NCBI RefSeq assembly: GCF_963921235.1
Contig: NC_086107.1
Location: 115,322,001 to 115,386,000 of the forward strand
Source: Mobula hypostoma
Lineage: Eukaryota
Length of the DNA: 64,000 nt
Reading direction: 5' to 3'
This document shows positions 1-64,000 of this stretch, in pieces; position 1 is the stretch's first letter, and each line of letters opens with the position of its first letter. Made by a program: the position numbers and the translations under genes. The notes beneath the pieces are model-generated. The model saw only the letters and a program-made list of their open reading frames with translations. It had not been told where the DNA came from and searched no databases.

Positions 1-76
1 GTCCGTTAACTAATTTTATCCGACCCAGGGAAATGTAAGCCTGTTTGTAATTCACAAGATCTCAGATTGTGCCGTA

Positions 77-190
77 ACACACATCAAAGTTTCTGGTGAA
101 CGCAGCAGGCCAGGCAGCATCTCTAGGAAGAGGTACAGTCGACGTTTCGGGCCGAGACCCTTCGTCAGGGCTAACTGAAGGAAGAGTTAG
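77..190 (-). mobile_element. Penelope-like element 3' end fragment
   Basis: Near-identical to 5435-5545, the terminus of the GIY-YIG-encoding element; contains a hammerhead core. Confidence 0.75.
137..172 (-). ncRNA. minimal hammerhead ribozyme (Penelope type), one stem I mismatch
   Basis: Minus strand agcc-CTGACGA-agggtctcggccc-GAAAC-GTC-gact. Confidence 0.6.
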
Positions 191-689
191 ATTGTGCCGT
201 GTATGCTTTCATATACCGTTGAGTCAGGGTTCATGGGGTACCTGCTTCAGGATCAAGCATTGTGAGGGGCGTCGAGCCGGAGTGGAATACATCCGCCGTA
301 CTTTCAAATTATTTCTTTACACAATTTATTTCTGTAAATGGAATGATTTCGTCCTAAAACGAAAAAGAGCGTAGAGAACATCTGTCAGTAGACTATAAAA
401 AGACCATATCTATTATTGAAAAAATTATACCAAGAATCTCACCGGCCGACTACTATATCCAATGTCAGTGGGCACCTGGACACTACGGCAGAGGCGAAAC
501 TCTGCTGGAAATGTAAAATGTACACAATACATTGCGGAGAAAGGGAGACACTTCTAGATCTCACTCCTAGGTTCCAATAATACTGACCCACTGATGTCCC
601 CTTGAATAGTCCCAGTCGCCAAAACTAGAGAGAAAACGGACAGCCTAACCGTGTGTGGATGCTATGTAATTTGCAACCCTTTTACAACT

Positions 690-1075
690 TAGTGGCAAGA
701 AGCAACAGACAGCACACTGCATACGATTAAAGGAATTATATTTATGAATCTTAACTAAAGGGTTAGTAAAGAAAAGAAAGAAGAAACAAAAAGGCCATAT
801 TATAATTAAACCGTCCAATGTGCACCAGTTGGAGCTCAATTCACAGATCCTCAGTCGATTTCGCCGTCCGGCTCCATCAAATCACGATCTCCCAAACAGG
901 TCGTATCCTACGACCGGTTTCCTCCAGTGTCATCAACTTCACCTCCCGCCGAATGAAGGACCCAGCTCAAATGGCAAAGCACCCGTTATCTCTAACCATA
1001 CTCCAGACACAAAGACCACTGCGTTAGCAGTGAAACCTTCCCAGGGTGCTACACCTGCAACTATTACTTCAAACA
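690..1075 (-). mobile_element. LTR-like repeat, inverted homolog of 29333-29822
   Basis: Shared blocks such as catacgattaaag, taactaaagggttagtaaagaaaag and tgtgcac...ggagctca in reverse complement; ends approximate. Confidence 0.5.
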
Positions 1076-2929
1076 TGGCTGAGGTTTACAAATGGAATGT
1101 CTCTATTTCTTATTTTCAGGACTCCCAGCTTCTGGCTGCGCATGCCGCCCCGAACTCTGCACCCACTCCCACGGGGGGTGAGGCGGTGAGGTTCGTTAGA
1201 GGATTTCGCATTATTAATCTGAATATACCAGATAGTGTGCGTGTGTGTGTGTACAAGTTCTATATCCTAATCAGACCCATACTGCTTCCTGTATCGTTCC
1301 GTCTTGTCATCGGTATGACCTATTAAAATCGTCAGAGGTTTATAGATCTCTTCGAGATCGTCCAGTCTATTGTCAGAAAGACAAGCCCCTCTAACTTTAC
1401 CAATATCAATAGAACCTCAGACATTGAAAGCAAAGACCCGTTAAAAATATTATTGTACGTTCTCTAATGAAGAGATGTTTTCTTTACAAAATATGCACCG
1501 AGAATTATTTGGGAACTAACTACGGACCAGGTTTTGCAACATCACAAACTTGTTTATATTTGTCTTTTTTTCCCTGGAATTTACGTCTTGTTTTGTGTCG
1601 CCCTTTTCCTTCACAGAACTGTGTAATTTACCTATAATTGATATTCTTGTTTCTCAGTCTACGACCATGTGACGCTGCAGTAAGAACGTTTTTCACTGTC
1701 TATACCCCGTCGTACCGTGTACGTAACAACTTTAAAACCCTTGTCTTTTCAGATCTAGAGATGATCTCCGGAGCAGACAGCTATTGTATGTTTCAGTTAT
1801 AATTGCCTCTCTCGCCAACGTTGCTAGCCGCAGTACTTCGTCAGTAAACTTTACCGTTTACTGTTCGTTTTGGTACACACTTCACAATCATTTTAAATTA
1901 TATTTTATTACTTTATTTTTGGTAATGTTTTGTTTTATGTGCTGTGTCGGATATATGTAGCGTGGGTGCACCGTGGCCCGGAGGAACGTTGTTTCATTTG
2001 GTCGTATATATATATATATACCGTCCGATGACAAAAACCTTGAACTTAAACTACTTCTATTCTAATCACGACGGAGTAGTCAGCAAAATGGTGTTCTGTG
2101 AATGTGCATATTCTTTCTGCAACTTTGTGATCTTCCCAGAATCATTTGAATTCTTCTCATATTCTAAAATAGTGCGTGTTATTGGGATAGTTATCGACAG
2201 TAAAACTTTCCTAGCATGCAGCTGATTGCTGGAATCGGGGATGGATGAGGAATGAAGCGCTGATATGAAAATAAGGGGAAGAAAATGGATTCAGGCGACA
2301 ATAATATAAAGCGCGAATCTGATGCTCAGTACGGACTCAGTGGGTGGAGGTGTCTGTTTCCATGTTGCCTTGACTTAGGCTAATCAACGTTCCCTCTAAT
2401 TTTGTTTTACGGCTGCACAGACCATCCATTGTTCTGAGTAGGAAGATGTTACACGGCCTGAAAATTGCACGGCACTTTTTTTTGTAATATGTGAGCTATG
2501 AATACTCACTAGACAGCGTGGGCGTTCTGTGGCCCGACGGTTTATTAACAATGAGTTACCAACTTCCATTCTGTGCTTATTGTTACAATTTGTAGCAGTG
2601 TTATAACTTGAAACACTGAAAATGTAAATACGCTGAAGCTCTGAAATATTTCAGAGTAAAGTCTGTGGTATGTTTATTATTCAGAAACTTTATGGATTAT
2701 ATTCATAAACACATAATTAATTAAAGAGTATTTCACAATTGCATTCACACAGATTTCAAAATAATATGTGCATAATTTCAATATTGCATTAACATTATAT
2801 AAAAGGAATTTCCAGCCGCGTGACAACAAAGGCGATGTGCGCAGGAGCATTTCAGTTAATGCGCGGTCGCGCCCCCGCGTAGTTTAGATCGAACAGCACT
2901 GCTGATTAGCAACACACACAAAAAATGCT

Positions 2930-3614
2930 AAAGGAGCCGGGGAAGATGGCGGCGCGACGCATCTCGCAGCAGCCATTCCGGTGGTGATGTCTGTTATTTG
3001 TCAATTAGGGTGCCGTGCACAATCCTGATTTGATGGAGACGGACGTGAGAGTACGGAGGAACATCTGGTGAAACTTCTGAAATGCCAGCTTCGCTGCTGC
3101 TGCTACTGTGTCGTTCAGAATCTCCGGAGGAGAAGGCCCGAGTCCTCGGCTTTGCTTGTTGCTCGGCGGCCGGGGTGTGGTCGAAGCGCTCGGCAGAGGA
3201 TGGTGCTCGGAGAGGCTGTGTCAGAGGGGCTGGTCGGAGGCTCGAAGTTTTCGGACGGACTCAGAGTCCGCTGCGGTCGGGTGCTTCCAATGGTGCTGCA
3301 TCGGCAAGTTGGCGGTGCTTGGAGGTTCATGGCGGGGAAAGTTAATCCGTTCTGCCGTCTGCGTGAGATGATGAGTCTATCGGGACTTTGAGACTTTTTT
3401 TTTACCGTGCCCATGGTCTGTTCTTTATCAAATTATGGTACTGTATTGCTTTGCACTGTTGTAACTGTATGTTATAATTATGTGGTTTTGTTAGTGTTAG
3501 TCTTGGTTTGTCCTGTGTTTTCTTGTGATATCATTCTGGAGGAACATTGTATCATTTTTTAATGCATTTCTAAATGACAATAAACGAGGAGTGAGTGTCC
3601 TCATAATCTAATCT
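2930..3614 (+). mobile_element. non-autonomous retroelement with YY1-like 5' motif and (AATCT)n tail, inserted in a Penelope end
   Basis: AAGATGGCGGC near 5' end, aataaa plus aatctaatct tail, TSD aaatgct at 2923-2929 and 3615-3621; partial copies at about 41086-41428, 52488-52831 and 63803-64000. Confidence 0.65.
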
Positions 3615-4235
3615 AAATGCTGGTGAACTCAGCAGGCCAGACAGCATCTATAGGAAGAGGTACAGTCGACGTTTCAGTCCGGCACCCTTCGTCAGGACTA
3701 ACTGAAAGAAGAGATAGTAAGAGATTTGAAAGTAGGAGGGGGAGGGAGAGGGGAAGATCTGAAATGATAGGAGAAGACAGGAGGGGAGGGGTGGATCCAA
3801 GAGCTGAAGAAGGGAGAGGGTCTTGGGACGGGAAGCCCGGGGAGAAAGAGAAGGGGGAGGGGAGCCCGGAGGGTGGAGAGCAGGCAAGGAGTTATAGTGA
3901 GAGGGACAGAGGGAGAAAAGAGAGAGAGAGAGAAAACGGGAGGAAAAATTAAAAATATATAAAGTAAATAAATAAGGAATGGGTTGTGAAGGGGAGGAGG
4001 GGCATTAACGGAAGTTAGAGAAGTCAATGTTCATGCCATCAGGTTGGAGGCTACCCAGACGGAATATAAGGTGTTGTTCCTCCAACCTGAGTGTGGCTTC
4101 ATCTTTACAGTAGACGAGGCCGTGGACAGACATATCAGAATGGAAATGGGATGTGGAATTAAAATGTGTGGCCACTGGGAGACCTTGCTTTCTCTGGCGG
4201 ACAGAGCGCAGGTGTTCAGCGAAACGGTCTCCCAG
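3615..4235 (-). mobile_element. Penelope-like element fragment (GIY-YIG C-terminus plus 3' end with hammerhead 3664-3699)
   Basis: Homologous to 5450-6060. Confidence 0.75.
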
Positions 4236-4383
4236 AGGGTTGGTATGTCATTGGCTGATGACACGAGAGTTTGTGTTGTGAATAGTGCAATGTTCCCGTA
4301 GATCAAAACACGATGGAGATAGGACGCGTGTAGAAGTGGCAAGAGGAGTTCAATCATGAAAAGCGTGAGGTGACCCACGTTGG

Positions 4384-4703
4384 TGTGGGCATGTGACCAA
4401 GTGGTTAAGGCATTGGACTAGCGACCTGAAGATCGTGAGTTCGAGCCCCAGCCAAGGCAACGTGTTGTGTCCTTGAGCAAGGCACTTATTCACACATTGT
4501 TCTGCGACGACACTGGTGCCAAGCTCTATGGGTCCTAGTGCCCTTCCCTTGGACAACGTCGGTGTCGTGGAGAGGGGAGACTTGCAGCATGGGCAACTGC
4601 CGGTCTTCCATACAACCTTGCCCAGGCCTGCGCCCTGGAGAGTGCAGACTTTCCAAGCGCAGATCCATGGTCTCGCAACACTAACGGATGCCTTTACTTG
4701 ATA
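4384..4703 (+). mobile_element. tRNA-derived SINE with CORE-like body
   Basis: A box TGACCAAGTGG, B box GAGTTCGAGCC, gtgtccttgagcaaggcactt body; 8-bp TSD cacgttgg at 4376-4383 and 4704-4711. Confidence 0.75.
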
Positions 4704-5097
4704 CACGTTGGAAGATCTAACTTGCAGACAGAGTAGAATATCAATGGCAGGATCTTTAGTAGCGTGGACGAGCAGAGAAACTTGGGGCACAAGTCTATTG
4801 ATCCGTCAGAGCTGTCGTGAATATTGATAGGATGTTTAAGAAGATGTAAGGATTGGGACTTTGTACCTGTGCAGTATTCTGGAGTCTGTGCAAGTTGAGT
4901 TCTTCAAAAGTTCTTTCAATGTTGCACTTGTTTTGCTATCTGTCACGTTATATGCGGTCGTAGGTGTCTGTACTGTAATACCATCAACGTTTCCATGAAA
5001 TCTCTCTCTCTCTCTGGCGTCCTCTCCTCCCCATTTCTCTCTCTCTGGATTTCTCTCCTCCCCACTCTCTCTCCTTTTCGCTCTGTTTGCCTTCCAG

Positions 5098-5400
5098 CCA
5101 CACTGCTGACGATTGTGATCCTCTCCCGAGGAAACTGCGGCCTTCCGAAGTGTATTACCGTCTCTATGAAGGCAATGGCAACAGCGGACTTACTGATCAT
5201 GAATATCAATGTAATAATATATCATAACCTAATGCGTCACTTTCCGAATTCATTCTTACCACACACCCTTGCTTGTAGGTTCCTCTTGTACCTAACTTTT
5301 GTTAACTTTGATTTGTCGGTCTGGTTTACAGTTAGCTTCACCTTTGACCGTTTTGTTGCTCTCTGTTTCCAAAAATTCAAAACGAAATATTGCACGAAGA
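5098..5400 (+). pseudogene. GPR139-like class A GPCR exon 2, truncated after TM3/ICL2 by a Penelope-like insertion
   Basis: Polypyrimidine tract plus ttccAG (5096-5097) at the same phase-1 position as the paralogs; encodes TLLTIVILSRGNCGLPKC...AMATADLL...SVWFTVSFTFDRFVALCFQKFKTKYCT; the GPCR sequence does not resume after the insertion; exon 1 not found. Confidence 0.8.
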
Positions 5401-6260
5401 ACAACAGGAATTCTGCAGATGCTGGAAATTCAAGCAACATACATCAAAGTTGCTGGTGAACGCAGCAGGCCAAGCAGCATCTATAGGAAGAGGCGCAGTC
5501 GACGTTTCAGGCCGAGACCCTTCGTCAGGACTAACTGAAGGAAGAGTGAGTAAGGGATTTGAAAGCTGGAGGGAGAGGGGGAGATGCAAAATGATAGGAG
5601 AAGACAGGAGGGGGAGGGATAGAGCCGAGAGCTGGACAGGTGATAGGCAGAAGGGGATACGAGAGGATCATGGGACAGGAGGTCCGGGAAGAAAGACGGG
5701 GGGGGGGTGACCCAGAGGATGGGCAAGAGGTATATTCAGAGGGACAGAGGGAGAAAAAGGAGAGTGAGAGAAAGAATGTGTGCATAAAAATGAGTAACAG
5801 CTGGGGTACGAGGGGGAGGTGGGGCCTAGCGGAAGTTAGAGAAGTCAATGATCATGCCATCAGGTTGGAGGCTACCCAGACGGAATATAAGGTGTTGTTC
5901 CTCCAACCTGAGTGTGGCTTCATCTTTACAGTAGAGGAGGCCGTGGATAGACATGTCAGAATGGGAATGGGATGTGGAATTAAAATGTGCGGCCACTGGG
6001 AGATCCTGCTTTCTCTGGCGGACAGAGCGTAGATGTTCAGCAAAGCGGTCTCCCAGTCTGCGTCGGGTCTCACCAATATATAAAAGGCCACACCGGGAGC
6101 ACCGGACGCAGTATATCACCCCAGTCGACTCACAGGTGAAGTGATGCCTCACCTGGAAGGACTGTTTGGGGCCCTGAATGGTGGTAAGGGAGGAACCCTC
6201 CTGGCACTTATCCGTGTAAGTGGAACAAGTGCTACACATGCCCTTACACTTCCTCCCTCA
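5401..6260 (-). mobile_element. Penelope-like retroelement, 5'-truncated, GIY-YIG endonuclease domain, with inverted 5' segment 6196-6260
   Basis: ORF 5826-6239 has GVIYCVRCSRCGLLYIGETRRRLGDRFAEH (GIY-YIG); 6197-6259 on + encodes PPGTYPCKWNKCYTCPYTSSL. Confidence 0.85.
5497..5532 (-). ncRNA. minimal hammerhead ribozyme (Penelope type)
   Basis: agtc-CTGACGA-agggtctcggcct-GAAAC-GTC-gact: intact core, stem I agtc/gact, stem II hairpin. Confidence 0.7.
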
Positions 6261-7552
6261 TCTATGGCATCCAACTATGGCAGAGTCATCCGAAAATAAT
6301 AATCTAATAATCTAATCTCTTGTAGGACTGAAACATATGATCTTCACTTCCGTTCTCTGACTGATGAAGGCCAGCCTGCCAAAAAGTCTTCTTCACCGCC
6401 CTGTCCTACCGCGATGGAACCACGTACTTACATCTCTAGCTCCATATATTCCAGGGCCTTGCTGCTGATTGCGAATGTCCAATCCTGATTTGTATTCACA
6501 ATATGTAACACCGAGTTGTTATCCAAGCTAAATTCCGTTTGCCATCCTCGGCCCACTTACCACTACTTACTGCCTCTCTATAAATCCAAGCGAGAATCTC
6601 CATTGTCACAGACACCAGAAATGCTAGTGTCATCCTGACCACACCTTTCCATTTTCGTGCAGATCTTTGTTATAGACAACAAATAGCAATGGACCCCTGG
6701 GCACATCAGTAATGACGGACCCCAGTCTGAAAAGCAATCTTCCCTGTACTTTCTGACATAAACCAGCTGAGGATCCAGCTCTCCATTAATCTTACATGAT
6801 CTCATTTTCACTTCAGCCCGCCATGCAGAGCCTTATTAAACGATTTACTGACCCATATCGACCATGTTCTCCACCCCGGCCTTGCCGAACTCTTTAGTTA
6901 CTTCAAAAATATTGAAGCCAATTCATGACAAATAATCTCTAGCGCGCAAGTACGTGGCCTGCTTATGAAAATACTTGTACCTTTTAACCCTTACAACCCC
7001 CTCGAGTCACTCATTCTGCTGTATCTCTCCCTCAGCCGTTGGGACAGCACTAAGCACCTTGTCAGCACGACTGGGCCAGGAAAAACGGACCCAGCGGAGA
7101 GTGCAAATCTGACTTTGGGCCTGGGATTCGTTGGTCATTTAGGAGAGAAGTTAAATCAGGGTGGCAGGGCTGGCCGAAGTGACTCACCAGTTGAGACAAC
7201 GAGGTGCTGACCGCCAAGCCAAACCCAAAGGGAAGATCGCTTATCCGATGGAGAAGTCAAGGAAGTGGCTAGGGTAGTGTGATAATCACATTCAGTGGCA
7301 AGCCCAATTCAGGCAGAAAGAATAGGTGTCTGCACTCCCGGCGACCATTCAGTAACTCGCCGCAGACAGCCAGAATCAGGCGGCAGCCACCCCGCTCTCA
7401 CGGCAGCTGATCAGCGGCTTTCTGACAGGCCAGTCCCGCTCGCAGGATCGGCACCTTTCACATCCTGCTCTCGAACCGTCTCACCAGCCTCAGCCGCTAA
7501 TGCTCCGGTAAAAGTGACAGCTCCCGGACCTGAATCGAGAATTCCTCCGTGA

Positions 7553-7789
7553 TGATGTGTTTTTTTATGGCTTTTACGAGGCGCAGAGCGAGAGAGAGAG
7601 AGACTGTGTAGCGCGCCACTCCTCACACAGTCATTTTTGCACTATTTTCTCTTTAATTTACGAGGTCGAGTTGCGACACTCAACCCGGCACGGATGAAAA
7701 GCGTACTCGGGAGCGGACCCGACTTGTTTCGAACCCGGGAAACTGCGCTCCCGGGTCCGGCGCCGATTTCGTTGCGCCACCAGCCGGCC
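7553..7789 (-). mobile_element. tRNA-derived SINE
   Basis: Minus strand GGCCGGCTGG-TGGCGCAACGA (A box) ... GGTTCGAAAC (B box), (CAT)n tail, TSD cgtga at 7548-7552 and 7790-7794. Confidence 0.7.
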
Positions 7790-8326
7790 CGTGAGATGAC
7801 TTTCCAAGAGCAGCCGGTCGGTTCGCTGATGATGGGTGACAGGTCGCTCTATCCCCGGCCTTGGGTAGCAACGCAATATTTTCACAACCCCCAGTCAACA
7901 TAGACTTAAATTTTTACAATCTTACCATTTGGTGCCATATTTCGCATGGCGGCGTGGAGGGGTGAAAGACCGTAGCGTACAAAACCGCTCCCATACACCA
8001 ACAACCACACATTCACAGTAATTATTTGCCATAACTAATCCGCCAATAACACACACAGACACACACACACATACAGAGAATAACAATGAAGTTTATTAAA
8101 TCTGATGCATAAACGTTTATTTGTTTAATGCTTGCTGTTGGTCCGTTTGTCCGTTCATTTGTATCTGGTTTGGCGGTTCTGGTACGACCTCGGCAAAACC
8201 GAGGCTTTGCTTTCAGGCGGGTGCTATAAATTCTCGAGAGAAACTACACGCCGGCAGCGCGCAGAAGGGACAGATCGTGGACAATTGGGGAAGGGCGGCG
8301 TGGGAGGGCGTGAACAATGGCTGAAA

Positions 8327-9850
8327 TGTACGTAAGAGGTGGAAATAAATACAACAGACGTCATGCGATGGTTTAGAACCTGTTTAGAAATTACGATTTA
8401 TAATTGTATTACGTGGTCGGTAATACTTCCCTTGTGTGTTAATTAATTGAATTTCGCCGAGGTTGTATATACGAGTGAACGGAAAAAGGCCTCAGTGTAT
8501 CCCCTAGAGGTGGTTGGAGATAGATGGTAATTGTAGTAGGTGCCTCTGAACCAAGTTGAGGAAGGAATTGAATATTGGTTATAGTGTTTAAATATATTAT
8601 ATTATATTATACGTATTATATATTAGCTATACTTACATAATGTATAGTTTGTTTGCTGTCTCTTTCCATCACTGTACATATACTTCCACATTTTGTGACC
8701 ATGTGAAAAACTAAATAAAGCTTCTGCACCCGCTATCGCGGCGGAGTCAGTTTTTTTTCCGGGAGAAGTAGCGCCCTTACAAGGCCTTTACATCACAACT
8801 GGCTGACAGAGTGAATTTCTAAGGCGGACCCCAAGTCAGCTTGTTCAACGTTCGATTAGATCAAATTCCCCGTCCAGACCAGTCTTTTCAGCAATTTGTA
8901 GTCGAGTTTGAGAGAGTGTTTAATCTTCCAGTACGGGGTCAGTAGGTTGCCCGCGGATTCCCGGACTTGCGCCCGGGAAAAGGGGCGGCGAGGGACAATG
9001 CAGTAAGGTTCCACGCGCTTGCCGATGAGGCGGGGTTGAACGAGAGATCCCTCATTACTAATTTCCAGTATCGGCTGAGCGCCGTGGTCCGGCGTGAGAT
9101 CTCAGTGCGTGACGAACAGGACAGCCTGGATGTCCTATCAGTCTGGCTATTTGAACAGACAACCGGACAACTGTGTGGCGCAGAGAGGGAATGCCCGGAG
9201 CTTCCTACTCTTTAGATCACCGCCTGTGTTCAGCTTCTCTCTCAACACGCAGTGCACAGTCCGCGAAGGAGCACGTACCGATGGGTCATGAGCAACGACA
9301 GCAGTCTGCTGCCTCTAGTCTGGTCATCCAGGACACTTACAGGCATTATGTCTCAATCGCCCACTAAAAGAGGATAACCGTTAGCAAGAAGAGGAATTTT
9401 GATGGGTCGATTCTCCTTGCAAGCATCTTCTCCTAATCGAAAGACGCTCCCAGCTCCCCCGTCGTCTGGATCACAGACCCACGAGCTTCAAGCATTTCCT
9501 ACTATGGGACCGCCGAGACATTCGTGGACACTCTTCTGGCTCTAAGATGGGGAGCCCCCACTCAGCAACTCAATATTAATGTCAAAGCTCCGGATGGTCG
9601 TCTTCTGGGCACCGGCAGGATCAACCTTTCCGCAGCTCCAGCTTGCGCTAGAAGGCAAACAGGCACCAGCTCCCTTTCTGTCTTGTTGATTCAGTTGAAC
9701 TGCCGCTGGAGCTCGGCTCGGCCTTCCCTGCCTATGCGAAGTCGCCCACGGAAAGGCGCTCCGAGCGACAATCGGCATGTCTGTCCGCCTGACCCGGCAG
9801 CGTTCCAGCTGAATATGTTGATATTCCTGAGGTGTTAATTGAGAAGAAGG
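8327..9850 (+). mobile_element. degenerate Ty3/gypsy-type LTR retrotransposon (possible LTR 8327-8781, gag and protease remnants)
   Basis: DNAVRFHALADEAGLNERSLITNFQYRLS resembles retrotransposon gag; NVKAPDGRLLGTGRI resembles the protease region; TGTA...TTACA segment with aataaa upstream. Confidence 0.5.
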
Positions 9851-9879
9851 CCGCCTTCTTGCGCGCACACTGTGATAGT

Positions 9880-10258
9880 TACTACCCTTCTCCCTTCTCC
9901 CTTTTTCCATTCCTCCATCGGGTTACTTTTTCAGCCGGTCTCTCACCCTCATCTGCCCATCGTCCCACTCTGGTTCCCTTCAGAGTTCCCTTTCTTCCGC
10001 GGTCCTCTCCTATTCGATTACTTCTTGTTCGGCCCTTTACCTCTTCCATTCCCAACTTCTTACTTCATTCAACCACACACCCGCATTCCCCCTCACCTGG
10101 TCTGACATTGTACTTACCATCTTGAAGCCCCCCGCCCACCACCGCATTCTAACTTCAGCCCTCTTCCGTCCTAGTTCTGATGAAGGGTCTCGGCTTGAAA
10201 CCTCGTCGGTTCACTCCCTCCACAGAAGCTGCCTGACTTGTTGAGCTCCCTCAGCACT
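9880..10258 (+). mobile_element. degenerate Penelope-like 3' end
   Basis: Pyrimidine-rich tract followed by CTGATGAagggtctcggcttGAAAC and gctgcctgacttgttgag. Confidence 0.55.
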
Positions 10259-11344
10259 CCGCGTCCTCACGATTATTAATCAATGCCTCTATAACGTGAT
10301 GTAAAATATTTCAAGACTGAGTAATTTATTGCGCTGATGCTGGTCGCACGGAATTTGAGCGGATAAACGCCCGTCCGTAAGAAAACACTACTATTCCTTG
10401 CGTCCGATTGTCATGATGTTGCTCCTATAGTTCACAGGGATTTGATCTGGGACCTCGGCTTTCTAGACTATACGCACAGCACTTGGATGAAGGCAATGCA
10501 GGTCTGGTTGCTGTATTCGCTGACAACATTTCTGATATGTAGGAAAGAAAGCGGCGGAAAAGGGAGACTGTAACACGCAGGAGAAATCTTCGGTCAGTTC
10601 GCGAAGATATGGCAAACTGCAATACGAGAATTGTGAAATATGTATACAAATGAAGCGTAGAATTTAATTATGAATTTTAGATTGCATGTGATCTATTATT
10701 CTGGGTCGTACCGTCATAATTCAGTTACATTGGACGTCTTCCTGAACATGCATTCCTGCATCCATCTCCTCCTCTGAGAAGGGCGCTTTGGCAGAAAATC
10801 AGAGGAGTTATCACGGACAAACTGATGTTCTTTGACACATAACGTAAGAGTGGAGACGCTCGATTTCTACCCGTTGGAGTTTACAAGAGGACAGGATATG
10901 CAGTAACCTGAGGGTCATTGACACAGTGAATAGGAGCAGGGTGAGGGATGAGGGATTTTAAAACTTGAGGTAACAAATAAACGGCAATGCCCCCTTTCCC
11001 AGAGCATTTCGACTCTTTGCGACCTTCCCTCGAAGCAGCGGACAGCAGAAATTTCTTTATCCCAGAAAAAAACTGAGATATCGGCCAGGAAAGCCAGGAC
11101 CAAATGACTAACCGGTTGCCAAGAGTGTTAAGTTGAGCTGACAGTGAGGTGAGACGCAATAGTATTGAGTGAGAAGGCAGCGCCTAGGATGCAGAGCGCA
11201 GCCTAAGACGATCTATTGAATTAGTTCCTCAATATATAGACAACAATGTCACAGAGCCTTTCAGAGTGGACAGCCAGAAACCACGAAAAAAGCCTAAATT
11301 TGCTGAATAACCAAGATTGAACGAAATCAGCTCAACAATGCGAA

Positions 11345-11749
11345 CAGTCATAGTCATAGTCATACCTTATTGATCCCGGGGGAAATTGGTTTTCGTTACA
11401 GTCGCACCATAAATAATAAATAGTAATAAAACCATAAATAGTTAAATAGTAATATGTAAATTATGCCAGGAAGTAAGTCCAGGACCAGCCTATTGGCTCA
11501 GGGTGTCTGACCCTCCAAGGGAGGAGTTGTAAAGTTTGATGGCCACAGGCAGGAATGACTTCCTATGACGCTCTGTGTTGCATCTCGGTGGAATGAGTCT
11601 CTGGCTGAATGTACTCCTGTGCCCACCCAGTACATTATGTAGTGGATGGGAGACATTGTCCAAGATGGCATGCAACTTAGACAGCATCCTCTTTTCAGAC
11701 ACCACCGTGAGAGAGTCCAGTTCCATCCCCACAACATCACTGGCCTTAC
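11345..11749 (-). mobile_element. Rex1/Babar-type LINE 3' fragment
   Basis: Encodes ...LHAILDNVSHPLH...RHRKSFLPVAIKLYN; (CTATGA)n tail; near-identical to 14462-14863. Confidence 0.75.
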
Positions 11750-11773
11750 AACTGAAGAGTATGTTTTGCTGAC

Positions 11774-11997
11774 GTTTGAAACAAAATGACTTTTGCAGGA
11801 GGAACGCCACTCGAATTTTTCATCTCTCTATCTTCCCAGAATTCCAGACTCGAGAATTTCCCAATTAACTGCCTGCACAATCAATACAGTGGGATTTGAC
11901 AGGGCTGTCGTTCTCGGTTTGTGCCTGATTGTAAAATCTCTATTTTTAACACTGCAAAACACCGTCAGTCCCTGTGGAGATCCTAAGCCGTATAAAA
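11774..11997 (+). promoter_or_regulatory. proximal promoter of GPCR gene 2: conserved upstream block, GTCCCTGTGGAGATC (11968-11982), TATA box (11991-11997)
   Basis: Same motifs in the same order and spacing upstream of the paralog at 33745-33967 (-). Confidence 0.7.
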
Positions 11998-12063
11998 ATG
12001 CTGGCATTTTCTGTGCGAAAGGCTCATGCAGAGGGTAATTGAACTCCTCCTTTTGCAGAGAAA

Positions 12064-12130
12064 ATGCTGGAAAGATATTTAAGTGCGGAGAAAATTTTGT
12101 ACGTGATTATTGTTGTCGTTGGAGTTCCCG
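12064..12130 (+). CDS. GPR139-like class A GPCR, exon 1 (MLERYLSAEKILYVIIVVVGVP)
   Basis: ATG at 12064 downstream of TATA; donor G|gtaagt at 12131; homologous to exon 1 of the paralog at 33600-33666. Confidence 0.85.
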
Positions 12131-12570
12131 GTAAGTGTTTAGAACAAACAAAAGTTTATTTTAAAAAATCTGTGTTAAATATTATAAGTTACTAACATAA
12201 ATTACGTTCTAATATACCAATGGCGCGGTTTTCATGGGTCGCCGGACAGCTCGGAAGTCTGACGGAGAGGGGAAGATGCTGTTGTTAAATCTTTGAGCGT
12301 GGTTTTTCAGGCTGCCAGTGACGGTAAGACGGAATATCTCGGGTGGTGGGGAACTTTAGTAATGAATTAAGCTTCCTTGAGTGATAGATACCGGCTGGCG
12401 GCTGCCTGTATTTCATGCCAGCCATTCGCTGCACACACTACTTCTTCTGCCCTGAAGCAGGGCAGGTTGGGCAGATAAGCAGCCACGCACCATTTCCGAT
12501 CTTTAGCCGTGTTCAGACGTAGAGAATGTTTTCACTGATGTCCCTTGTCTGTTCTCTTCTGTTTCTCCAG

Positions 12571-13544
12571 TGAATTTAGTTGCGATTGTGATTCTGTCCC
12601 AGGGAAACTGCGGTCTCGCCACTTGCACCACTCACTACCTCGTGGCCATGGCAGTGGCCGATCTACTGGTCATTATCATTGAGGTCATTTTATTTCAAAT
12701 CAATTATCTTTACTCGCCGTGGTCTTTACTGAACGTCACGCCAGCGTGCAGAGTTATTAATGCACTGACGTTTACATCAAGAAATTGTTCCGTCTGGTTC
12801 ACCGTCACCTTCACCGTTGATCGCTTCATCGCAATTTGTTGCCAAAAGCTGCGGACCAAGTATTGCACCGAGAAAACTGCGGCTACGGTTTTAGCAACAA
12901 CCAGTATTCTGCTCTGTCTGAAAAATGCTCCCTTCTACTTCACATACGAACCCGCAAAGATCATCGACAACGTAACGTGGGGCTGTTCAGTCAAGGACTC
13001 CTATTACACTGACCCAGGGTGGGTGGCGTTTGACTGGTTCAGCAGGGTTCTAACTCCGTTAATCCCTTTCGCCGTAATCCTGCTGCTCAACGCTCTGACG
13101 GTCAGGCGCATCTTAGTGGCCAGTCGAGTCCGCAAAGGGCTGAGGGGTCAGAGCGAGGGGAGGAAACTCGGTGACCCGGAGATGGAGAGCAGGAGGAGGT
13201 CCGTGGTTTTACTCCTCACGCTCTCCTTCAGCTTCATCCTACTATGGCTGACGATTGTGGTAGAGTTCGTCTATTATCAAATCACAGGAAATGCAGCAGG
13301 TCGGAATGATTCGGAAACGATCTTTCATTTTGTTGGCTACATGCTGAGTAACGTTAGCTGCTGCACCAACACGTTCGTTTATGCGGTGACTCAGGCGAAG
13401 TTTAGGGAGCAGGTGACGAACGCGGTGAAATATCCGGTCAACTGTGTGCTGCCGTTTATTATAACGTTGCGCACTAAGCGAATCCCATCAGTTCTGTTGA
13501 TGAACTCGAAAGACTACGGACCGAATCAATTTCGCCTTTCTTGA
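12571..13544 (+). CDS. GPR139-like class A (rhodopsin-like) 7TM GPCR, exon 2; spliced product 346 aa
   Basis: Acceptor ttctccAG at 12569-12570, 440-nt phase-1 intron; GVPVN (TM1), AVADLL (TM2), DRF (TM3), ECL2 Cys, TM7 CTNTFVY, helix 8 KFREQ; no internal stops. Confidence 0.9.
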
Positions 13545-14424
13545 CCGGACAGTATCAATCAGACAACAGTAGCAGTCAGAACTGTGATTGAGGTCCCTGC
13601 AGATTCTTTCATGCAAATCTGAAATGAATCCATGTTTTCTCCGCGAACTTCTATGTAGCGAGGAAGAGTGCGACAATGGTTTCATGCATCTACACCCTCC
13701 CCTCTTTATTTCTCAGCCTGCGTCTGTCGAGGTGCCGCGATTACCTTTGTCACCCTTTTCATTTTCTGTACAACGGCAGCAACCGCACCTGCCGGATTCA
13801 TATAAACGGCAGCTTTCTCTCAGAAGCAATTGTTGCACTTTATGCTCCGCGATTAAATCTTCCGCAGTTGAGCCCTGATAGGCTTCTGTCCTTTAGTCTA
13901 ACGGTAGACTTAACTATGCGCAACTTTTCCATTCAGCACCTGTTGTGATAGAGTGGTTAAGCTATAGGAAATAGATTTTACGGGTCGGTTAAGGAACAAA
14001 ATCGTCAAAGGGATGTAACTGTTCCGGAATCTGATGGTGTGGGACCTCCTGCCGTGAATGAATGCCTCAGCTCGAATGGCGGGTAGCTTTGATGATGGGT
14101 GCTGCTTTTTTCTGGGGGGGGGGGCAGCGCCTTCTGTAGAAACAGCCAGTGGTGGGGAGGGATCCGATGTGCCCGTGATGCACTGAGCTACACTCTTCAG
14201 TATCTCACGTTCCACTACAATCGAATTTTATTTTATTTTCTCATAATACAGGGTGGAGTATTCCCTTCGAGCCACGTCACGAAACCCCCGACGATCCCGA
14301 TTAACTCTAACTTAATCATGTAACAACTTACAACGGCCGATCAAACTGCCAGTGCGTCTTTAGACCGTGGAATGAAGCCGGAGCTCCCGGAAATTTTACC
14401 CCACAATGACGCAGTCAGTCCGCA

Positions 14425-14863
14425 CCCGGGAATTGTACCAACAGAATCAACAAACTCATTCGTAAGGCCAGTGATGTTGTGGGGATGGAACTGGACTCTC
14501 TCACGGTGGTGTCTGAAAAGAGGATGCTGTCTAAGTTGCATGCCATCTTGGACAATGTCTCCCATCCACTACATAATGTACTGGGTGGGCACAGGAGTAC
14601 ATTCAGCCAGAGACTCATTCCACCGAGATGCAACACAGAGTGTCATAGGAAGTCATTCCTGCCTGTGGCCATCAAACTTTATAACTCCTCCCTTGGAGGG
14701 TCAGACACCCTGCGCCAATAGGCTGGTCCTGCACTTATTCCCTGGCATAATTTAGATATTACTATTTAATATTTTTGGTTTTATTACTATTTAATTATTT
14801 ATGGTGCAACTGTAACGAAAACCAATTTCCCCCGGAATCAATAGAGTATGACTATGACTATGA
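14425..14863 (+). mobile_element. Rex1/Babar-type LINE 3' fragment
   Basis: Same C-terminal peptide and (CTATGA)n tail as 11345-11749; 19-bp TSD atgacgcagtc(a/g)gtccgca at 14406-14424 and 14860-14878. Confidence 0.8.
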
Positions 14864-15725
14864 CGCAGTCGGTCCGCATTCTTAAAGGCAGGAACTAGGA
14901 ACAGTTAAGTGGGAATAGCTGTAGTTGGGCAAGTCTATGCGTTACATGTGCAGGTTATTGAAAGACAAACTGCACACAATACAATAGAATATGTTCCAAA
15001 ACAATAGCAATGACAAGGATGACGAGGTAAGGGAAGTTTGAATGCCGAAAGAGGTAGTGAATATAGTCGTAGTGTAATAGGTTACAACAGTACTGACGCA
15101 GGACGTTCGGCCCACTTAGTCCGTTCCAACCTGTGCACTCCCAGTCCCATCTGCCTATTACCTGACCATAGCCCTCCACGCCCTTCTGATTCTTGTATCT
15201 TTCGACACTTCTCCAAATTTTGCAATTAACTCCGCATCCGCCACTTCCACTGGCAGCTTATTCTACAATCGCATCACTCTCGGAGTTAAGAAGATTCCCC
15301 TCAGAGCCCACTCAAATATTTCGCTCTTCACCCTGAACCTATGACGTCTAATTCTCGCCCGATCCAGTCTCTGGCGGAGAAGCCTCCGTGTATTTAGCAC
15401 GTGTTGCTGCAGCCAAACCAAACCAAACCAAAACCAAAACATGAACAATTCCTGCTCCCGGCGACACCACGGATTGGTTATACCTGCATAATAGCCCTCA
15501 CTCAATAATGACTGCTCCAAAAGTCCGTGATATCTATATCAATCCTGATTAACAATTAGCAAGCGAACAATCTTGGCGCAATGAAATGTAAGCGTATCGT
15601 ACTGTAAGCTAAGCGTAATTAAGCTTTATATTCCGACATTGAGTGTTAGCAAAGGATATGAAACCCGCCGATCCCAAACTACAAACTGCCTAGAACAAAG
15701 CATGAATATTTATTTAAAATATTTA

Positions 15726-15985
15726 TTTAAAAGACCCAGCACTGCCTCTTTTGTTCTCCCAAAAATGCCGAAAAATATTTGAGTGATTCGTAATTATCTT
15801 ACTATTGCCTACGTCATTCCTCCTCATTAAGTACTGATGCAAAGCAGCCTTCACGATATTATTTTATATAAACTTATTTCCTTCGCTTTTACAACGGCCT
15901 CACTGACTAGCTACCATAATGAACATTTATAAACGCGCAACACAGAATGCAATGCAGATAAACGATAGCCGCTTGGCTCCTATAC

Positions 15986-16033
<48 letters not shown>

Positions 16034-16429
16034 CATCTACATATATATACACCCCACAAGAAAAAAGGAACTCGAGGTAAGGTTTTGGAATTTTAAATCC
16101 AAGGAGCCCTTAAAGATTATAAATAAGCTAGAAAATACTGTTTATCAAAAAGGGAATCAGAACAGCCAGAGGGTACCTGTAAAGTTGTTGACAACCCGAA
16201 TTAAATAAAATCAAAATTAATTCCATACATATAGCAAGAACAAACACAGAGCTAGCGATAGAGGGTAGGATAAAGCATGTGCTTGGAGATGGACAAAGTC
16301 CCGAAGACTGCTTTGCATCAGCACTTAATGAGGAGGAATGACGTAGGCAATAGTAAGATAATTGCGAATCACTCAAATACGTTTCGGCATTTTTGGGATA
16401 ACAAAAGAGGCAGTGCTGGGCCTTTTAAA
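15726..16429. repeat. inverted repeat with arms of about 127 bp (15726-15852 and 16303-16429) around a (CA)n/(TA)n microsatellite
   Basis: Arms are reverse complements with only a handful of mismatches. Confidence 0.8.
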
Positions 16430-17089
16430 GAATATTAAGGTGGAGTGATCCACAGCGGCTAATGGGGTATACCCCAGGCGATTGAGAGATGCAAGGTATC
16501 ATTTTGCTGCAGCTTTGACCAAATTCTTCTTTTCTGCTCTAGCTGCAGGTGAGAACTCAAAGGACGAACGAGTATTCAGTTTTATATTACAGTATTCAAG
16601 AATAGAAATAGGGATGAGCCTGAAATGTATAGACTGGTCAACGGCGAGGATGTCACTGGAGAGGATTTTTAGAGGTACAGAGATCTAAGCCCATGGACTA
16701 ATTAGGGCACTCGAGATGGCTTACTAACTGGATCGTGTTACTTTGTTGAAGTGAATGATGTTTACGCGCCCGGTGTGAGGGTGATACTGGAACTAGAGCA
16801 TGTAGACTAGCGAACATAGTAGAGAAACAAAAACCGATTGTAGTAAAAAGTAGCAGGCGATCTGCATGTATTAATTACAAACAAGAGAAAATCTGCAGAC
16901 GCTGAAAATCCGAGCAACACACACAAAATTCCGGAGGAACTCTGATAGTAGTATAAATTTACTGACACTCTCCACCTACGTTTCTGTGATAAGGGTTTGC
17001 TCATGAACCTCCGGGTTCTTCCTCCTGCAGTCATTAACCAACTCTTTGGTTTTGCTAACGCAGAGTGAAAATACGTTGTCCTGGCATCA

Positions 17090-18780
17090 TTCAAACTCCC
17101 TCCTATATACCGATTCGCCACCCCCCTCCCCTGCTCCTATCACTCTTCAAGTCCATGGTAAAGTCTAGCGAGTTGCTGTCACTGTCTCCGTAATGGTCAC
17201 ACAGCAAGAGATCTGACTCCTGCCCAGCTTGATTTCCTAGCACCATATCCAGGATCGCTTCTCCTCTAGTCTCCCTATCGACGTATTGTGTCAGAAGTAC
17301 CTCCCGGTCACATCTAAGTAATTGTACTACGGACGTGCAAATCAATATTAGGGAAGTTGATGTGATACAGCACTTTTCTAGAACCTGTCCCAGTTCTGCT
17401 TCTGCCAGTCCCTGGTGATATTGGGGGAAGCGATGGAGTCTGTGGAATAATCCCAATAAGTGCTTGCTCCCTTGCCGCTTCTGGCTTCCAGCTAAACAGA
17501 CTCAGTAGGCAATCCATCCACGACTTCCTTCCATTCTGCAGAGGTGATGCTCACCCTGATTTCCAGTGCTAATACCCCGCATTGAACCCCCACCCCGTCC
17601 TATTCGAAACATCGAAAGCCCGGTGTATCCAGCAGCCGTTCCTGACGTTGTGTTGTTCATGTCTCTGCAATGGCGACAGTCATTGTTACATGTATTGACC
17701 CATGTTCTACGTCTATCACCTTGTTCGCAGTTTTCATTGCGTTAAAATAGACATGCTTTTACCTAACCACTCCCCCCTCCCCCAGCTGCTATTTTAACTG
17801 CCTACGCTTCCCCACGGTCGCTCTGCGCTCTTCATCTGTCTCTATAGAAACAGCCACATCTTCCGTCCGACCTTCGTGGTTCTAATCCCTCTGCCAAATT
17901 TATTTAAACCCCGCCCAGCTGCTCTGAAAACCCTGCCTGTAAGAATGTTGGCCCTCTGAAATCCAAGCGTACCCACTCCCTCTTTTCACAAGTGACACAT
18001 TTCCTAGCGAGTCTCCCAAAGATCCAGAATTCTGAAACCTTGTCCACTCAACGAATTCCTCAGCCACACATTCACCTGTCAAGACATCCTATTCTTGCCT
18101 TCAGTGGCGAGTGGAAAACACAGCGATCCAGGGATTTCAACTTCCTGCCCTGCTCTCCATATTCTCTGTTCAGGACATCTTCCCTCTTCCCAGCTATTTC
18201 GTTGGAACAAATATGATCCATGACATCTGGCCACTCGCACTCCCAGTAAGATTGACGTGGAACCAATCAGGGACTTCGCTGACCTTGGGACCTGGAAGGC
18301 AAATCCCATTGGGAGATTCATTAATCTTCACAGAACCTCGAATCCGCAAAACTAATTATTGTCACCCCTGTCTCCACTGTGCTCCTGTCACCCCCCCGCC
18401 CCTCCTTCCGACTGAGCCACAGGTTCGGACTTAGAGCCAGAGATCTGATCACTGAGGCTTTGTCGGCCCCAGCGGTGTCCAAAGCGGTACCCCTGCTATT
18501 GAAGGGAACGGGCACGGTTGGGTTCTGCACTATTTGTCGGTTCCTTTCCCTTTCTTGACAGCCACCCAGCTTCCTCCCTTTTGAAACTTAGGCGTGATTA
18601 CCTTTGCGCAGCTCTTACCTTTCACATCTTAAATTCCCCAGATCATCCAGCTGCACGTCTAGTTCCCCAAGTCGTCCTAGAACCAGCTGCGGCTGGATGC
18701 ACTTCACGCACGTGTCGTTATCAGGATGATTGGAGGCTCCGAGATCTCCCACGTAAGGCAGGACGAAGACACCACTGACC
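17090..18780 (-). mobile_element. degenerate CR1 LINE (esterase ORF1 and endonuclease remnants)
   Basis: LLTQYVDRETRGEAILDMVLGNQAG and EDVLNREYGEQGRKLK remnants with many stops and frameshifts; ends approximate. Confidence 0.65.
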
Positions 18781-19789
18781 CTGGACCCATTTCCACCAGT
18801 CTGGCAGACAAATAACTGACAGTTCGCATCATTTCAAAATTACTGGAAAGTTCCCAATGTCCCCACTCTCATTCTAAATTTCGCGCATACGCATCTCGTG
18901 CAAGTTACTGATCGCCATATCTCGTCGCTCACTGTTTATTGGAATGTTTCCAGGACCCGGGTGCCGAAATTACATGGAGAGGTTTCCTTACAAGGAACGC
19001 ATGAGATTGAAGGGTGACCTAACAGAGCTGTGTAAGGTCAAGAGGGCAAAGGAGAGAAAGTGTATAGCTTTTTTTCCCAATAAGGAGATTGCTGAATCAA
19101 AAGGGCATTGAAATAATATCGGTGTCGAGAAGTTTAAATGCGGCATCTTCAGACAAAGTGCGTTGCGCATTAGGAATGAGATGACAAAAATAATGGGTGA
19201 GGCATCTAGAGAACACATAGACAGGAGAGGGACATTCCCAAACGTGACAGATGAGACTAGCTTGCTGTGCAAAACACAATTGAGACAGACCAGTTGAGCC
19301 GAAGTGTCTGTTTCCAAGCGTGGTGGCTCTAGGAATGTAAACCTCCCAGACTCGGGTTATGAGTGGTACTAATTCTCTGAAATGATATCCTTCAAAGTGT
19401 TTACTTCAAAGGCAAGCTGTTACCTTGTCCCTCATTTCTTAAAGCAACTTTCTTAAACTTACTGATTGAATCGGAGCCACACTGCAATGATTCAGCACTT
19501 AGCCTCTGGACGTCAGAACGAGAACACGACAGGTGGAAAAGGTGAGTGTGTTTTCACAGCCGAGAAGAAAACTGGTCTCCTGCATCGAGAGAAAGTGACT
19601 GACTCCGCGCAGAGAGAGCAGCGGGAGGAGTAATCAGCAGAGGCACGATGAGGATTGATTGAGATATTTAATGAAATTCATTTCCGATAGAGGGTGCTCT
19701 CAACTCCTGTTCAACACTGGAAATCCTGTCATCATATATGTGCAGGGGAAATGACCGCAGAATCTCTTAAGATGAAAATGAAAGTTATG

Positions 19790-20915
19790 GGGTAAGGTAT
19801 TGGTGTGGGTGGAGAATTGGTTAGTAGACAGGAAGCAAAGAGTGGGAATAAACGGGACCTTTTCAGAATGGCAGGCGGTGACTAGTGGGGTACCGCAAGG
19901 CTCAGTGCTGGGACCCCAGTTGTTTACAATATATATTAATGACTTGGATGAGGGAATTAAATGCAGCATCTCCAAGTTTGCGGATGACACGAAGCTGGGT
20001 GGCAGTGTTAGCTGTGAGGAGGATGCTAAGAGGATGCAGGGTGACTTGGATAGGTTGGGTGAGTGGGCAAATTCATGGCAGATGCAATTTAATGTGGATA
20101 AATGTGAAGTTATTCACTTTGGTGGCAAAAATAGGAAAACAGATTATTATCTGAATGGTGGCCGATTAGGAAAAGGGGAGGTGCTACGAGACCTGGGTGT
20201 CATTATACACCAGTCATTGAAAGTGGGCATGCAGGTACAGCAGGCGGTGAAAAAGGCGAACGGTATGCTGGCATTTATAGCGAGAGGATTCGAGTACAGG
20301 AGCAGGGAGGTACTACTGCAGTTGTACAAGGCCTTGGTGAGACCACACCTGGAGTATTGTGTGCAGTTTTGGTCCCCTAATCTGAGGAAAGACATCTTTG
20401 CCATAGAGGGAGTACAAAGAAGGTTCACCAGATTGATTCCTGGGATGGCAGGACTTTCATATGAAGAAAGACTAGATGAATTGGGCTTGTACTCGTTGGA
20501 ATTTAGAAGATTGAGGGGGGATCTGATTGAAACGTATAAGATCCTAAAGGGATTGGACAGGCTAGATGCAGGAAGATTGTTCCCGATGTTGGGGAAGTCC
20601 AGAACGAGGGGTCACAGTTTGAGGATAGACGGGAAGCCTTTTAGGACCGAGATTAGGAAAAACTTCTTCACACAGAGAGTGGTGAATCTGTGGAATTCTC
20701 TGCCAAAGGAAACAGTTGAGGCCAGTTCATTGGCTATATTTAAGAGGGAGTTAGATATGGCCCTTGTGGCTACGGGGGTCAGGGGGTATGGAGGGAAGGC
20801 TGGGGCGGGGTTCTGAGTTGGATGATCAGCCATGATCATAATAAATGGCGGTGCAGGCTCGAAGGGCCGAATGGCCTACTCCTGCACCTATTTTCTATGT
20901 TTCTATGTTTCTATG
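19790..20915 (+). mobile_element. CR1 LINE, 5'-truncated (RT C-terminal part)
   Basis: ORF 19800-20816 with [10 protein letters not shown] and KFADD; (TTCTATGT)3 tail; tatg at both junctions; same family as 41923-46445. Confidence 0.9.
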
Positions 20916-23517
20916 ATCACAGCTAAGGGGATTGTCCGGTTGATTGGCCTGCCCTTGTTCCCGTGTTGACCAGCCTCATGATTCCACGTCACAGCACTGG
21001 GGTTTTCACTGTACCCATTTCAGACTACTTGTGTGCCAGTATCAGGGCCAAAATTTACCCTGCACCACAGGGTGACCTTTGAGCTGGAGAGGAAGCATCT
21101 GATGGCACGGGGGGTGGGGGTGGGGAGGGGGGTGCTTGGTCGGGTTCCTGCTCTACTGAGGGATTTTAACCTCGTAGGTGGTTCTTATCATCGTTGTACG
21201 TGTGGGAAAGTTTGTCAGCTCAAGGAAACAGATTCTGAATCTTTAGTACACACAACTAAATATCTGTTATGCAGAACTTGCAAAGTAAATTCATGTAATC
21301 TGCTCCCACAATTTCCCTTTTATATCTCTTATATTTCATACTTTCCCCCATCCACTGAATTTGCTCATCACTGACACAGTCCCCTCACTTGTCCTTTTCC
21401 CCATTGTACTCTGCGATCCTAACCACTACCCTTACTTAGTTCCAAGCTCCAAGCTCCTGTCCTATCAGATTGCATCATCTGCAGTAGTTTGTCACCTCCA
21501 GCTGTCACAGCACAGATTCTGTCCCTACTTGCAATTTTACACCTTCCACCTGCATATCATCTCTCCTCATCTGGATCCACCCATCCCCTGCCAGCCCTTC
21601 CTTCATATCTTCTCTCCACCACTTTATGCTGCCTACCTCCCTCGATTTTCCGTCGAAGCGAAACGTAGATAGGCCAATTCCTCCCACAACACTGACTGGA
21701 CAAAGGTTCCTCCTGTGGCTCGTGCTTTCCTCAACAGAATACATGTATCACACATTTCTAAATCGGAATAGAAGGTGCACCGAAAAGAGTTACCAGGATG
21801 TTGATTGGATCTGGGAGCCTCGGTTACGAGGAGAAGTTGGACAGAATAGGACTGGAAAGTCCCTGGAAAGCATGAAATTGAGTTGACTCGAGACCACTGC
21901 TGTGCAGCAGTACTGAAGAGGAGGGATCATCCCAGTGAATAATGAGGAGGAAAGCACACTCTTCCACACCTTTCCTCATTCTTACGTCATCGGCTACGTA
22001 ATGGGACCCTCCGTCATGTCCTCCGACCACCCTACAGGGCGTATCCACGGTTTCAACGATTCTCTCATTGATGGTCTGCCACCTCTCATGAAGGTCGCGC
22101 AAAATCTAGGCAATAACTCTTTCAAGGTCTAGCGAGCGGCATCTCAGAGCAGGTCTGCAGAGAGGCCTGTGGGGGGAAGATGCGCAGCCCTCAGAAGTAG
22201 AATAAGACACACTATCAGGGTAGCAATCTCATGATTACTGCCCGTGGCAGGCGACAGTGAGTATAGGAATAGAGTGAGGTGGGGATAAATGAGTGGCTGA
22301 GAGACTGACGCAGGGGGCAGGGATTCAGATTTCTGGATCATTGGGACCTCTTTTGGGGCAGGCGTGACCTGTGCATTAAGGATGATTTGCACTTGAATCC
22401 GAGGTGGATCAATATCCTGGCAATGAGATTTGCAAAGGCTACTGGGGAGAGTTTAAACTAGAATTGCTGGGGGGTGGGAACAGAACTGAACAGACGGAGG
22501 AAGGGGCGGTTGGCTCATAAATAGAGAAAGATTGTAGGCAGTGTGAGAGGGAGGATAGGCAAGTACATAGAACATAGAGTATAGAAAACCTACAGCACAA
22601 TACAGGCCCTTCGGCCCACAAAGCTGTGCCGAACATGTCCTTACCTTAGAAATTACCTAGGGTTACCTATAGCCCTCTATTTTTCTAAGTTCCATGTACC
22701 TGTCCAGGAGTCTCTTAAAAGACCCTATTGTATCTGCCTCCACCACCGTTGCCGGCAGCCCATTCCATGCACTCACTACTCTCTGCGTAAAAAACTTACC
22801 TCTGACATCTCCTCTGTACCTACTTCCAAGCACCTTAAAACTATGCCCTCTCATGCTAGCCATTTCAGCCCTGGGAAAAAGCCTCTGACTATCCACATGA
22901 TCAATGCCTCTCATCATCTTATACACCTCTATCAGGCCACCTCTCACCCTCCATCACTCCAAGGAGAAAAGGCCGAGATCACGTAACCTATTCTCATAAG
23001 GCATGCTCCCCAATCCAGGCAACATCCTTGTAAATCTCCTCTGCACCTATAGTTTCCACATCCTTCCTGTAGTGAGGCGACCAGAATTGAGCACAGTACT
23101 CCAAATGGGGTCTGACCAGGGTCCAATATAGCTGCAACATTACCTCTCGGCTCTTAAACTCAATCCCACGATTGATGAAAGCCAATGCACCGTATGCCTT
23201 CTTAACCACAGAGTGAACCTGCGCAGCATCTTTTAGTGTCCTATGGACTCGGACCTTAAGATCCCTCTGATCCTCCACACTGCTGAGAGTCTTACCATTA
23301 ATACTATATTCTGCTATCATATTTGACCTACCAAAGTGAACCACCTCAAACTTATCTGGGTTGAACTCCGTCTGCCACTTCTCAGCCCAGTTTTGCATCC
23401 TATCAATGTCCCGCTGTAACCTCTGACTGGCCTCCACACTATCCACAACAACCCCAACCTTTGTGTCATCAGCAAAGGTACTAACCCATCCCTCCGCTTC
23501 CTCATCCAGGTCATTTA

Positions 23518-24605
23518 TGTCATAAGGGGGGCGTTGGGAGCGGACCCAAAGACAAGACACTGACACCGAAGTACTAGGAACTGGACTGGACTAGAGTTAG
23601 GGACGGGACAGGACACAGACTAGGAGCTGGGACAGGAACACAGACTTGGGCTAGGACTTTGGCAAGGAAAGCGAGACCAGGACAAGGAACTGGGAACTAG
23701 GAGCCTGGGCTTGGACTCCGAGTAGAGACTGGACAAGGACCCAAAACCTGGGTCTTGACTCAGGCTCGGACCCTGGAACTAGGCGAGGACATGACTTAGC
23801 TACAGGACTGGACATGGCTTAGGTTCTTCGAGGCTTGGCTACAGGACTAGACGACGCTTGGGTTCTTCGACGAGGGAATTCCTGGACAGGACGAGGGCAC
23901 CCCAGCACAGGGCTAGGCGAGGTACTCCTGGGCTGGGCGAGGCACATGGACAGGACGAGAACACGAAGCCTTGACTCGATCTTGGGACACCTGAACACGG
24001 AACCTTGCCCTAGGGAGATTGGAACACAGAGGCTTGGACGTGGGGGACTGAAACACAGAGCCTTGGTCTTGGGAGAGACAGGAACACAGAGACATGGAAC
24101 ACAGAGCCGGGAACCCTCCTTGGGAACAGGACTTGGGGCCGGGGCTCTACACAGAGACAGGATCCCTCCTAGGGAGCAGGACGTAGGGCCGGGACTCGTA
24201 CACAGAACACTGAGAGATAGTTCTGCACTCAAGGTAGCGGCTAACGGCTGGACCTACCCAGCAGAGGCGAGGACACAAAGAGACATTTCCAAACAACGAT
24301 AGACAGTTCCTTATCTTGACACAGCAGGGCTCCGATCTTGCTCTGGCAGTAGAACTTGACAGTGATAAAGGGGAGGACGCAGGCGAAGTTGCAGGCAAGG
24401 CTTCAGGCAAAGGTTGCAGGCAAGGCTTCAGAGGGAAGGGAACAGTCCAGCCGCCATAGTCTGAATCCTGAAGCTATTTATGAAGCCAGCCCAAACGAGA
24501 ATCAGATGCCTCAACGGAAACCGGGGGAAACGGGAAAACCTGGAATAAGGAACAATGGACCGGACCGTGAACCGGAATGCGGACTTCACGGACCGGACCA
24601 TGACA
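23518..24605. mobile_element. solo LTR (1088 bp) with internal short tandem repeats
   Basis: TGTCAT...ATGACA termini, perfect 5-bp TSD attta (23513-23517 and 24606-24610); splits the CR1 RT codons exactly. Confidence 0.85.
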
Positions 24606-24742
24606 ATTTATAAAAATCATGAAGAGTAAGGGTCCCAGAACAGATCCCTGTGGCACACCACTGGTCACCGACCTCCATGTAGAATATGACCCGTCTACAA
24701 CCACTCTTTGCCTCCTGTGGGCAAGCCAGTTCTGGACCCACA

Positions 24743-25118
24743 TGGTTACGTTTGGCTGTTCCTCTTTAACCCTCCTTTCTCCCTGATTATGCCCTAATTT
24801 CAGTCATTAGATATCCAATTGCTGCTACACCTAATCACACTACGCCTGGTTTTCATCAGAGACTGTGAAATCAGTACGATGGCTTCTCTTTCTCAGGTTG
24901 CCAGTTTGTTGGTTTATTCTCGTGTGATACCTCGTTCTCTTGTCCGCTTAGAACCGTTAGTTCTAAGTTTAGTTCCAAGTTCTGCTCTAGTTTCAAGATA
25001 GTCCCTGTAGATCCCGTCTCCTTGTCAACATTCCTCCGGTTTGCTGTTCTATGTACACGTCTCCGCCTGCATCCCCAACTCAGTCGACTTGGGTTCTCCT
25101 CAGTCGCCCCGTGCAACA
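24743..25118. mobile_element. probable solo LTR nested in CR1
   Basis: Non-CR1 sequence between contiguous CR1 RT segments; degenerate (T)GTTACG...CGTGCAACA ends; TSD unclear. Confidence 0.5.
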
Positions 25119-27059
25119 CCATGTCCCCTTGGATCCCATGCCTCCTTACTTTCTCACTAAGCCTTGCATGGGGTACCTTATCAAATGCCTTGCTGAAATC
25201 CATATACACTACATCTACTGCTCTAACTTCATCAATGTGTTTAGTCACATGCTCAAAAATTTCAACCAGGCTCGTAAGGCATGACCTGCCCTTGACAAAG
25301 CTATGCTGACTGTTCCTAATTATATTATGCTTCTCCAAATGTTCATAAATCCTGCCTCTCAGGATCTTCTCCATCAACTTACCAACCACTGAAGTAAGAC
25401 TCACTGGTCTATAATTTCCCGGGCTATCTCTACTCCCTTTCTTGAATAAAGGAGCAACATCCGCAACCCTCCAATCCTCCAGAACCTTTCCCGTCCCCAT
25501 TGATGATGCAAAGATAATCGCCAGAGGCTCAGCAATCTCCCCCCCTCACCTCATACGGTAGCCTGGGGTACATGTCGTCCGGTTCTGGTGACTTATCTAA
25601 CTTAAGGTGATAGAGAAAGGACGCGCTCAGACCAGTGGTTTGAGAAGTGTCTATTTTAATACAAGGAATGTTATGAACAAAGCGGATGAGCTTAGAGCGT
25701 GGATCAGTACTTGGAGCTATGATGTTGTGGCCATTCCAGAGACTTGGATGGCTCAGGGGCAGGAATGGTTACTTAGAGTGCTAGGCTTTAGAAGTTTCAG
25801 AAAGGACAGGGAGGTGGGTAATACAGGTGGGGGCGTGGCACTGCCTATCAGAGATAGTGTCACAGCTGCAGAGAAGGTGGAAGTCATGGAGGAACTGTCT
25901 ACTGAGTCTCCGTGGGTGGAAGTTCGAAACAGGAAGGGGTCAATAACTCTACTGGATGTTTTTTATAGACCACCCAACAGTAACAGGGACATCGAGGAGC
26001 AGACAGGAAGGCAGATTCTGGAATGGTGCAATAATAACAGGGTTGTTGTGATGGGGGATTTTAATTCCCTCGATATTGATTGGCATCTCCCTCGAGCAAA
26101 GGGTTTAGATGGGGTAGAGTTTGGTAGGTGTGTTCAGAAAGATTTTCTGACACAATATGTAGATAAGCCTACAAGAGGAAAGGCTGTACTTGATCTGGTA
26201 TTGGGAAATGAACCTGGTCAGGAGAGCATTTTGGAGATAGTGATCACATTTCTATCTCCTTTACCATAGCATTGGAGAGGGATAGGAGCAGACAAGTTAG
26301 GAAAGCGTTTAATTGGAGTAAAGGGAAATATGAAGCTATCAGGCAGGAACTTGGGGAGCAGATGTTCTCAGGGAAATGTACAGCAGAAATGTGGCAAATG
26401 TTCTGGGGATATTCGCCTGGCATTCTGTATAGGTACGTTCCAATGAGACGGCGAAAGGAGTAGAGTACAGGAACCAGGGTGTACAAAATCTAGTCATGAA
26501 GAAAAGAAAAGCTTACGAATGGTTGAAAAAACTAGGTGATGATAGAGATCTAGAAGATTATAAAGCTAGTAGGAAGGAGCCTAGGAATGAAATTTGGAGA
26601 GCCAGAAGGGGCCATGAGAAGGCCTTGGAGAGCAGGATTAAGGAAAACTCCAAGGCGTTCTACAAGTAAGTGAAGAGCAAGAGGATAAGATGTGAGAAAA
26701 TAGGACCAATCAAGATTGACAGTGGAGAAGTGTGTATGGAACCGCAGGAGGTAGCGGAGGTACTTAATTAATACTTTGCTCTAGTATTCACTACAGAAAA
26801 GGACCTTGGCGATTATAATGATGATTTAAAGCGGACTGAACAGCTTGAGCATGTAGATATTAAAAAAGAGGATGTGCTGGATCTTTTGGAAAGCATCAAG
26901 TTGGATAAGTCACCAAGACCAGACGAGATATACCCCAGGCTACTGTGGGAGGGGAAGGAGGAGATTTATGAGCCTCCGGCAAAATGATCTTTGGATCATC
27001 AATGGGGAATGGAGAGGTTCCGGAGGATTGGAGGGTTGCTGATGTACAACAAACATTGA

Positions 27060-27062
<3 letters not shown>

Positions 27063-27125
<63 letters not shown>
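27063..27125. repeat. (CT)n(CA)n microsatellite
   Basis: Direct inspection. Confidence 0.95.
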
Positions 27126-29332
27126 GTGCTTATTTCCTACACATACATCTCTGAATGTCCTATCCCTGTGAGAATCCTCCCATGGTTCTGTCGGAAACAT
27201 GTTAGCCTGTATCTGGGATATACAGTTGTTGGGAAGGAGGGTAGGGGAATGATAGCCAGTTTATTCTTGTCATTTTTACTGAGCCATTGTGTGAAGCTTT
27301 TATTCGCGTCCTACCCAGGCAGATCATTCTGGTCGTACAGAGCAGTACAATTAATAAAACAATTTACAGTACCATTGTTACAGTTACAGAAAATGCCAAA
27401 CCCAGCAATGGAACACCTCGGCCCACGTTTTGCACCACCATGTACCTGTATCGTGAATGTCGAGGAAGGGCAGATAAGAAGTTCAGCCAGTACAGCGAAC
27501 TGGATAACGATGAAGACTTTCCGGAATACAGAACCTAAAGGATGAATGCTCTAAAATGCCGAGAAAAGTGGCGACACGACATACGTCTGAAAGCAGGATG
27601 AACGAAAATCCCAGAGCAACAGTTTCGGATGAGTACTGCAACCAGGTGAAGGGTATGGCTGTTGTCGAATTGAAGGGGAAATCTGTTGAGTCGATGAGGT
27701 TTCAAGTGGAGAAGGGCAGCAACGGATCGGAAGTGCGGGTACTTTGGTTTCGGATGGAAATGATGGCGTGAATAGACATCACTTTCCATAGGAGAGATTT
27801 GAGACCAAGAGGATGGAGGAGTCCATCGGCTAACGGTGAGAATTTGGCGGTTCAAACGCGGACCACGAGGTGGGAATCGGATCTGCTACGATTAATATTG
27901 TGACGCGTAGACCGACACGTCAAAGGGCAGGGCAAAGGAGGGTGCAATCCTCTCGGGGCAACTGCTGAGCAGATGGAGAAAAAGGAATAGTATGGACGTG
28001 GTGGGCCAAGAGGCGCGATTCACTGCTCTACTATTCTGCGTCGCCAGAACTCTAGTTATTATCTGTATTTGTGCTGTTTATAGAAACATAGAAATCCTAC
28101 AGCACAATACAGGCTCTTCGGCCCACAAAGCTGTGCCAGACATGTCCTTACCTGCGAAATTACCCAGGGTTACCCACAGCCCTCTATTTTTCTAAGCTCC
28201 ATGTACTACTTCACACACAGTTCTTTCAAATCTTTGACCAATTCGCTCCCATGACATTAACCGACCTATCAATTATCATGAGCAGCAGTCCCCCTCGACG
28301 TCTGGTGACTTTTCGAGGATGTGAGGCAAATCCTGATCTTTGGACCGAATGGGGATGAGAATTCAGTTGAAAAGGTGCAATTGCTGCATCGCCACAAGAC
28401 CTGGACTCGGAGCATAAATATCTCCTCCACGTGGTTTGCTGTTACTGAAGGAAGAGATGCTTGAGAAAGTACCGTTCTTCTGCGTCCGCATCAGATTCAA
28501 GAAGATGACAGTGTTACAGAAAGGCAGGGTGAGAAATTGATTCCCTCCAACACATTGTATAGACGGGCAGCTTTGCCTCTCTGCTGAATGACGACCATTA
28601 TGTTTTCGTACCCGTGACTGATCTATCTATACACAGAGGTGAATGGAGGGATATGGTCCGTGTGCAGGTCAGTGGGACTGGGCAGAAAATGGTTCGGCAC
28701 AGCCAAGAAGGGCCAAAAGGCCTGTTTCTGTGCTGTAGTTTTTCTATGGTTTCTATCTGTGAAGTTGAAAATTATCACATTTTGCACGGTTTCCTCTCTG
28801 AAAAGATTTAAGTTGATAGTTTGTTCCTCGCCAAAACCAAGGGAAGAAATGTGTTCCGAATCTGGATGGAGTGCCATGATTTGTCTGTGCCCGTTTCTCG
28901 GTGGGATGCTGAGCTGAAATAATCTCTGGACTCAGTCAAAAATGGAAAGCGTTATCTACAAATCAGTGGATGATTTTATATCCCGTTAACAACGCAAAAC
29001 TGCAGTGGAGTCTGCCAGACGCAAATCGATGATAAAAATCAAGCCATTAATGAGATTGCGGACGTCTTTGATGTTAGGGCAAAAGGAGTCGGTGGGCAGA
29101 AATAGCAGGATATTAACCGGGTTATTCCACTGCACCATTGAAAGGTCCGCAGTGCCACATACATAGGGTGTCTTATGTTCAGATATATATTGTGAAGGAA
29201 ACGCTGTTTCTGGAAGCAAGAGGTAAGTAAGATGAATATTTAGGCTTTGTCTTAAATTTGATAGATAAATCATAATAAATTGACCAACTGAGATGGAAAA
29301 TTGGAAGGCATCCAGATGACGTCTTATACTGG

Positions 29333-29822
29333 TGTAATGTCCTGGTTCACATCTTTACTGTTATGCTGTAGGTATTTCATTTAGCAGTTCTGTAAGAACA
29401 GTCTGTACTGCTTTCATCCTGTTTGGGCTGTTGTTGAAGATAAGGGATGATGAGGAATGAGTAGCATCCAATTAGGATGCTGGAACTGGGAGGAGTTTTT
29501 CTGGTGAGTGTCACCAAGGTTGGTCTTGGGTTTTTTTGTTCGGTGGGAGATGAAGAGAGAAAATGCTGAGGAGAACAGGTCGTAGGACTCGACCCAGTGC
29601 GGAACCGTGATTCGACGAAGCCAGGGGCCAAGATCGATTGAGGATCGGTGATTATGATGAAACGCTGAGCTCCAGCTTGTGCACATCTGACTGTTTAATT
29701 AGAATGGGCCCCTTTATTTTTGCTTTTCTTTACTAACCCTTTAGTTAAGTTAAGATTCGTAAATATAATTGCTTTAATCGTATGCCGTGTACTTTGTTAT
29801 TTCGTGGCACAAATTTGTAACA
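29333..29822 (+). mobile_element. LTR-like element
   Basis: TGTAAT...TAACA ends; homologous inverted copy at about 690-1075. Confidence 0.55.
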
Positions 29823-30309
29823 GATGACCAATTTTTCCCCTTGCGATCGTTTATCTCCGAATGAAATTTCAATTTTGATGGCCTTCCACTTTCCAAGTAC
29901 CCTTGAACTGAATCTCCCGACCCAGGTGCACGATAAGTCTTCCTAACAACCGAAGTATCTTGGTTATGAGGTTTAAAGAATCTATGGACGTGTACTCAAA
30001 GAGCCCTCTGCTGTGAATCCTATCGCTGACCCTGTATTCTGCCTTCACATTCGACCTTCAGAAGTCAAACATTATTTCACTCCATTTGCGGTTCTCAGCC
30101 CAGCGCTGCGTCTCGTCAATGTCCCGTTGTAATCAACGACAACCTTCCAAGCTATCCACAGCAGCAACAACCTTCTTACCATCTGCAAACATACTAACCC
30201 AAACATGAAACTAGGTTGACTTTGGCTTATTTGGTCATGTGCATTCCAGTTCTTTGAAACCATATTCTTAATAATGGGCTCACAACCACTGAAATCAGGC
30301 TAACTAGAC

Positions 30310-31054
30310 TGTAACGCGCACAAAATGCTGGAGGGACTCGGCAGTATGAACAGGACGATGTTTATTAAGAATACCAGAGAAGTCAAGGAGCGAGGACAAG
30401 ATAACAACATGGACGTAGACGTAGGATACAACCTGGGCTAGGACTTGGGACTTCGACCTGACTGGGAACTCGGTCATGACTCGGAACTCGGGTCTTGGCT
30501 TGACCAAGAACTCGGGCTTAAGCTCAGACTCAGACTTGACTAGACTTTGACTCATCTTGGACACAGAGCAGGAACCCTTCTTAGACACAGAACACAAAAC
30601 CAGGACTCTCCTTGGACACAGGACACAGAGCCGGGACTCTCCTTGGACACAGGACACAGAGCCGGGACTCTCCTTGGACACAGGACACAGAGCCGGGACT
30701 CTCCTTGGACACAGGACACAAAGGCAACCTAGAGTCCACGATACTCAGTAGCTGCAATAATGGTCGAGACTTACCACACTGGCTGAGGTTACGTGTTTCT
30801 GGTAACGAGTTACTTGGTGTGGGGTTCTGATGCCGAGCTTCTTGGTGTGGGTTTCTAACGGGGATTCTAACGGGAACGGTCCAGCAAAGGAATAGCTGGA
30901 CCCTGAGCTATTTATGTTGCAAGCCCGAAATGCGGATCAGCTTCCTCAATTAAGGCGCCCACAGGAACAAGGGAAATCAGACACAACCGGAATACGGAGT
31001 ACACGGACTGGACCGTGAACCGGAATACGGATTTCACGGACCGGACCCGTGACA
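30310..31054. mobile_element. solo LTR, same family as 23518-24605, with a 31-bp tandem repeat x about 4 (30603-30720)
   Basis: TGTAACG...CGTGACA termini; the right about 45 bp is nearly identical to 24560-24605; unit gggactctccttggacacaggacacagagcc. Confidence 0.7.
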
Positions 31055-31457
31055 ACTAGCTATGTAGTTAAAAAAAAAGCAAACTAAGAAAGAAATTTCC
31101 CCTCTTCTCCCCTAAGGCTCTTGGGCCGAATCCTCAAGCTAACCACTCTAACAATGTCCACTCATAAAATAGACGCTCCGCTTAAGCTAACTTCTTTCTG
31201 TTGGACGTTGCCAAATGCCGAAGAAATCAGGAGGATTGAAGGCCGTCGAGATGTCCCGAATGCCCGTCCTTGTTATAAACCTAGCGCTGGTTCTACAGGA
31301 CTTGAACTTTACCCACCTAGCCCCTCTGGTGGTACAGATGACATGGAGCTGGCGGCAGATGGGGCTTTCGGCCCGGGCGTGATGCGTGGGAGATGAAGCG
31401 GTGAACGTGAGGAGCTGGGCCCGTCCTGGAGACACCGCGGCCACCACACGCCTGAAT

Positions 31458-32347
31458 TCATGGCGCGGCTTTATTAATGAAATGAAGAACTGAGGTGACC
31501 GGATACTTCACCGCGCTCTTCACCTGCTCCCTGAACTTGGACTGAGTCAGTGCGTAAACAAATGTGTTTGTGCAGCAGCTGAAATTCCTCAGCAAATACC
31601 CGACGTAGTGAAAGATCCATTCGGAATCATTGTCATCTGTCCCTGTGATCTGATAATAGATGAATTCTATAACCACTGTCATCCACAGGAAGATGAAGCT
31701 GACGGAGAGGGTGAAGAGTAAAACGACGGACCGTCTCCTGCTCTCCATCTCAGGGTCACTGCGGTTCTCCCTCTTGGTATGAACTCTCAGCCCCTCACGG
31801 ACCCGGCTGGCCACTATAATGTGCCTGACTGTCAGAACGTTGAACAGCAAAATTGCAGCGAAGGGGAGGAACGGAGTTAAAACTGTATCAAACCAGTCAA
31901 ATTTCACCCAGCCGGGGTCAGTGAAATAACTTTCCACCGTTGCACAGAACCACGGTACGTTGTTGATTATCTCTCTGGGTTCTCGGGGAACGTTTTTCAG
32001 ACAGCATAGAACGACAGTTGTTGTTAGAACCGCAGCCGCAGTTTTCCCGGTGCAATATTTCATTTTCAGTCTCCAGCAGCAAATGGCGATAAAGCGATCA
32101 AAGGTGAAAGTGCCGGTGAACCAGACGGAACAGTCCATGGCTGTGAACCTCAGCACGTCGGGAAAACTGCACACAGGGGTGATCTCCAGGAAAGTCCCCG
32201 GAAAATAATGAGAAGTGACCCGATGCAAAATGATTTCGGTGACAATGGTCAGTAGATCCGCCGCTGCCGTGGCCACCAGGTAGCGAGTGGTGTAGGTGGA
32301 GAGGCCGCACTTCCCCCGGGACAAGATCACAACCGCCGCTATGTTCA
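31458..32347 (-). pseudogene. GPR139-like GPCR gene 3, exon 2 (open frame; gene has a nonsense codon in exon 1)
   Basis: Acceptor ctcttcAG at 32349-32348; 7TM paralog of 12571-13544 with DRF, DPEMESRRRSVVLL and CTNTFVY; 4-aa deletion after TM4 (KNVPREP vs KNAPFYFTYEP). Confidence 0.8.
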
Positions 32348-32519
32348 CTGAAGAGAGAGGCGAGAACACATTCACGGGTGTGAAGGCACGCTCGGGTTTC
32401 CTGTGAAGAGCTCCTTTTGGAGTCGGTGAGTGGCTACAAATACATTATTAGACACGGGTGGAAACGTGTCCAAGGTGCCTTAGGGGTGAAGAAATTTTTT
32501 TAAAATTACTTATACATTG

Positions 32520-32800
32520 GTTTAGAGATACAGCGTGGAACAGGCCCTTCTGCTTCAATGAATCGCACCGCCCAGCAACACATCAATTTAACCCTACCCT
32601 ATTCACAGGACAGTTCACCGTGACGAGTTAGTCTCCTAACCGGTACGGTCTATGGACTGTGGGAGGAAACTGGAGCAACTAGTGAAACCCACGCTCTCCT
32701 GAGGAAGACCTACTAACTTCTCACCGAGGACATCGGGGTTGAACTCCGAACGCCGGTGCCCCGAGCTATAACAGTGTGGCACTGCCCTCTACGCTGCCAA
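32520..32800 (-). mobile_element. V-SINE-like fragment in the GPCR gene 3 intron
   Basis: Reverse complement gcgtgggtttc...gctccagtttcctcccacagtcc matches the V-domain motif; ends approximate. Confidence 0.5.
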
Positions 32801-33381
32801 TACGGTGATGGGTGGTGAAAGGGCCGGGTAAATCGAGCTGCAATGAGTAACCTTGGACGGAATCGTTCTTTCGGTGCGAATCCTAATTGCGGATGGCAGG
32901 GGCAACTGGGAACCAGCGACAGAGTGGCTCCGTTAATGGATTTATTCCACCGTGGAGTTCAATTCAGTAGCAGACGCCAGCAGTTCCCTGGTTCAGATGA
33001 TCGGACCAACAAACAGCGGAATGACACCGTGACAGACCCCGCAGTGCGAGGTGTTCACGGGACCAGGTGATCGCTCTGATAAATAACTCATAAGCAGTCA
33101 CCTCAGAATGTAGAACCCTCCCAGTCACACTTTATTGGAGAGACGCCGGTCTCCAACACTGGAACTACTGTGGACAACGTGCAGCTAAGTCGGTGGATTG
33201 TAGTGAATTACATGTTGGAACAAAAGTAGTTTATTTTCCGTTGTTTGAAAATGAGAAAACTCAGGGTTAATTTAGCAGAGACAATCCGTCTCACTTTTTG
33301 ATTGCATAACGATCACCAATTGGGAATCCTGTGGCATCATTAAAACTACATCAAAGCTGGTTAGAACGCATAGGTACTAAT

Positions 33382-33560
33382 CACAAAATGCTGGAGGAAC
33401 TCAGCAGTCCAGGCAGCATCTAGGAAAAGATTGCCGAAGGGTTTCGACGCCAAACGCCCACTGTACTTTTTTTTCCGAGATACTGCCTGGCCTGCTGATT
33501 TCCTCCAGCATTTTGTGTGTCTTGCTCGGATTCCCAGCATCTACAGATCTTCTCCTGTTT
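33382..33560. repeat. palindromic Penelope-derived element (47-bp inverted arms) in intron
   Basis: 33382-33428 versus 33471-33517: 43/47 complementary. Confidence 0.75.
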
Positions 33561-33599
33561 ATGATTAGATAGTAATCATGAACTGCTCTGCTCACTTAC

Positions 33600-33666
33600 C
33601 AGGAGCTCCAATGGCGGCAGTGATTGACTACAATATTTTCTCTACGCTGATATATCCTTCAAGCAT
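33600..33666 (-). pseudogene. GPR139-like GPCR gene 3, exon 1 (MLEGYISVEKIL*SITAAIGAP) with premature TAG
   Basis: ATG at 33666, donor G|gtaagt at 33599, same 67-nt length as gene 2 exon 1; TAG at 33630-33628 where the paralog has TAC. Confidence 0.85.
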
Positions 33667-33744
33667 TTTCTCTGCCCGGCGATGCGTCCCCCTCTGCTAC
33701 GGACGATCTGTCGGAATAAATTTTGAGTGAGAACGATCCTGGGG

Positions 33745-33967
33745 TTTTATACCATTTAACGATCTCCACAGGGACAGATTTCAACAGAGCTAAAATATAT
33801 AAAACAATAGAAACTAATTGTTTCAGTCAAATGAATACTCCGGGGGGACAGATTGTAATTAATTCGCTGAATTTATTATCAAACTCCAAACAATGGAAAT
33901 TGTGACAGTACTGAGAGATGTAAATTGGAAGCGACGCTCTTCCAGCAAAACGAATATTGTTTCAAAC
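33745..33967 (-). promoter_or_regulatory. proximal promoter of GPCR gene 3: TATA (33751-33745), GTCCCTGTGGAGATC (33775-33761), upstream conserved block
   Basis: Homologous to 11774-11997. Confidence 0.7.
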
Positions 33968-34523
33968 ACCAGCAGATCAACTTCTCCACCTCACGTTGTG
34001 CGTGTGATCACTACAATCTGCTTCATTCAGTGAGACATTCGCAAATGTCCGAAGGCTTCTCAGGGCTTATGCCTTCCGAGTTAGAAAGTGGACTGTGCGA
34101 TTCATAGGTTGAGTAATTAGCTTAACAGTCCGGAGGTACAACGGCCCGGCCACTCTGATTCTCCACTCACGATGAGCGCGGCTGTAACCTCGATCTCACT
34201 CTCGACATCAACAGCCGTTTTGCATGAAATATATCGAACTTAGTCCTGGATCGAAAACAAAATAAAATTCTCCGTCTTCATCACCATTAAAGGAATCATG
34301 CAGTGTGAAAAAGAAACGTTGCTGCCTTATAATTATTTCGCACCTCGATGGAACATGGTATACTGTACAAAGGATACAGAGCACATCAGACTACAAGGAA
34401 ACACAGGCAGATGACAGGGCAGAATTGTAGTCTGTGGTTGAGTCCAAGTGTAACATAGGGCCAAGATCGAAAAGGGCGATGAATATAGGACTGAGGGCGT
34501 TATATTTGAATGTACCTAGTATA

Positions 34524-34946
34524 TATGTTCTCCGTGGATTGTCACCTTGTGGCGGTGGAGAAGCTTGTGTGGTCCTGTGATCCCGAGAGCAATGCCGTCT
34601 GGAGCTATGCTCCTGGTAGGGTCACCCATGGCGGTAAGGTTGAGGGTGAGGTCCCTGACAAAGAACAATCCAGCCAAGACCTCAACGGTGGAACAGGCGG
34701 ATGAAGTTACTTCGAACTCAACGGCTGTGAAGGCGGATGAAGGCTGCAACAAATCCATCAGCTCCAATCGTCGGTGTTTCCGTGCCGTTGGAATCAGTTG
34801 GTTGGTTTGTGAAGTATCGTGTGCTTCTTGGAGTGCAACATCAAGTACACGTTAAACAAATACACGCACAGGCGTCTTCACTCTGTGGGCCGCTTCTTCG
34901 GAACGAAAACCATCACCCTCAACCTCGAGAGACAGCCACGGCGACG
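34524..34946 (+). mobile_element. non-autonomous RTE (BovB/Rex3-like) derived element with structured 5' region, inserted in a CR1 endonuclease remnant
   Basis: Motifs gcttgtgt, gagcaatgccgt, agggtcaccca and ctgacaaa resemble RTE 5'UTRs; imperfect TSD agtata/agtgta. Confidence 0.55.
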
Positions 34947-35252
34947 AGTGTACGCAAATCAGGTAGAAGAAGTTGTGTCGCAATTAAATACTGGCAGGTG
35001 TAATGTTGTTGGCATCACTGAGCTGTGGCTGAAAGATATCTGGGAGCTGAACATTCAAGGATACACATTGTATCGAAAGGACAGGCAGGTAGGCAGATGG
35101 CTGGGGTGGCTCTGTTGGTAAAAATAAAATCTAATCTCTGGAAAAAGGTGTCATTGGATCGGAGGATGTACAAGCCTAGTGCGTAGAATTAGGTAAATGT
35201 ATGGCAGGGTATGGAGGGCTATGGTCCCGGTACGGGACGATGACAGGCCATG

Positions 35253-35725
35253 ATCATGTTTCTGAATCAAAGTCGAACGAGATAATGCCCTGGAACAGGA
35301 GTGCCGGGTCAAAGGATCATTTCATTATTGATTATGATGGGAGTGCCGGTTCATTATTATCCTGAACTCCCCCTTTTTTTACGACTGGAGATTCGAAGTG
35401 ATATGTGGTAATCCGTTGAGCTGGAATACTACGGGAGATAAAAAAACGAAAGGAATGAGGGGTTGAAAGGTATAAAAGGCTATTCCTTTGTGTAAGGCGG
35501 AGCAGGGTCGAGACCCCCGCTTAAGATACAGACTGGCAGAGAGCAGGGAGACTGTTGGAACAAGCTGCTGGGCACTTGGAATTCTGCTTCGGCGTTGTAT
35601 CCGATCAGCTGATAATTATTTATTCCTCTGCATTTTATTGAAGTGGTTAATGTGCAGCTTTCATAAGTCTAATAAAGTAGTCTTATATCACTCAACAGTG
35701 TATAATGTCTCCTTTGTTTGTAAAA
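35253..35725 (+). mobile_element. possible solo LTR with TATA (35471-35477) and AATAAA (35671-35676); interrupted in later units
   Basis: U3-R-U5-like order of TATA and polyA signal; termini and TSD not established. Confidence 0.35.
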
Positions 35726-37079
35726 GAATCTTCAAAAGGTGGTGCCTGGAGAAGGCGGAATGTATCATGAAGAATCAACGCCATGAAGGCTTTTCATTGG
35801 TACCATCGGGGAGGAGGTACAGCGGCCTGAAGACGAACACTCATCGTTTTAGGAACAGTTTCTTCCCCGTCGCCGTCGTTCCTGAACGGTGCGTGGATGC
35901 TGAACACTATCTCATTATTCCTCGTTGCCATGGTTATTTATTTCACTTCATTGCCACGTTTTGTAACACATCTGTTTTGCACTGTACTGCGGCACAAAAC
36001 AACAAATCTGACGATACGTGTCACTGATAATTAAATGTGATTCTGATTCTGAGCAGCATTTCTTGCTGAATCGGGTTAGGACATGGACGGACTTTAGAAT
36101 AATAAATTGCGCTCCCAGTATTAGAGAGCTGGAAAGGACAGTGTTTCTGACACGTTGACACCCGGGCCCTGAACATGAAAGAGTTGTGTATGTAGAAGCA
36201 CGTTACACCTGTTTCGCGTGGACGAGTCAGTCGCTCGCACTGTGGCGCCTAAACGCAACGAACAAGTGAAAATTTCACCCGATGTAGCTCAACACCATGT
36301 CGCAGAAAGGGCAACTCATGCATTGCACCCGGCGCTCAGGTACCCCTGTCCGAAACAACTAACTGAAGTCCATCAAACGAGTTTTTCATTCTTCGACAGG
36401 TGGGTTTGGGAATTGTAGCGAGGACACTCGGCACTTGAGTCTCATCTGGGCCAGGCTGTATTGTCCTCGTGTCACACTTAGAAAGAAGCGAATACTCTAG
36501 TTCATGTAAAAAATGTAAATCTAAATCCAACCACATTCTTCGCTACTGATGGGACAATGCTCATTGCTTAATTATAACCAGTCCGGTAGTTCATCATTCA
36601 CACCTGCAGATAACAAATAAAGAACCCAGATGAATTAAACGTAGAAATATTATTAACTTGATAGTGAAAGTCAACACGACTTAACTGTAATTGCTGTGGC
36701 TTTCCGCGCGTTCAGAGAGGGAGAGAAAGAGAGGCAAAATGGAAACGCCGTTTTAAATAGACACATTCTTTCGCAGATGATCGATCGGCAAAATAAAACA
36801 AACCAAATTCCAGAACGGCTGCCGTTCCAGTTTCCTGATTGGTAAGACATTAGCCATGGTTGAAACTTAGGTCACGATTTGTTTCATCTCTTGGATATCA
36901 ACAGGTACTTGGGGCTGATGAAATGTGGACAACTTCTACAGTTATTCCTTCTCCTGAGGCGACCATGCCAAGTCTCTGCTGAGAACTGACCTGGCAGGCA
37001 ACTGAAATGTCAGGATTATCCGGAGCTTCTCTCCGAGAGTCAATGACCTCCCATCCCTTCCCTTCCAATTTGGTACTTT

Positions 37080-37725
37080 GGTAGCTTTTGGTACATTGGC
37101 CTTTACTAATCAAAGTATTGAGTATAAGAGCTGGAAGGTTATGATGAGGTTGTATAAGGCATTGGTGAGGCCGAATCTGGAGTATTGTGTTCAGTTTTGG
37201 TCACCAAATTACAGGAACGATATAAATAAGGTTGAAAGAGTGCAGAGGTTTACAAGGATGTTGCCGGGATTTGAGAAACTCAGTTACAGAGAAAGGTTGA
37301 ATAGGTTAGGACTTTATTCCCTGGAGCGTAGAAGAATGAGGGGAGATTTGATAGAGGTATATAAAATTATGATGGGTATAGATAGAGTGAATGCAAGCAG
37401 GCTTTTTCTACTGAGGCAAGGGGAGAAAAAAACCAGAGGACATGGATTAAGGTGGGGGGGGGAGTTTAAAGGGAACATTAGTGGGGGCTTCTTCACACAG
37501 ACAGTGGTGGGAGTATGGAATGAGCTGCCAGACGAGGTGGTAAATGCGGGTTCTTTTTTAACATTTAAGAATAAATTGGACAGATACATGGATGGGAGGT
37601 GTATGAAGGGATATGGTCCGTGTGCAGGTCAGTGGGACTAGGCAGAAAATGGTTCGGCACAGCCAAGAAGGGCCAAAAAGCCTGTTTCTGTGCTGTAGTC
37701 TATGGTTTCTGTGGTTTCTATGGTT
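37080..37725 (+). mobile_element. CR1 3' fragment with (TTCTATGG)n tail; copies at about 48073-48724 and 59383-60032
   Basis: LYKALVRPNLEYCVQFWSP...RGDLIEVYK. Confidence 0.85.
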
Positions 37726-38004
37726 CTAATTAAATGTACCCGTTCAGCAGTTGTGTTTACTTATTCAATCATCTGGTCTGGGGATTACGCCTTAGACCCA
37801 GCGACGATGAAGGAACAGTGAAGTACTTCCAAGTCGAGTTTATAAACGAGCGGGATGCCATTCTCCAGCATTTGCAGGTACTCCTCGTGCTCTACAATAT
37901 TAGAGCCGCCGAGGCAGGTAACTTGCCCTGGCCCTGGCACCTTAGCTGCGTGCTATAGGTTCCCGCTCTACTTTCTGTCAGTTCTGTTGTATATAGAACC
38001 TGTT

Positions 38005-39005
38005 CTCCTCCACTCTCACCCTGAACACCGGCGTGCCTCAAGGCTGTGTGCTGAGCCCTCTTCTGTACTCCCTTTCGACCCATGACTGCGTTCCTGTACA
38101 TGGTTCTAACTCCATAATCAAGTTCGCAGACGACACCACGGTAGTTGGCCTGATCAGAGGGGATGACGAGACGGCCAACGGGGACGAGGTCCAGCACTTG
38201 GCCACGTGGTGTGCTACCAACAACCCGGCCCTTAACACCCAGAAGACCAAGGAGGTCATTGTGGATTTCAGGCGTGCTAGGAGCCACACTCACGTCCCCA
38301 ACTACATCAACGGAGCTGTAGCGGAGCGTGTATCAAGTTTCAAATTCCTTGGTGCCCACATTTCCGAGGATCTCACCTGGTCCCCGAACTCCTGCATCCG
38401 GATCCAAAATGCGCAATAGCGCCTTTATTTCCTGCGGAGCATCAAGAAAGCTCACCTCTGTCCCAGGATACTGACGGACTTTTACCGCTGTACCATTGAG
38501 AGCATACTCACCAACTGCATCTCAGTGTGGTATGGCAATTGTCCCGTATCGGAGCGCAAAGCAGTCCAGCGTGTGGTGAAAACTGCCCAGCGGATTATCG
38601 GCACCCAATTGCCCACCATTGAGAACACCTACCATAAACGCTGCCTGGGCAGGGCGAAAAGCATTATCAAGGATGCATCTCACCCTAACCATGGACTTTT
38701 TACTCTCCTCCCATCCGGTAGGCGCTACAGGAGCCTCCGCTCCCGCACCAGCAGGCACAGGAAGAGCTTCTTCCCTGAGGCTGTGACCCTGCTGAACCTC
38801 ACATCACAGCGCTAAACAGTATTGCACCCATATTGTACTGTCTCAGTACTTTTATATTTGTGTGCTGTAGCACTTACTTTTTATTCGCAGTTATTTTGTA
38901 AATAACACTAGTCCTTGCATTTCTGGTTAGATACTAACTGCATTTCAGTGACTTTGTATCTGTACTCGGCACAATGAGAATAAAGTTGAATCTATTCTAA
39001 TCTAA
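38005..39005 (+). mobile_element. Rex1/Babar-type LINE 3' part (RT) with (AATCT)n tail
   Basis: PQGCVLSPLLY...KFADDTTVVGLI; internal stop. Confidence 0.85.
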
Positions 39006-40527
39006 TATATTGTGCATTCAGTGGTCCGCCGATAACATCCGCAGTTTGACACACGTTGGAATAATAACATCAAGAAAACGTTTTGAAGCTTTGTCTATTT
39101 TATGTATCTATTCACCTTCATGCATATAAATATTCAATGCCGTGATGCGCGGCTCTCTGGATTACAAAATAATTTCTTTCATGCGGAATGTAATTAAATC
39201 TTTTCCACATTTCTATATTTAGAAACTGGTTTGGGCCGCGTTCTCTTGGCAAATACAGTAATACATTGAGCAGAATCAGTCAAATCCACGAAAATCAATA
39301 CAGCATACCTGTAGTCTTTCAATTTTTATTTCGAACAACAGGCGGGACATTTAAGTAGGATTTTACAATTCAGCCAAAGCTTTAGTCGGATGACCAAGCG
39401 TCGTGGTTGCAATCATGTCAGATGTTTCCTGTTAAGTATTGAACAACGATTGATTACTCGTTTTGGAGCCCAATCTGCTGTATCATGTTTGTGAATCGAA
39501 GTCGAACGAGATAATGCCCTGGAACAGGAGTGCCGGGTCAAAGGATCATTTCATTATTGATTATGGTGGGAGTGCCGGTTCATTATTATCCTGAACTCCC
39601 CCTTTTTTACGACTGGAGATTCGAAGGTGTCCGCCTAAATACGTCGGCTGAAGATCGAGCTGACGTGAAAGTGGAGGCCAATGTTGAATCGAAGACTCGA
39701 TGAGTCGATTCACCTAATTCCATCCCGGTGCCACATCTGGTCCTATTGTTTCTGAAGTATTATTTTTACTCTTCTTTTATAAAATGCTTTAGCGAGGCGG
39801 CCGGGGTGTGCGTGAGAAGCGAAAATTATCTACCTACGAAATAGAAAATGTGGTTCTTCAAATTCCTCCAGCTGTGGTAAATATTTTAATCCCCAGTGGA
39901 AATACAGCGCCAGAGACCAACCTTCAAGACGGAGCTTCAAAGTTCAAAGTTCAAGGTTCAAAGTAAATTTATCGGCAGAATACGTGTAAGTCACCAAACA
40001 CCACCTTGGGAGTTATCTTCTTGCAGACATTCCCATTCGGGCAGAGAAATACAATATAACGTATGACAAACTACACAGAAACATACACTGACAATCACCA
40101 AGGTGGAAAAGAAGACAACCTGCAGATTAAAAAGTACAAAACAGAATAATAGTAAGAACATGCGTTGTAGAATCCTTGAAAGTGAGTCCATAGGTTGTGG
40201 AATTAGTTCCGAGTGAGGGTGAATGAAGTTAACCGCATAGATGGTTGAAGTTTCCACTTTGTCCGGGTTCTCATGTGTTATTGGAACTGTACTCTTCGAA
40301 GCAACGGGAATGTATCTATTGCGAAATAACTTTGTACATGTATCACCGCAGAACAGATTTTTAAAATATCTGCCAATTCTCCCAAGTGCCAGGGGATATT
40401 GGGGCAACTGGGCAAGTCAGAGGCACGACCGTTCAAATAACACACTCTGTACTAGAGACGAACTAGAAAGTTTATTGAAAGCAACTGGCAGATCAGAATG
40501 GTGGGGGATGGAACGTTGAGCATGTAG

Positions 40528-40865
40528 TGTCAGGAAATGTAATGGAAACTTGACCCAAAAGCAGAGCCGCAGAGCCGATTCAGTGGTGAATGATAACTTT
40601 AGCAATAGACTACAAAGTAACAAGCTAGAGGAGACAACACGACAGGTAACAAGGCAAACTTTACGCAAGGAGAGTGAAGGCCAGCAGCAACTGGGAGAGG
40701 TTGGTTGGTTCAATGGGTGAACAAGGACTGTGGCGGAGAACTGAGGTAAATAGCCTGCAGGTTGTAAGTCCGGGACAAGTGGCTGGTGAATCGGATGAGC
40801 TGGGAGGACTGTGGGAGGTGCTTGCATGTGTAGGCTGGGAGGCATCAGCGGGAGCAGGCCTGACA
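40528..40865. mobile_element. solo LTR (338 bp); copies at 51930-52267 and 63244-63581
   Basis: TGTCAGG...CCTGACA termini; TSD tgtag/tgtaa. Confidence 0.75.
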
Positions 40866-42018
40866 TGTAAATGGGATGTAGTCTGTGAAAAGTCGACGTA
40901 CTTAATGGACGAGAACACAGTTGGGAGGACCAGAGTATCGGTCTCGTGCTGGTAACCTGTAAAGAAAGAACTAAACTTTCAAGAATTCATATTAGATTCC
41001 TCCTTGTCATGTGGGAAAATGTGTAAAACTCTGTAATATTGCATTCTGGTATTTCCAGTATGTGCCATTCTGGTTTATTCCATATCAGAGTCGGCTGCTG
41101 TCGGGTGCTTCCAATGCATCGGCAAGTTTGCGGCACTGGAGGTTCATGGCAGGGAGAGTTTCTCCCTTCTGCCACCTGCGTTAGATGATGAGTCGATCGG
41201 GACTTTGAGACTTTTTTTTTACCGTGCCCATGGTCTGCTCTTTATCAAATTAAGATATTGCTTTGAACTGTTGTAACTATATGTTATAATTACGTGGTTT
41301 TGTCAGTTTTTGTCTTGGTTTGTCCTGTTTTTCTTGTGATATCACTCTGGAGGAACATTGTATCATTTTTAATGCATGCATTTCTAAATGACAATAAACG
41401 AGGATTGAATGTTCTCATAATCTAATCTGTATTTCATCTTCTGAAATTATTTTAATATAATCCCTTATTCTTCATAACTATTTAATGTTTTCTGGTTGTA
41501 TGCCGTGACCCGACCAACGCACCTGAGCAAACTTGTAAGTGTATTAGGTAATAAATTCCCTCCTAGATCTTTGATCATTGAGCAAAAAGCAAACAAAATA
41601 AAAAGATTTAAGAAGTGATATGTGGTAATCCGTTGAGCAGTTACGGGAATGCATAGCTTTGAGATTAGATGATGGTAAATATCAGGCTCACCGTGGGTAA
41701 ATAACTGTAAAGCATGTTCAGAATCAGAACACATAATCAGATTTATTATCCCTGATATACAGTTTATCTAAAGTTTGTTTTCTGAGGTATAATAAAAGCG
41801 CATAACATAACATACACTGTAAATTACAATAATAACGAAACTAGTAGTGCGAAAATAGTGAAACTGTTTAAGGCATGTGTTTAGCTGGAATACTACGGGA
41901 GATAAAAAAAAACGAAAGGAATAGAAACATAGAAACATAGAAAATAGGTGCAGGAGTAGGCCATTCGGCCCTTCGAGCCTGCACCGCCATTTATTATGAT
42001 CATGGCTGATCATCCAAC

Positions 42019-45000
42019 TCAGAACCCAGCCTTCCCTCCATACCCCCTGACCCCTGTAGCCACAAGGGCCATATCTAACTTCCTTTTAAACATAGCTAAT
42101 GAACTGGCCTCAACAGTTTGCTGTGGCAGAGAATTCCACAGATTCACCACTCTCTGTGTGAAGAAGTTTTTCCTAACCTCGGTCCTAAAAGGCTTCCCCT
42201 CTATCCTCAAACTGTGACCCCTCGTTCTAGACCTCCCCAACATCGGGAACAATCTTCCTGCGTCTAGCCTGTCCAATCCCTTTAGGATCTTATACGTTTC
42301 AATCTTCTAAATTCCAACGAGTACAAGCCCAGTTCATCCAGTCTTTCTTCATATGAAAGACCTGCCATCCCAGGAATCAATCTGGTGAACCTTCTTTGTA
42401 CTCCCTCTATGGCAAAGATGTCTTTCCTCAGATTAGGGGACCAAAACTGCACACAATACTCCAGGTATGGTCTCACCAAGGCCTTGTACAACTGCAGTAG
42501 TACCTCCCTGCTCCTGTACTCGAATCCTCTCGCTATAAATGCCAGCATACCGTTCGCCTTTTTCACCGCCTGCTGTACCTGCATGCCCACTTTCAATGAC
42601 TGGTGTATAATGACACCCAGGTCTCGTTGCACCTCCCCTTTTCCTAATCGGCCACCATTCAGATAATAATCTGTTTTCCTATTTTTGCCACCAAAGTGGA
42701 TAACTTCACATTTATCCACATTAAATTGCATCTGCCATGAATTTGCCCACTCACCCAACCTATCCAAGTCACCCTGCATCCTCTTAGCATCCTCCTCACT
42801 GCTAACACTGCCACCCAGCTTTGTGTCATCCGCAAACTTGGAGATGCTGCATTTAATTCCCTCATCCAAGTCATTAATATATATTGTAAACAACTGGGGT
42901 CCCAGCACTGAGCCTTGCGGTACCCCACTAGTCACCGCCTGCCATTCTGAAAAGGTCCCGTTTATTCCCACTCTTTGCTTCCTGTCTGTTAACCAATTCT
43001 CCACCCACACCAATACCTTACCCCCAATACCGTGTGCTTTAAGTTTGCACACTAATCTCCTGTGTGGGACCTTGTCAAAAGCCTTTTGAAAATCCAAATA
43101 TACCACATCCACTGGTTCTCCCCTATCCACTCTACTAGTTACATCCTCAAAAAATTCTATGAGATTCGTCAGACATGATTTTCCTTTCACAAATCCATGC
43201 TGACTTTGTCCGATCATTTCACCGCTTTCCAAATGTGCTGTTATCACATCCTTGATAACTGACTCCAGCAGTTTCCCCACCACCGACGTTAGGCTAACCG
43301 GCCTATAATTCCCCGGTTTCTCTCTCCCTCCTTTTTTAAAAAGTGGGGTTACATTAGCCACCCTCCAATCCTCAGGAACTAGTCCAGAATCTAACGAGTT
43401 TTGAAAAATTATCACTAATGCATCCACTATTTCTTGGGCCACTTCCTTAAGCACTCTGGGATGCAGACCATCTGGCCCCGGGGATTTATCTGCCTTCAAT
43501 CCCTTCAATTTACCTAACACCACTTCCCTACTAACATGTATTTCGCTCAGTTCCTCCATCTCACTGGACCCTCTGTCCCTTACTATTTCTGGAAGATTAT
43601 TTATGTCCTCCTTAGTGAAGACAGAACCAAAGTAATTATTCAATTGGTCTGCCATGTCCTTGCTCCCCATAATCAATTCACCTGTTTCTGTTTGCAGGGG
43701 ACCTACATTTGTCTTTATCAGTCTTTTCCTTTTTACATATCTATAAAAGCTTTTACAGTCCGTTTTTATGTTCTCTGCCAGTTTTCTCTCATAATCTTTT
43801 TTCCCCTTCCTAATTAAGCCCTTTGTCCTCCTCTGCTGAACTCTGAATTTCTCCCAGTCCTCAGGTGAGCCACTTTCTCTGGCTAATTTGTATGCTACTT
43901 CTTTGGAATTGATACTATCCCTAATTTCTCTTGTCAGCCACGGGTGCACTACCTTCCTTGATTTATTCTTTTGCCAAACTGGGATGAACAATTGTTGTAG
44001 TTCATCCATGCAATCTTTAAATGCTTGCCATTGCATATCCACCGTCAATCCTTGAAGTGTCATTTGCCAGTCTATCTTAGCTAATTCACGTCTCATACCT
44101 TCAAAGTTACCCCTCTTCAGAACCTTTGTTTCTGAATTAACTGCGTCACTCTCCATGTTAATGAAGAATTCCACCATATTATGGTCACTCTTACCCAAGG
44201 GGCCTCTCACAACAAGATCGCTAATTAACCCTTCCTCATTGCTCAAAACCCAGTCCAGAATAGCCTGCTGCTCAAAACCCAGTCCAGAATAGCCTGCTCT
44301 CTAGTCGGTTCCTCGACATGTTGGTTCAAAAAACCATCCCGCATACATTCCAAGAAATCCTCTTCCTCAGCACCTTTACCAATTTGGTTCACCCAGTCTA
44401 CATGTAGATTGAAGTCACCCATTATAACTGCTGTTCCTTTATTGCACACATTTCTAATTTCCTGTTTAATACCATCTCCGACCTCACTACTACTGTTAGG
44501 TGGCCTGTACACAACTCCCACCAGCGTCTTCTGCCCCTTAGTGTTACGCAGCTCTACCCATATCGATTCCACATCTTCCCGGCTTATGTCCTTCCTTTCT
44601 ATTGCGTTAATCTCTTTTTTAACCAGCAACGCCACCCCACCTCCCCTTCCTTCATGTCTATCCCTCCTGAATATTGAATATCCCTGAACGTTGAGCTCCC
44701 ATCCCTGGTCACCCTGGAGCCATGTCTCTGTGATCCCAACTATATCATAATCATTAATAACAATCTGCACTTTCAATTCATCCACCTTATTACGAATGCT
44801 CCTTGCATTGACACATAAAGCCTTCAGGCGCTCTTTTACAACTCTCTTAGCCCTTTTTAATGCTTGCCCTGGATTTGTCGGCCTGCCACTTTTACTTTTC
44901 CCCTTTGTACTTTTTGCTTCTACGCTCACTTTACACCCCTCTGTCTCTCTGCACTGGTTCCCATCCCTCTGTTGTGAACTAACCTCCTCACACCTAGCCG

Positions 45001-45025
45001 CTTTAATTTGATTCCCACCCCCCAA
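42019..45025 (-). pseudogene. CR1 ORF2 (APE endonuclease plus reverse transcriptase), disrupted
   Basis: 29-bp tandem duplication at 44240-44297 and 16-bp deletion at about 42300, both frameshifting. Confidence 0.9.
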
Positions 45026-45030
45026 CCATT

Positions 45031-45966
45031 CTAGTTTAAAGTCACCTCAGTAGCCCCCGCTAATCTCCCTGCCAGGATATTGGTCCCCCTAGGATTTAAG
45101 TGTAACCCGTCCTTTTTGTACAGGTCACACCTGCGCCAAAAGAGGTCCCAATGATCCAAAAACTTGAATCCCTGCCCCCTGCTCCAATCCCTCAGCCACG
45201 CATTTATCCTCCACCTCATCGCATTCCTACTCTCACTGTCGCGTGGCACAGGCAGTAATCCCAAGATTACTACCTTTGCGGTCCTTTTTCTCAACTCCCT
45301 TCCTAGCTCCCTATATTCTTCTTTCAGGACCTCATCCCTTTTCCTACCTATGTCATTGGTACCTATATGTACCAGGACCTCTGGCTCTTCACCCTCCCAC
45401 TTCAGGATATCTTGGACACGATCAGAAATATCCCGGACCCTGGCACCAGGGAGGCAAACTACCATCCGAGTCTCTGGACTGCGTCCACAGAATCGCCTAT
45501 CTGACCCCCTTACTATCGAGTCCCCTATCACAACTGCCCTCCTCTTCCTTGCCCTACCCTTCTGAGCTACAGGGCCAGACTCTGTGCCGGAGGCAGGGCC
45601 ACTGTCGCTTCCCCCGGGTAAGCTGTCCCCCCCAACAGTACTCAAACAGGAGTACCTGTTGTTAAGGGGCACAGCCGCCGGGGTACTCCCCATCACCTGC
45701 CTTTTCCCCTTCCCCCTCCTAACCGTGACCCACTTGTCTGCCTCCCGTGGCCCCGGCGTGACCACCTGCCTTCCACTCCTCTCTATCACCTCCTCACTCT
45801 CCCTGACCAGACGAAGGTCATCGAGCTGCAGCTCCAGTTCCGTAACGCGGTCCCTTAGGAGCTGCATCTCGATGCACTTGGCGCAGATGTAGACGTCCGG
45901 GAGGCTTGGAGACTCCAGGGCCTCCCACATCCGACACCGAGAACAGCAAACTGCCCTCACAGTCAT
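45031..45966 (-). CDS. CR1 ORF1: Zn-finger, coiled coil and SGNH esterase domain (311 aa)
   Basis: CSRC..CAKC, heptad repeat, GDSIVRG, HIGTND, DGLHLN. Confidence 0.9.
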   Translation of the reverse strand: MTVRAVCCSRCRMWEALESPSLPDVYICAKCIEMQLLRDRVTELELQLDDLRLVRESEEVIERSGRQVVTPGPREADKWVTVRRGKGKRQVMGSTPAAVPLNNRYSCLSTVGGDSLPGGSDSGPASGTESGPVAQKGRARKRRAVVIGDSIVRGSDRRFCGRSPETRMVVCLPGARVRDISDRVQDILKWEGEEPEVLVHIGTNDIGRKRDEVLKEEYRELGRELRKRTAKVVILGLLPVPRDSESRNAMRWRINAWLRDWSRGQGFKFLDHWDLFWRRCDLYKKDGLHLNPRGTNILAGRLAGATEVTLN

Positions 45967-46128
45967 AATGCCCCTCTCCTCAAATAGCAACAGAAAATGA
46001 ATGTCAAACCTTCCTCGCCTCGCCCGTTTCTGCCTAAGCCCGGTGAGCCGAAGCCCTTAAGTCTTCACTCTGCTCCCGGCTCACTCCGCCGCCCGCAAAC
46101 TACGCTGCCCGCTCTCTGAGGCTCTGTT

Positions 46129-46449
46129 CCTTTTAAATTTGCCGCGCTGCACTGCCCGACGTCACACGCCTGCGCAGTCCCGCCTCTCAGAAAGCCGTTG
46201 GAGAAAAAAAATAACGAAAATTTCAAAAATCTCTTTCTCGGCACTCCCACTCAAACTCTCAGACTCCTTCTTCGAATCAAATCCGAAGCAGGATGTCTGC
46301 CCTTTTAAATCTGCCGCGCTGCACTGCCCGACGTCACACGCCTGCGCAGTCCCGCCTCTCAGAAAGCCGTTGGAGAAAAAAAATAACGAAAATTTCAAAA
46401 ATCTCTTTCTCGGCACTCCCACTCAGACTCTCAGACTCCTTCTTCGAAT
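46129..46449 (-). promoter_or_regulatory. CR1 5'UTR tandem monomers (172-bp period)
   Basis: 46129-46300 repeated at 46301-46449; each has GGCGGG, TGCGCAGGCG, TGACGTC and TTTAAAAGG on the element strand. Confidence 0.7.
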
Positions 46450-48953
46450 GAGGGGTTGAAAGGTATAAAAGGCTATTCCTTTGTGTAAGGCGGAGCAGGG
46501 TCGAGACCCCCGCTTAAGATACAGACTGGCAGAGAGCAGGGAGACTGTTGGAACAAGCTGCTGGGCACTTGGAATTCTGCTTCGGCGTTGTATCCGATCA
46601 GCTGATAATTATTTATTCCTCTGCATTTTATTGAAGTGGTTAATGTGCAGCTTTCATAAGTCTAATAAAGTAGTCTTATATCACTCAACAGTGTATAATG
46701 TCTCCTTTGTTTGTAAAAGAATCTTCAAAAGGTGGTGCCTGGAGAAGGCGGAATGTATCATGAAGAATCAACGCCATGAAGGCTTTTCATTGGTACCATC
46801 GGGGAGGAGGTACAGCAGCCTGAAGACGAACACTCATCGTTTTAGGAACAGTTTCTTCCCCGTCGCCGTCGTTCCTGAACGGGGCGTGGATGCTGAACAC
46901 TATCTCATTATTCCTCGTTGCCATGGTTATTTATTTCACTTCATTGCCACGTTTTGTAACACATCTGTTTTGCACTGTACTGAGGCACAAAACAACAAAT
47001 CTGACGATACGTGTCACTGATAATTAAATGTGATTCTGATTCTGAGCAGCATTTCTTGCTGAATCGGGTTAGGACATGGACGGACTTTAGAATAATAAAT
47101 TGCGCTCCCAGTATTAGAGAGCTGGAAAGGACAGTGTTTCTGACACGTTGACACCCGGGCCCTGAACATGAAAGAGTTGTGTATGTAGAAGCACGTTACA
47201 CCTGTTTCGCGTGGACGAGTCAGTCGCTCGCACTGTGGCGCCTAAACGCAACGAACAAGTGAAAATTTCACCCGATGTAGCTCAACACCATGTCGCAGAA
47301 AGGGCAACTCATGCATTGCACCCGGCGCTCAGGTACCCCTGTCCGAAACAACTAACTGAAGTCCATCAAACGAGTTTTTCATTCTTCGACAGGTGGGTTT
47401 GGGAATTGTAGCGAGGACACTCGGCACTTGAGTCTCATCTGGGCCAGGCTGTATTGTCCTCGTGTCACACTTAGAAAGAAGCGAATACTCTAGTTCATGT
47501 CAAAAATGTTAATCTAAACCCAACGACATTCTTCGCTACTGATGGGACAATGCTCATTGCTTAATTATAACCAGTCCGGTAGTTCATCATTCACACCTGC
47601 AGATAACAAATAAAGAACCCAGATGAATTAAACGTAGAAATATTATTAACTTGATAGTGAAAGTCAACACGACTTAACTGTAATTGCTGTGGCTTTCCGC
47701 GCGTTCAGAGAGGGAGAGAAAGAGAGGCAAAATGGAAACGCCGTTTTAAATAGACACATTCTTTCGCAGATGATCGATCGGCAAAATAAAACAAACCAAA
47801 TTCCAGAACGGCTGCCGTTCCAGTTTCCTGATTGGTAAGACATTAGCCATGGTTGAAACTTAGGTCACGATTTGTTTTATCTCTTGGATATCAACAGGTA
47901 CTTGGGGCTGATGAAATGTGGACAACTGCTACAGTTATTCCTTCTTCTAAGGCGACCATGCCAAGTCTCTGCTGAGAACTGACCTGGCAGGCAACTGAAA
48001 TGTCAGGATTATCCGGAGCTTCTCTCCGAGAGTTTATGACCTCCCATCCCTTCCCTTCCAATTTGGTACTTTGGTAGCTTTTGGTACATTGGCCTTTACT
48101 AATCAAAGTATTGAGTATAAGAGCTGGAATGTTATGATGAGGTTGTATAAGGCATTGGTGAGGCCGAATCTGGAGTATTGTGTTCAGTTTTGGTCACCAA
48201 ATTACAGAAAGGATATAAATAAGGTTGAAAGAGTGCAGAGAAGGTTTACAAGGATGTGGCCAGGACTTGAGAAACTCAGTTACAGAGAAAGGTTGAATAG
48301 GTTAGGACTTTATTCCCTGGAGCATGGAAGAATGAGGGGAGATTTGATAGAGGTATATAAAATTATGATGGGTATAGATAGAGTGAATGCAAGCAGGCTT
48401 TTTCTACTGAGGCAAGGGGAGAAAAAAACCAGAGGACATGGATTAAGGTGGGGGGGGGGAGTTTAAAGGGAACATTAGTGGGGGCTTCTTCACACAGACA
48501 GTGGTGGGAGTATGGAATGAGCTGCCAGACGAGGTGGTAAATGCGGGTTCTTTTTTAACATTTAAGAATAAATTGGACAGATACATGGATGGGAGGTGTA
48601 TGAAGGGATATGGTCCGTGTGCAGGTCAGTGGGACTAGGCAGAAAATGGTTCGGCACAGCCAAGAAGGGCCAAAAAGCCTGTTTCTGTGCTGTAGTCTAT
48701 GGTTTCTGTGGTTTCTATGGTTCTAATTAAACGTACCCGTTCAGCAGTTGTGTTTACTTATTCAATCATCTGGCCTGGGGATTACGCCTTAGACCCAGCG
48801 ACGATGAAGGAACAGCGAAGTACTTCCAAGTCGAGTTTATAAACGAGCGGGATGCCATTCTCCAGCATTTGCAGGTACTCCTCGTGCTCTACAATATTAG
48901 AGCCGCCGAGGCAGGTAACTTGCCCTGGCCCTGGCACCTTAGCTGCGTGCTAT

Positions 48954-49362
48954 TGTACTCGTTGGAATTTAGAAGATTGAGGGGGGATCTGATTGAAACG
49001 TATAAGATCCTAAAGGGATTGGACAGGCTAGATGCGGGAAGATTGTTCCCGATGTTGGGGAGGTCCAGAACGAGGGGTCACAGTTTGAGGATAGAGGGGA
49101 AGCCTTTTAGGACCGAGATTAGGAAAAACTTCTTCACACAGAGAGTGGTGAATCTGTGGAATTCTCTGCCACAGCAAACTGTTGAGGCCAGTTCATTAGC
49201 TATATTTAAAAGGAAGTTAGATATGGCCCTTGTGGCTACAGGGGTCAGGGGGTATGGAGGGAAGGCTGGGTTCTGAGTTGGATGATCAGCCATGATCATA
49301 ATAAATGGCGGTGCAGGCTCGAAGGGCCGAATGGCCTACTCCTGCACCTATTTTCTATATTT
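48954..49362 (+). mobile_element. CR1 3' fragment inserted in unit 2 (absent from unit 1)
   Basis: ctat at both junctions; empty site tgctataggt at 37951-37960. Confidence 0.9.
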
Positions 49363-49414
49363 CTATAGGTTCCCGCTCTACTTTCTGTCAGTTCTGTTGT
49401 ATATAGAACCTGTT

Positions 49415-50414
49415 CTCCTCCACTCTCACCCTGAACACCGGCATGCCTCAGGGCTGTGTGCTGAGCCCTCTTCTGTACTCCCTTTCCACCCATGACTGCG
49501 TTCCTGTACATGGTTCTAACTCCATAATCAAGTTCGCAGACGACACCACGGTAGTTGGCCTGATCAGAGGGGATGACGAGACGGCCTACAGGGACGAGGT
49601 CCTGCACTTGGCCACGTGGTGTGCTAACAACAACCTGGCCCCTAACACCCAGAAGACCAAGGAGATCATTGTGGATTTCAGGCATGCTAGGAGCCACACT
49701 CACGTCCCCATCTACATCAACGGAGCTGTAGTGGAGCGTGTATCAAGCTTCAAATTCCTTGGTGCCCACATTTCCGAGGATCTCACCTGGTCCCCGAACT
49801 CCTGCATCCGGATCCAAAAGGCACAACAGTGCCTTTATTTCCTGCGGAGCATGAAGAAAGCTCACCTCTGTCCCAGGATACTGATGGACTTTTACCGCTG
49901 TACCATTGAGAGTATACTCATCAACTGCATCTCAGTGTGGTCTGGGAATTGTCGCGTATCGGACCGCAAAGCACTCCAGCGTGTGGTGAAAACTGCCCAG
50001 CGGATTATCGGCACCCAATTGCCCACCATCGAGAACATCTACCATAAACGCTGCCTGGGCAGGGCGAAAAGCATTATCAAGGATGCATCTCACCCTAACC
50101 ATGGACTTTTTACTCTCCTCCCATCCAGTAGGCACTACAGGAGCCTCCGCTCCCGCACCAGCAGGCACAGGAAGAGCTTCTTCCCTGAGGCTGTGACCCT
50201 GCTGAACCTCTCATCACAGCGCTAAGCAGTATTGCACCCATATTGTACTGTCTCAGTACTTTTATATTTGTGTGCTGTAGCACTTTATTTATTCGCAGTT
50301 ATTTTGTAAATAACACTATTCTTTGCATCTCCGGTTAGATGCTAAATGCATTTCAGTGACTTTGTATCTGTACTCGGCACAATGAGAATAAAGTTGAATC
50401 TATTCTAATCTAAT
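49415..50414 (+). mobile_element. Rex1/Babar-type LINE 3' part (unit 2; 260-aa open frame)
   Basis: ORF 49443-50225 with RT motifs. Confidence 0.85.
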
Positions 50415-53412
50415 ATATTGTGCATTCAGTGGTCCGCCGATAACATCCGCAGTTTGACACACGTTGGAATAATAACATCAATGAAACGTTTTGAAGCTTT
50501 GTCTATTTTATGTATCTATTCACCTTCATGCATATAAATATTCAATGCCGTGATGCGCGGCTCTCTGGATTACAAAATAATTTCTTTCATGCGGAATGTA
50601 ATTAAATCTTTTCCACATTTCTATATTTAGAAACTGGTTTGGGCCGCGTTCTCTTGGCAAATACAGTAATACATTGAGCAGAATCAGTCAAATCCACGAA
50701 AATCAATACAGCATACCTGTAGTCTTTCAATTTTTTATTTCGAACAACAGGCGGGACATTTAAGTAGGATTTTACAATTCAGCCAAAGCTTTAGTCGGAT
50801 GACCAAGCGTCGTGGTTGCAATCATGTCAGATGTTTCCTGTTAAGTATTGAACAACGATTGATTACTCGTTTTGGAGCCCAATCTGCTGTATCATGTTTG
50901 TGAATCGAAGTCGAACGAGATAATGCCCTGGAACAGGAGTGCCGGGTCAAAGGATCATTTCATTATTGATTATGGTGGGAGTGCCGGTTCATTATTATCC
51001 TGAACTCCCCCTTTTCGAAGATTCGAAGGTGTCCGCCTAAATACGTCGGCTGAAGATCGAGCTGACGTGAAAGTGGAGGCCAATGTTGAATCGAAGACTC
51101 GATGAGTCGATTCACCTAATTCCATCCCGGTGCCACATCTGGTCCTATTGTTTCTGAAGTATTATTTTTACTCTTCTTTTATAAAATGCTTTAGCGAGGC
51201 GGCCGGGGTGTGCGTGAGAAGCGAAAATTATCTACCTACGAAATAGAAAATGTGGTTCTTCAAATTCCTCCAGCTGTGGTAAATATTTTAATCCCCAGTG
51301 GAAATACAGCGCCAGAGACCAACCTGCAAGACGGAGCTTCAAAGTTCAAAGTTCAAGGTTCAAAGTAAATTTATCGGCAGAATACGTGTAAGTCACCAAA
51401 CACCACCTTGGGAGTTATCTTCTTGCAGACATTCCCATTCGGGCAGAGAAATACAATATAACGTATGACAAACTACACAGAAACATACACTGACAATCAC
51501 CAAGGTGGAAAAGAAGACAACCTGCAGATTAAAAAGTACAAAACAGAATAATAGTAAGAACATGCGTTGTAGAATCCTTGAAAGTGAGTCCATAGGTTGT
51601 GGAATTAGTTCCGAGTGAGGGTGAATGAAGTTAACCGCATAGATGGTTGAAGTTTCCACTTTGTCCGGGTTCTCATGTGTTATTGGAACTGTACTCTTCG
51701 AAGCAACGGGAATGTATCTATTGCGAAATAACTTTGTACATGTATCACCGCAGAACAGATTTTTAAAATATCTGCCAATTCTCCCAAGTGCCAGGGGATA
51801 TTGGGGCAACTGGGCAAGTCAGAGGCACGACCGTTCAAATAACACACTCTGTACTAGAGACGAACTAGAAAGTTTATTGAAAGCAACTGGCAGATCAGAG
51901 TGGTGGGGGATGGAACGTTGAGCATGTAGTGTCAGGAAATGTAATGGAAACTTGACCCAAAAGCAGAGCCACAGAGCCGATTCAGTGGTGAATGATAACT
52001 TTAGCAATAGACTACAAAGTAACAAGCTAGAGGAGACAACACGACAGGTAACAAGGCAAACTTTACGCAAGGAGAGTGAAGGCCAGCAGCAACTGGGAGA
52101 GGTTGGTTGGTTCAATGGGTGAACAAGGACCGTGGCGGAGAACTGAGGTAAATAGCCTGCAGGTTGTAAGTCCGGGACAAGTGGCTGGTGAATCGGATGA
52201 GCTGGGAGGACTGTGGGAGGTGCTTGCATGTGTAGGCTGGGAGGCATCAGCGGGAGCAGGCCTGACATGTAAATGGGATGTAGTCTGTGAAAAGTCGACG
52301 TACTTAATGGACGAGAACACAGTTGGGAGGACCAGAGTATCGGTCTCGTGCTGGTAACCTGTAAAGAAAGAACTAAACTTTCAAGAATTCATATTAGATT
52401 CCTCCTTGTCATGTGGGAAAATGTGTAAAACTCTGTAATATTGCATTCTGGTATTTCCAGTATGTGCCATTCTGGTTTATTCCATATCAGAGTCGGCTGC
52501 TGTCGGGTGCTTCCAATGCATCGGCAAGTTTGCGGCACTGGAGGTTCATGGCAGGGAGAGTTTCTCCCTTCTGCCACCTGCGTTAGATGATGAGTCGATC
52601 GGGACTTTGAGACTTTTTTTTTTACCGTGCCCATGGTCTGCTCTTTATCAAATTAAGATATTGCTTTGAACTGTTGTAACTATATGTTATAATTACGTGG
52701 TTTTGTCAGTTTTTGTCTTGGTTTGTCCTGTTTTTCTTGTGATATCACTCTGGAGGAACATTGTATCATTTTTAATGCATGCATTTCTAAATGACAATAA
52801 ACGAGGATTGAATGTTCTCATAATCTAATCTGTATTTCATCTTCTGAAATTATTTTAATATAATCCCTTATTCTTCATAACTATTTAATGTTTTCTGGTT
52901 GTATGCCGTGACCCGACCAACGCACCTGAGCAAACTTGTAAGTGTATTAGGTAATAAATTCCCTCCTAGATCTTTGATCATTGAGCAAAAAGCAAACAAA
53001 ATAAAAAGATTTAAGAAGTGATATGTGGTAATCCGTTGAGCAGTTACGGGAATGCATAGCTTTGAGATTAGATGATGGTAAATATCAGGCTCACCGTGGG
53101 TAAATAACTGTAAAGCATGTTCAGAATCAGAACACATAATCAGATTTATTATCCCTGATATACAGTTTATCTAAAGTTTGTTTTCTGAGGTATAATAAAA
53201 GCGCATAACATAACATACACTGTAAATTACAATAATAACGAAACTAGTAGTGCGAAAATAGTGAAACTGTTTAAGGCATGTGTTTAGCTGGAATACTACG
53301 GGAGATAAAAAAAACGAAAGGAATAGAAACATAGAAAATAGGTGCAGGAGTAGGCCATTCGGCCCTTCGAGCCTGCACCGCCATTTATTATGATCATGGT
53401 TGATCATCCAAC

Positions 53413-56390
53413 TCAGAACCCAGCCTTCCCTCCATACCCCCTGACCCCTGTAGCCACAAGGGCCATATCTAACTTCCTTTTAAACATAGCTAATGAACTG
53501 GCCTCAACAGTTTGCTGTGGCAGAGAATTCCACAGATTCACCACTCTCTGTGTGAAGAAGTTTTTCCTAACCTCGGTCCTAAAAGGCTTCCCCTCTATCC
53601 TCAAACTGTGACCCCTCGTTCTAGACCTCCCCAACATCGGGAACAATCTTCCTGCATCCAGCCTGTCCAATCCCTTTAGGATCTTATACGTTTCAATCTT
53701 CTAAATTCCAACGAGTACAAGCCCAGTTCATCCAGTCTTTCTTCATATGAAAGACCTGCCATCCCAGGAATCAATCTGGTGAACCTTCTTTGTACTCCCT
53801 CTATGGCAAAGATGTCTTTCCTCAGATTAGGGGACCAAAACTGCACACAATACTCCAGGTGTGGTCTCACCAAGGCCTTGTACAACTGCAGTAGTACCTC
53901 CCTGCTCCTGTACTCGAATCCTCTCGCTATAAATGCCAGCATACCGTTCGCCTTTTTCACCGCCTGCTGTACCTGCATGCCCACTTTCAATGACTGGTGT
54001 ATAATGACACCCAGGTCTCGTTGCACCTCCCCTTTTCCTAATCGGCCACCATTCAGATAATAATCTGTTTTCCTATTTTTGCCACCAAAGTGGATAACTT
54101 CACATTTATCCACATTAAATTGCATCTGCCATGAGTTTGCCCACTCACCCAACCTATCCAAGTCACCCTGCATCCTCTTAGCATCCTCCTCACTGCTAAC
54201 ACTGCCACCCAGCTTTGTGTCATCCGCAAACTTGGAGATGCTGCATTTAATTCCCTCATCCAAGTCATTAATATATATTGTAAACAACTGGGATCCCAGC
54301 ACTGAGCCTTGCGGTACCCCACTAGTCACCGCCTGCCATTCTGAAAAGGTCCCGTTTATTCCCACTCTTTGCTTCCTGTCTGTTAACCAATTCTCCACCC
54401 ACACCAATACCTTACCCCCAATACCGTGTGCTTTAAGTTTGCACACTAATCTCCTGTGTGGGACCTTGTCAAAAGCCTTTTGAAAATCCAAATATACCAC
54501 ATCCACTGGTTCTCCCCTATCCACTCTACTAGTTACATCCTCAAAAAATTCTATGAGATTCGTCAGACATGATTTTCCTTTCACAAATCCATGCTGACTT
54601 TGTCCGATCATTTCACCGCTTTCCAAATGTGCTGTTATCACATCCTTGATAACTGACTCCAGCAGTTTCCCCACCACCGACGTTAGGCTAACCGGCCTAT
54701 AATTCCCCGGTTTCTCTCTCCCTCCTTTTTTAAAAAGTGGGGTTACATTAGCCACCCTCCAATCCTCAGGAACTAGTCCAGAATCTAACGAGTTTTGAAA
54801 AATTATCACTAATGCATCCACTATTTCTTGGGCCACTTCCTTAAGCACTCTGGGATGCAGACCATCTGGCCCTGGGGATTTATCTGCCTTCAATCCCTTC
54901 AATTTACCTAACACCACTTCCCTACTAACATGTATTTCGCTCAGTTCCTCCATCTCACTGGACCCTCTGTCCCTTACTATTTCTGGAAGATTATTTATGT
55001 CCTCCTTAGTGAAGACAGAACCAAAGTAATTATTCAATTGGTCTGCCATGTCCTTGCTCCCCATAATCAATTCACCTGTTTCTGTTTGCAGGGGACCTAC
55101 ATTTGTCTTTATCAGTCTTTTCCTTTTTACATATCTATAAAAGCTTTTACAGTCCGTTTTTATGTTCTCTGCCAGTTTTCTCTCATAATCTTTTTTCCCC
55201 TTCCTAATTAAGCCCTTTGTCCTCCTCTGCTGAACTCTGAATTTCTCCCAGTCCTCAGGTGAGCCACTTTCTCTGGCTAATTTGTATGCTACTTCTTTGG
55301 AATTGATACTATCCCTAATTTCTCTTGTCAGCCACGGGTGCACTACCTTCCTTGATTTATTATTTTGCCAAACTGGGATGAACAATTGTTGTAGTTCATC
55401 CATGCAACCTTTAAATGCCTGCCATTGCATATCCACCGTCAATCCTTGAAGTGTCATTTGCCAGTCTATCTTAGCTAATTCACGTCTCATACCTTCAAAG
55501 TTACCCCTCTTCAGAACCTTTGTTTCTGAATTAACTGCGTCACTCTCCATGTTAATGAAGAATTCCACCATATTATGGTCACTCTTACCCAAGGGGCCTC
55601 TCACAACAAGATCGCTAATTAACCCTTCCTCATTGCTCAAAACCCAGTCCAGAATAGCCTGCTCTCTAGTCGGTTCCTCGACATGTTGGTTCAAAAAACC
55701 ATCCCGCATACATTCCAAGAAATCCTCTTCCTCAGCACCTTTACCAATTTGGTTCACCCAGTCTACATGTAGATTGAAGTCACCCATTATAACTGCTGTT
55801 CCTTTATTGCACACATTTCTAATTTCCTGTTTAATACCATCTCCGACCTCACTACTACTGTTAGGTGGCCTGTACACAACTCCCACCAGCGTCTTCTGCC
55901 CCTTAGTGTTACGCAGCTCTACCCATATCGATTCCACATCTTCCCGGCTTATGTCCTTCCTTTCTATTGCGTTAATCTCTTTTTTAACCAGCAACGCCAC
56001 CCCACCTCCCCTTCCTTCATGTCTATCCCTCCTGAATATTGAATATCCCTGAACGTTGAGCTCCCATCCCTGGTCACCCTGGAGCCATGTCTCTGTGATC
56101 CCAACTATATCATAATCATTAATAACAATCTGCACTTTCAATTCATCCACCTTATTACGAATGCTCCTTGCATTGACACATAAAGCCTTCAGGCGCTCTT
56201 TTACAACTCTCTTAGCCCTTTTTAATGCTTGCCCTGGATTTGTCGGCCTGCCACTTTTACTTTTCCCCTTTGTACTTTTTGCTTCTACGCTCACTTTACA
56301 CCCCTCTGTCTCTCTGCACTGGTTCCCATCCCTCTGTTGTGAACTAACCTCCTCACACCTAGCCGCTTTAATTTGATTCCCACCCCCCAA
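53413..56390 (-). pseudogene. CR1 ORF2 (endonuclease plus RT; 904-aa frame 53676-56390) with frameshifted C-terminus
   Basis: NARS, ETW, YRPP, GDFN, SDHN, PQGSVLG and FADD motifs intact; a 16-bp deletion at about 53694 cuts off the C-terminal about 100 aa. Confidence 0.9.
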
Positions 56391-56395
56391 CCATT

Positions 56396-57331
56396 CTAGT
56401 TTAAAGTCACCTCAGTAGCCCCCGCTAATCTCCCTGCCAGGATATTGGTCCCCCTAGGATTTAAGTGTAACCCGTCCTTTTTGTACAGGTCACACCTGCG
56501 CCAAAAGAGGTCCCAATGATCCAAAAACTTGAATCCCTGCCCCCTGCTCCAATCCCTCAGCCACGCATTTATCCTCCACCTCATCGCATTCCTACTCTCA
56601 CTGTCGCGTGGCACAGGCAGTAATCCCGAGATTACTACCTTTGCGGTCCTTTTTCTCAACTCCCTTCCTAGCTCCCTATATTCTTCTTTCAGGACCTCAT
56701 CCCTTTTCCTACCTATGTCATTGGTACCTATATGTACCAGGACCTCTGGCTCTTCACCCTCCCACTTCAGGATATCTTGGACACGATCAGAAATATCCCG
56801 GACCCTGGCACCAGGGAGGCAAACTACCATCCGAGTCTCTGGACTGCGTCCACAGAATCGCCTATCTGACCCCCTTACTATCGAGTCCCCTATCACAACT
56901 GCCCTCCTCTTCCTTGCCCTACCCTTCTGAGCTACAGGGCCAGACTCTGTGCCGGAGGCAGGGCCACTGTCGCTTCCCCCGGGTAAGCTGTCCCCCGCAA
57001 CAGTACTCAAACAGGAGTACCTGTTGTTAAGGGGCACAGCCGCCGGGGTACTCCCCATCACCTGCCTTTTCCCCTTCCCCCTCCTAACCGTGACCCACTT
57101 GTCTGCCTCCCGTGGCCCCGGCGTGACCACCTGCCTTCCACTCCTCTCTATCACCTCCTCACTCTCCCTGACCAGACGAAGGTCATCGAGCTGCAGCTCC
57201 AGTTCCGTAACGCGGTCCCTTAGGAGCTGCATCTCGATGCACTTGGCGCAGATGTAGACGTCCGGGAGGCTTGGAGACTCCAGGGCCTCCCACATCCGAC
57301 ACCGAGAACAGCAAACTGCCCTCACAGTCAT
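56396..57331 (-). CDS. CR1 ORF1 esterase-domain protein, copy 2
   Basis: Near-identical to 45031-45966. Confidence 0.9.
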   Translation of the reverse strand: MTVRAVCCSRCRMWEALESPSLPDVYICAKCIEMQLLRDRVTELELQLDDLRLVRESEEVIERSGRQVVTPGPREADKWVTVRRGKGKRQVMGSTPAAVPLNNRYSCLSTVAGDSLPGGSDSGPASGTESGPVAQKGRARKRRAVVIGDSIVRGSDRRFCGRSPETRMVVCLPGARVRDISDRVQDILKWEGEEPEVLVHIGTNDIGRKRDEVLKEEYRELGRELRKRTAKVVISGLLPVPRDSESRNAMRWRINAWLRDWSRGQGFKFLDHWDLFWRRCDLYKKDGLHLNPRGTNILAGRLAGATEVTLN

Positions 57332-60261
57332 AATGCCCCTCTTCTCAAATAGCAACAGAAAATGAATGTCAAACCTTCCTCGCCTCGCCCGTTTCTGCCT
57401 AAGCCCGGTGAGCCGAAGCCCTTAAGTCTTCACTCTGCTCCCGGCTCACTCCGCTGCCCGCAAACTACGCTGCCCGCTCTCTGAGGCTCTGTTCCTTTTA
57501 AATCTGCCGCGCTGCACTGCCCGACGAAAATTTCAAAAATCTCTTTCTCGGCACTCCCACTCAGACTCTCAGACTCCTTCTTCGAATCAAATCCGAAGCA
57601 GGATGTCTGCCCTTTTAAATCTGCCGCGCTGCACTGCCCGACGTCACACGCCTGCGCAGTCCCGCCTCTCAGAAAGCCGTTGGAGAAAAAAAATAACGAA
57701 AATTTCAAAAATCTCTTTCTCGGCAATCCCACTCAGACTCTCAGACTCCTTCTTCGAATGAGGGGTTGAAAGGTATAAAAGGCTATTCCTTTGTGTAAGG
57801 CGGAGCAGGGTCGAGACCCCCGCTTAAGATACAGACTGGCAGAGAGCAGGGAGACTGTTGGAACAAGCTGCTGGGCACTTGGAATTCTGCTTCGGCGTTG
57901 TATCCGATCAGCTGATAATTATTTATTCCTCTGCATTTTATTGAAGTGGTTAATGTGCAGCTTTCACAAGTCTAATAAAGTAGTCTTATATCACTCAACA
58001 GTGTATAATGTCTCCTTTGTTTGTAAAAGAATCTTCAAAAGGTGGTGCCTGGAGAAGGCGGAATGTATCATGAAGAATCAACGCCATGAAGGCTTTTCAT
58101 TGGTACCATCGGGGAGGAGGTACAGCGGCCTGAAGACGAACACTCATCGTTTTAGGAACAGTTTCTTCCCCGTCGCCGTCGTTCCTGAATGGTGCGTGGA
58201 TGATGAACACTATCTCATTATTCCTCGTTGTCATGGTTATTTATTTCACTTCATTGCCACGTTTTGTAACACATCTGTTTTGCACTGTACTGCGGCACAA
58301 AACAACAAATCTGACGATACGTGTCACTGATAATTAAATGTGATTCTGATTCTGAGCAGCATTTCTTGCTGAATCGGGTTAGGACATAGACGGACTTTAG
58401 AATAATAAATTGCGCTCCCAATATTAGAGAGCTGGAAAGGACAGTGTTTCTAACACGTTGACACCCGGGCCCTGAACATGAAAGAGTTGTGTATGTAGAA
58501 GCACGTTACACCTGTTTCGCGTGGACGAGTCAGTCGCTCGCACTGTGGCGCCTAAACGCAACGAACAAGTGAAAATTTCACCCGATGTAGCTCAACACCG
58601 TGTCGCAGAAAGGGCAACTCATGCATTGCACCCGGCGCTCAGGTACCCCTGTCCGAAACAACTAACTGAAGTCCATCAAACGAGTTTTTCATTCTTCGAC
58701 AGGTGGGTTTGGGAATTGTAGCGAGGACACTCGGCACTTGAGTCTCATCTGGGCCAGGTTGTATTGTCCTCGTGTCACACTTAGAAAGAAGCGAATACTC
58801 TAGTTCATGTAAAAAATGTAAATCTAAATCCAACCACATTCTTCGCTACTGATGGGACAATGCTCATTGCTTAATTATAACCAGTCCGGTAGTTCATCAT
58901 TCACACCTGCAGATAACAAATAAAGAACCCAGATGAATTAAACGTAGAAATATTATTAACTTGATAGTGAAAGTCAACACGACTTAACTGTAATTGCTGT
59001 GGCTTTCCGCGCGTTCAGAGAGGGAGAGAAAGAGAGGCAAAATGGAAACGCCGTTTTAAATAGACACATTCTTTCGCAGATGATCGATCGGCAAAATAAA
59101 ACAAACCAAATTCCAGAACGGCTGCCGTTCCAGTTTCCTGATTGGTAAGACATTAGCCATGGTTGAAACTTAGGTCACGATTTGTTTTATCTCTTGGATA
59201 TCAACAGGTACTTGGGGCTGATGAAATGTGGACAACTGCTACAGTTATTCCTTCTTCTAAGGCGACCATGCCAAGTCTCTGCTGAGAACTGACCTGGCAG
59301 GCAACTGAAATGTCAGGATTATCCGGAGCTTCTCTCCGAGAGTTTATGACCTCCCATCCCTTCCCTTCCAATTTGGTACTTTGGTAGCTTTTGGTACATT
59401 GGCCTTTACTAATCAAAGTATTGAGTATAAGAGCTGGAATGTTATGATGAGGTTGTATAAGGCATTGGTGAGGCCGAATCTGGAGTATTGTGTTCAGTTT
59501 TGGTCACCAAATTACAGAAAGGATATAAATAAGGTTGAAAGAGTGCAGAGAAGGTTTACAAGGATGTGGCCAGGACTTGAGAAACTCAGTTACAGAGAAA
59601 GGTTGAATAGGTTAGGACTTTATTCCCTGGAGCATGGAAGAATGAGGGGAGATTTGATAGAGGTATATAAAATTATGATGGGTATAGATAGAGTGAATGC
59701 AAGCAGGCTTTTTCTACTGAGGCAAGGGGAGAAAAAAACCAGAGGACATGGATTAAGGTGGGGGAGGAGTTTAAAGGGAACATTAGTGGGGGCTTCTTCA
59801 CACAGACAGTGGTGGGAGTATGGAATGAGCTGCCAGACGAGGTGGTAAATGCGGGTTCTTTTTTAACATTTAAGAATAAATTGGACAGATACATGGATGG
59901 GAGGTGTATGAAGGGATATGGTCCGTGTGCAGGTCAGTGGGACTAGGCAGAAAATGGTTCGGCACAGCCAAGAAGGGCCAAAAAGCCTGTTTCTGTGCTG
60001 TAGTCTATGGTTTCTGTGGTTTCTATGGTTCTAATTAAACGTACCCGTTCAGCAGTTGTGTTTACTTATTCAATCATCTGGCCTGGGGATTACGCCTTAG
60101 ACCCAGCGACGATGAAGGAACAGCGAAGTACTTCCAAGTCGAGTTTATAAACGAGCGGGATGCCATTCTCCAGCATTTGCAGGTACTCCTCGTGCTCTAC
60201 AATATTAGAGCCGCCGAGGCAGGTAACTTGCCCTGGCCCTGGCACCTTAGCTGCGTGCTAT

Positions 60262-60670
60262 TGTACTCGTTGGAATTTAGAAGATTGAGGGGGGATCTGA
60301 TTGAAACGTATAAGATCCTAAAGGGATTGGACAGGCTAGATGCGGGAAGATTGTTCCCGATGTTGGGGAGGTCCAGAACGAGGGGTCACAGTTTGAGGAT
60401 AGAGGGGAAGCCTTTTAGGACCGAGATTAGGAAAAACTTCTTCACACAGAGAGTGGTGAATCTGTGGAATTCTCTGCCACAGCAAACTGTTGAGGCCAGT
60501 TCATTAGCTATGTTTAAAAGGAAGTTAGATATGGCCCTTGTGGCTACAGGGGTCAGGGGGTATGGAGGGAAGGCTGGGTTCTGAGTTGGATGATCAGCCA
60601 TGATCATAATAAATGGCGGTGCAGGCTCGAAGGGCCGAATGGCCTACTCCTGCACCTATTTTCTATGTTT
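60262..60670 (+). mobile_element. CR1 3' fragment (unit 3 copy)
   Basis: Same junctions as 48954-49362. Confidence 0.9.
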
Positions 60671-60722
60671 CTATAGGTTCCCGCTCTACTTTCTGTCAGT
60701 TCTGTTGTATATAGAACCTGTT

Positions 60723-61721
60723 CTCCTCCACTCTCACCCTGAACACCGGCATGCCTCAGGGCTGTGTGCTGAGCCCTCTTCTGTACTCCCTTTCCACCCA
60801 TGACTGCGTTCCTGTACATGGTTCTAACTCCATAATCAAGTTCGCAGACGACACCACGGTAGTTGGCCTGATCAGAGGGGATGACGAGACGGCCTACAGG
60901 GACGAGGTCCTGCACTTGGCCACGTGGTGTGCTAACAACAACCTGGCCCCTAATACCCAGAAGACCAAGGAGATCATTGTGGACTTCAGGCATGCCAGGA
61001 GTCACACTCACGTCCCCATTTACATCAACGGAGCTGTAGTGGAGCGTGTATCAAGCTTCAAATTCCTTGGTGTCCACATTTCCGAGGATCTCACCTGGTC
61101 CCTGAACTCCTCCATCCTGATCAAAAAGGCATAACAGTGCCTTTATTTCCTGCGGAGCATGAAGAAAGCTCACTTTTGTCCCAGGATACTGACGGACTTT
61201 TACCGCTGTACCATTGAGAGTATACTCATCAACTGCATCTCAGTGTGGTATGGCAATTGTCCCATATCGGACCGCAAAGCACTCCAGCGTGTGGTGAAAA
61301 CTGCCCAATGGATTATCGGCACCCAATTGCCCACCATCGAGAACATCTACCATAAACGCTGCCTGGGCAGGGCGAAAAGCATTATCAAGGACTCATCTCA
61401 CCCTAATCATGGACTTTTCACTCTCCTCCCATCCAGTAGGCACTACAGGAGCCTCCGCTCCCGCACCAGCAGGCACAGGAAGAGCTTCTTCCCTGAGGCT
61501 GTGACCCTGCTGAACCTCTCATCACAGCGCTAAGCAGTATTGCACCATATTGTACTGTCTCAGTACTTTTATATTTGTGTGCTGTAGCACTTCTTTTATT
61601 CGCAGTTATTTTGTAAATAACACTAGTCCTTGCATTTCTGGTCAGATACTAACTGCATTTCAGTGACTTTGTATCTGTACTCGGCACAATGAGAATAAAG
61701 TTGAATCTATTCTAATCTAAT
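60723..61721 (+). mobile_element. Rex1/Babar-type LINE 3' part (unit 3)
   Basis: RT motifs; stop at 61132-61134. Confidence 0.85.
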
Positions 61722-64000
61722 ATATTGTGCATTCAGTGGTCCGCCGATAACATCCGCAGTTTGACACACGTTGGAATAATAACATCAAGAAAACGTTTTG
61801 AAGCTTTGTCTATTTTATGTATCTATTCACCTTCATGCATATAAATATTCAATGCCGTGATGCGCGGCTCTCTGGATTACAAAATAATTTCTTTCATGCG
61901 GAATGTAATTAAATCTTTTCCACATTTCTATATTTAGAAACTGGTTTGGGCCGCGTTCTCTTGGCAAATACAGTAATACATTGAGCAGAATCAGTCAAAT
62001 CCACGAAAATCAATACAGCATACCTGTAGTCTTTCAATTTTTTATTTCGAACAACAGGCGGGACATTTAAGTAGGATTTTACAATTCAGCCAAAGCTTTA
62101 GTCGGATGACCAAGCGTCGTGGTTGCAATCATGTCAGATGTTTCCTGTTAAGTATTGAACAACGATTGATTACTCGTTTTGGAGCCCAATCTGCTGTATC
62201 ATGTTTGTGAATCGAAGTCGAACGAGATAATGCCCTGGAACAGGAGTGCCGGGTCAAAGGATCATTTCATTATTGATTATGGTGGGAGTGCCGGTTCATT
62301 ATTATCCTGAACTCCCCCTTTTTTACGACTGGAGATTCGAAGGTGTCCGCCTAAATACGTCGGCTGAAGATCGAGCTGACGTGAAAGTGGAGGCCAATGT
62401 TGAATCGAAGACTCGATGAGACGATTCACCTAATTCCATCCCGGTGCCACATCTGGTCCTATTGTTTCTGAAGTATTATTTTTACTCTTCTTTTATAAAA
62501 TGCTTTAGCGAGGCGGCCGGGGTGTGCGTGAGAAGCGAAAATTATCTACCTACGAAATAGAAAATGTGGTTCTTCAAATTCCTCAAGCTGTGGTAAATAT
62601 TTTAATCCCCAGTGGAAATACAGCGCCAGAGACCAACCTGCAAGACGGAGCTTCAAAGTTCAAAGTTCAAGGTTCAAAGTAAATTTATCGGCAGAATACG
62701 TGTAAGTCACCAAACACCACCTTGGGAGTTATCTTCTTGCAGACATTCCCATTCGGGCAGAGAAATACAATATAACGTATGACAAACTACACAGAAACAT
62801 ACACTGACAATCACCAAGGTGGAAAAGAAGACAACCTGCAGATTAAAAAGTACAAAACAGAATAATAGTAAGAACATGCGTTGTAGAATCCTTGAAAGTG
62901 AGTCCATAGGTTGTGGAATTAGTTCCGAGTGAGGGTGAATGAAGTTAACCGCATAGATGGTTGAAGTTTCCACTTTGTCCGGGTTCTCATGTGTTATTGG
63001 AACTGTACTCTTCGAAGCAACGGGAATGTATCTATTGCGAAATAACTTTGTACATGTATCACCGCAGAACAGATTTTTAAAATATCTGCCAATTCTCCCA
63101 AGTGCCAGGGGATATTGGGGCAACTGGGCAAGTCAGAGGCACGACCGTTCAAATAACACACTCTGTACTAGAGACGAACTAGAAAGTTTATTGAAAGCAA
63201 CTGGCAGATCAGAATGGTGGGGGATGGAACGTTGAGCATGTAGTGTCAGGAAATGTAATGGAAACTTGACCCAAAAGCAGAGCCACAGAGCCGATTCAGT
63301 GGTGAATGATAACTTTAGCAATAGACTACAAAGTAACAAGCTAGAGGAGACAACACGACAGGTAACAAGGCAAACTTTACGCAAGGAGAGTGAAGGCCAG
63401 CAGCAACTGGGAGAGGTTGGTTGGTTCAATGGGTGAACAAGGACCGTGGCGGAGAACTGAGGTAAATAGCCTGCAGGTTGTAAGTCCGGGACAAGTGGCT
63501 GGTGAATCGGATGAGCTGGGAGGACTGTGGGAGGTGCTTGCATGTGTAGGCTGGGAGGCATCAGCGGGAGCAGGCCTGACATGTAAATGGGATGTAGTCT
63601 GTGAAAAGTCGACGTAGTTAATGGACGAGAACACAGTTGGGAGGACCAGAGTATCGGTCTCGTGCTGGTAACCTGTAAAGAAAGAACTAAACTTTCAAGA
63701 ATTCATATTAGATTCCTCCTTGTCATATGGGAAAATATGTAAAACTCTGTAATGTTGCATTCTGGTATTTCCAGTATGTGCCATTCTGGTTTATTCCATA
63801 TCAGAGTCGGCTGCAGTCGGGTGCTTCCAATGCATCGGCAAGTTTGCGGCGCTGGAGGTTCATGGCAGGGAGAGTTTCTCCCTTCTGCCACCTGCGTTAG
63901 ATGATGAGTCGATCGGGACTTTGAGACTTTTTTTTTACCGTGCCCATGGTCTGCTCTTTATCAAATTAAGATATTGCTTTGAACTGTTGTAACTATATGT

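Follow-up and report, generated by a model that had tools for sequence, protein, structure and literature searches.

The three receptor loci that we analysed belong to a family of about 700-1000 loci in the genome of Mobula hypostoma, lying mostly in tandem arrays, and the family is confined to cartilaginous fishes (sharks, rays and a chimaera). We hold with moderate confidence that this large class A family constitutes a chemosensory-type repertoire under birth and death, in which different copies would read many different ligands and all would feed one common intracellular partner. The window, by which we mean the whole 64,000-nt stretch of DNA under analysis, holds peripheral members, or outliers, of this very large family.

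A sequence-only reading of the window had proposed three paralogous 7TM loci between positions 5098 and 33967, one intact, one nonsense-mutated and one truncated, and we confirmed this arrangement (Table 1). The phase-1 splice acceptor that it placed inside TM1 was present at all three loci, falling within the codon that precedes the TM1 Asn position, DRF was found in all three and NTFVY in genes 2 and 3, and every conserved or divergent peptide stretch that it quoted could be located in the open reading frames of the window. A family HMM run in six frames detected no further family pieces in the window beyond these three loci. Both the window and the family arrays are rich in retroelements.

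Table 1. Features of the three receptor loci and the adjoining repeat, in window positions.
Feature	Position	Strand	Remarks
Gene 1, exon 2 fragment	5098-5405	+	second half of TM1 to ICL2, including DRF; ends at about 5405
Transposon-like, highly repeated sequence	5406-6257		adjoins the truncated end of gene 1
GIY-YIG open reading frame in that repeat	5826-6257	-	Pfam GIY-YIG, E 4.5e-5
Gene 2, upstream element GTCCCTGTGGAG	11968-11979	+	exact match in the window; kept among paralogues
Gene 2, TATA-like box TATAAAA	11991-11997	+	67-73 nt 5' of the ATG; read from the sequence
Gene 2, exon 1	12064-12130	+	67 nt from the ATG, 22 codons and one further base; encodes the short N-terminus and TM1 up to its middle
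Gene 2, intron	12131-12570	+	GT..AG, phase 1; GT at 12131, acceptor AG at 12569-12570
Gene 2, exon 2	12571-13544	+	intact, TM1 Asn through stop codon
Gene 3, conserved upstream element	33775-33764	-	counterpart of the gene 2 element
Gene 3, TATA-like box	33751-33745	-	
Gene 3, exon 1	33666-33600	-	in-frame TAG at 33630-33628, codon 13
Gene 3, intron	33599-32348	-	phase 1, acceptor AG at 32349-32348; holds repeat-like sequence
Gene 3, exon 2	32347-31458	-	open frame

Joining the two exons of gene 2, the intact locus, yielded the predicted 346-aa product, and the hydrophobic run appears to begin near residue 11 of exon 1, in keeping with the proposed N-terminus of about 10 aa as read from the genomic frame rather than from a transcript. 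Pfam 7tm_1 matched gene 2 with an E value of 5.8e-22, and an AlphaFold2 model (mean pLDDT 87.4, pTM 0.80) predicted the expected helices. The top Foldseek matches of this predicted fold were class A receptors throughout; against the PDB the comparison was non-discriminating, with generic peptide receptors ranking first and GPR139 at rank 43. Sequencing runs, possibly not RNA, covered mostly repeats over window positions 4001-24000. Depth over gene 2 was 0-13, derived in part from a conserved stretch common to paralogues, and no contig from these runs of uncertain RNA nature bridged the gene 2 intron within that interval. Three short-contig proteins (P0006, P0031 and P0091) were rejected as transcripts, being exon-2-only and reading through the intron end.

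Gene 3 is a recent nonsense pseudogene. Its TAG at codon 13 stands where gene 2 and the aligned paralogues carry Tyr (TAC), and it retains 64% identity to gene 2 and a Pfam 7tm_1 match with an E value of 1.4e-14. Gene 1 is an old truncated fragment, which we count as a pseudogene. Its exon begins directly after a phase-1 acceptor AG at 5096-5097 and was aligned by tblastn to residues 19-134 of gene 2 with 49% identity; the family HMM matched only profile positions 20-125, identity to the sampled paralogues reached at most 59%, and the Pfam 7tm_1 match (E 1.9e-4) fell under the curated cut-off. The TM1 Asn position is Thr in gene 1, and neither the remainder of the gene, its exon 1 nor a promoter element was found within the window. 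Where the fragment ends, the repeat begins: run depth exceeded 100,000 in the bin 5335-6001 versus 371-2357 in the bin before it, 4668-5334, where most of the gene 1 fragment lies, and joints at 5427-5433 connect to 16912-16916.

The size of the family emerged from protein and motif searches. A search of the animal's own genome with the gene 2 protein returned 1968 first-look candidates, and within the scored subset of 117 all matches had E values of at most 2.8e-104, with the 116 besides gene 2 itself being 52-68% identical to it. We also searched degenerate motif patterns genome-wide, using the reversed pattern as control each time. The TM3 pattern WFTV.F..DRF matched exactly at 354 places versus 0 for the control and, with up to two mismatches, at 1047 versus 90, while DPEMES..RR gave 204 matches versus 4 and CCTNTF.Y gave 165 versus 0. 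A copy number of the order of 10^3 is thus far from the few copies genome-wide that would have spoken against the repertoire idea of the sequence-only reading. Some copies on small scaffolds are identical or nearly so, and uncollapsed haplotypes may thus have raised the locus count; several hundred members are probably open genes. The gene plan is compact, consisting of a TATA-type promoter with the upstream element, a 67-nt coding exon 1, a single intron and exon 2, and exon-1-like matches were detected upstream of exon 2 at 17 of 30 paralogous loci.

Decay is widespread in these arrays. Exon 2 was open and full in 65 of the 91 sampled loci and disrupted in 26, with open copies making up 53 of 61 in the top-scoring list versus 12 of 30 in divergent arrays, where the other 18 were disrupted. 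Together with the variation on the ligand side described below, the copy number and the disrupted fraction bear out the proposal of a lineage-expanded repertoire under birth and death. The same decay, the two dead loci among the three in the window and the retroelement-rich surroundings of the arrays could also be read as mostly non-functional amplification, that is, as tandem or repeat-driven arrays of decaying copies with no organismal function. We consider this very improbable, since omega is about 0.3 with purifying selection at many codons, the key activation residues are invariant, the two-exon structure, splice sites and promoter element are conserved, and sharks, rays and a chimaera have subfamilies in common.

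These constraints were quantified on the 62 intact sampled copies, which fall into 44 groups at 90% identity. Among the 44 non-redundant copies R3.50, W6.48, N7.49 and Y7.53 were each present in all 44 and D2.50 in 43, P5.50 was kept across the family, and position 3.51 was F in 39. Position 6.50 was T in 28 copies, V in 7 and P in 7, and position 7.50 was T in 42 and S in 2; loss of both P6.50 and P7.50 is unusual in signalling receptors. The cytoplasmic half had an entropy of 0.77 bits and an omega of 0.28, the extracellular half 1.76 bits and 0.49. At 24 generic pocket positions, a class A set taken from general knowledge and placed through sequence anchors rather than coordinates, entropy was 2.02 bits versus 1.53 at 62 other outer-helix positions (one-sided Mann-Whitney p = 0.0046). 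The cytoplasmic face and activation core are thus almost invariant, the extracellular half and the pocket differ from copy to copy, and the ligand-side variability that had been noted from the window loci extends to the family.

Pairwise dN/dS had a median of 0.33 (1381 of 1891 pairs, with 0.03 < dS < 1.5), and purifying selection was significant at 134 of 300 codons. The site-wise dN/dS check suggested with the initial reading returned no positively selected site: a crude parsimony counting test on the 62 copies found significant dN > dS (p < 0.05) at 0 of 300 codons, and pervasive positive selection was dropped as an explanation. Because no codon had significant dN > dS, the variability on the ligand side could reflect a loosening of constraint instead of selection favouring new specificities.

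We then considered the relation of the family to GPR139. GPR139 and its close relative GPR142 are class A orphan receptors that are activated by L-Trp and L-Phe, and the family might consist of ordinary GPR139/GPR142 orthologues or recent local duplicates sensing aromatic amino acids. Among solved structures, human GPR139 matched best by sequence (E 1.8e-10), by a small margin over the CCK-B receptor (1.3e-8), and public annotation names most members 'probable G-protein coupled receptor 139'. GPR139 and the family also agree in a TM7 N-x-x-x-Y without the proline (NFFLY in GPR139, NTF(I/V)Y in the family) and, as far as the GPR139 of this ray is concerned, in a phase-1 intron one codon before N1.50. 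However, this genome carries a true GPR139 at another place (locus L051, G000:C36, about 121.98 Mb), which excludes GPR139 orthology for the family. Its acceptor, as read from the sequence, has the same phase and position as those of genes 1-3, whereas its identity to gene 2 is 23%, it falls outside the family in two trees, and it is one locus versus about 10^3. Further differences are DRF in the family versus DRY in GPR139 and the loss of P6.50 in most copies. A second locus with a one-mismatch TM3 motif, L052, had no long open reading frame that we could find.

The residues that bind aromatic amino acids in GPR139 are, in the available part of PMC5430874, F3.33, H5.43, W6.48, R6.51 and N7.38. 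When these were compared with the family through sequence-anchored positions, W6.48 was kept in 44 of 44 copies and 3.33 was F or Y in 26 of 44; position 5.43 was T in 24 of 44, position 6.51 varied (Y, L, N, F, K, V and others, with R absent from the eight commonest residues), and position 7.38 was G in 40 of 44. With H5.43, R6.51 and N7.38, which mutagenesis had defined in GPR139, replaced in the family, the earlier suggestion that the receptors sense amino acids or peptides finds no support. The separate GPR139 locus, the trees and the replaced ligand residues together refute orthology with GPR139/GPR142, to which we give almost no credence, and the name 'probable GPR139' is misleading and invites a wrong transfer of function.

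In the careful tree, which had 43 rows (GPR142 was absent from the trees), the family formed one clade with support of 99/91. Its sister was a clade of amphibian and sturgeon proteins (100/100), with joint support of 99/99. These sister proteins, likewise called 'probable GPR139' (Pleurodeles XP_069092602 and Xenopus tropicalis among them), are 32-33% identical to family members and comprise one entry per species (20 amphibian protein entries and one from sturgeon) versus the hundreds of copies found here. The trees further resolved a ray-only clade of 47 rows alongside subfamilies common to sharks and rays, some of them including a chimaera. All named proteins among the best 120 matches came from a shark, ray or skate, and the named family-range clusters that we looked up did so too, except one from Callorhinchus milii. 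The family arose when one ancient gene, distantly paralogous to GPR139 and with the phase-1 intron in common, was duplicated again and again.

By analogy with established chemoreceptors, we take the family to serve most probably in outward-facing chemosensation, in the nose or in chemosensory cells of another kind. Like the OR, TAAR, V1R/ORA and T2R families, it is large, arranged in tandem arrays, rich in pseudogenes and marked by lineage-specific expansions, and its intracellular face is conserved while its pocket varies. It differs from them in having no specific sequence relationship to any, and the coding sequences of OR, TAAR, V1R and T2R genes are generally intronless, unlike those of this intron-split family. 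Pfam 7tm_1 alone reached significance and none of the OR, V1R or T2R families matched at E <= 0.01, and the core inference of the sequence-only reading, a repertoire distinct from OR, TAAR, V1R and V2R, was supported in this respect. A protein atlas look-up returned generic class A clusters only.

The ligands could instead be internal or host-associated (neuropeptide-like, immune, microbial-metabolite or reproductive), with the receptors expressed in cells of the brain, immune system, gut or gonad instead of chemosensory organs. The solved structures closest in sequence or fold, those of GPR139 and the CCK, neurotensin and ghrelin receptors, belong to brain or peptide receptors, published abstracts describe true GPR139 as a brain receptor, and some family members carry chemokine-like, capa-like or vasopressin-like names. 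These names, however, are automatic best-hit labels, and a set of about 10^3 loci, rich in pseudogenes and diverse on the ligand side, fits repertoires for external cues better. We know of no vertebrate receptor family with hundreds of members in internal signalling, and we judge such a role unlikely. One published observation on its side comes from catshark, where, according to the available part of PMC11979771, the 50 genes most specific to a brain-plus-olfactory library include no GPCR, which is a weak test for a diluted repertoire.

Within the chemosensory reading, a more specific proposal, which we advance tentatively and with considerable doubt, is that sharks, rays and chimaeras have in this family their main, hitherto missing, odorant-receptor repertoire. 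Receptors derived from GPR139 would then be expressed in their hundreds, one or a few per neuron of the olfactory epithelium, under the control of the conserved promoter element and coupled to one common partner through the invariant cytoplasmic face. Published surveys, as far as their available parts extend, place cartilaginous fishes lowest in vertebrate chemoreceptor counts: 20-62 complete olfactory-type genes were found across 10 cartilaginous-fish species (PMC10869828, in part), a paucity of GPCRs in these fishes has been described (PMC8455134, in part), and the shark nose has been called one reduced to a de facto vomeronasal organ (PMC10116579, in part). A family of about a thousand loci, probably with several hundred open genes, is at odds with this picture of few chemoreceptors. 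We found no description of the expansion in the literature searched outside subscription journals, and the available part of a GPR139 review (PMC12208981) makes no mention of sharks, cartilaginous fishes, paralogues, duplication or copies.

Its resemblance to known repertoires suggests that the family is a large and hitherto undescribed array of chemical sensors, and its members are concrete candidates for chemical sensing in sharks, rays and chimaeras. If the odorant proposal were true, the chemoreceptor repertoire of cartilaginous fishes would rank among the larger ones of vertebrates instead of being the smallest, and it would have evolved independently from another class A ancestor. Even if the receptors were non-olfactory, we know of no vertebrate GPCR expansion beyond the established chemoreceptor families that would exceed this one in size, and the family would offer a natural receptor library with one intracellular face in common and without the TM6 and TM7 prolines.

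The upstream element was kept in 14 of 15 aligned paralogue upstream regions and was present as a variant in the fifteenth, and an A/T-rich box lies in the paralogues at the same place as the TATA-like box of gene 2. This conservation is found although the synonymous sites of the paralogues are saturated. A 23-nt version of the element matched 21 places in the genome versus 0 for the control; given that it matches only these 21 places, the pattern in this form is characteristic of a subfamily, not of the family at large. The element is one mismatch away from the EBF/Olf-1 palindrome.

The three receptor loci of the window belong to a very large family in the Mobula hypostoma genome. Searching the proteins of this genome with gene 2, the intact locus, yielded 1968 first-look candidates, 117 of which were scored; all 117 had E <= 2.8e-104, the 116 besides gene 2 itself were 52-68% identical to it, and 90 contained no stop inside the match. 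We also counted matches to degenerate DNA patterns for conserved peptide motifs, each against a reversed-pattern control: DPEMES..RR gave 204 matches versus 4, CCTNTF.Y 165 versus 0, and WFTV.F..DRF 354 versus 0 when exact and 1047 versus 90 with up to two mismatches. This last excess suggests approximately 950 loci with a recognizable TM3, a figure that rests on motif patterns and the partly scored candidate search rather than a curated census, and that may be inflated by uncollapsed haplotypes, since part of the sample consists of identical or near-identical copies on small scaffolds. Matches lie in tandem arrays, for example on contigs C96 (5.3-7.4 Mb), C18 (113.4-114.0 Mb), C22 (151.9-152.1 Mb) and C80 (17.1-17.3 and 23.2-24.0 Mb); the window trio is a small outlying group, with another motif match 1.6 Mb off on the same contig.

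Decay was assessed in a non-random sample of 91 loci (30 from the protein search, 60 retrieved by coordinates, plus gene 3). Exon 2 was complete and open in 65 and disrupted in 26 (13 stops, 8 frameshifts, 5 partial), and a stricter criterion left 62 of the same 91 intact. Intact loci numbered 53 of 61 in the top-scoring set, where good copies are overrepresented, and 12 of 30 in the motif-match set from divergent arrays. Collectively, the estimated copy number, the tandem arrays and the disrupted fraction bear out the proposal, made in the sequence-only reading, of a lineage-expanded, decaying repertoire related to GPR139. The 62 intact copies collapsed to 44 groups at 90% identity. Among identical or near-identical sampled loci, the pairs L030/L069 and L068/L075 are separated by 13-300 kb on contig C96 (49.6 Mb), and the groups L012/L013/L007 and L002/L003/L004 lie partly on small scaffolds (C198, C121, C141); such copies would be either very recent duplicates or, on small scaffolds, uncollapsed haplotypes.

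Stop-to-stop open reading frames and tblastn with the spliced gene 2 product identified three related receptor loci and no others in the window; scanning its six frames with a family HMM yielded no further family pieces. The motifs reported earlier (DRF, NTFVY, and the conserved and divergent stretches) were all recovered in these frames. The acceptors of genes 1-3 are all phase 1, within the codon preceding the TM1 Asn position. Codon 13 of gene 3 is TAG (33630-33628) and reads TAC in gene 2 and aligned paralogues, with the remainder of gene 3 open. Homology in gene 1 stops where highly repeated sequence starts, the repeat being marked by sequencing-run depth and by joints at 5427-5433. The neighboring GIY-YIG frame is itself very highly repeated in sequencing runs, and looks like part of a Penelope-type element; similar sequence recurs near 4000-4200 (window 4031-4417).

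Receptor loci and mobile-element frames of the window, with the GPR139 orthologue of the same genome
Feature	Position	Strand	Remarks
Gene 1	from 5098, homology to ~5405	+	mid-TM1 to ICL2 only
GIY-YIG ORF	5826-6257	-	Pfam E 4.5e-5; adjoins truncated end of gene 1
Gene 2 coding exon 1	12064-12130	+	67 nt
Gene 2 intron	12131-12570	+	GT..AG
Gene 2 exon 2	12571-13544	+	joined with exon 1, 346 aa
LINE fragment	19782-20816	+	Pfam RVT_1 and Exo_endo_phos among the four fragments
LINE fragment	22994-23590	-
LINE fragment	24871-25545	-
LINE fragment	25601-26269	+
Gene 3 exon 2	32347-31458	-	open
Gene 3 intron	33599-32348	-
Gene 3 exon 1	33666-33600	-	structure as in gene 2
Endonuclease and reverse-transcriptase frame	53676-56411	-	open, 911 aa; in 35453-64000 tandem repeat
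Upstream retroelement ORF	56396-57421	-	341 aa; in 35453-64000 tandem repeat
L051	G000:C36:121984434-121987465		true GPR139 orthologue of the genome

Compared with solved structures, gene 2 matched human GPR139 best (E 1.8e-10), followed by the CCK-B (1.3e-8) and neurotensin (2.7e-7) receptors. A degenerate pattern for the GPR139 TM3 motif had one exact match in the genome, at locus L051 (contig C36, ~121.98 Mb), whose exon 2 frame almost matches human GPR139 in sequence; its identity to gene 2 is 23%. At L051 a polypyrimidine tract and AG give a phase-1 acceptor one codon before N1.50, exactly as in genes 1-3, and the TM7 proline is also missing in GPR139, human and L051 alike (NFFLY). Given the shared intron position, the missing proline and a separate GPR139 at L051, sequence evidence indicates that the family and GPR139 have a common ancestry, yet that the family is not the GPR139 orthologue. 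According to PMC5430874, mutagenesis assigns the GPR139 ligand site to F3.33, H5.43, W6.48 and N7.38, with R6.51 and E3.32 as its polar part. The family retains only W6.48. Of 44 non-redundant copies, 26 have F or Y at 3.33, 24 have T at 5.43, 40 have G at 7.38 and 22 have R or K at 3.32; 6.51 is one of the positions that vary most (3.14 bits). Since the remainder of this site is not kept, the label of amino-acid sensor, which had been raised as a possibility, cannot pass from GPR139 to the family. Ordinary GPR139 orthology is contradicted by these replacements, by the separate locus and its 23% identity, and by trees that place GPR139 outside the family, and we consider it virtually dismissed.

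The family is restricted to cartilaginous fishes in the protein collections searched. A word-indexed search gave 1772 proteins at E <= 1e-3; among the best 120 of these, all named proteins came from sharks, rays and skates, three were unnamed, and most were labelled 'probable' or 'putative G-protein coupled receptor 139'. An exhaustive search of 50%-identity representatives matched 1625 clusters at E <= 1e-3, of which 112 reached E <= 1e-30, and the sources of thirty clusters were looked up by name. Ten divergent members (39-47% identical to gene 2) came from sharks, rays and skates, except the unnamed P0182; of nine further members, eight were from sharks, rays or skates and one, P0141 (51% identical), from the chimaera Callorhinchus milii. 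P0182, a family member of 300 aa with 40% identity to gene 2, lies on a 1664-nt JGI/IMG metagenome contig and presumably derives from cartilaginous-fish DNA in the sampled environment.

Outside the family, the nearest clusters, all labelled GPR139, were from a salamander (P0227, 32%), coelacanth (P0232, 30%) and teleost (P0233, 34%). P0232 and another cluster, P0263, were rejected as true GPR139, with E-values against the human protein of 1.8e-18 and 2.1e-15. P0227 had a single listed relative per entry in 20 amphibian entries (identity 66-100%) and another in sturgeon (46%), with the cartilaginous-fish family next at 32-33%. P0227, the 19 further amphibian entries (frogs, salamanders, a caecilian) and the sturgeon entry P0311 are all named 'probable GPR139', one listed per species.

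In a carefully built 43-row maximum-likelihood tree, with two unrelated class A receptors from this genome as the root, the family formed one clade (ultrafast bootstrap 99, SH-aLRT 91). Its sister was the amphibian and sturgeon clade (100/100; joint support 99/99), the coelacanth and teleost clade came next, and the genome's own GPR139 fell outside. A quick 87-row tree had left a lone newt sequence and the family in an unresolved basal fork, which adding the amphibian relatives resolved. These trees indicate that the family descends from a GPR139 paralogue with a single listed copy per species among the amphibian and sturgeon entries examined, and that this amphibian and sturgeon gene is, by its placement, not GPR139 but a sister of the family and a conserved receptor in its own right. 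Shark and ray sequences were joined in some subfamilies (for example one of the genome's own copies with a zebra shark protein, 100/99), a ray-only clade took up 47 of the 87 rows of the quick tree, and the chimaera protein was nested inside the family with moderate support (SH-aLRT 91). On this branching pattern, diversification began early in cartilaginous fishes and expansion continued lineage by lineage.

A confident AlphaFold2 model of the exon 2 product, built from a 63-row alignment, showed the expected helices (mean pLDDT 87.4, pTM 0.80), and we used its helix limits together with the anchors D2.50, R3.50, P5.50, W6.48 and N7.49 to split the receptor into extracellular and cytoplasmic halves. 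Mean entropy across the 44 copies of this genome was 1.76 bits in the extracellular versus 0.77 in the cytoplasmic half; omega was 0.49 versus 0.28 when pooled over 26 sister or near-neighbor pairs and 0.52 versus 0.29 in a tree-based count. At 24 positions that are common ligand contacts in class A receptors, placed by sequence anchors and not from model coordinates, entropy was 2.02 bits, compared with 1.53 at the 62 remaining outer-helix positions (p = 0.0046). D2.50 is retained in 43 of the 44 copies and R3.50, P5.50, W6.48, N7.49 and Y7.53 in all; 39 copies have F at 3.51. At 6.50, 28 copies have T, 7 have V and 7 have P; at 7.50, 42 have T and the other 2 have S.

Overall dN/dS was 0.33, and a simple counting method found significant purifying selection at 134 of 300 codons and significant dN > dS at none. 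In a few young pairs extracellular omega was near or above 1 (for example 1.62, 1.52, 0.96 and 0.93), values that few changes underlie, and cytoplasmic omega was low or not estimable, with one exception (0.69). A fair summary of these comparisons is that the genes are functional, that their signalling side is strongly conserved and their ligand side far freer to vary, and that positive selection is not demonstrated. Of the variability earlier proposed for the ligand side, the higher entropy and omega of the extracellular half and the higher entropy of the pocket positions stood; positively selected codons did not appear. Selfish or non-functional amplification is contradicted by the purifying selection and the other data given here, and we judge it very improbable. 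Different copies would bind different ligands, with one intracellular partner common to all.

To our knowledge, every vertebrate GPCR family of such size and dynamics is chemosensory. By this analogy a chemosensory-type role is somewhat favored for the family, with a role in the nose perhaps half as probable. The main rival, a repertoire for internal or host-associated ligands, seems unlikely.

The sequences are not new, as the genes are already in public annotation under the GPR139 name; what appears not to have been described before is that they form a separate, giant family. No description of the expansion turned up in full-text searches of openly accessible literature. The strings shark, cartilaginous, paralog, duplicat and copies are all absent from a 2025 GPR139 review (PMC12208981), and 'GPR139' is absent from the text of a catshark sensory paper (PMC11979771), which describes small olfactory repertoires. 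A vertebrate-wide chemoreceptor survey (PMC10869828) reports 20-62 complete olfactory-type genes in cartilaginous fishes, and a whale shark paper (PMC8455134) notes a relative paucity of GPCRs.

Exon 1, the promoter and the GPR139-locus acceptor are predictions read from DNA. Of 30 loci taken with 1.5 kb of flank, 17 had an exon-1-like match before exon 2, in some cases with a weak E-value. Alignment of 15 upstream regions (14 loci and gene 3, ~9 independent lineages) revealed a conserved block, TGTTGAA-N4-GTCCC-N-GTGGAG, located 83-110 nt before the ATG and ~10-15 nt before an A/T-rich TATA-like box. Its core was present in 14 regions, the fifteenth (locus L008) carrying TTCCCATTGGGAAT, and mean column identity across nine lineages was 0.93 in the core versus 0.58 far upstream. 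The 23-nt form had 21 genome matches versus 0 in the control, on family-gene contigs and several at family-gene positions. A second A/T-rich block (ATTAAT..AATTAA..CTGTCAC), resembling a homeodomain site, lies ~120 nt upstream of the TCCC..GGAG element and ~230 nt before the ATG (loci L001-L025). A single mismatch separates the core from the EBF/Olf-1 palindrome TTCCCNNGGGAAT, in the form printed in PMC2394523; because so loose a match is common by chance, we treat this resemblance as a lead, not a finding.

The surroundings of the window receptor genes are repeat-rich and gene-poor apart from the receptors, with LINE reverse transcriptase and endonuclease fragments between genes 2 and 3. Positions 35453-64000 are a tandem array of at least 2.6 units that repeat every ~11.0-11.4 kb at 95-100% identity. 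Every unit contains retroelement frames, and GC skew is strongly negative where these frames lie, at 42-46 kb and 54-58 kb.

Follow-up and report, generated by a model that had tools for sequence, protein, structure and literature searches.

The region upstream of gene 2, one of three related receptor genes in the 64-kb stretch of DNA analyzed here (the window), is homologous to that upstream of the neighboring gene 3, with motif spacing kept and conservation concentrated in blocks. We interpret the shared sequence as a putative conserved TATA promoter with an adjacent candidate activator site. With moderate confidence, we propose that a GPR139-like gene passed its proximal promoter to both copies when it duplicated, and that a few short blocks of this ancestral promoter have since been held under purifying selection in each.

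Receptor genes of the window

The window consists of repeat-rich DNA, in which genes 1, 2, and 3 represent a single family of rhodopsin-class GPCRs. Exon 1 of gene 2 (12064–12130, forward strand) spans 67 nt, corresponding to 22 codons plus one nucleotide, ends at a phase-1 GT donor, and scores 31.7 bits against an exon-1 profile. Joined across an intron of 440 nt to exon 2 (12571–13544, forward strand), for which 7tm_1 is the sole Pfam match, it yields an open frame of 346 amino acids that reads as a GPR139-like rhodopsin-class GPCR. Gene 3 lies in the same cluster, ~20 kb away on the reverse strand, with exon 1 at 33600–33666, an intron of 1252 nt, and exon 2 at 31458–32347. The exon 2 frame is open, with gaps of four and two residues relative to gene 2, and exon 1 contains a TAG at codon 13 (33630–33628); given this stop codon and the four-residue deletion, gene 3 is probably a pseudogene. 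Gene 1 is a remnant comprising the front part of exon 2 (5085–5405, forward strand), with a repeat cutting into the rest. Its exon 1 was sought with the exon-1 profile and its promoter by homology with nhmmer, and neither was found in the window; the promoters present are those of genes 2 and 3 only.

The proteins of genes 2 and 3 are identical at 203 of 319 residues (64%) and their four-fold degenerate sites at 61 of 96 positions (63.5%), with a K2P distance of 0.51 and dS of 0.60–0.69. A quick tree of 53 chosen rows (51 of 288 proteins plus genes 2 and 3), which gives coarse placement only, put both genes inside a ray/skate protein clade (SH-aLRT 100), suggesting that the window comes from a ray-like elasmobranch, and assigned them to different subclades (SH-aLRT 91 and 92).

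Layout and homology of the shared upstream region

The exact 15-mer described in the initial annotation was confirmed at 11968–11982 (forward strand) and 33775–33761 (reverse strand); no other exact copy, and none with one or two mismatches, was found in the 64-kb window. After a spacer of 8 nt in gene 2 and 9 nt in gene 3, it is followed by TATAAAA, located in gene 2 at 11991–11997, 73 nt before the ATG, and in gene 3 at 33751–33745, so that 15-mer and TATA box together occupy 33745–33775. Farther upstream, a distal conserved block (11764–11828, forward strand, in gene 2; 33913–33985, reverse strand, in gene 3; z 9.1) contains GTTTGAAACAA (11774–11784 and 33967–33957), TTTTGC, GGA, and CATCTCTC. 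Relative to the ATG of genes 2 and 3, GTTTGAAACAA lies at -290 and -301 and CATCTCTC at -243 and -254, respectively. GCAGAGAAA immediately precedes the ATG in both genes, which have the start-codon context GCAGAGAAAATG in common (12055–12066, forward strand, in gene 2). These distal and start-codon elements were likewise found where they had been reported. In gene 2, promoter homology is bounded upstream by a truncated repeat (11348–11749, reverse strand; 96% identical to 14456–14864), with ~15 nt separating the two. The repeat may be read as the 3' end of a LINE-like element that carries a short tail of tandem repeats.

Similarity between the two upstream regions extends well beyond these motifs. 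In the alignment of 11756–12063 with 33985–33667, 191 of the 292 columns are identical (65.4%; z 10.6); this whole 308-bp stretch is homologous, and the motifs do not stand alone in unrelated DNA. In contrast, other non-coding DNA of the two genes is not homologous: the introns, already described as largely unrelated, could not be aligned over 100 nt at either end (z 0.7 at the start and 1.2 at the end, against shuffles), and neither could the 200 nt of 3' flank that follow the coding match (z -0.8). The loss of intron homology may have occurred by insertions instead of point changes.

Five motifs share one diagonal, with offsets of +11 for GTTTGAAACAA, TTTTGC, and CATCTCTC, +13 for the 15-mer, and +12 for TATA; the spacing of distal block, 15-mer, and TATA box is preserved within 2 nt over 220 nt. 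The motif order reported previously is correct, but AATTAA, ACAATC, and ATTTGAC (11861–11900, forward strand, in gene 2) lie off this diagonal (offsets -3, +3, and -4), are unpaired in both alignments, and lack homology to the similar words of gene 3; their likeness between the genes is probably due to chance. As the whole ~300-bp region is homologous at the level of four-fold sites, the order of motifs reflects inheritance rather than a code.

Based on this layout, we propose a focused RNA polymerase II promoter in which TBP would bind TATAAAA and transcription would begin ~27–35 nt beyond TATA, giving a leader of 40–60 nt. The TATA spacing predicts a start near 12018–12026 in gene 2, and in gene 3 a CTCA ~27 nt past the TATA start matches what we take to be an initiator-like sequence. 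The 15-mer beside TATA is probably a real switch: lying approximately one helical turn ahead of the TATA box, it would bind a sequence-specific activator, and the distal block, ~200 nt further up, is a candidate site for a second factor. Together, both factors would confer the same cell-type expression on the paralogues. Two ATGs are located between the TATA box and the start codon of gene 2, at 11998 and 12026; the latter opens an out-of-frame 18-codon frame running into exon 1 and is missing in organism F, one of the two orthologue species discussed below.

Candidate factors binding the 15-mer

The initial annotation had interpreted the 15-mer as an EBF/Olf-1-like (O/E) site and paired it with a homeodomain-like site, by analogy with odorant receptor (OR) promoters. 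Under this explanation, EBF would bind the 10-mer at 11969–11978, a Lhx2/Emx2-type factor would bind TAAT, and the whole family would be expressed sparsely in chemosensory neurons; we consider this unlikely. An EBF reading of the site itself is possible. Compared with TCCCyngrgar, the O/E core defined in MatBase (PMC3247239, Table 1), the site has 10 of 11 letters in agreement, including an intact TCCC; its orientation is the same in the two genes, and the 10-mer is unchanged in organisms B and F. It lies less than 200 bp from the predicted start, a range that contains a conserved O/E site in 246 of 314 mouse OR promoters (PMC3247239, section 6). However, the available sections of PMC4512700 give ATTCCCNNGGGAAT as the in vitro consensus of EBF, of which the site contains 8 of the 12 specified letters. 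They also report that 97% of 559 peaks of Collier carried CCCnnGGGA, found with MEME; the site breaks this motif with a T in place of the first G.

Near-matches are also common. There are 34 sites per 64 kb that match TCCCyngrgar at 10 or more of 11 letters (both strands, counted without matrix scoring), 20 of which have an intact core. The 10-mer is one mismatch from TCCCNNGGGA, with 21 equally good sites per 64 kb, and the two exact copies of TCCCNNGGGA in the window are found in a repeat and in coding DNA. By chance, a near-match is expected in about one promoter-sized stretch in ten, and the two copies of the 15-mer are one evolutionary observation. For the homeodomain site, the alignments place it outside the shared module: the AATTAA words are not homologous, CCAATTAA is found only in gene 2, and the 64-kb window contains 62 occurrences of AATTAA/TTAATT, AATTAA having a background of 0.29 per 300 nt.

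The receptor family is large and clustered and includes many dead copies, features that are typical of chemoreceptor families and favor the OR-like explanation. Against it, almost every olfactory neuron of the catshark is microvillous, and ORs are not expressed in these cells (available sections of PMC10116579), making the OR program of ciliated neurons a weak analogy. Moreover, EBF is described as active in B cells and other neurons as well, and since it acts in several tissues, EBF binding alone would not name the tissue; any link of the 15-mer to smell neurons is a guess. EBF/COE is the leading named candidate for binding the 15-mer, and a tentative one that we think somewhat doubtful. Its case is strengthened because the longest conserved run coincides with an O/E-like word and the predicted start is less than 200 bp away, and weakened because conservation extends beyond the 10-mer, because no homeodomain partner exists in the shared set, and by the catshark findings. 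The MatBase DICE consensus was set aside as an alternative: it has TCTCCACAG in common with the reverse strand, but of the five letters preceding this word, one matches.

Conservation compared with neutral expectation

Constraint on the shared region appears likely from the distribution of conserved runs, which has to be weighed against a neutral relic. In that case, the region would be a leftover of duplication in a slowly evolving genome, with only TATA and start context mattering and the 15-mer being the longest run to arise by chance; we judge this quite improbable. It would account for the overall promoter identity, which is approximately equal to that of four-fold sites (65.4% versus 63.5%). 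In a simulation restricted to substitutions, with identity set at 63.5%, 11% of the 300-nt trials produced a run of 15 and 39% a 31-nt window with at least 26 matches. We also simulated neutral evolution with indels, assumed to amount to 8% of substitutions, using 1500 pairs per distance; this simulation has no rate variation along the sequence, and its P values therefore lean low. A run of at least 15 nt had probabilities of 0.08, 0.02, and 0.011 at d of 0.5, 0.6, and 0.7, respectively, such that the 15-mer is compatible with chance at the lower distance estimate (P 0.08–0.11).

Other aspects of the alignment are harder to reconcile with neutrality. Seven runs of 8 nt or longer were observed, whereas the probability of at least seven was 0.013, 0.0007, and 0 at the same three distances (P ≤ 0.013), and that of two runs of at least 11 nt, one of them of 15, was 0.03 to 0.0007. 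In addition, all other non-coding homology has been lost and the longest run adjoins TATA. The similarity thus exceeds chance clearly when compared with unrelated sequences and moderately when compared with paralogues at such distance.

We then compared 11756–12250 with orthologues from two other species, organisms B and F. The comparison used DNA-type contigs from four of 24 listed sequencing runs, one of which, X1, may come from the source of the window and is not independent. The organism B sequence covers the entire region with 11 other letters and one gap, and that of organism F covers 11764–12140 with 26 other letters (24 among those listed) and three gaps. In both species, promoter and intron diverge at the same rate (23/300 versus 6/67 in F; 8/308 versus 3/120 in B). 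Four of the 31 promoter changes in B and F fall within the 78 motif bases, compared to 8.1 expected, a difference that is not significant (P 0.066) in a test biased in its favor by the choice of motifs. GTTTGAAACAA, TTTTGC, AATTAA, the EBF-like 10-mer, TATAAAA, and the start context are unchanged in both species, whereas ACAATC is changed in B, ATTTGAC in F, and CATCTCTC at position 11825 in both. The 15-mer has no changes in F, for which the chance is 0.30 over 15 nt at that divergence, and its last base is altered in B, as the neutral explanation would permit. Since B and F both differ at 11825, part of the exact agreement of CATCTCTC with gene 3 arose recently by coincidence.

Patchy gene conversion homogenizing short tracts near the gene start would fit both this base, where the window agrees with gene 3, and the location of the genes 20 kb apart in one cluster, but is very unlikely given that no identical run is longer than 15 nt in the promoter or 19 nt in the coding sequence, that the genes belong to different subclades, and that the 15-mer core is already identical in F. 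We favor an inherited promoter partly under purifying selection. The notion of a promoter module of the paralogues is supported by its block-like conservation, kept spacing, and persistence beyond that of introns and 3' flanks, but not by overall identity or orthologue divergence; these two points, together with the probable death of gene 3, speak against selection.

Evidence from other paralogues

The earlier proposal of a family-wide module extends beyond genes 2 and 3 for the start-codon context, but the rest of the promoter is known from these two genes. AAATG is present at the start in seven of the ten paralogue loose ends that reach the ATG, among the matches listed (24 of 44, including some orthologous pairs). 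Two gene models read through into sequence resembling the gene 3 leader: the N-terminus of a skate model is alike at 6 of 9 residues, and that of a Mobula model at 4 of 4 residues just after TATA and 5 of 9 before the ATG. A search with the Mobula N-terminus gave eight matches, with the extension only in the two Mobula models. The translated 15-mer was sought in the read-through of 271 proteins, none of which reaches the 15-mer, and no match was found at the right place; a PVEI match sits at the start of exon 1 and was rejected as chance.

No further promoter of the family was found in the collections scanned. The sequencing-run contigs compared contained no other paralogue promoter at 80% likeness or above, and a further species, organism D, contributed exon-1 pieces only. 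All seven metagenome matches to the exon-1/donor pattern were unrelated, with no tblastn match to 120 homologues, and none of the candidates from protein scans of viral contigs (4) and prokaryote genomes (48) was confirmed. The start of the gene 3 intron (33599–33570, reverse strand) is similar to that of several other paralogues, with TTCATG ~10–16 nt after the donor; that of gene 2 has diverged.

Receptor family and comparison with known promoters

A search with exon 2 of gene 2 identified 1902 clusters at 90% identity from among 4399 candidates. Among the best 120 of these clusters, 117 carry a species name, all of them shark, ray, or skate; 113 of the 117 are named GPR139, and 61 of the 120 derive from one shark, Heterodontus francisci. 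Clustering at 50% left 112 representatives at E ≤ 1e-30, of which ten were looked up: four are from elasmobranchs, three are from a salamander, a coelacanth, and a teleost at 30–34% identity, and three have no species name. The genes resemble vertebrate GPR139/GPR142 in that human GPR139 is the best solved-structure match of gene 2 and in their database names. However, this match is distant (40.6 bits, E 1.8e-9, compared with >420 bits for elasmobranch paralogues), the lineage has multiplied many times in sharks and rays, and the nearest non-elasmobranch relatives found are the three at 30–34% identity. A one-to-one GPR139 orthologue was rejected on the 40.6-bit score, human GPR139 being absent from the tree. 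GPR139/142 have been described as kin of the protostome MIP/sex-peptide and FMRFamide-type receptors (available sections of PMC8514136), and the Atlas neighbors agree with this kinship. A divergent subfamily (P0157, P0176, P0213, P0244, P0250, P0251, P0255) has long N-termini with repeated NVT-type motifs, which are candidate glycosylation sites; exon 1 of genes 2 and 3 encodes 22 residues.

The closest parallel to the shared promoter is found in mouse V1R genes, whose subfamilies retain homologous promoters among paralogues (Stewart and Lane 2007, PMC1955453, in its available sections). Like the ray genes, V1Rs form a clustered, expanded GPCR family with homologous promoter DNA and candidate shared motifs near the start. 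They differ in having regions of ~1 kb, mapped starts, many genes, and one coding exon, compared with 300 bp, two genes, a predicted start, a TATA box 73–85 nt before the ATG, and a split coding region in the ray. By analogy, the ray promoter may work like the conserved promoters of V1R subfamilies.

Mouse OR promoters (Young et al. 2011, PMC3247239; review PMC5318403; both in their available sections) share with the ray genes the O/E-like word <200 bp from the predicted start and the TATA box, which is called in a 39% subset of OR promoters (PMC3247239). The ray genes differ from them in encoding receptors other than ORs, in matching O/E imperfectly, and in lacking a homeodomain word common to the paralogues. 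The promoter departs from the OR type in two defining features, namely that the gene is GPR139-like with an intron in its coding region and that the homeodomain site is unshared.

Sharks and rays have been described with very small smell-receptor repertoires, yet their GPR139-like family is strongly expanded. In the catshark, the smell repertoire comprises 34 V2R genes and 4–9 genes in each other family (available sections of PMC10116579). We found no account of the elasmobranch GPR139-like expansion or its promoter in the literature covered, which leaves out most subscription journals and includes the available sections of PMC12294341 and PMC11979771. The family could constitute an unrecognized chemosensory repertoire, larger than the known one, in which a compact TATA and EBF-type promoter would direct sparse expression in sensory neurons; we regard this as a long shot. 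If true, an unrelated receptor lineage would have convergently taken up the O/E logic known from mammalian OR promoters. If the 15-mer does not bind EBF, the region would remain an ordinary case of promoter conservation after gene duplication. A short shared promoter also offers a handle for finding which cells use the family, through reporters and genome scans.

Other features of the window

The region 35453–64000 consists of ~2.5 tandem copies of a ~11.3-kb unit, composed largely of repeats and 98–99.7% identical, and may be a recent segmental duplication or an assembly artifact. The tandem unit contains a LINE, named from its translation, with an open reverse-transcriptase-like frame of 911 amino acids (53676–56411, reverse strand) and an upstream frame of 341 amino acids (56396–57421, reverse strand); in the copy at 42282–45046, the long frame is split. 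Fragments at 8000–10100 read as gag and protease of an LTR retroelement in short, broken frames.
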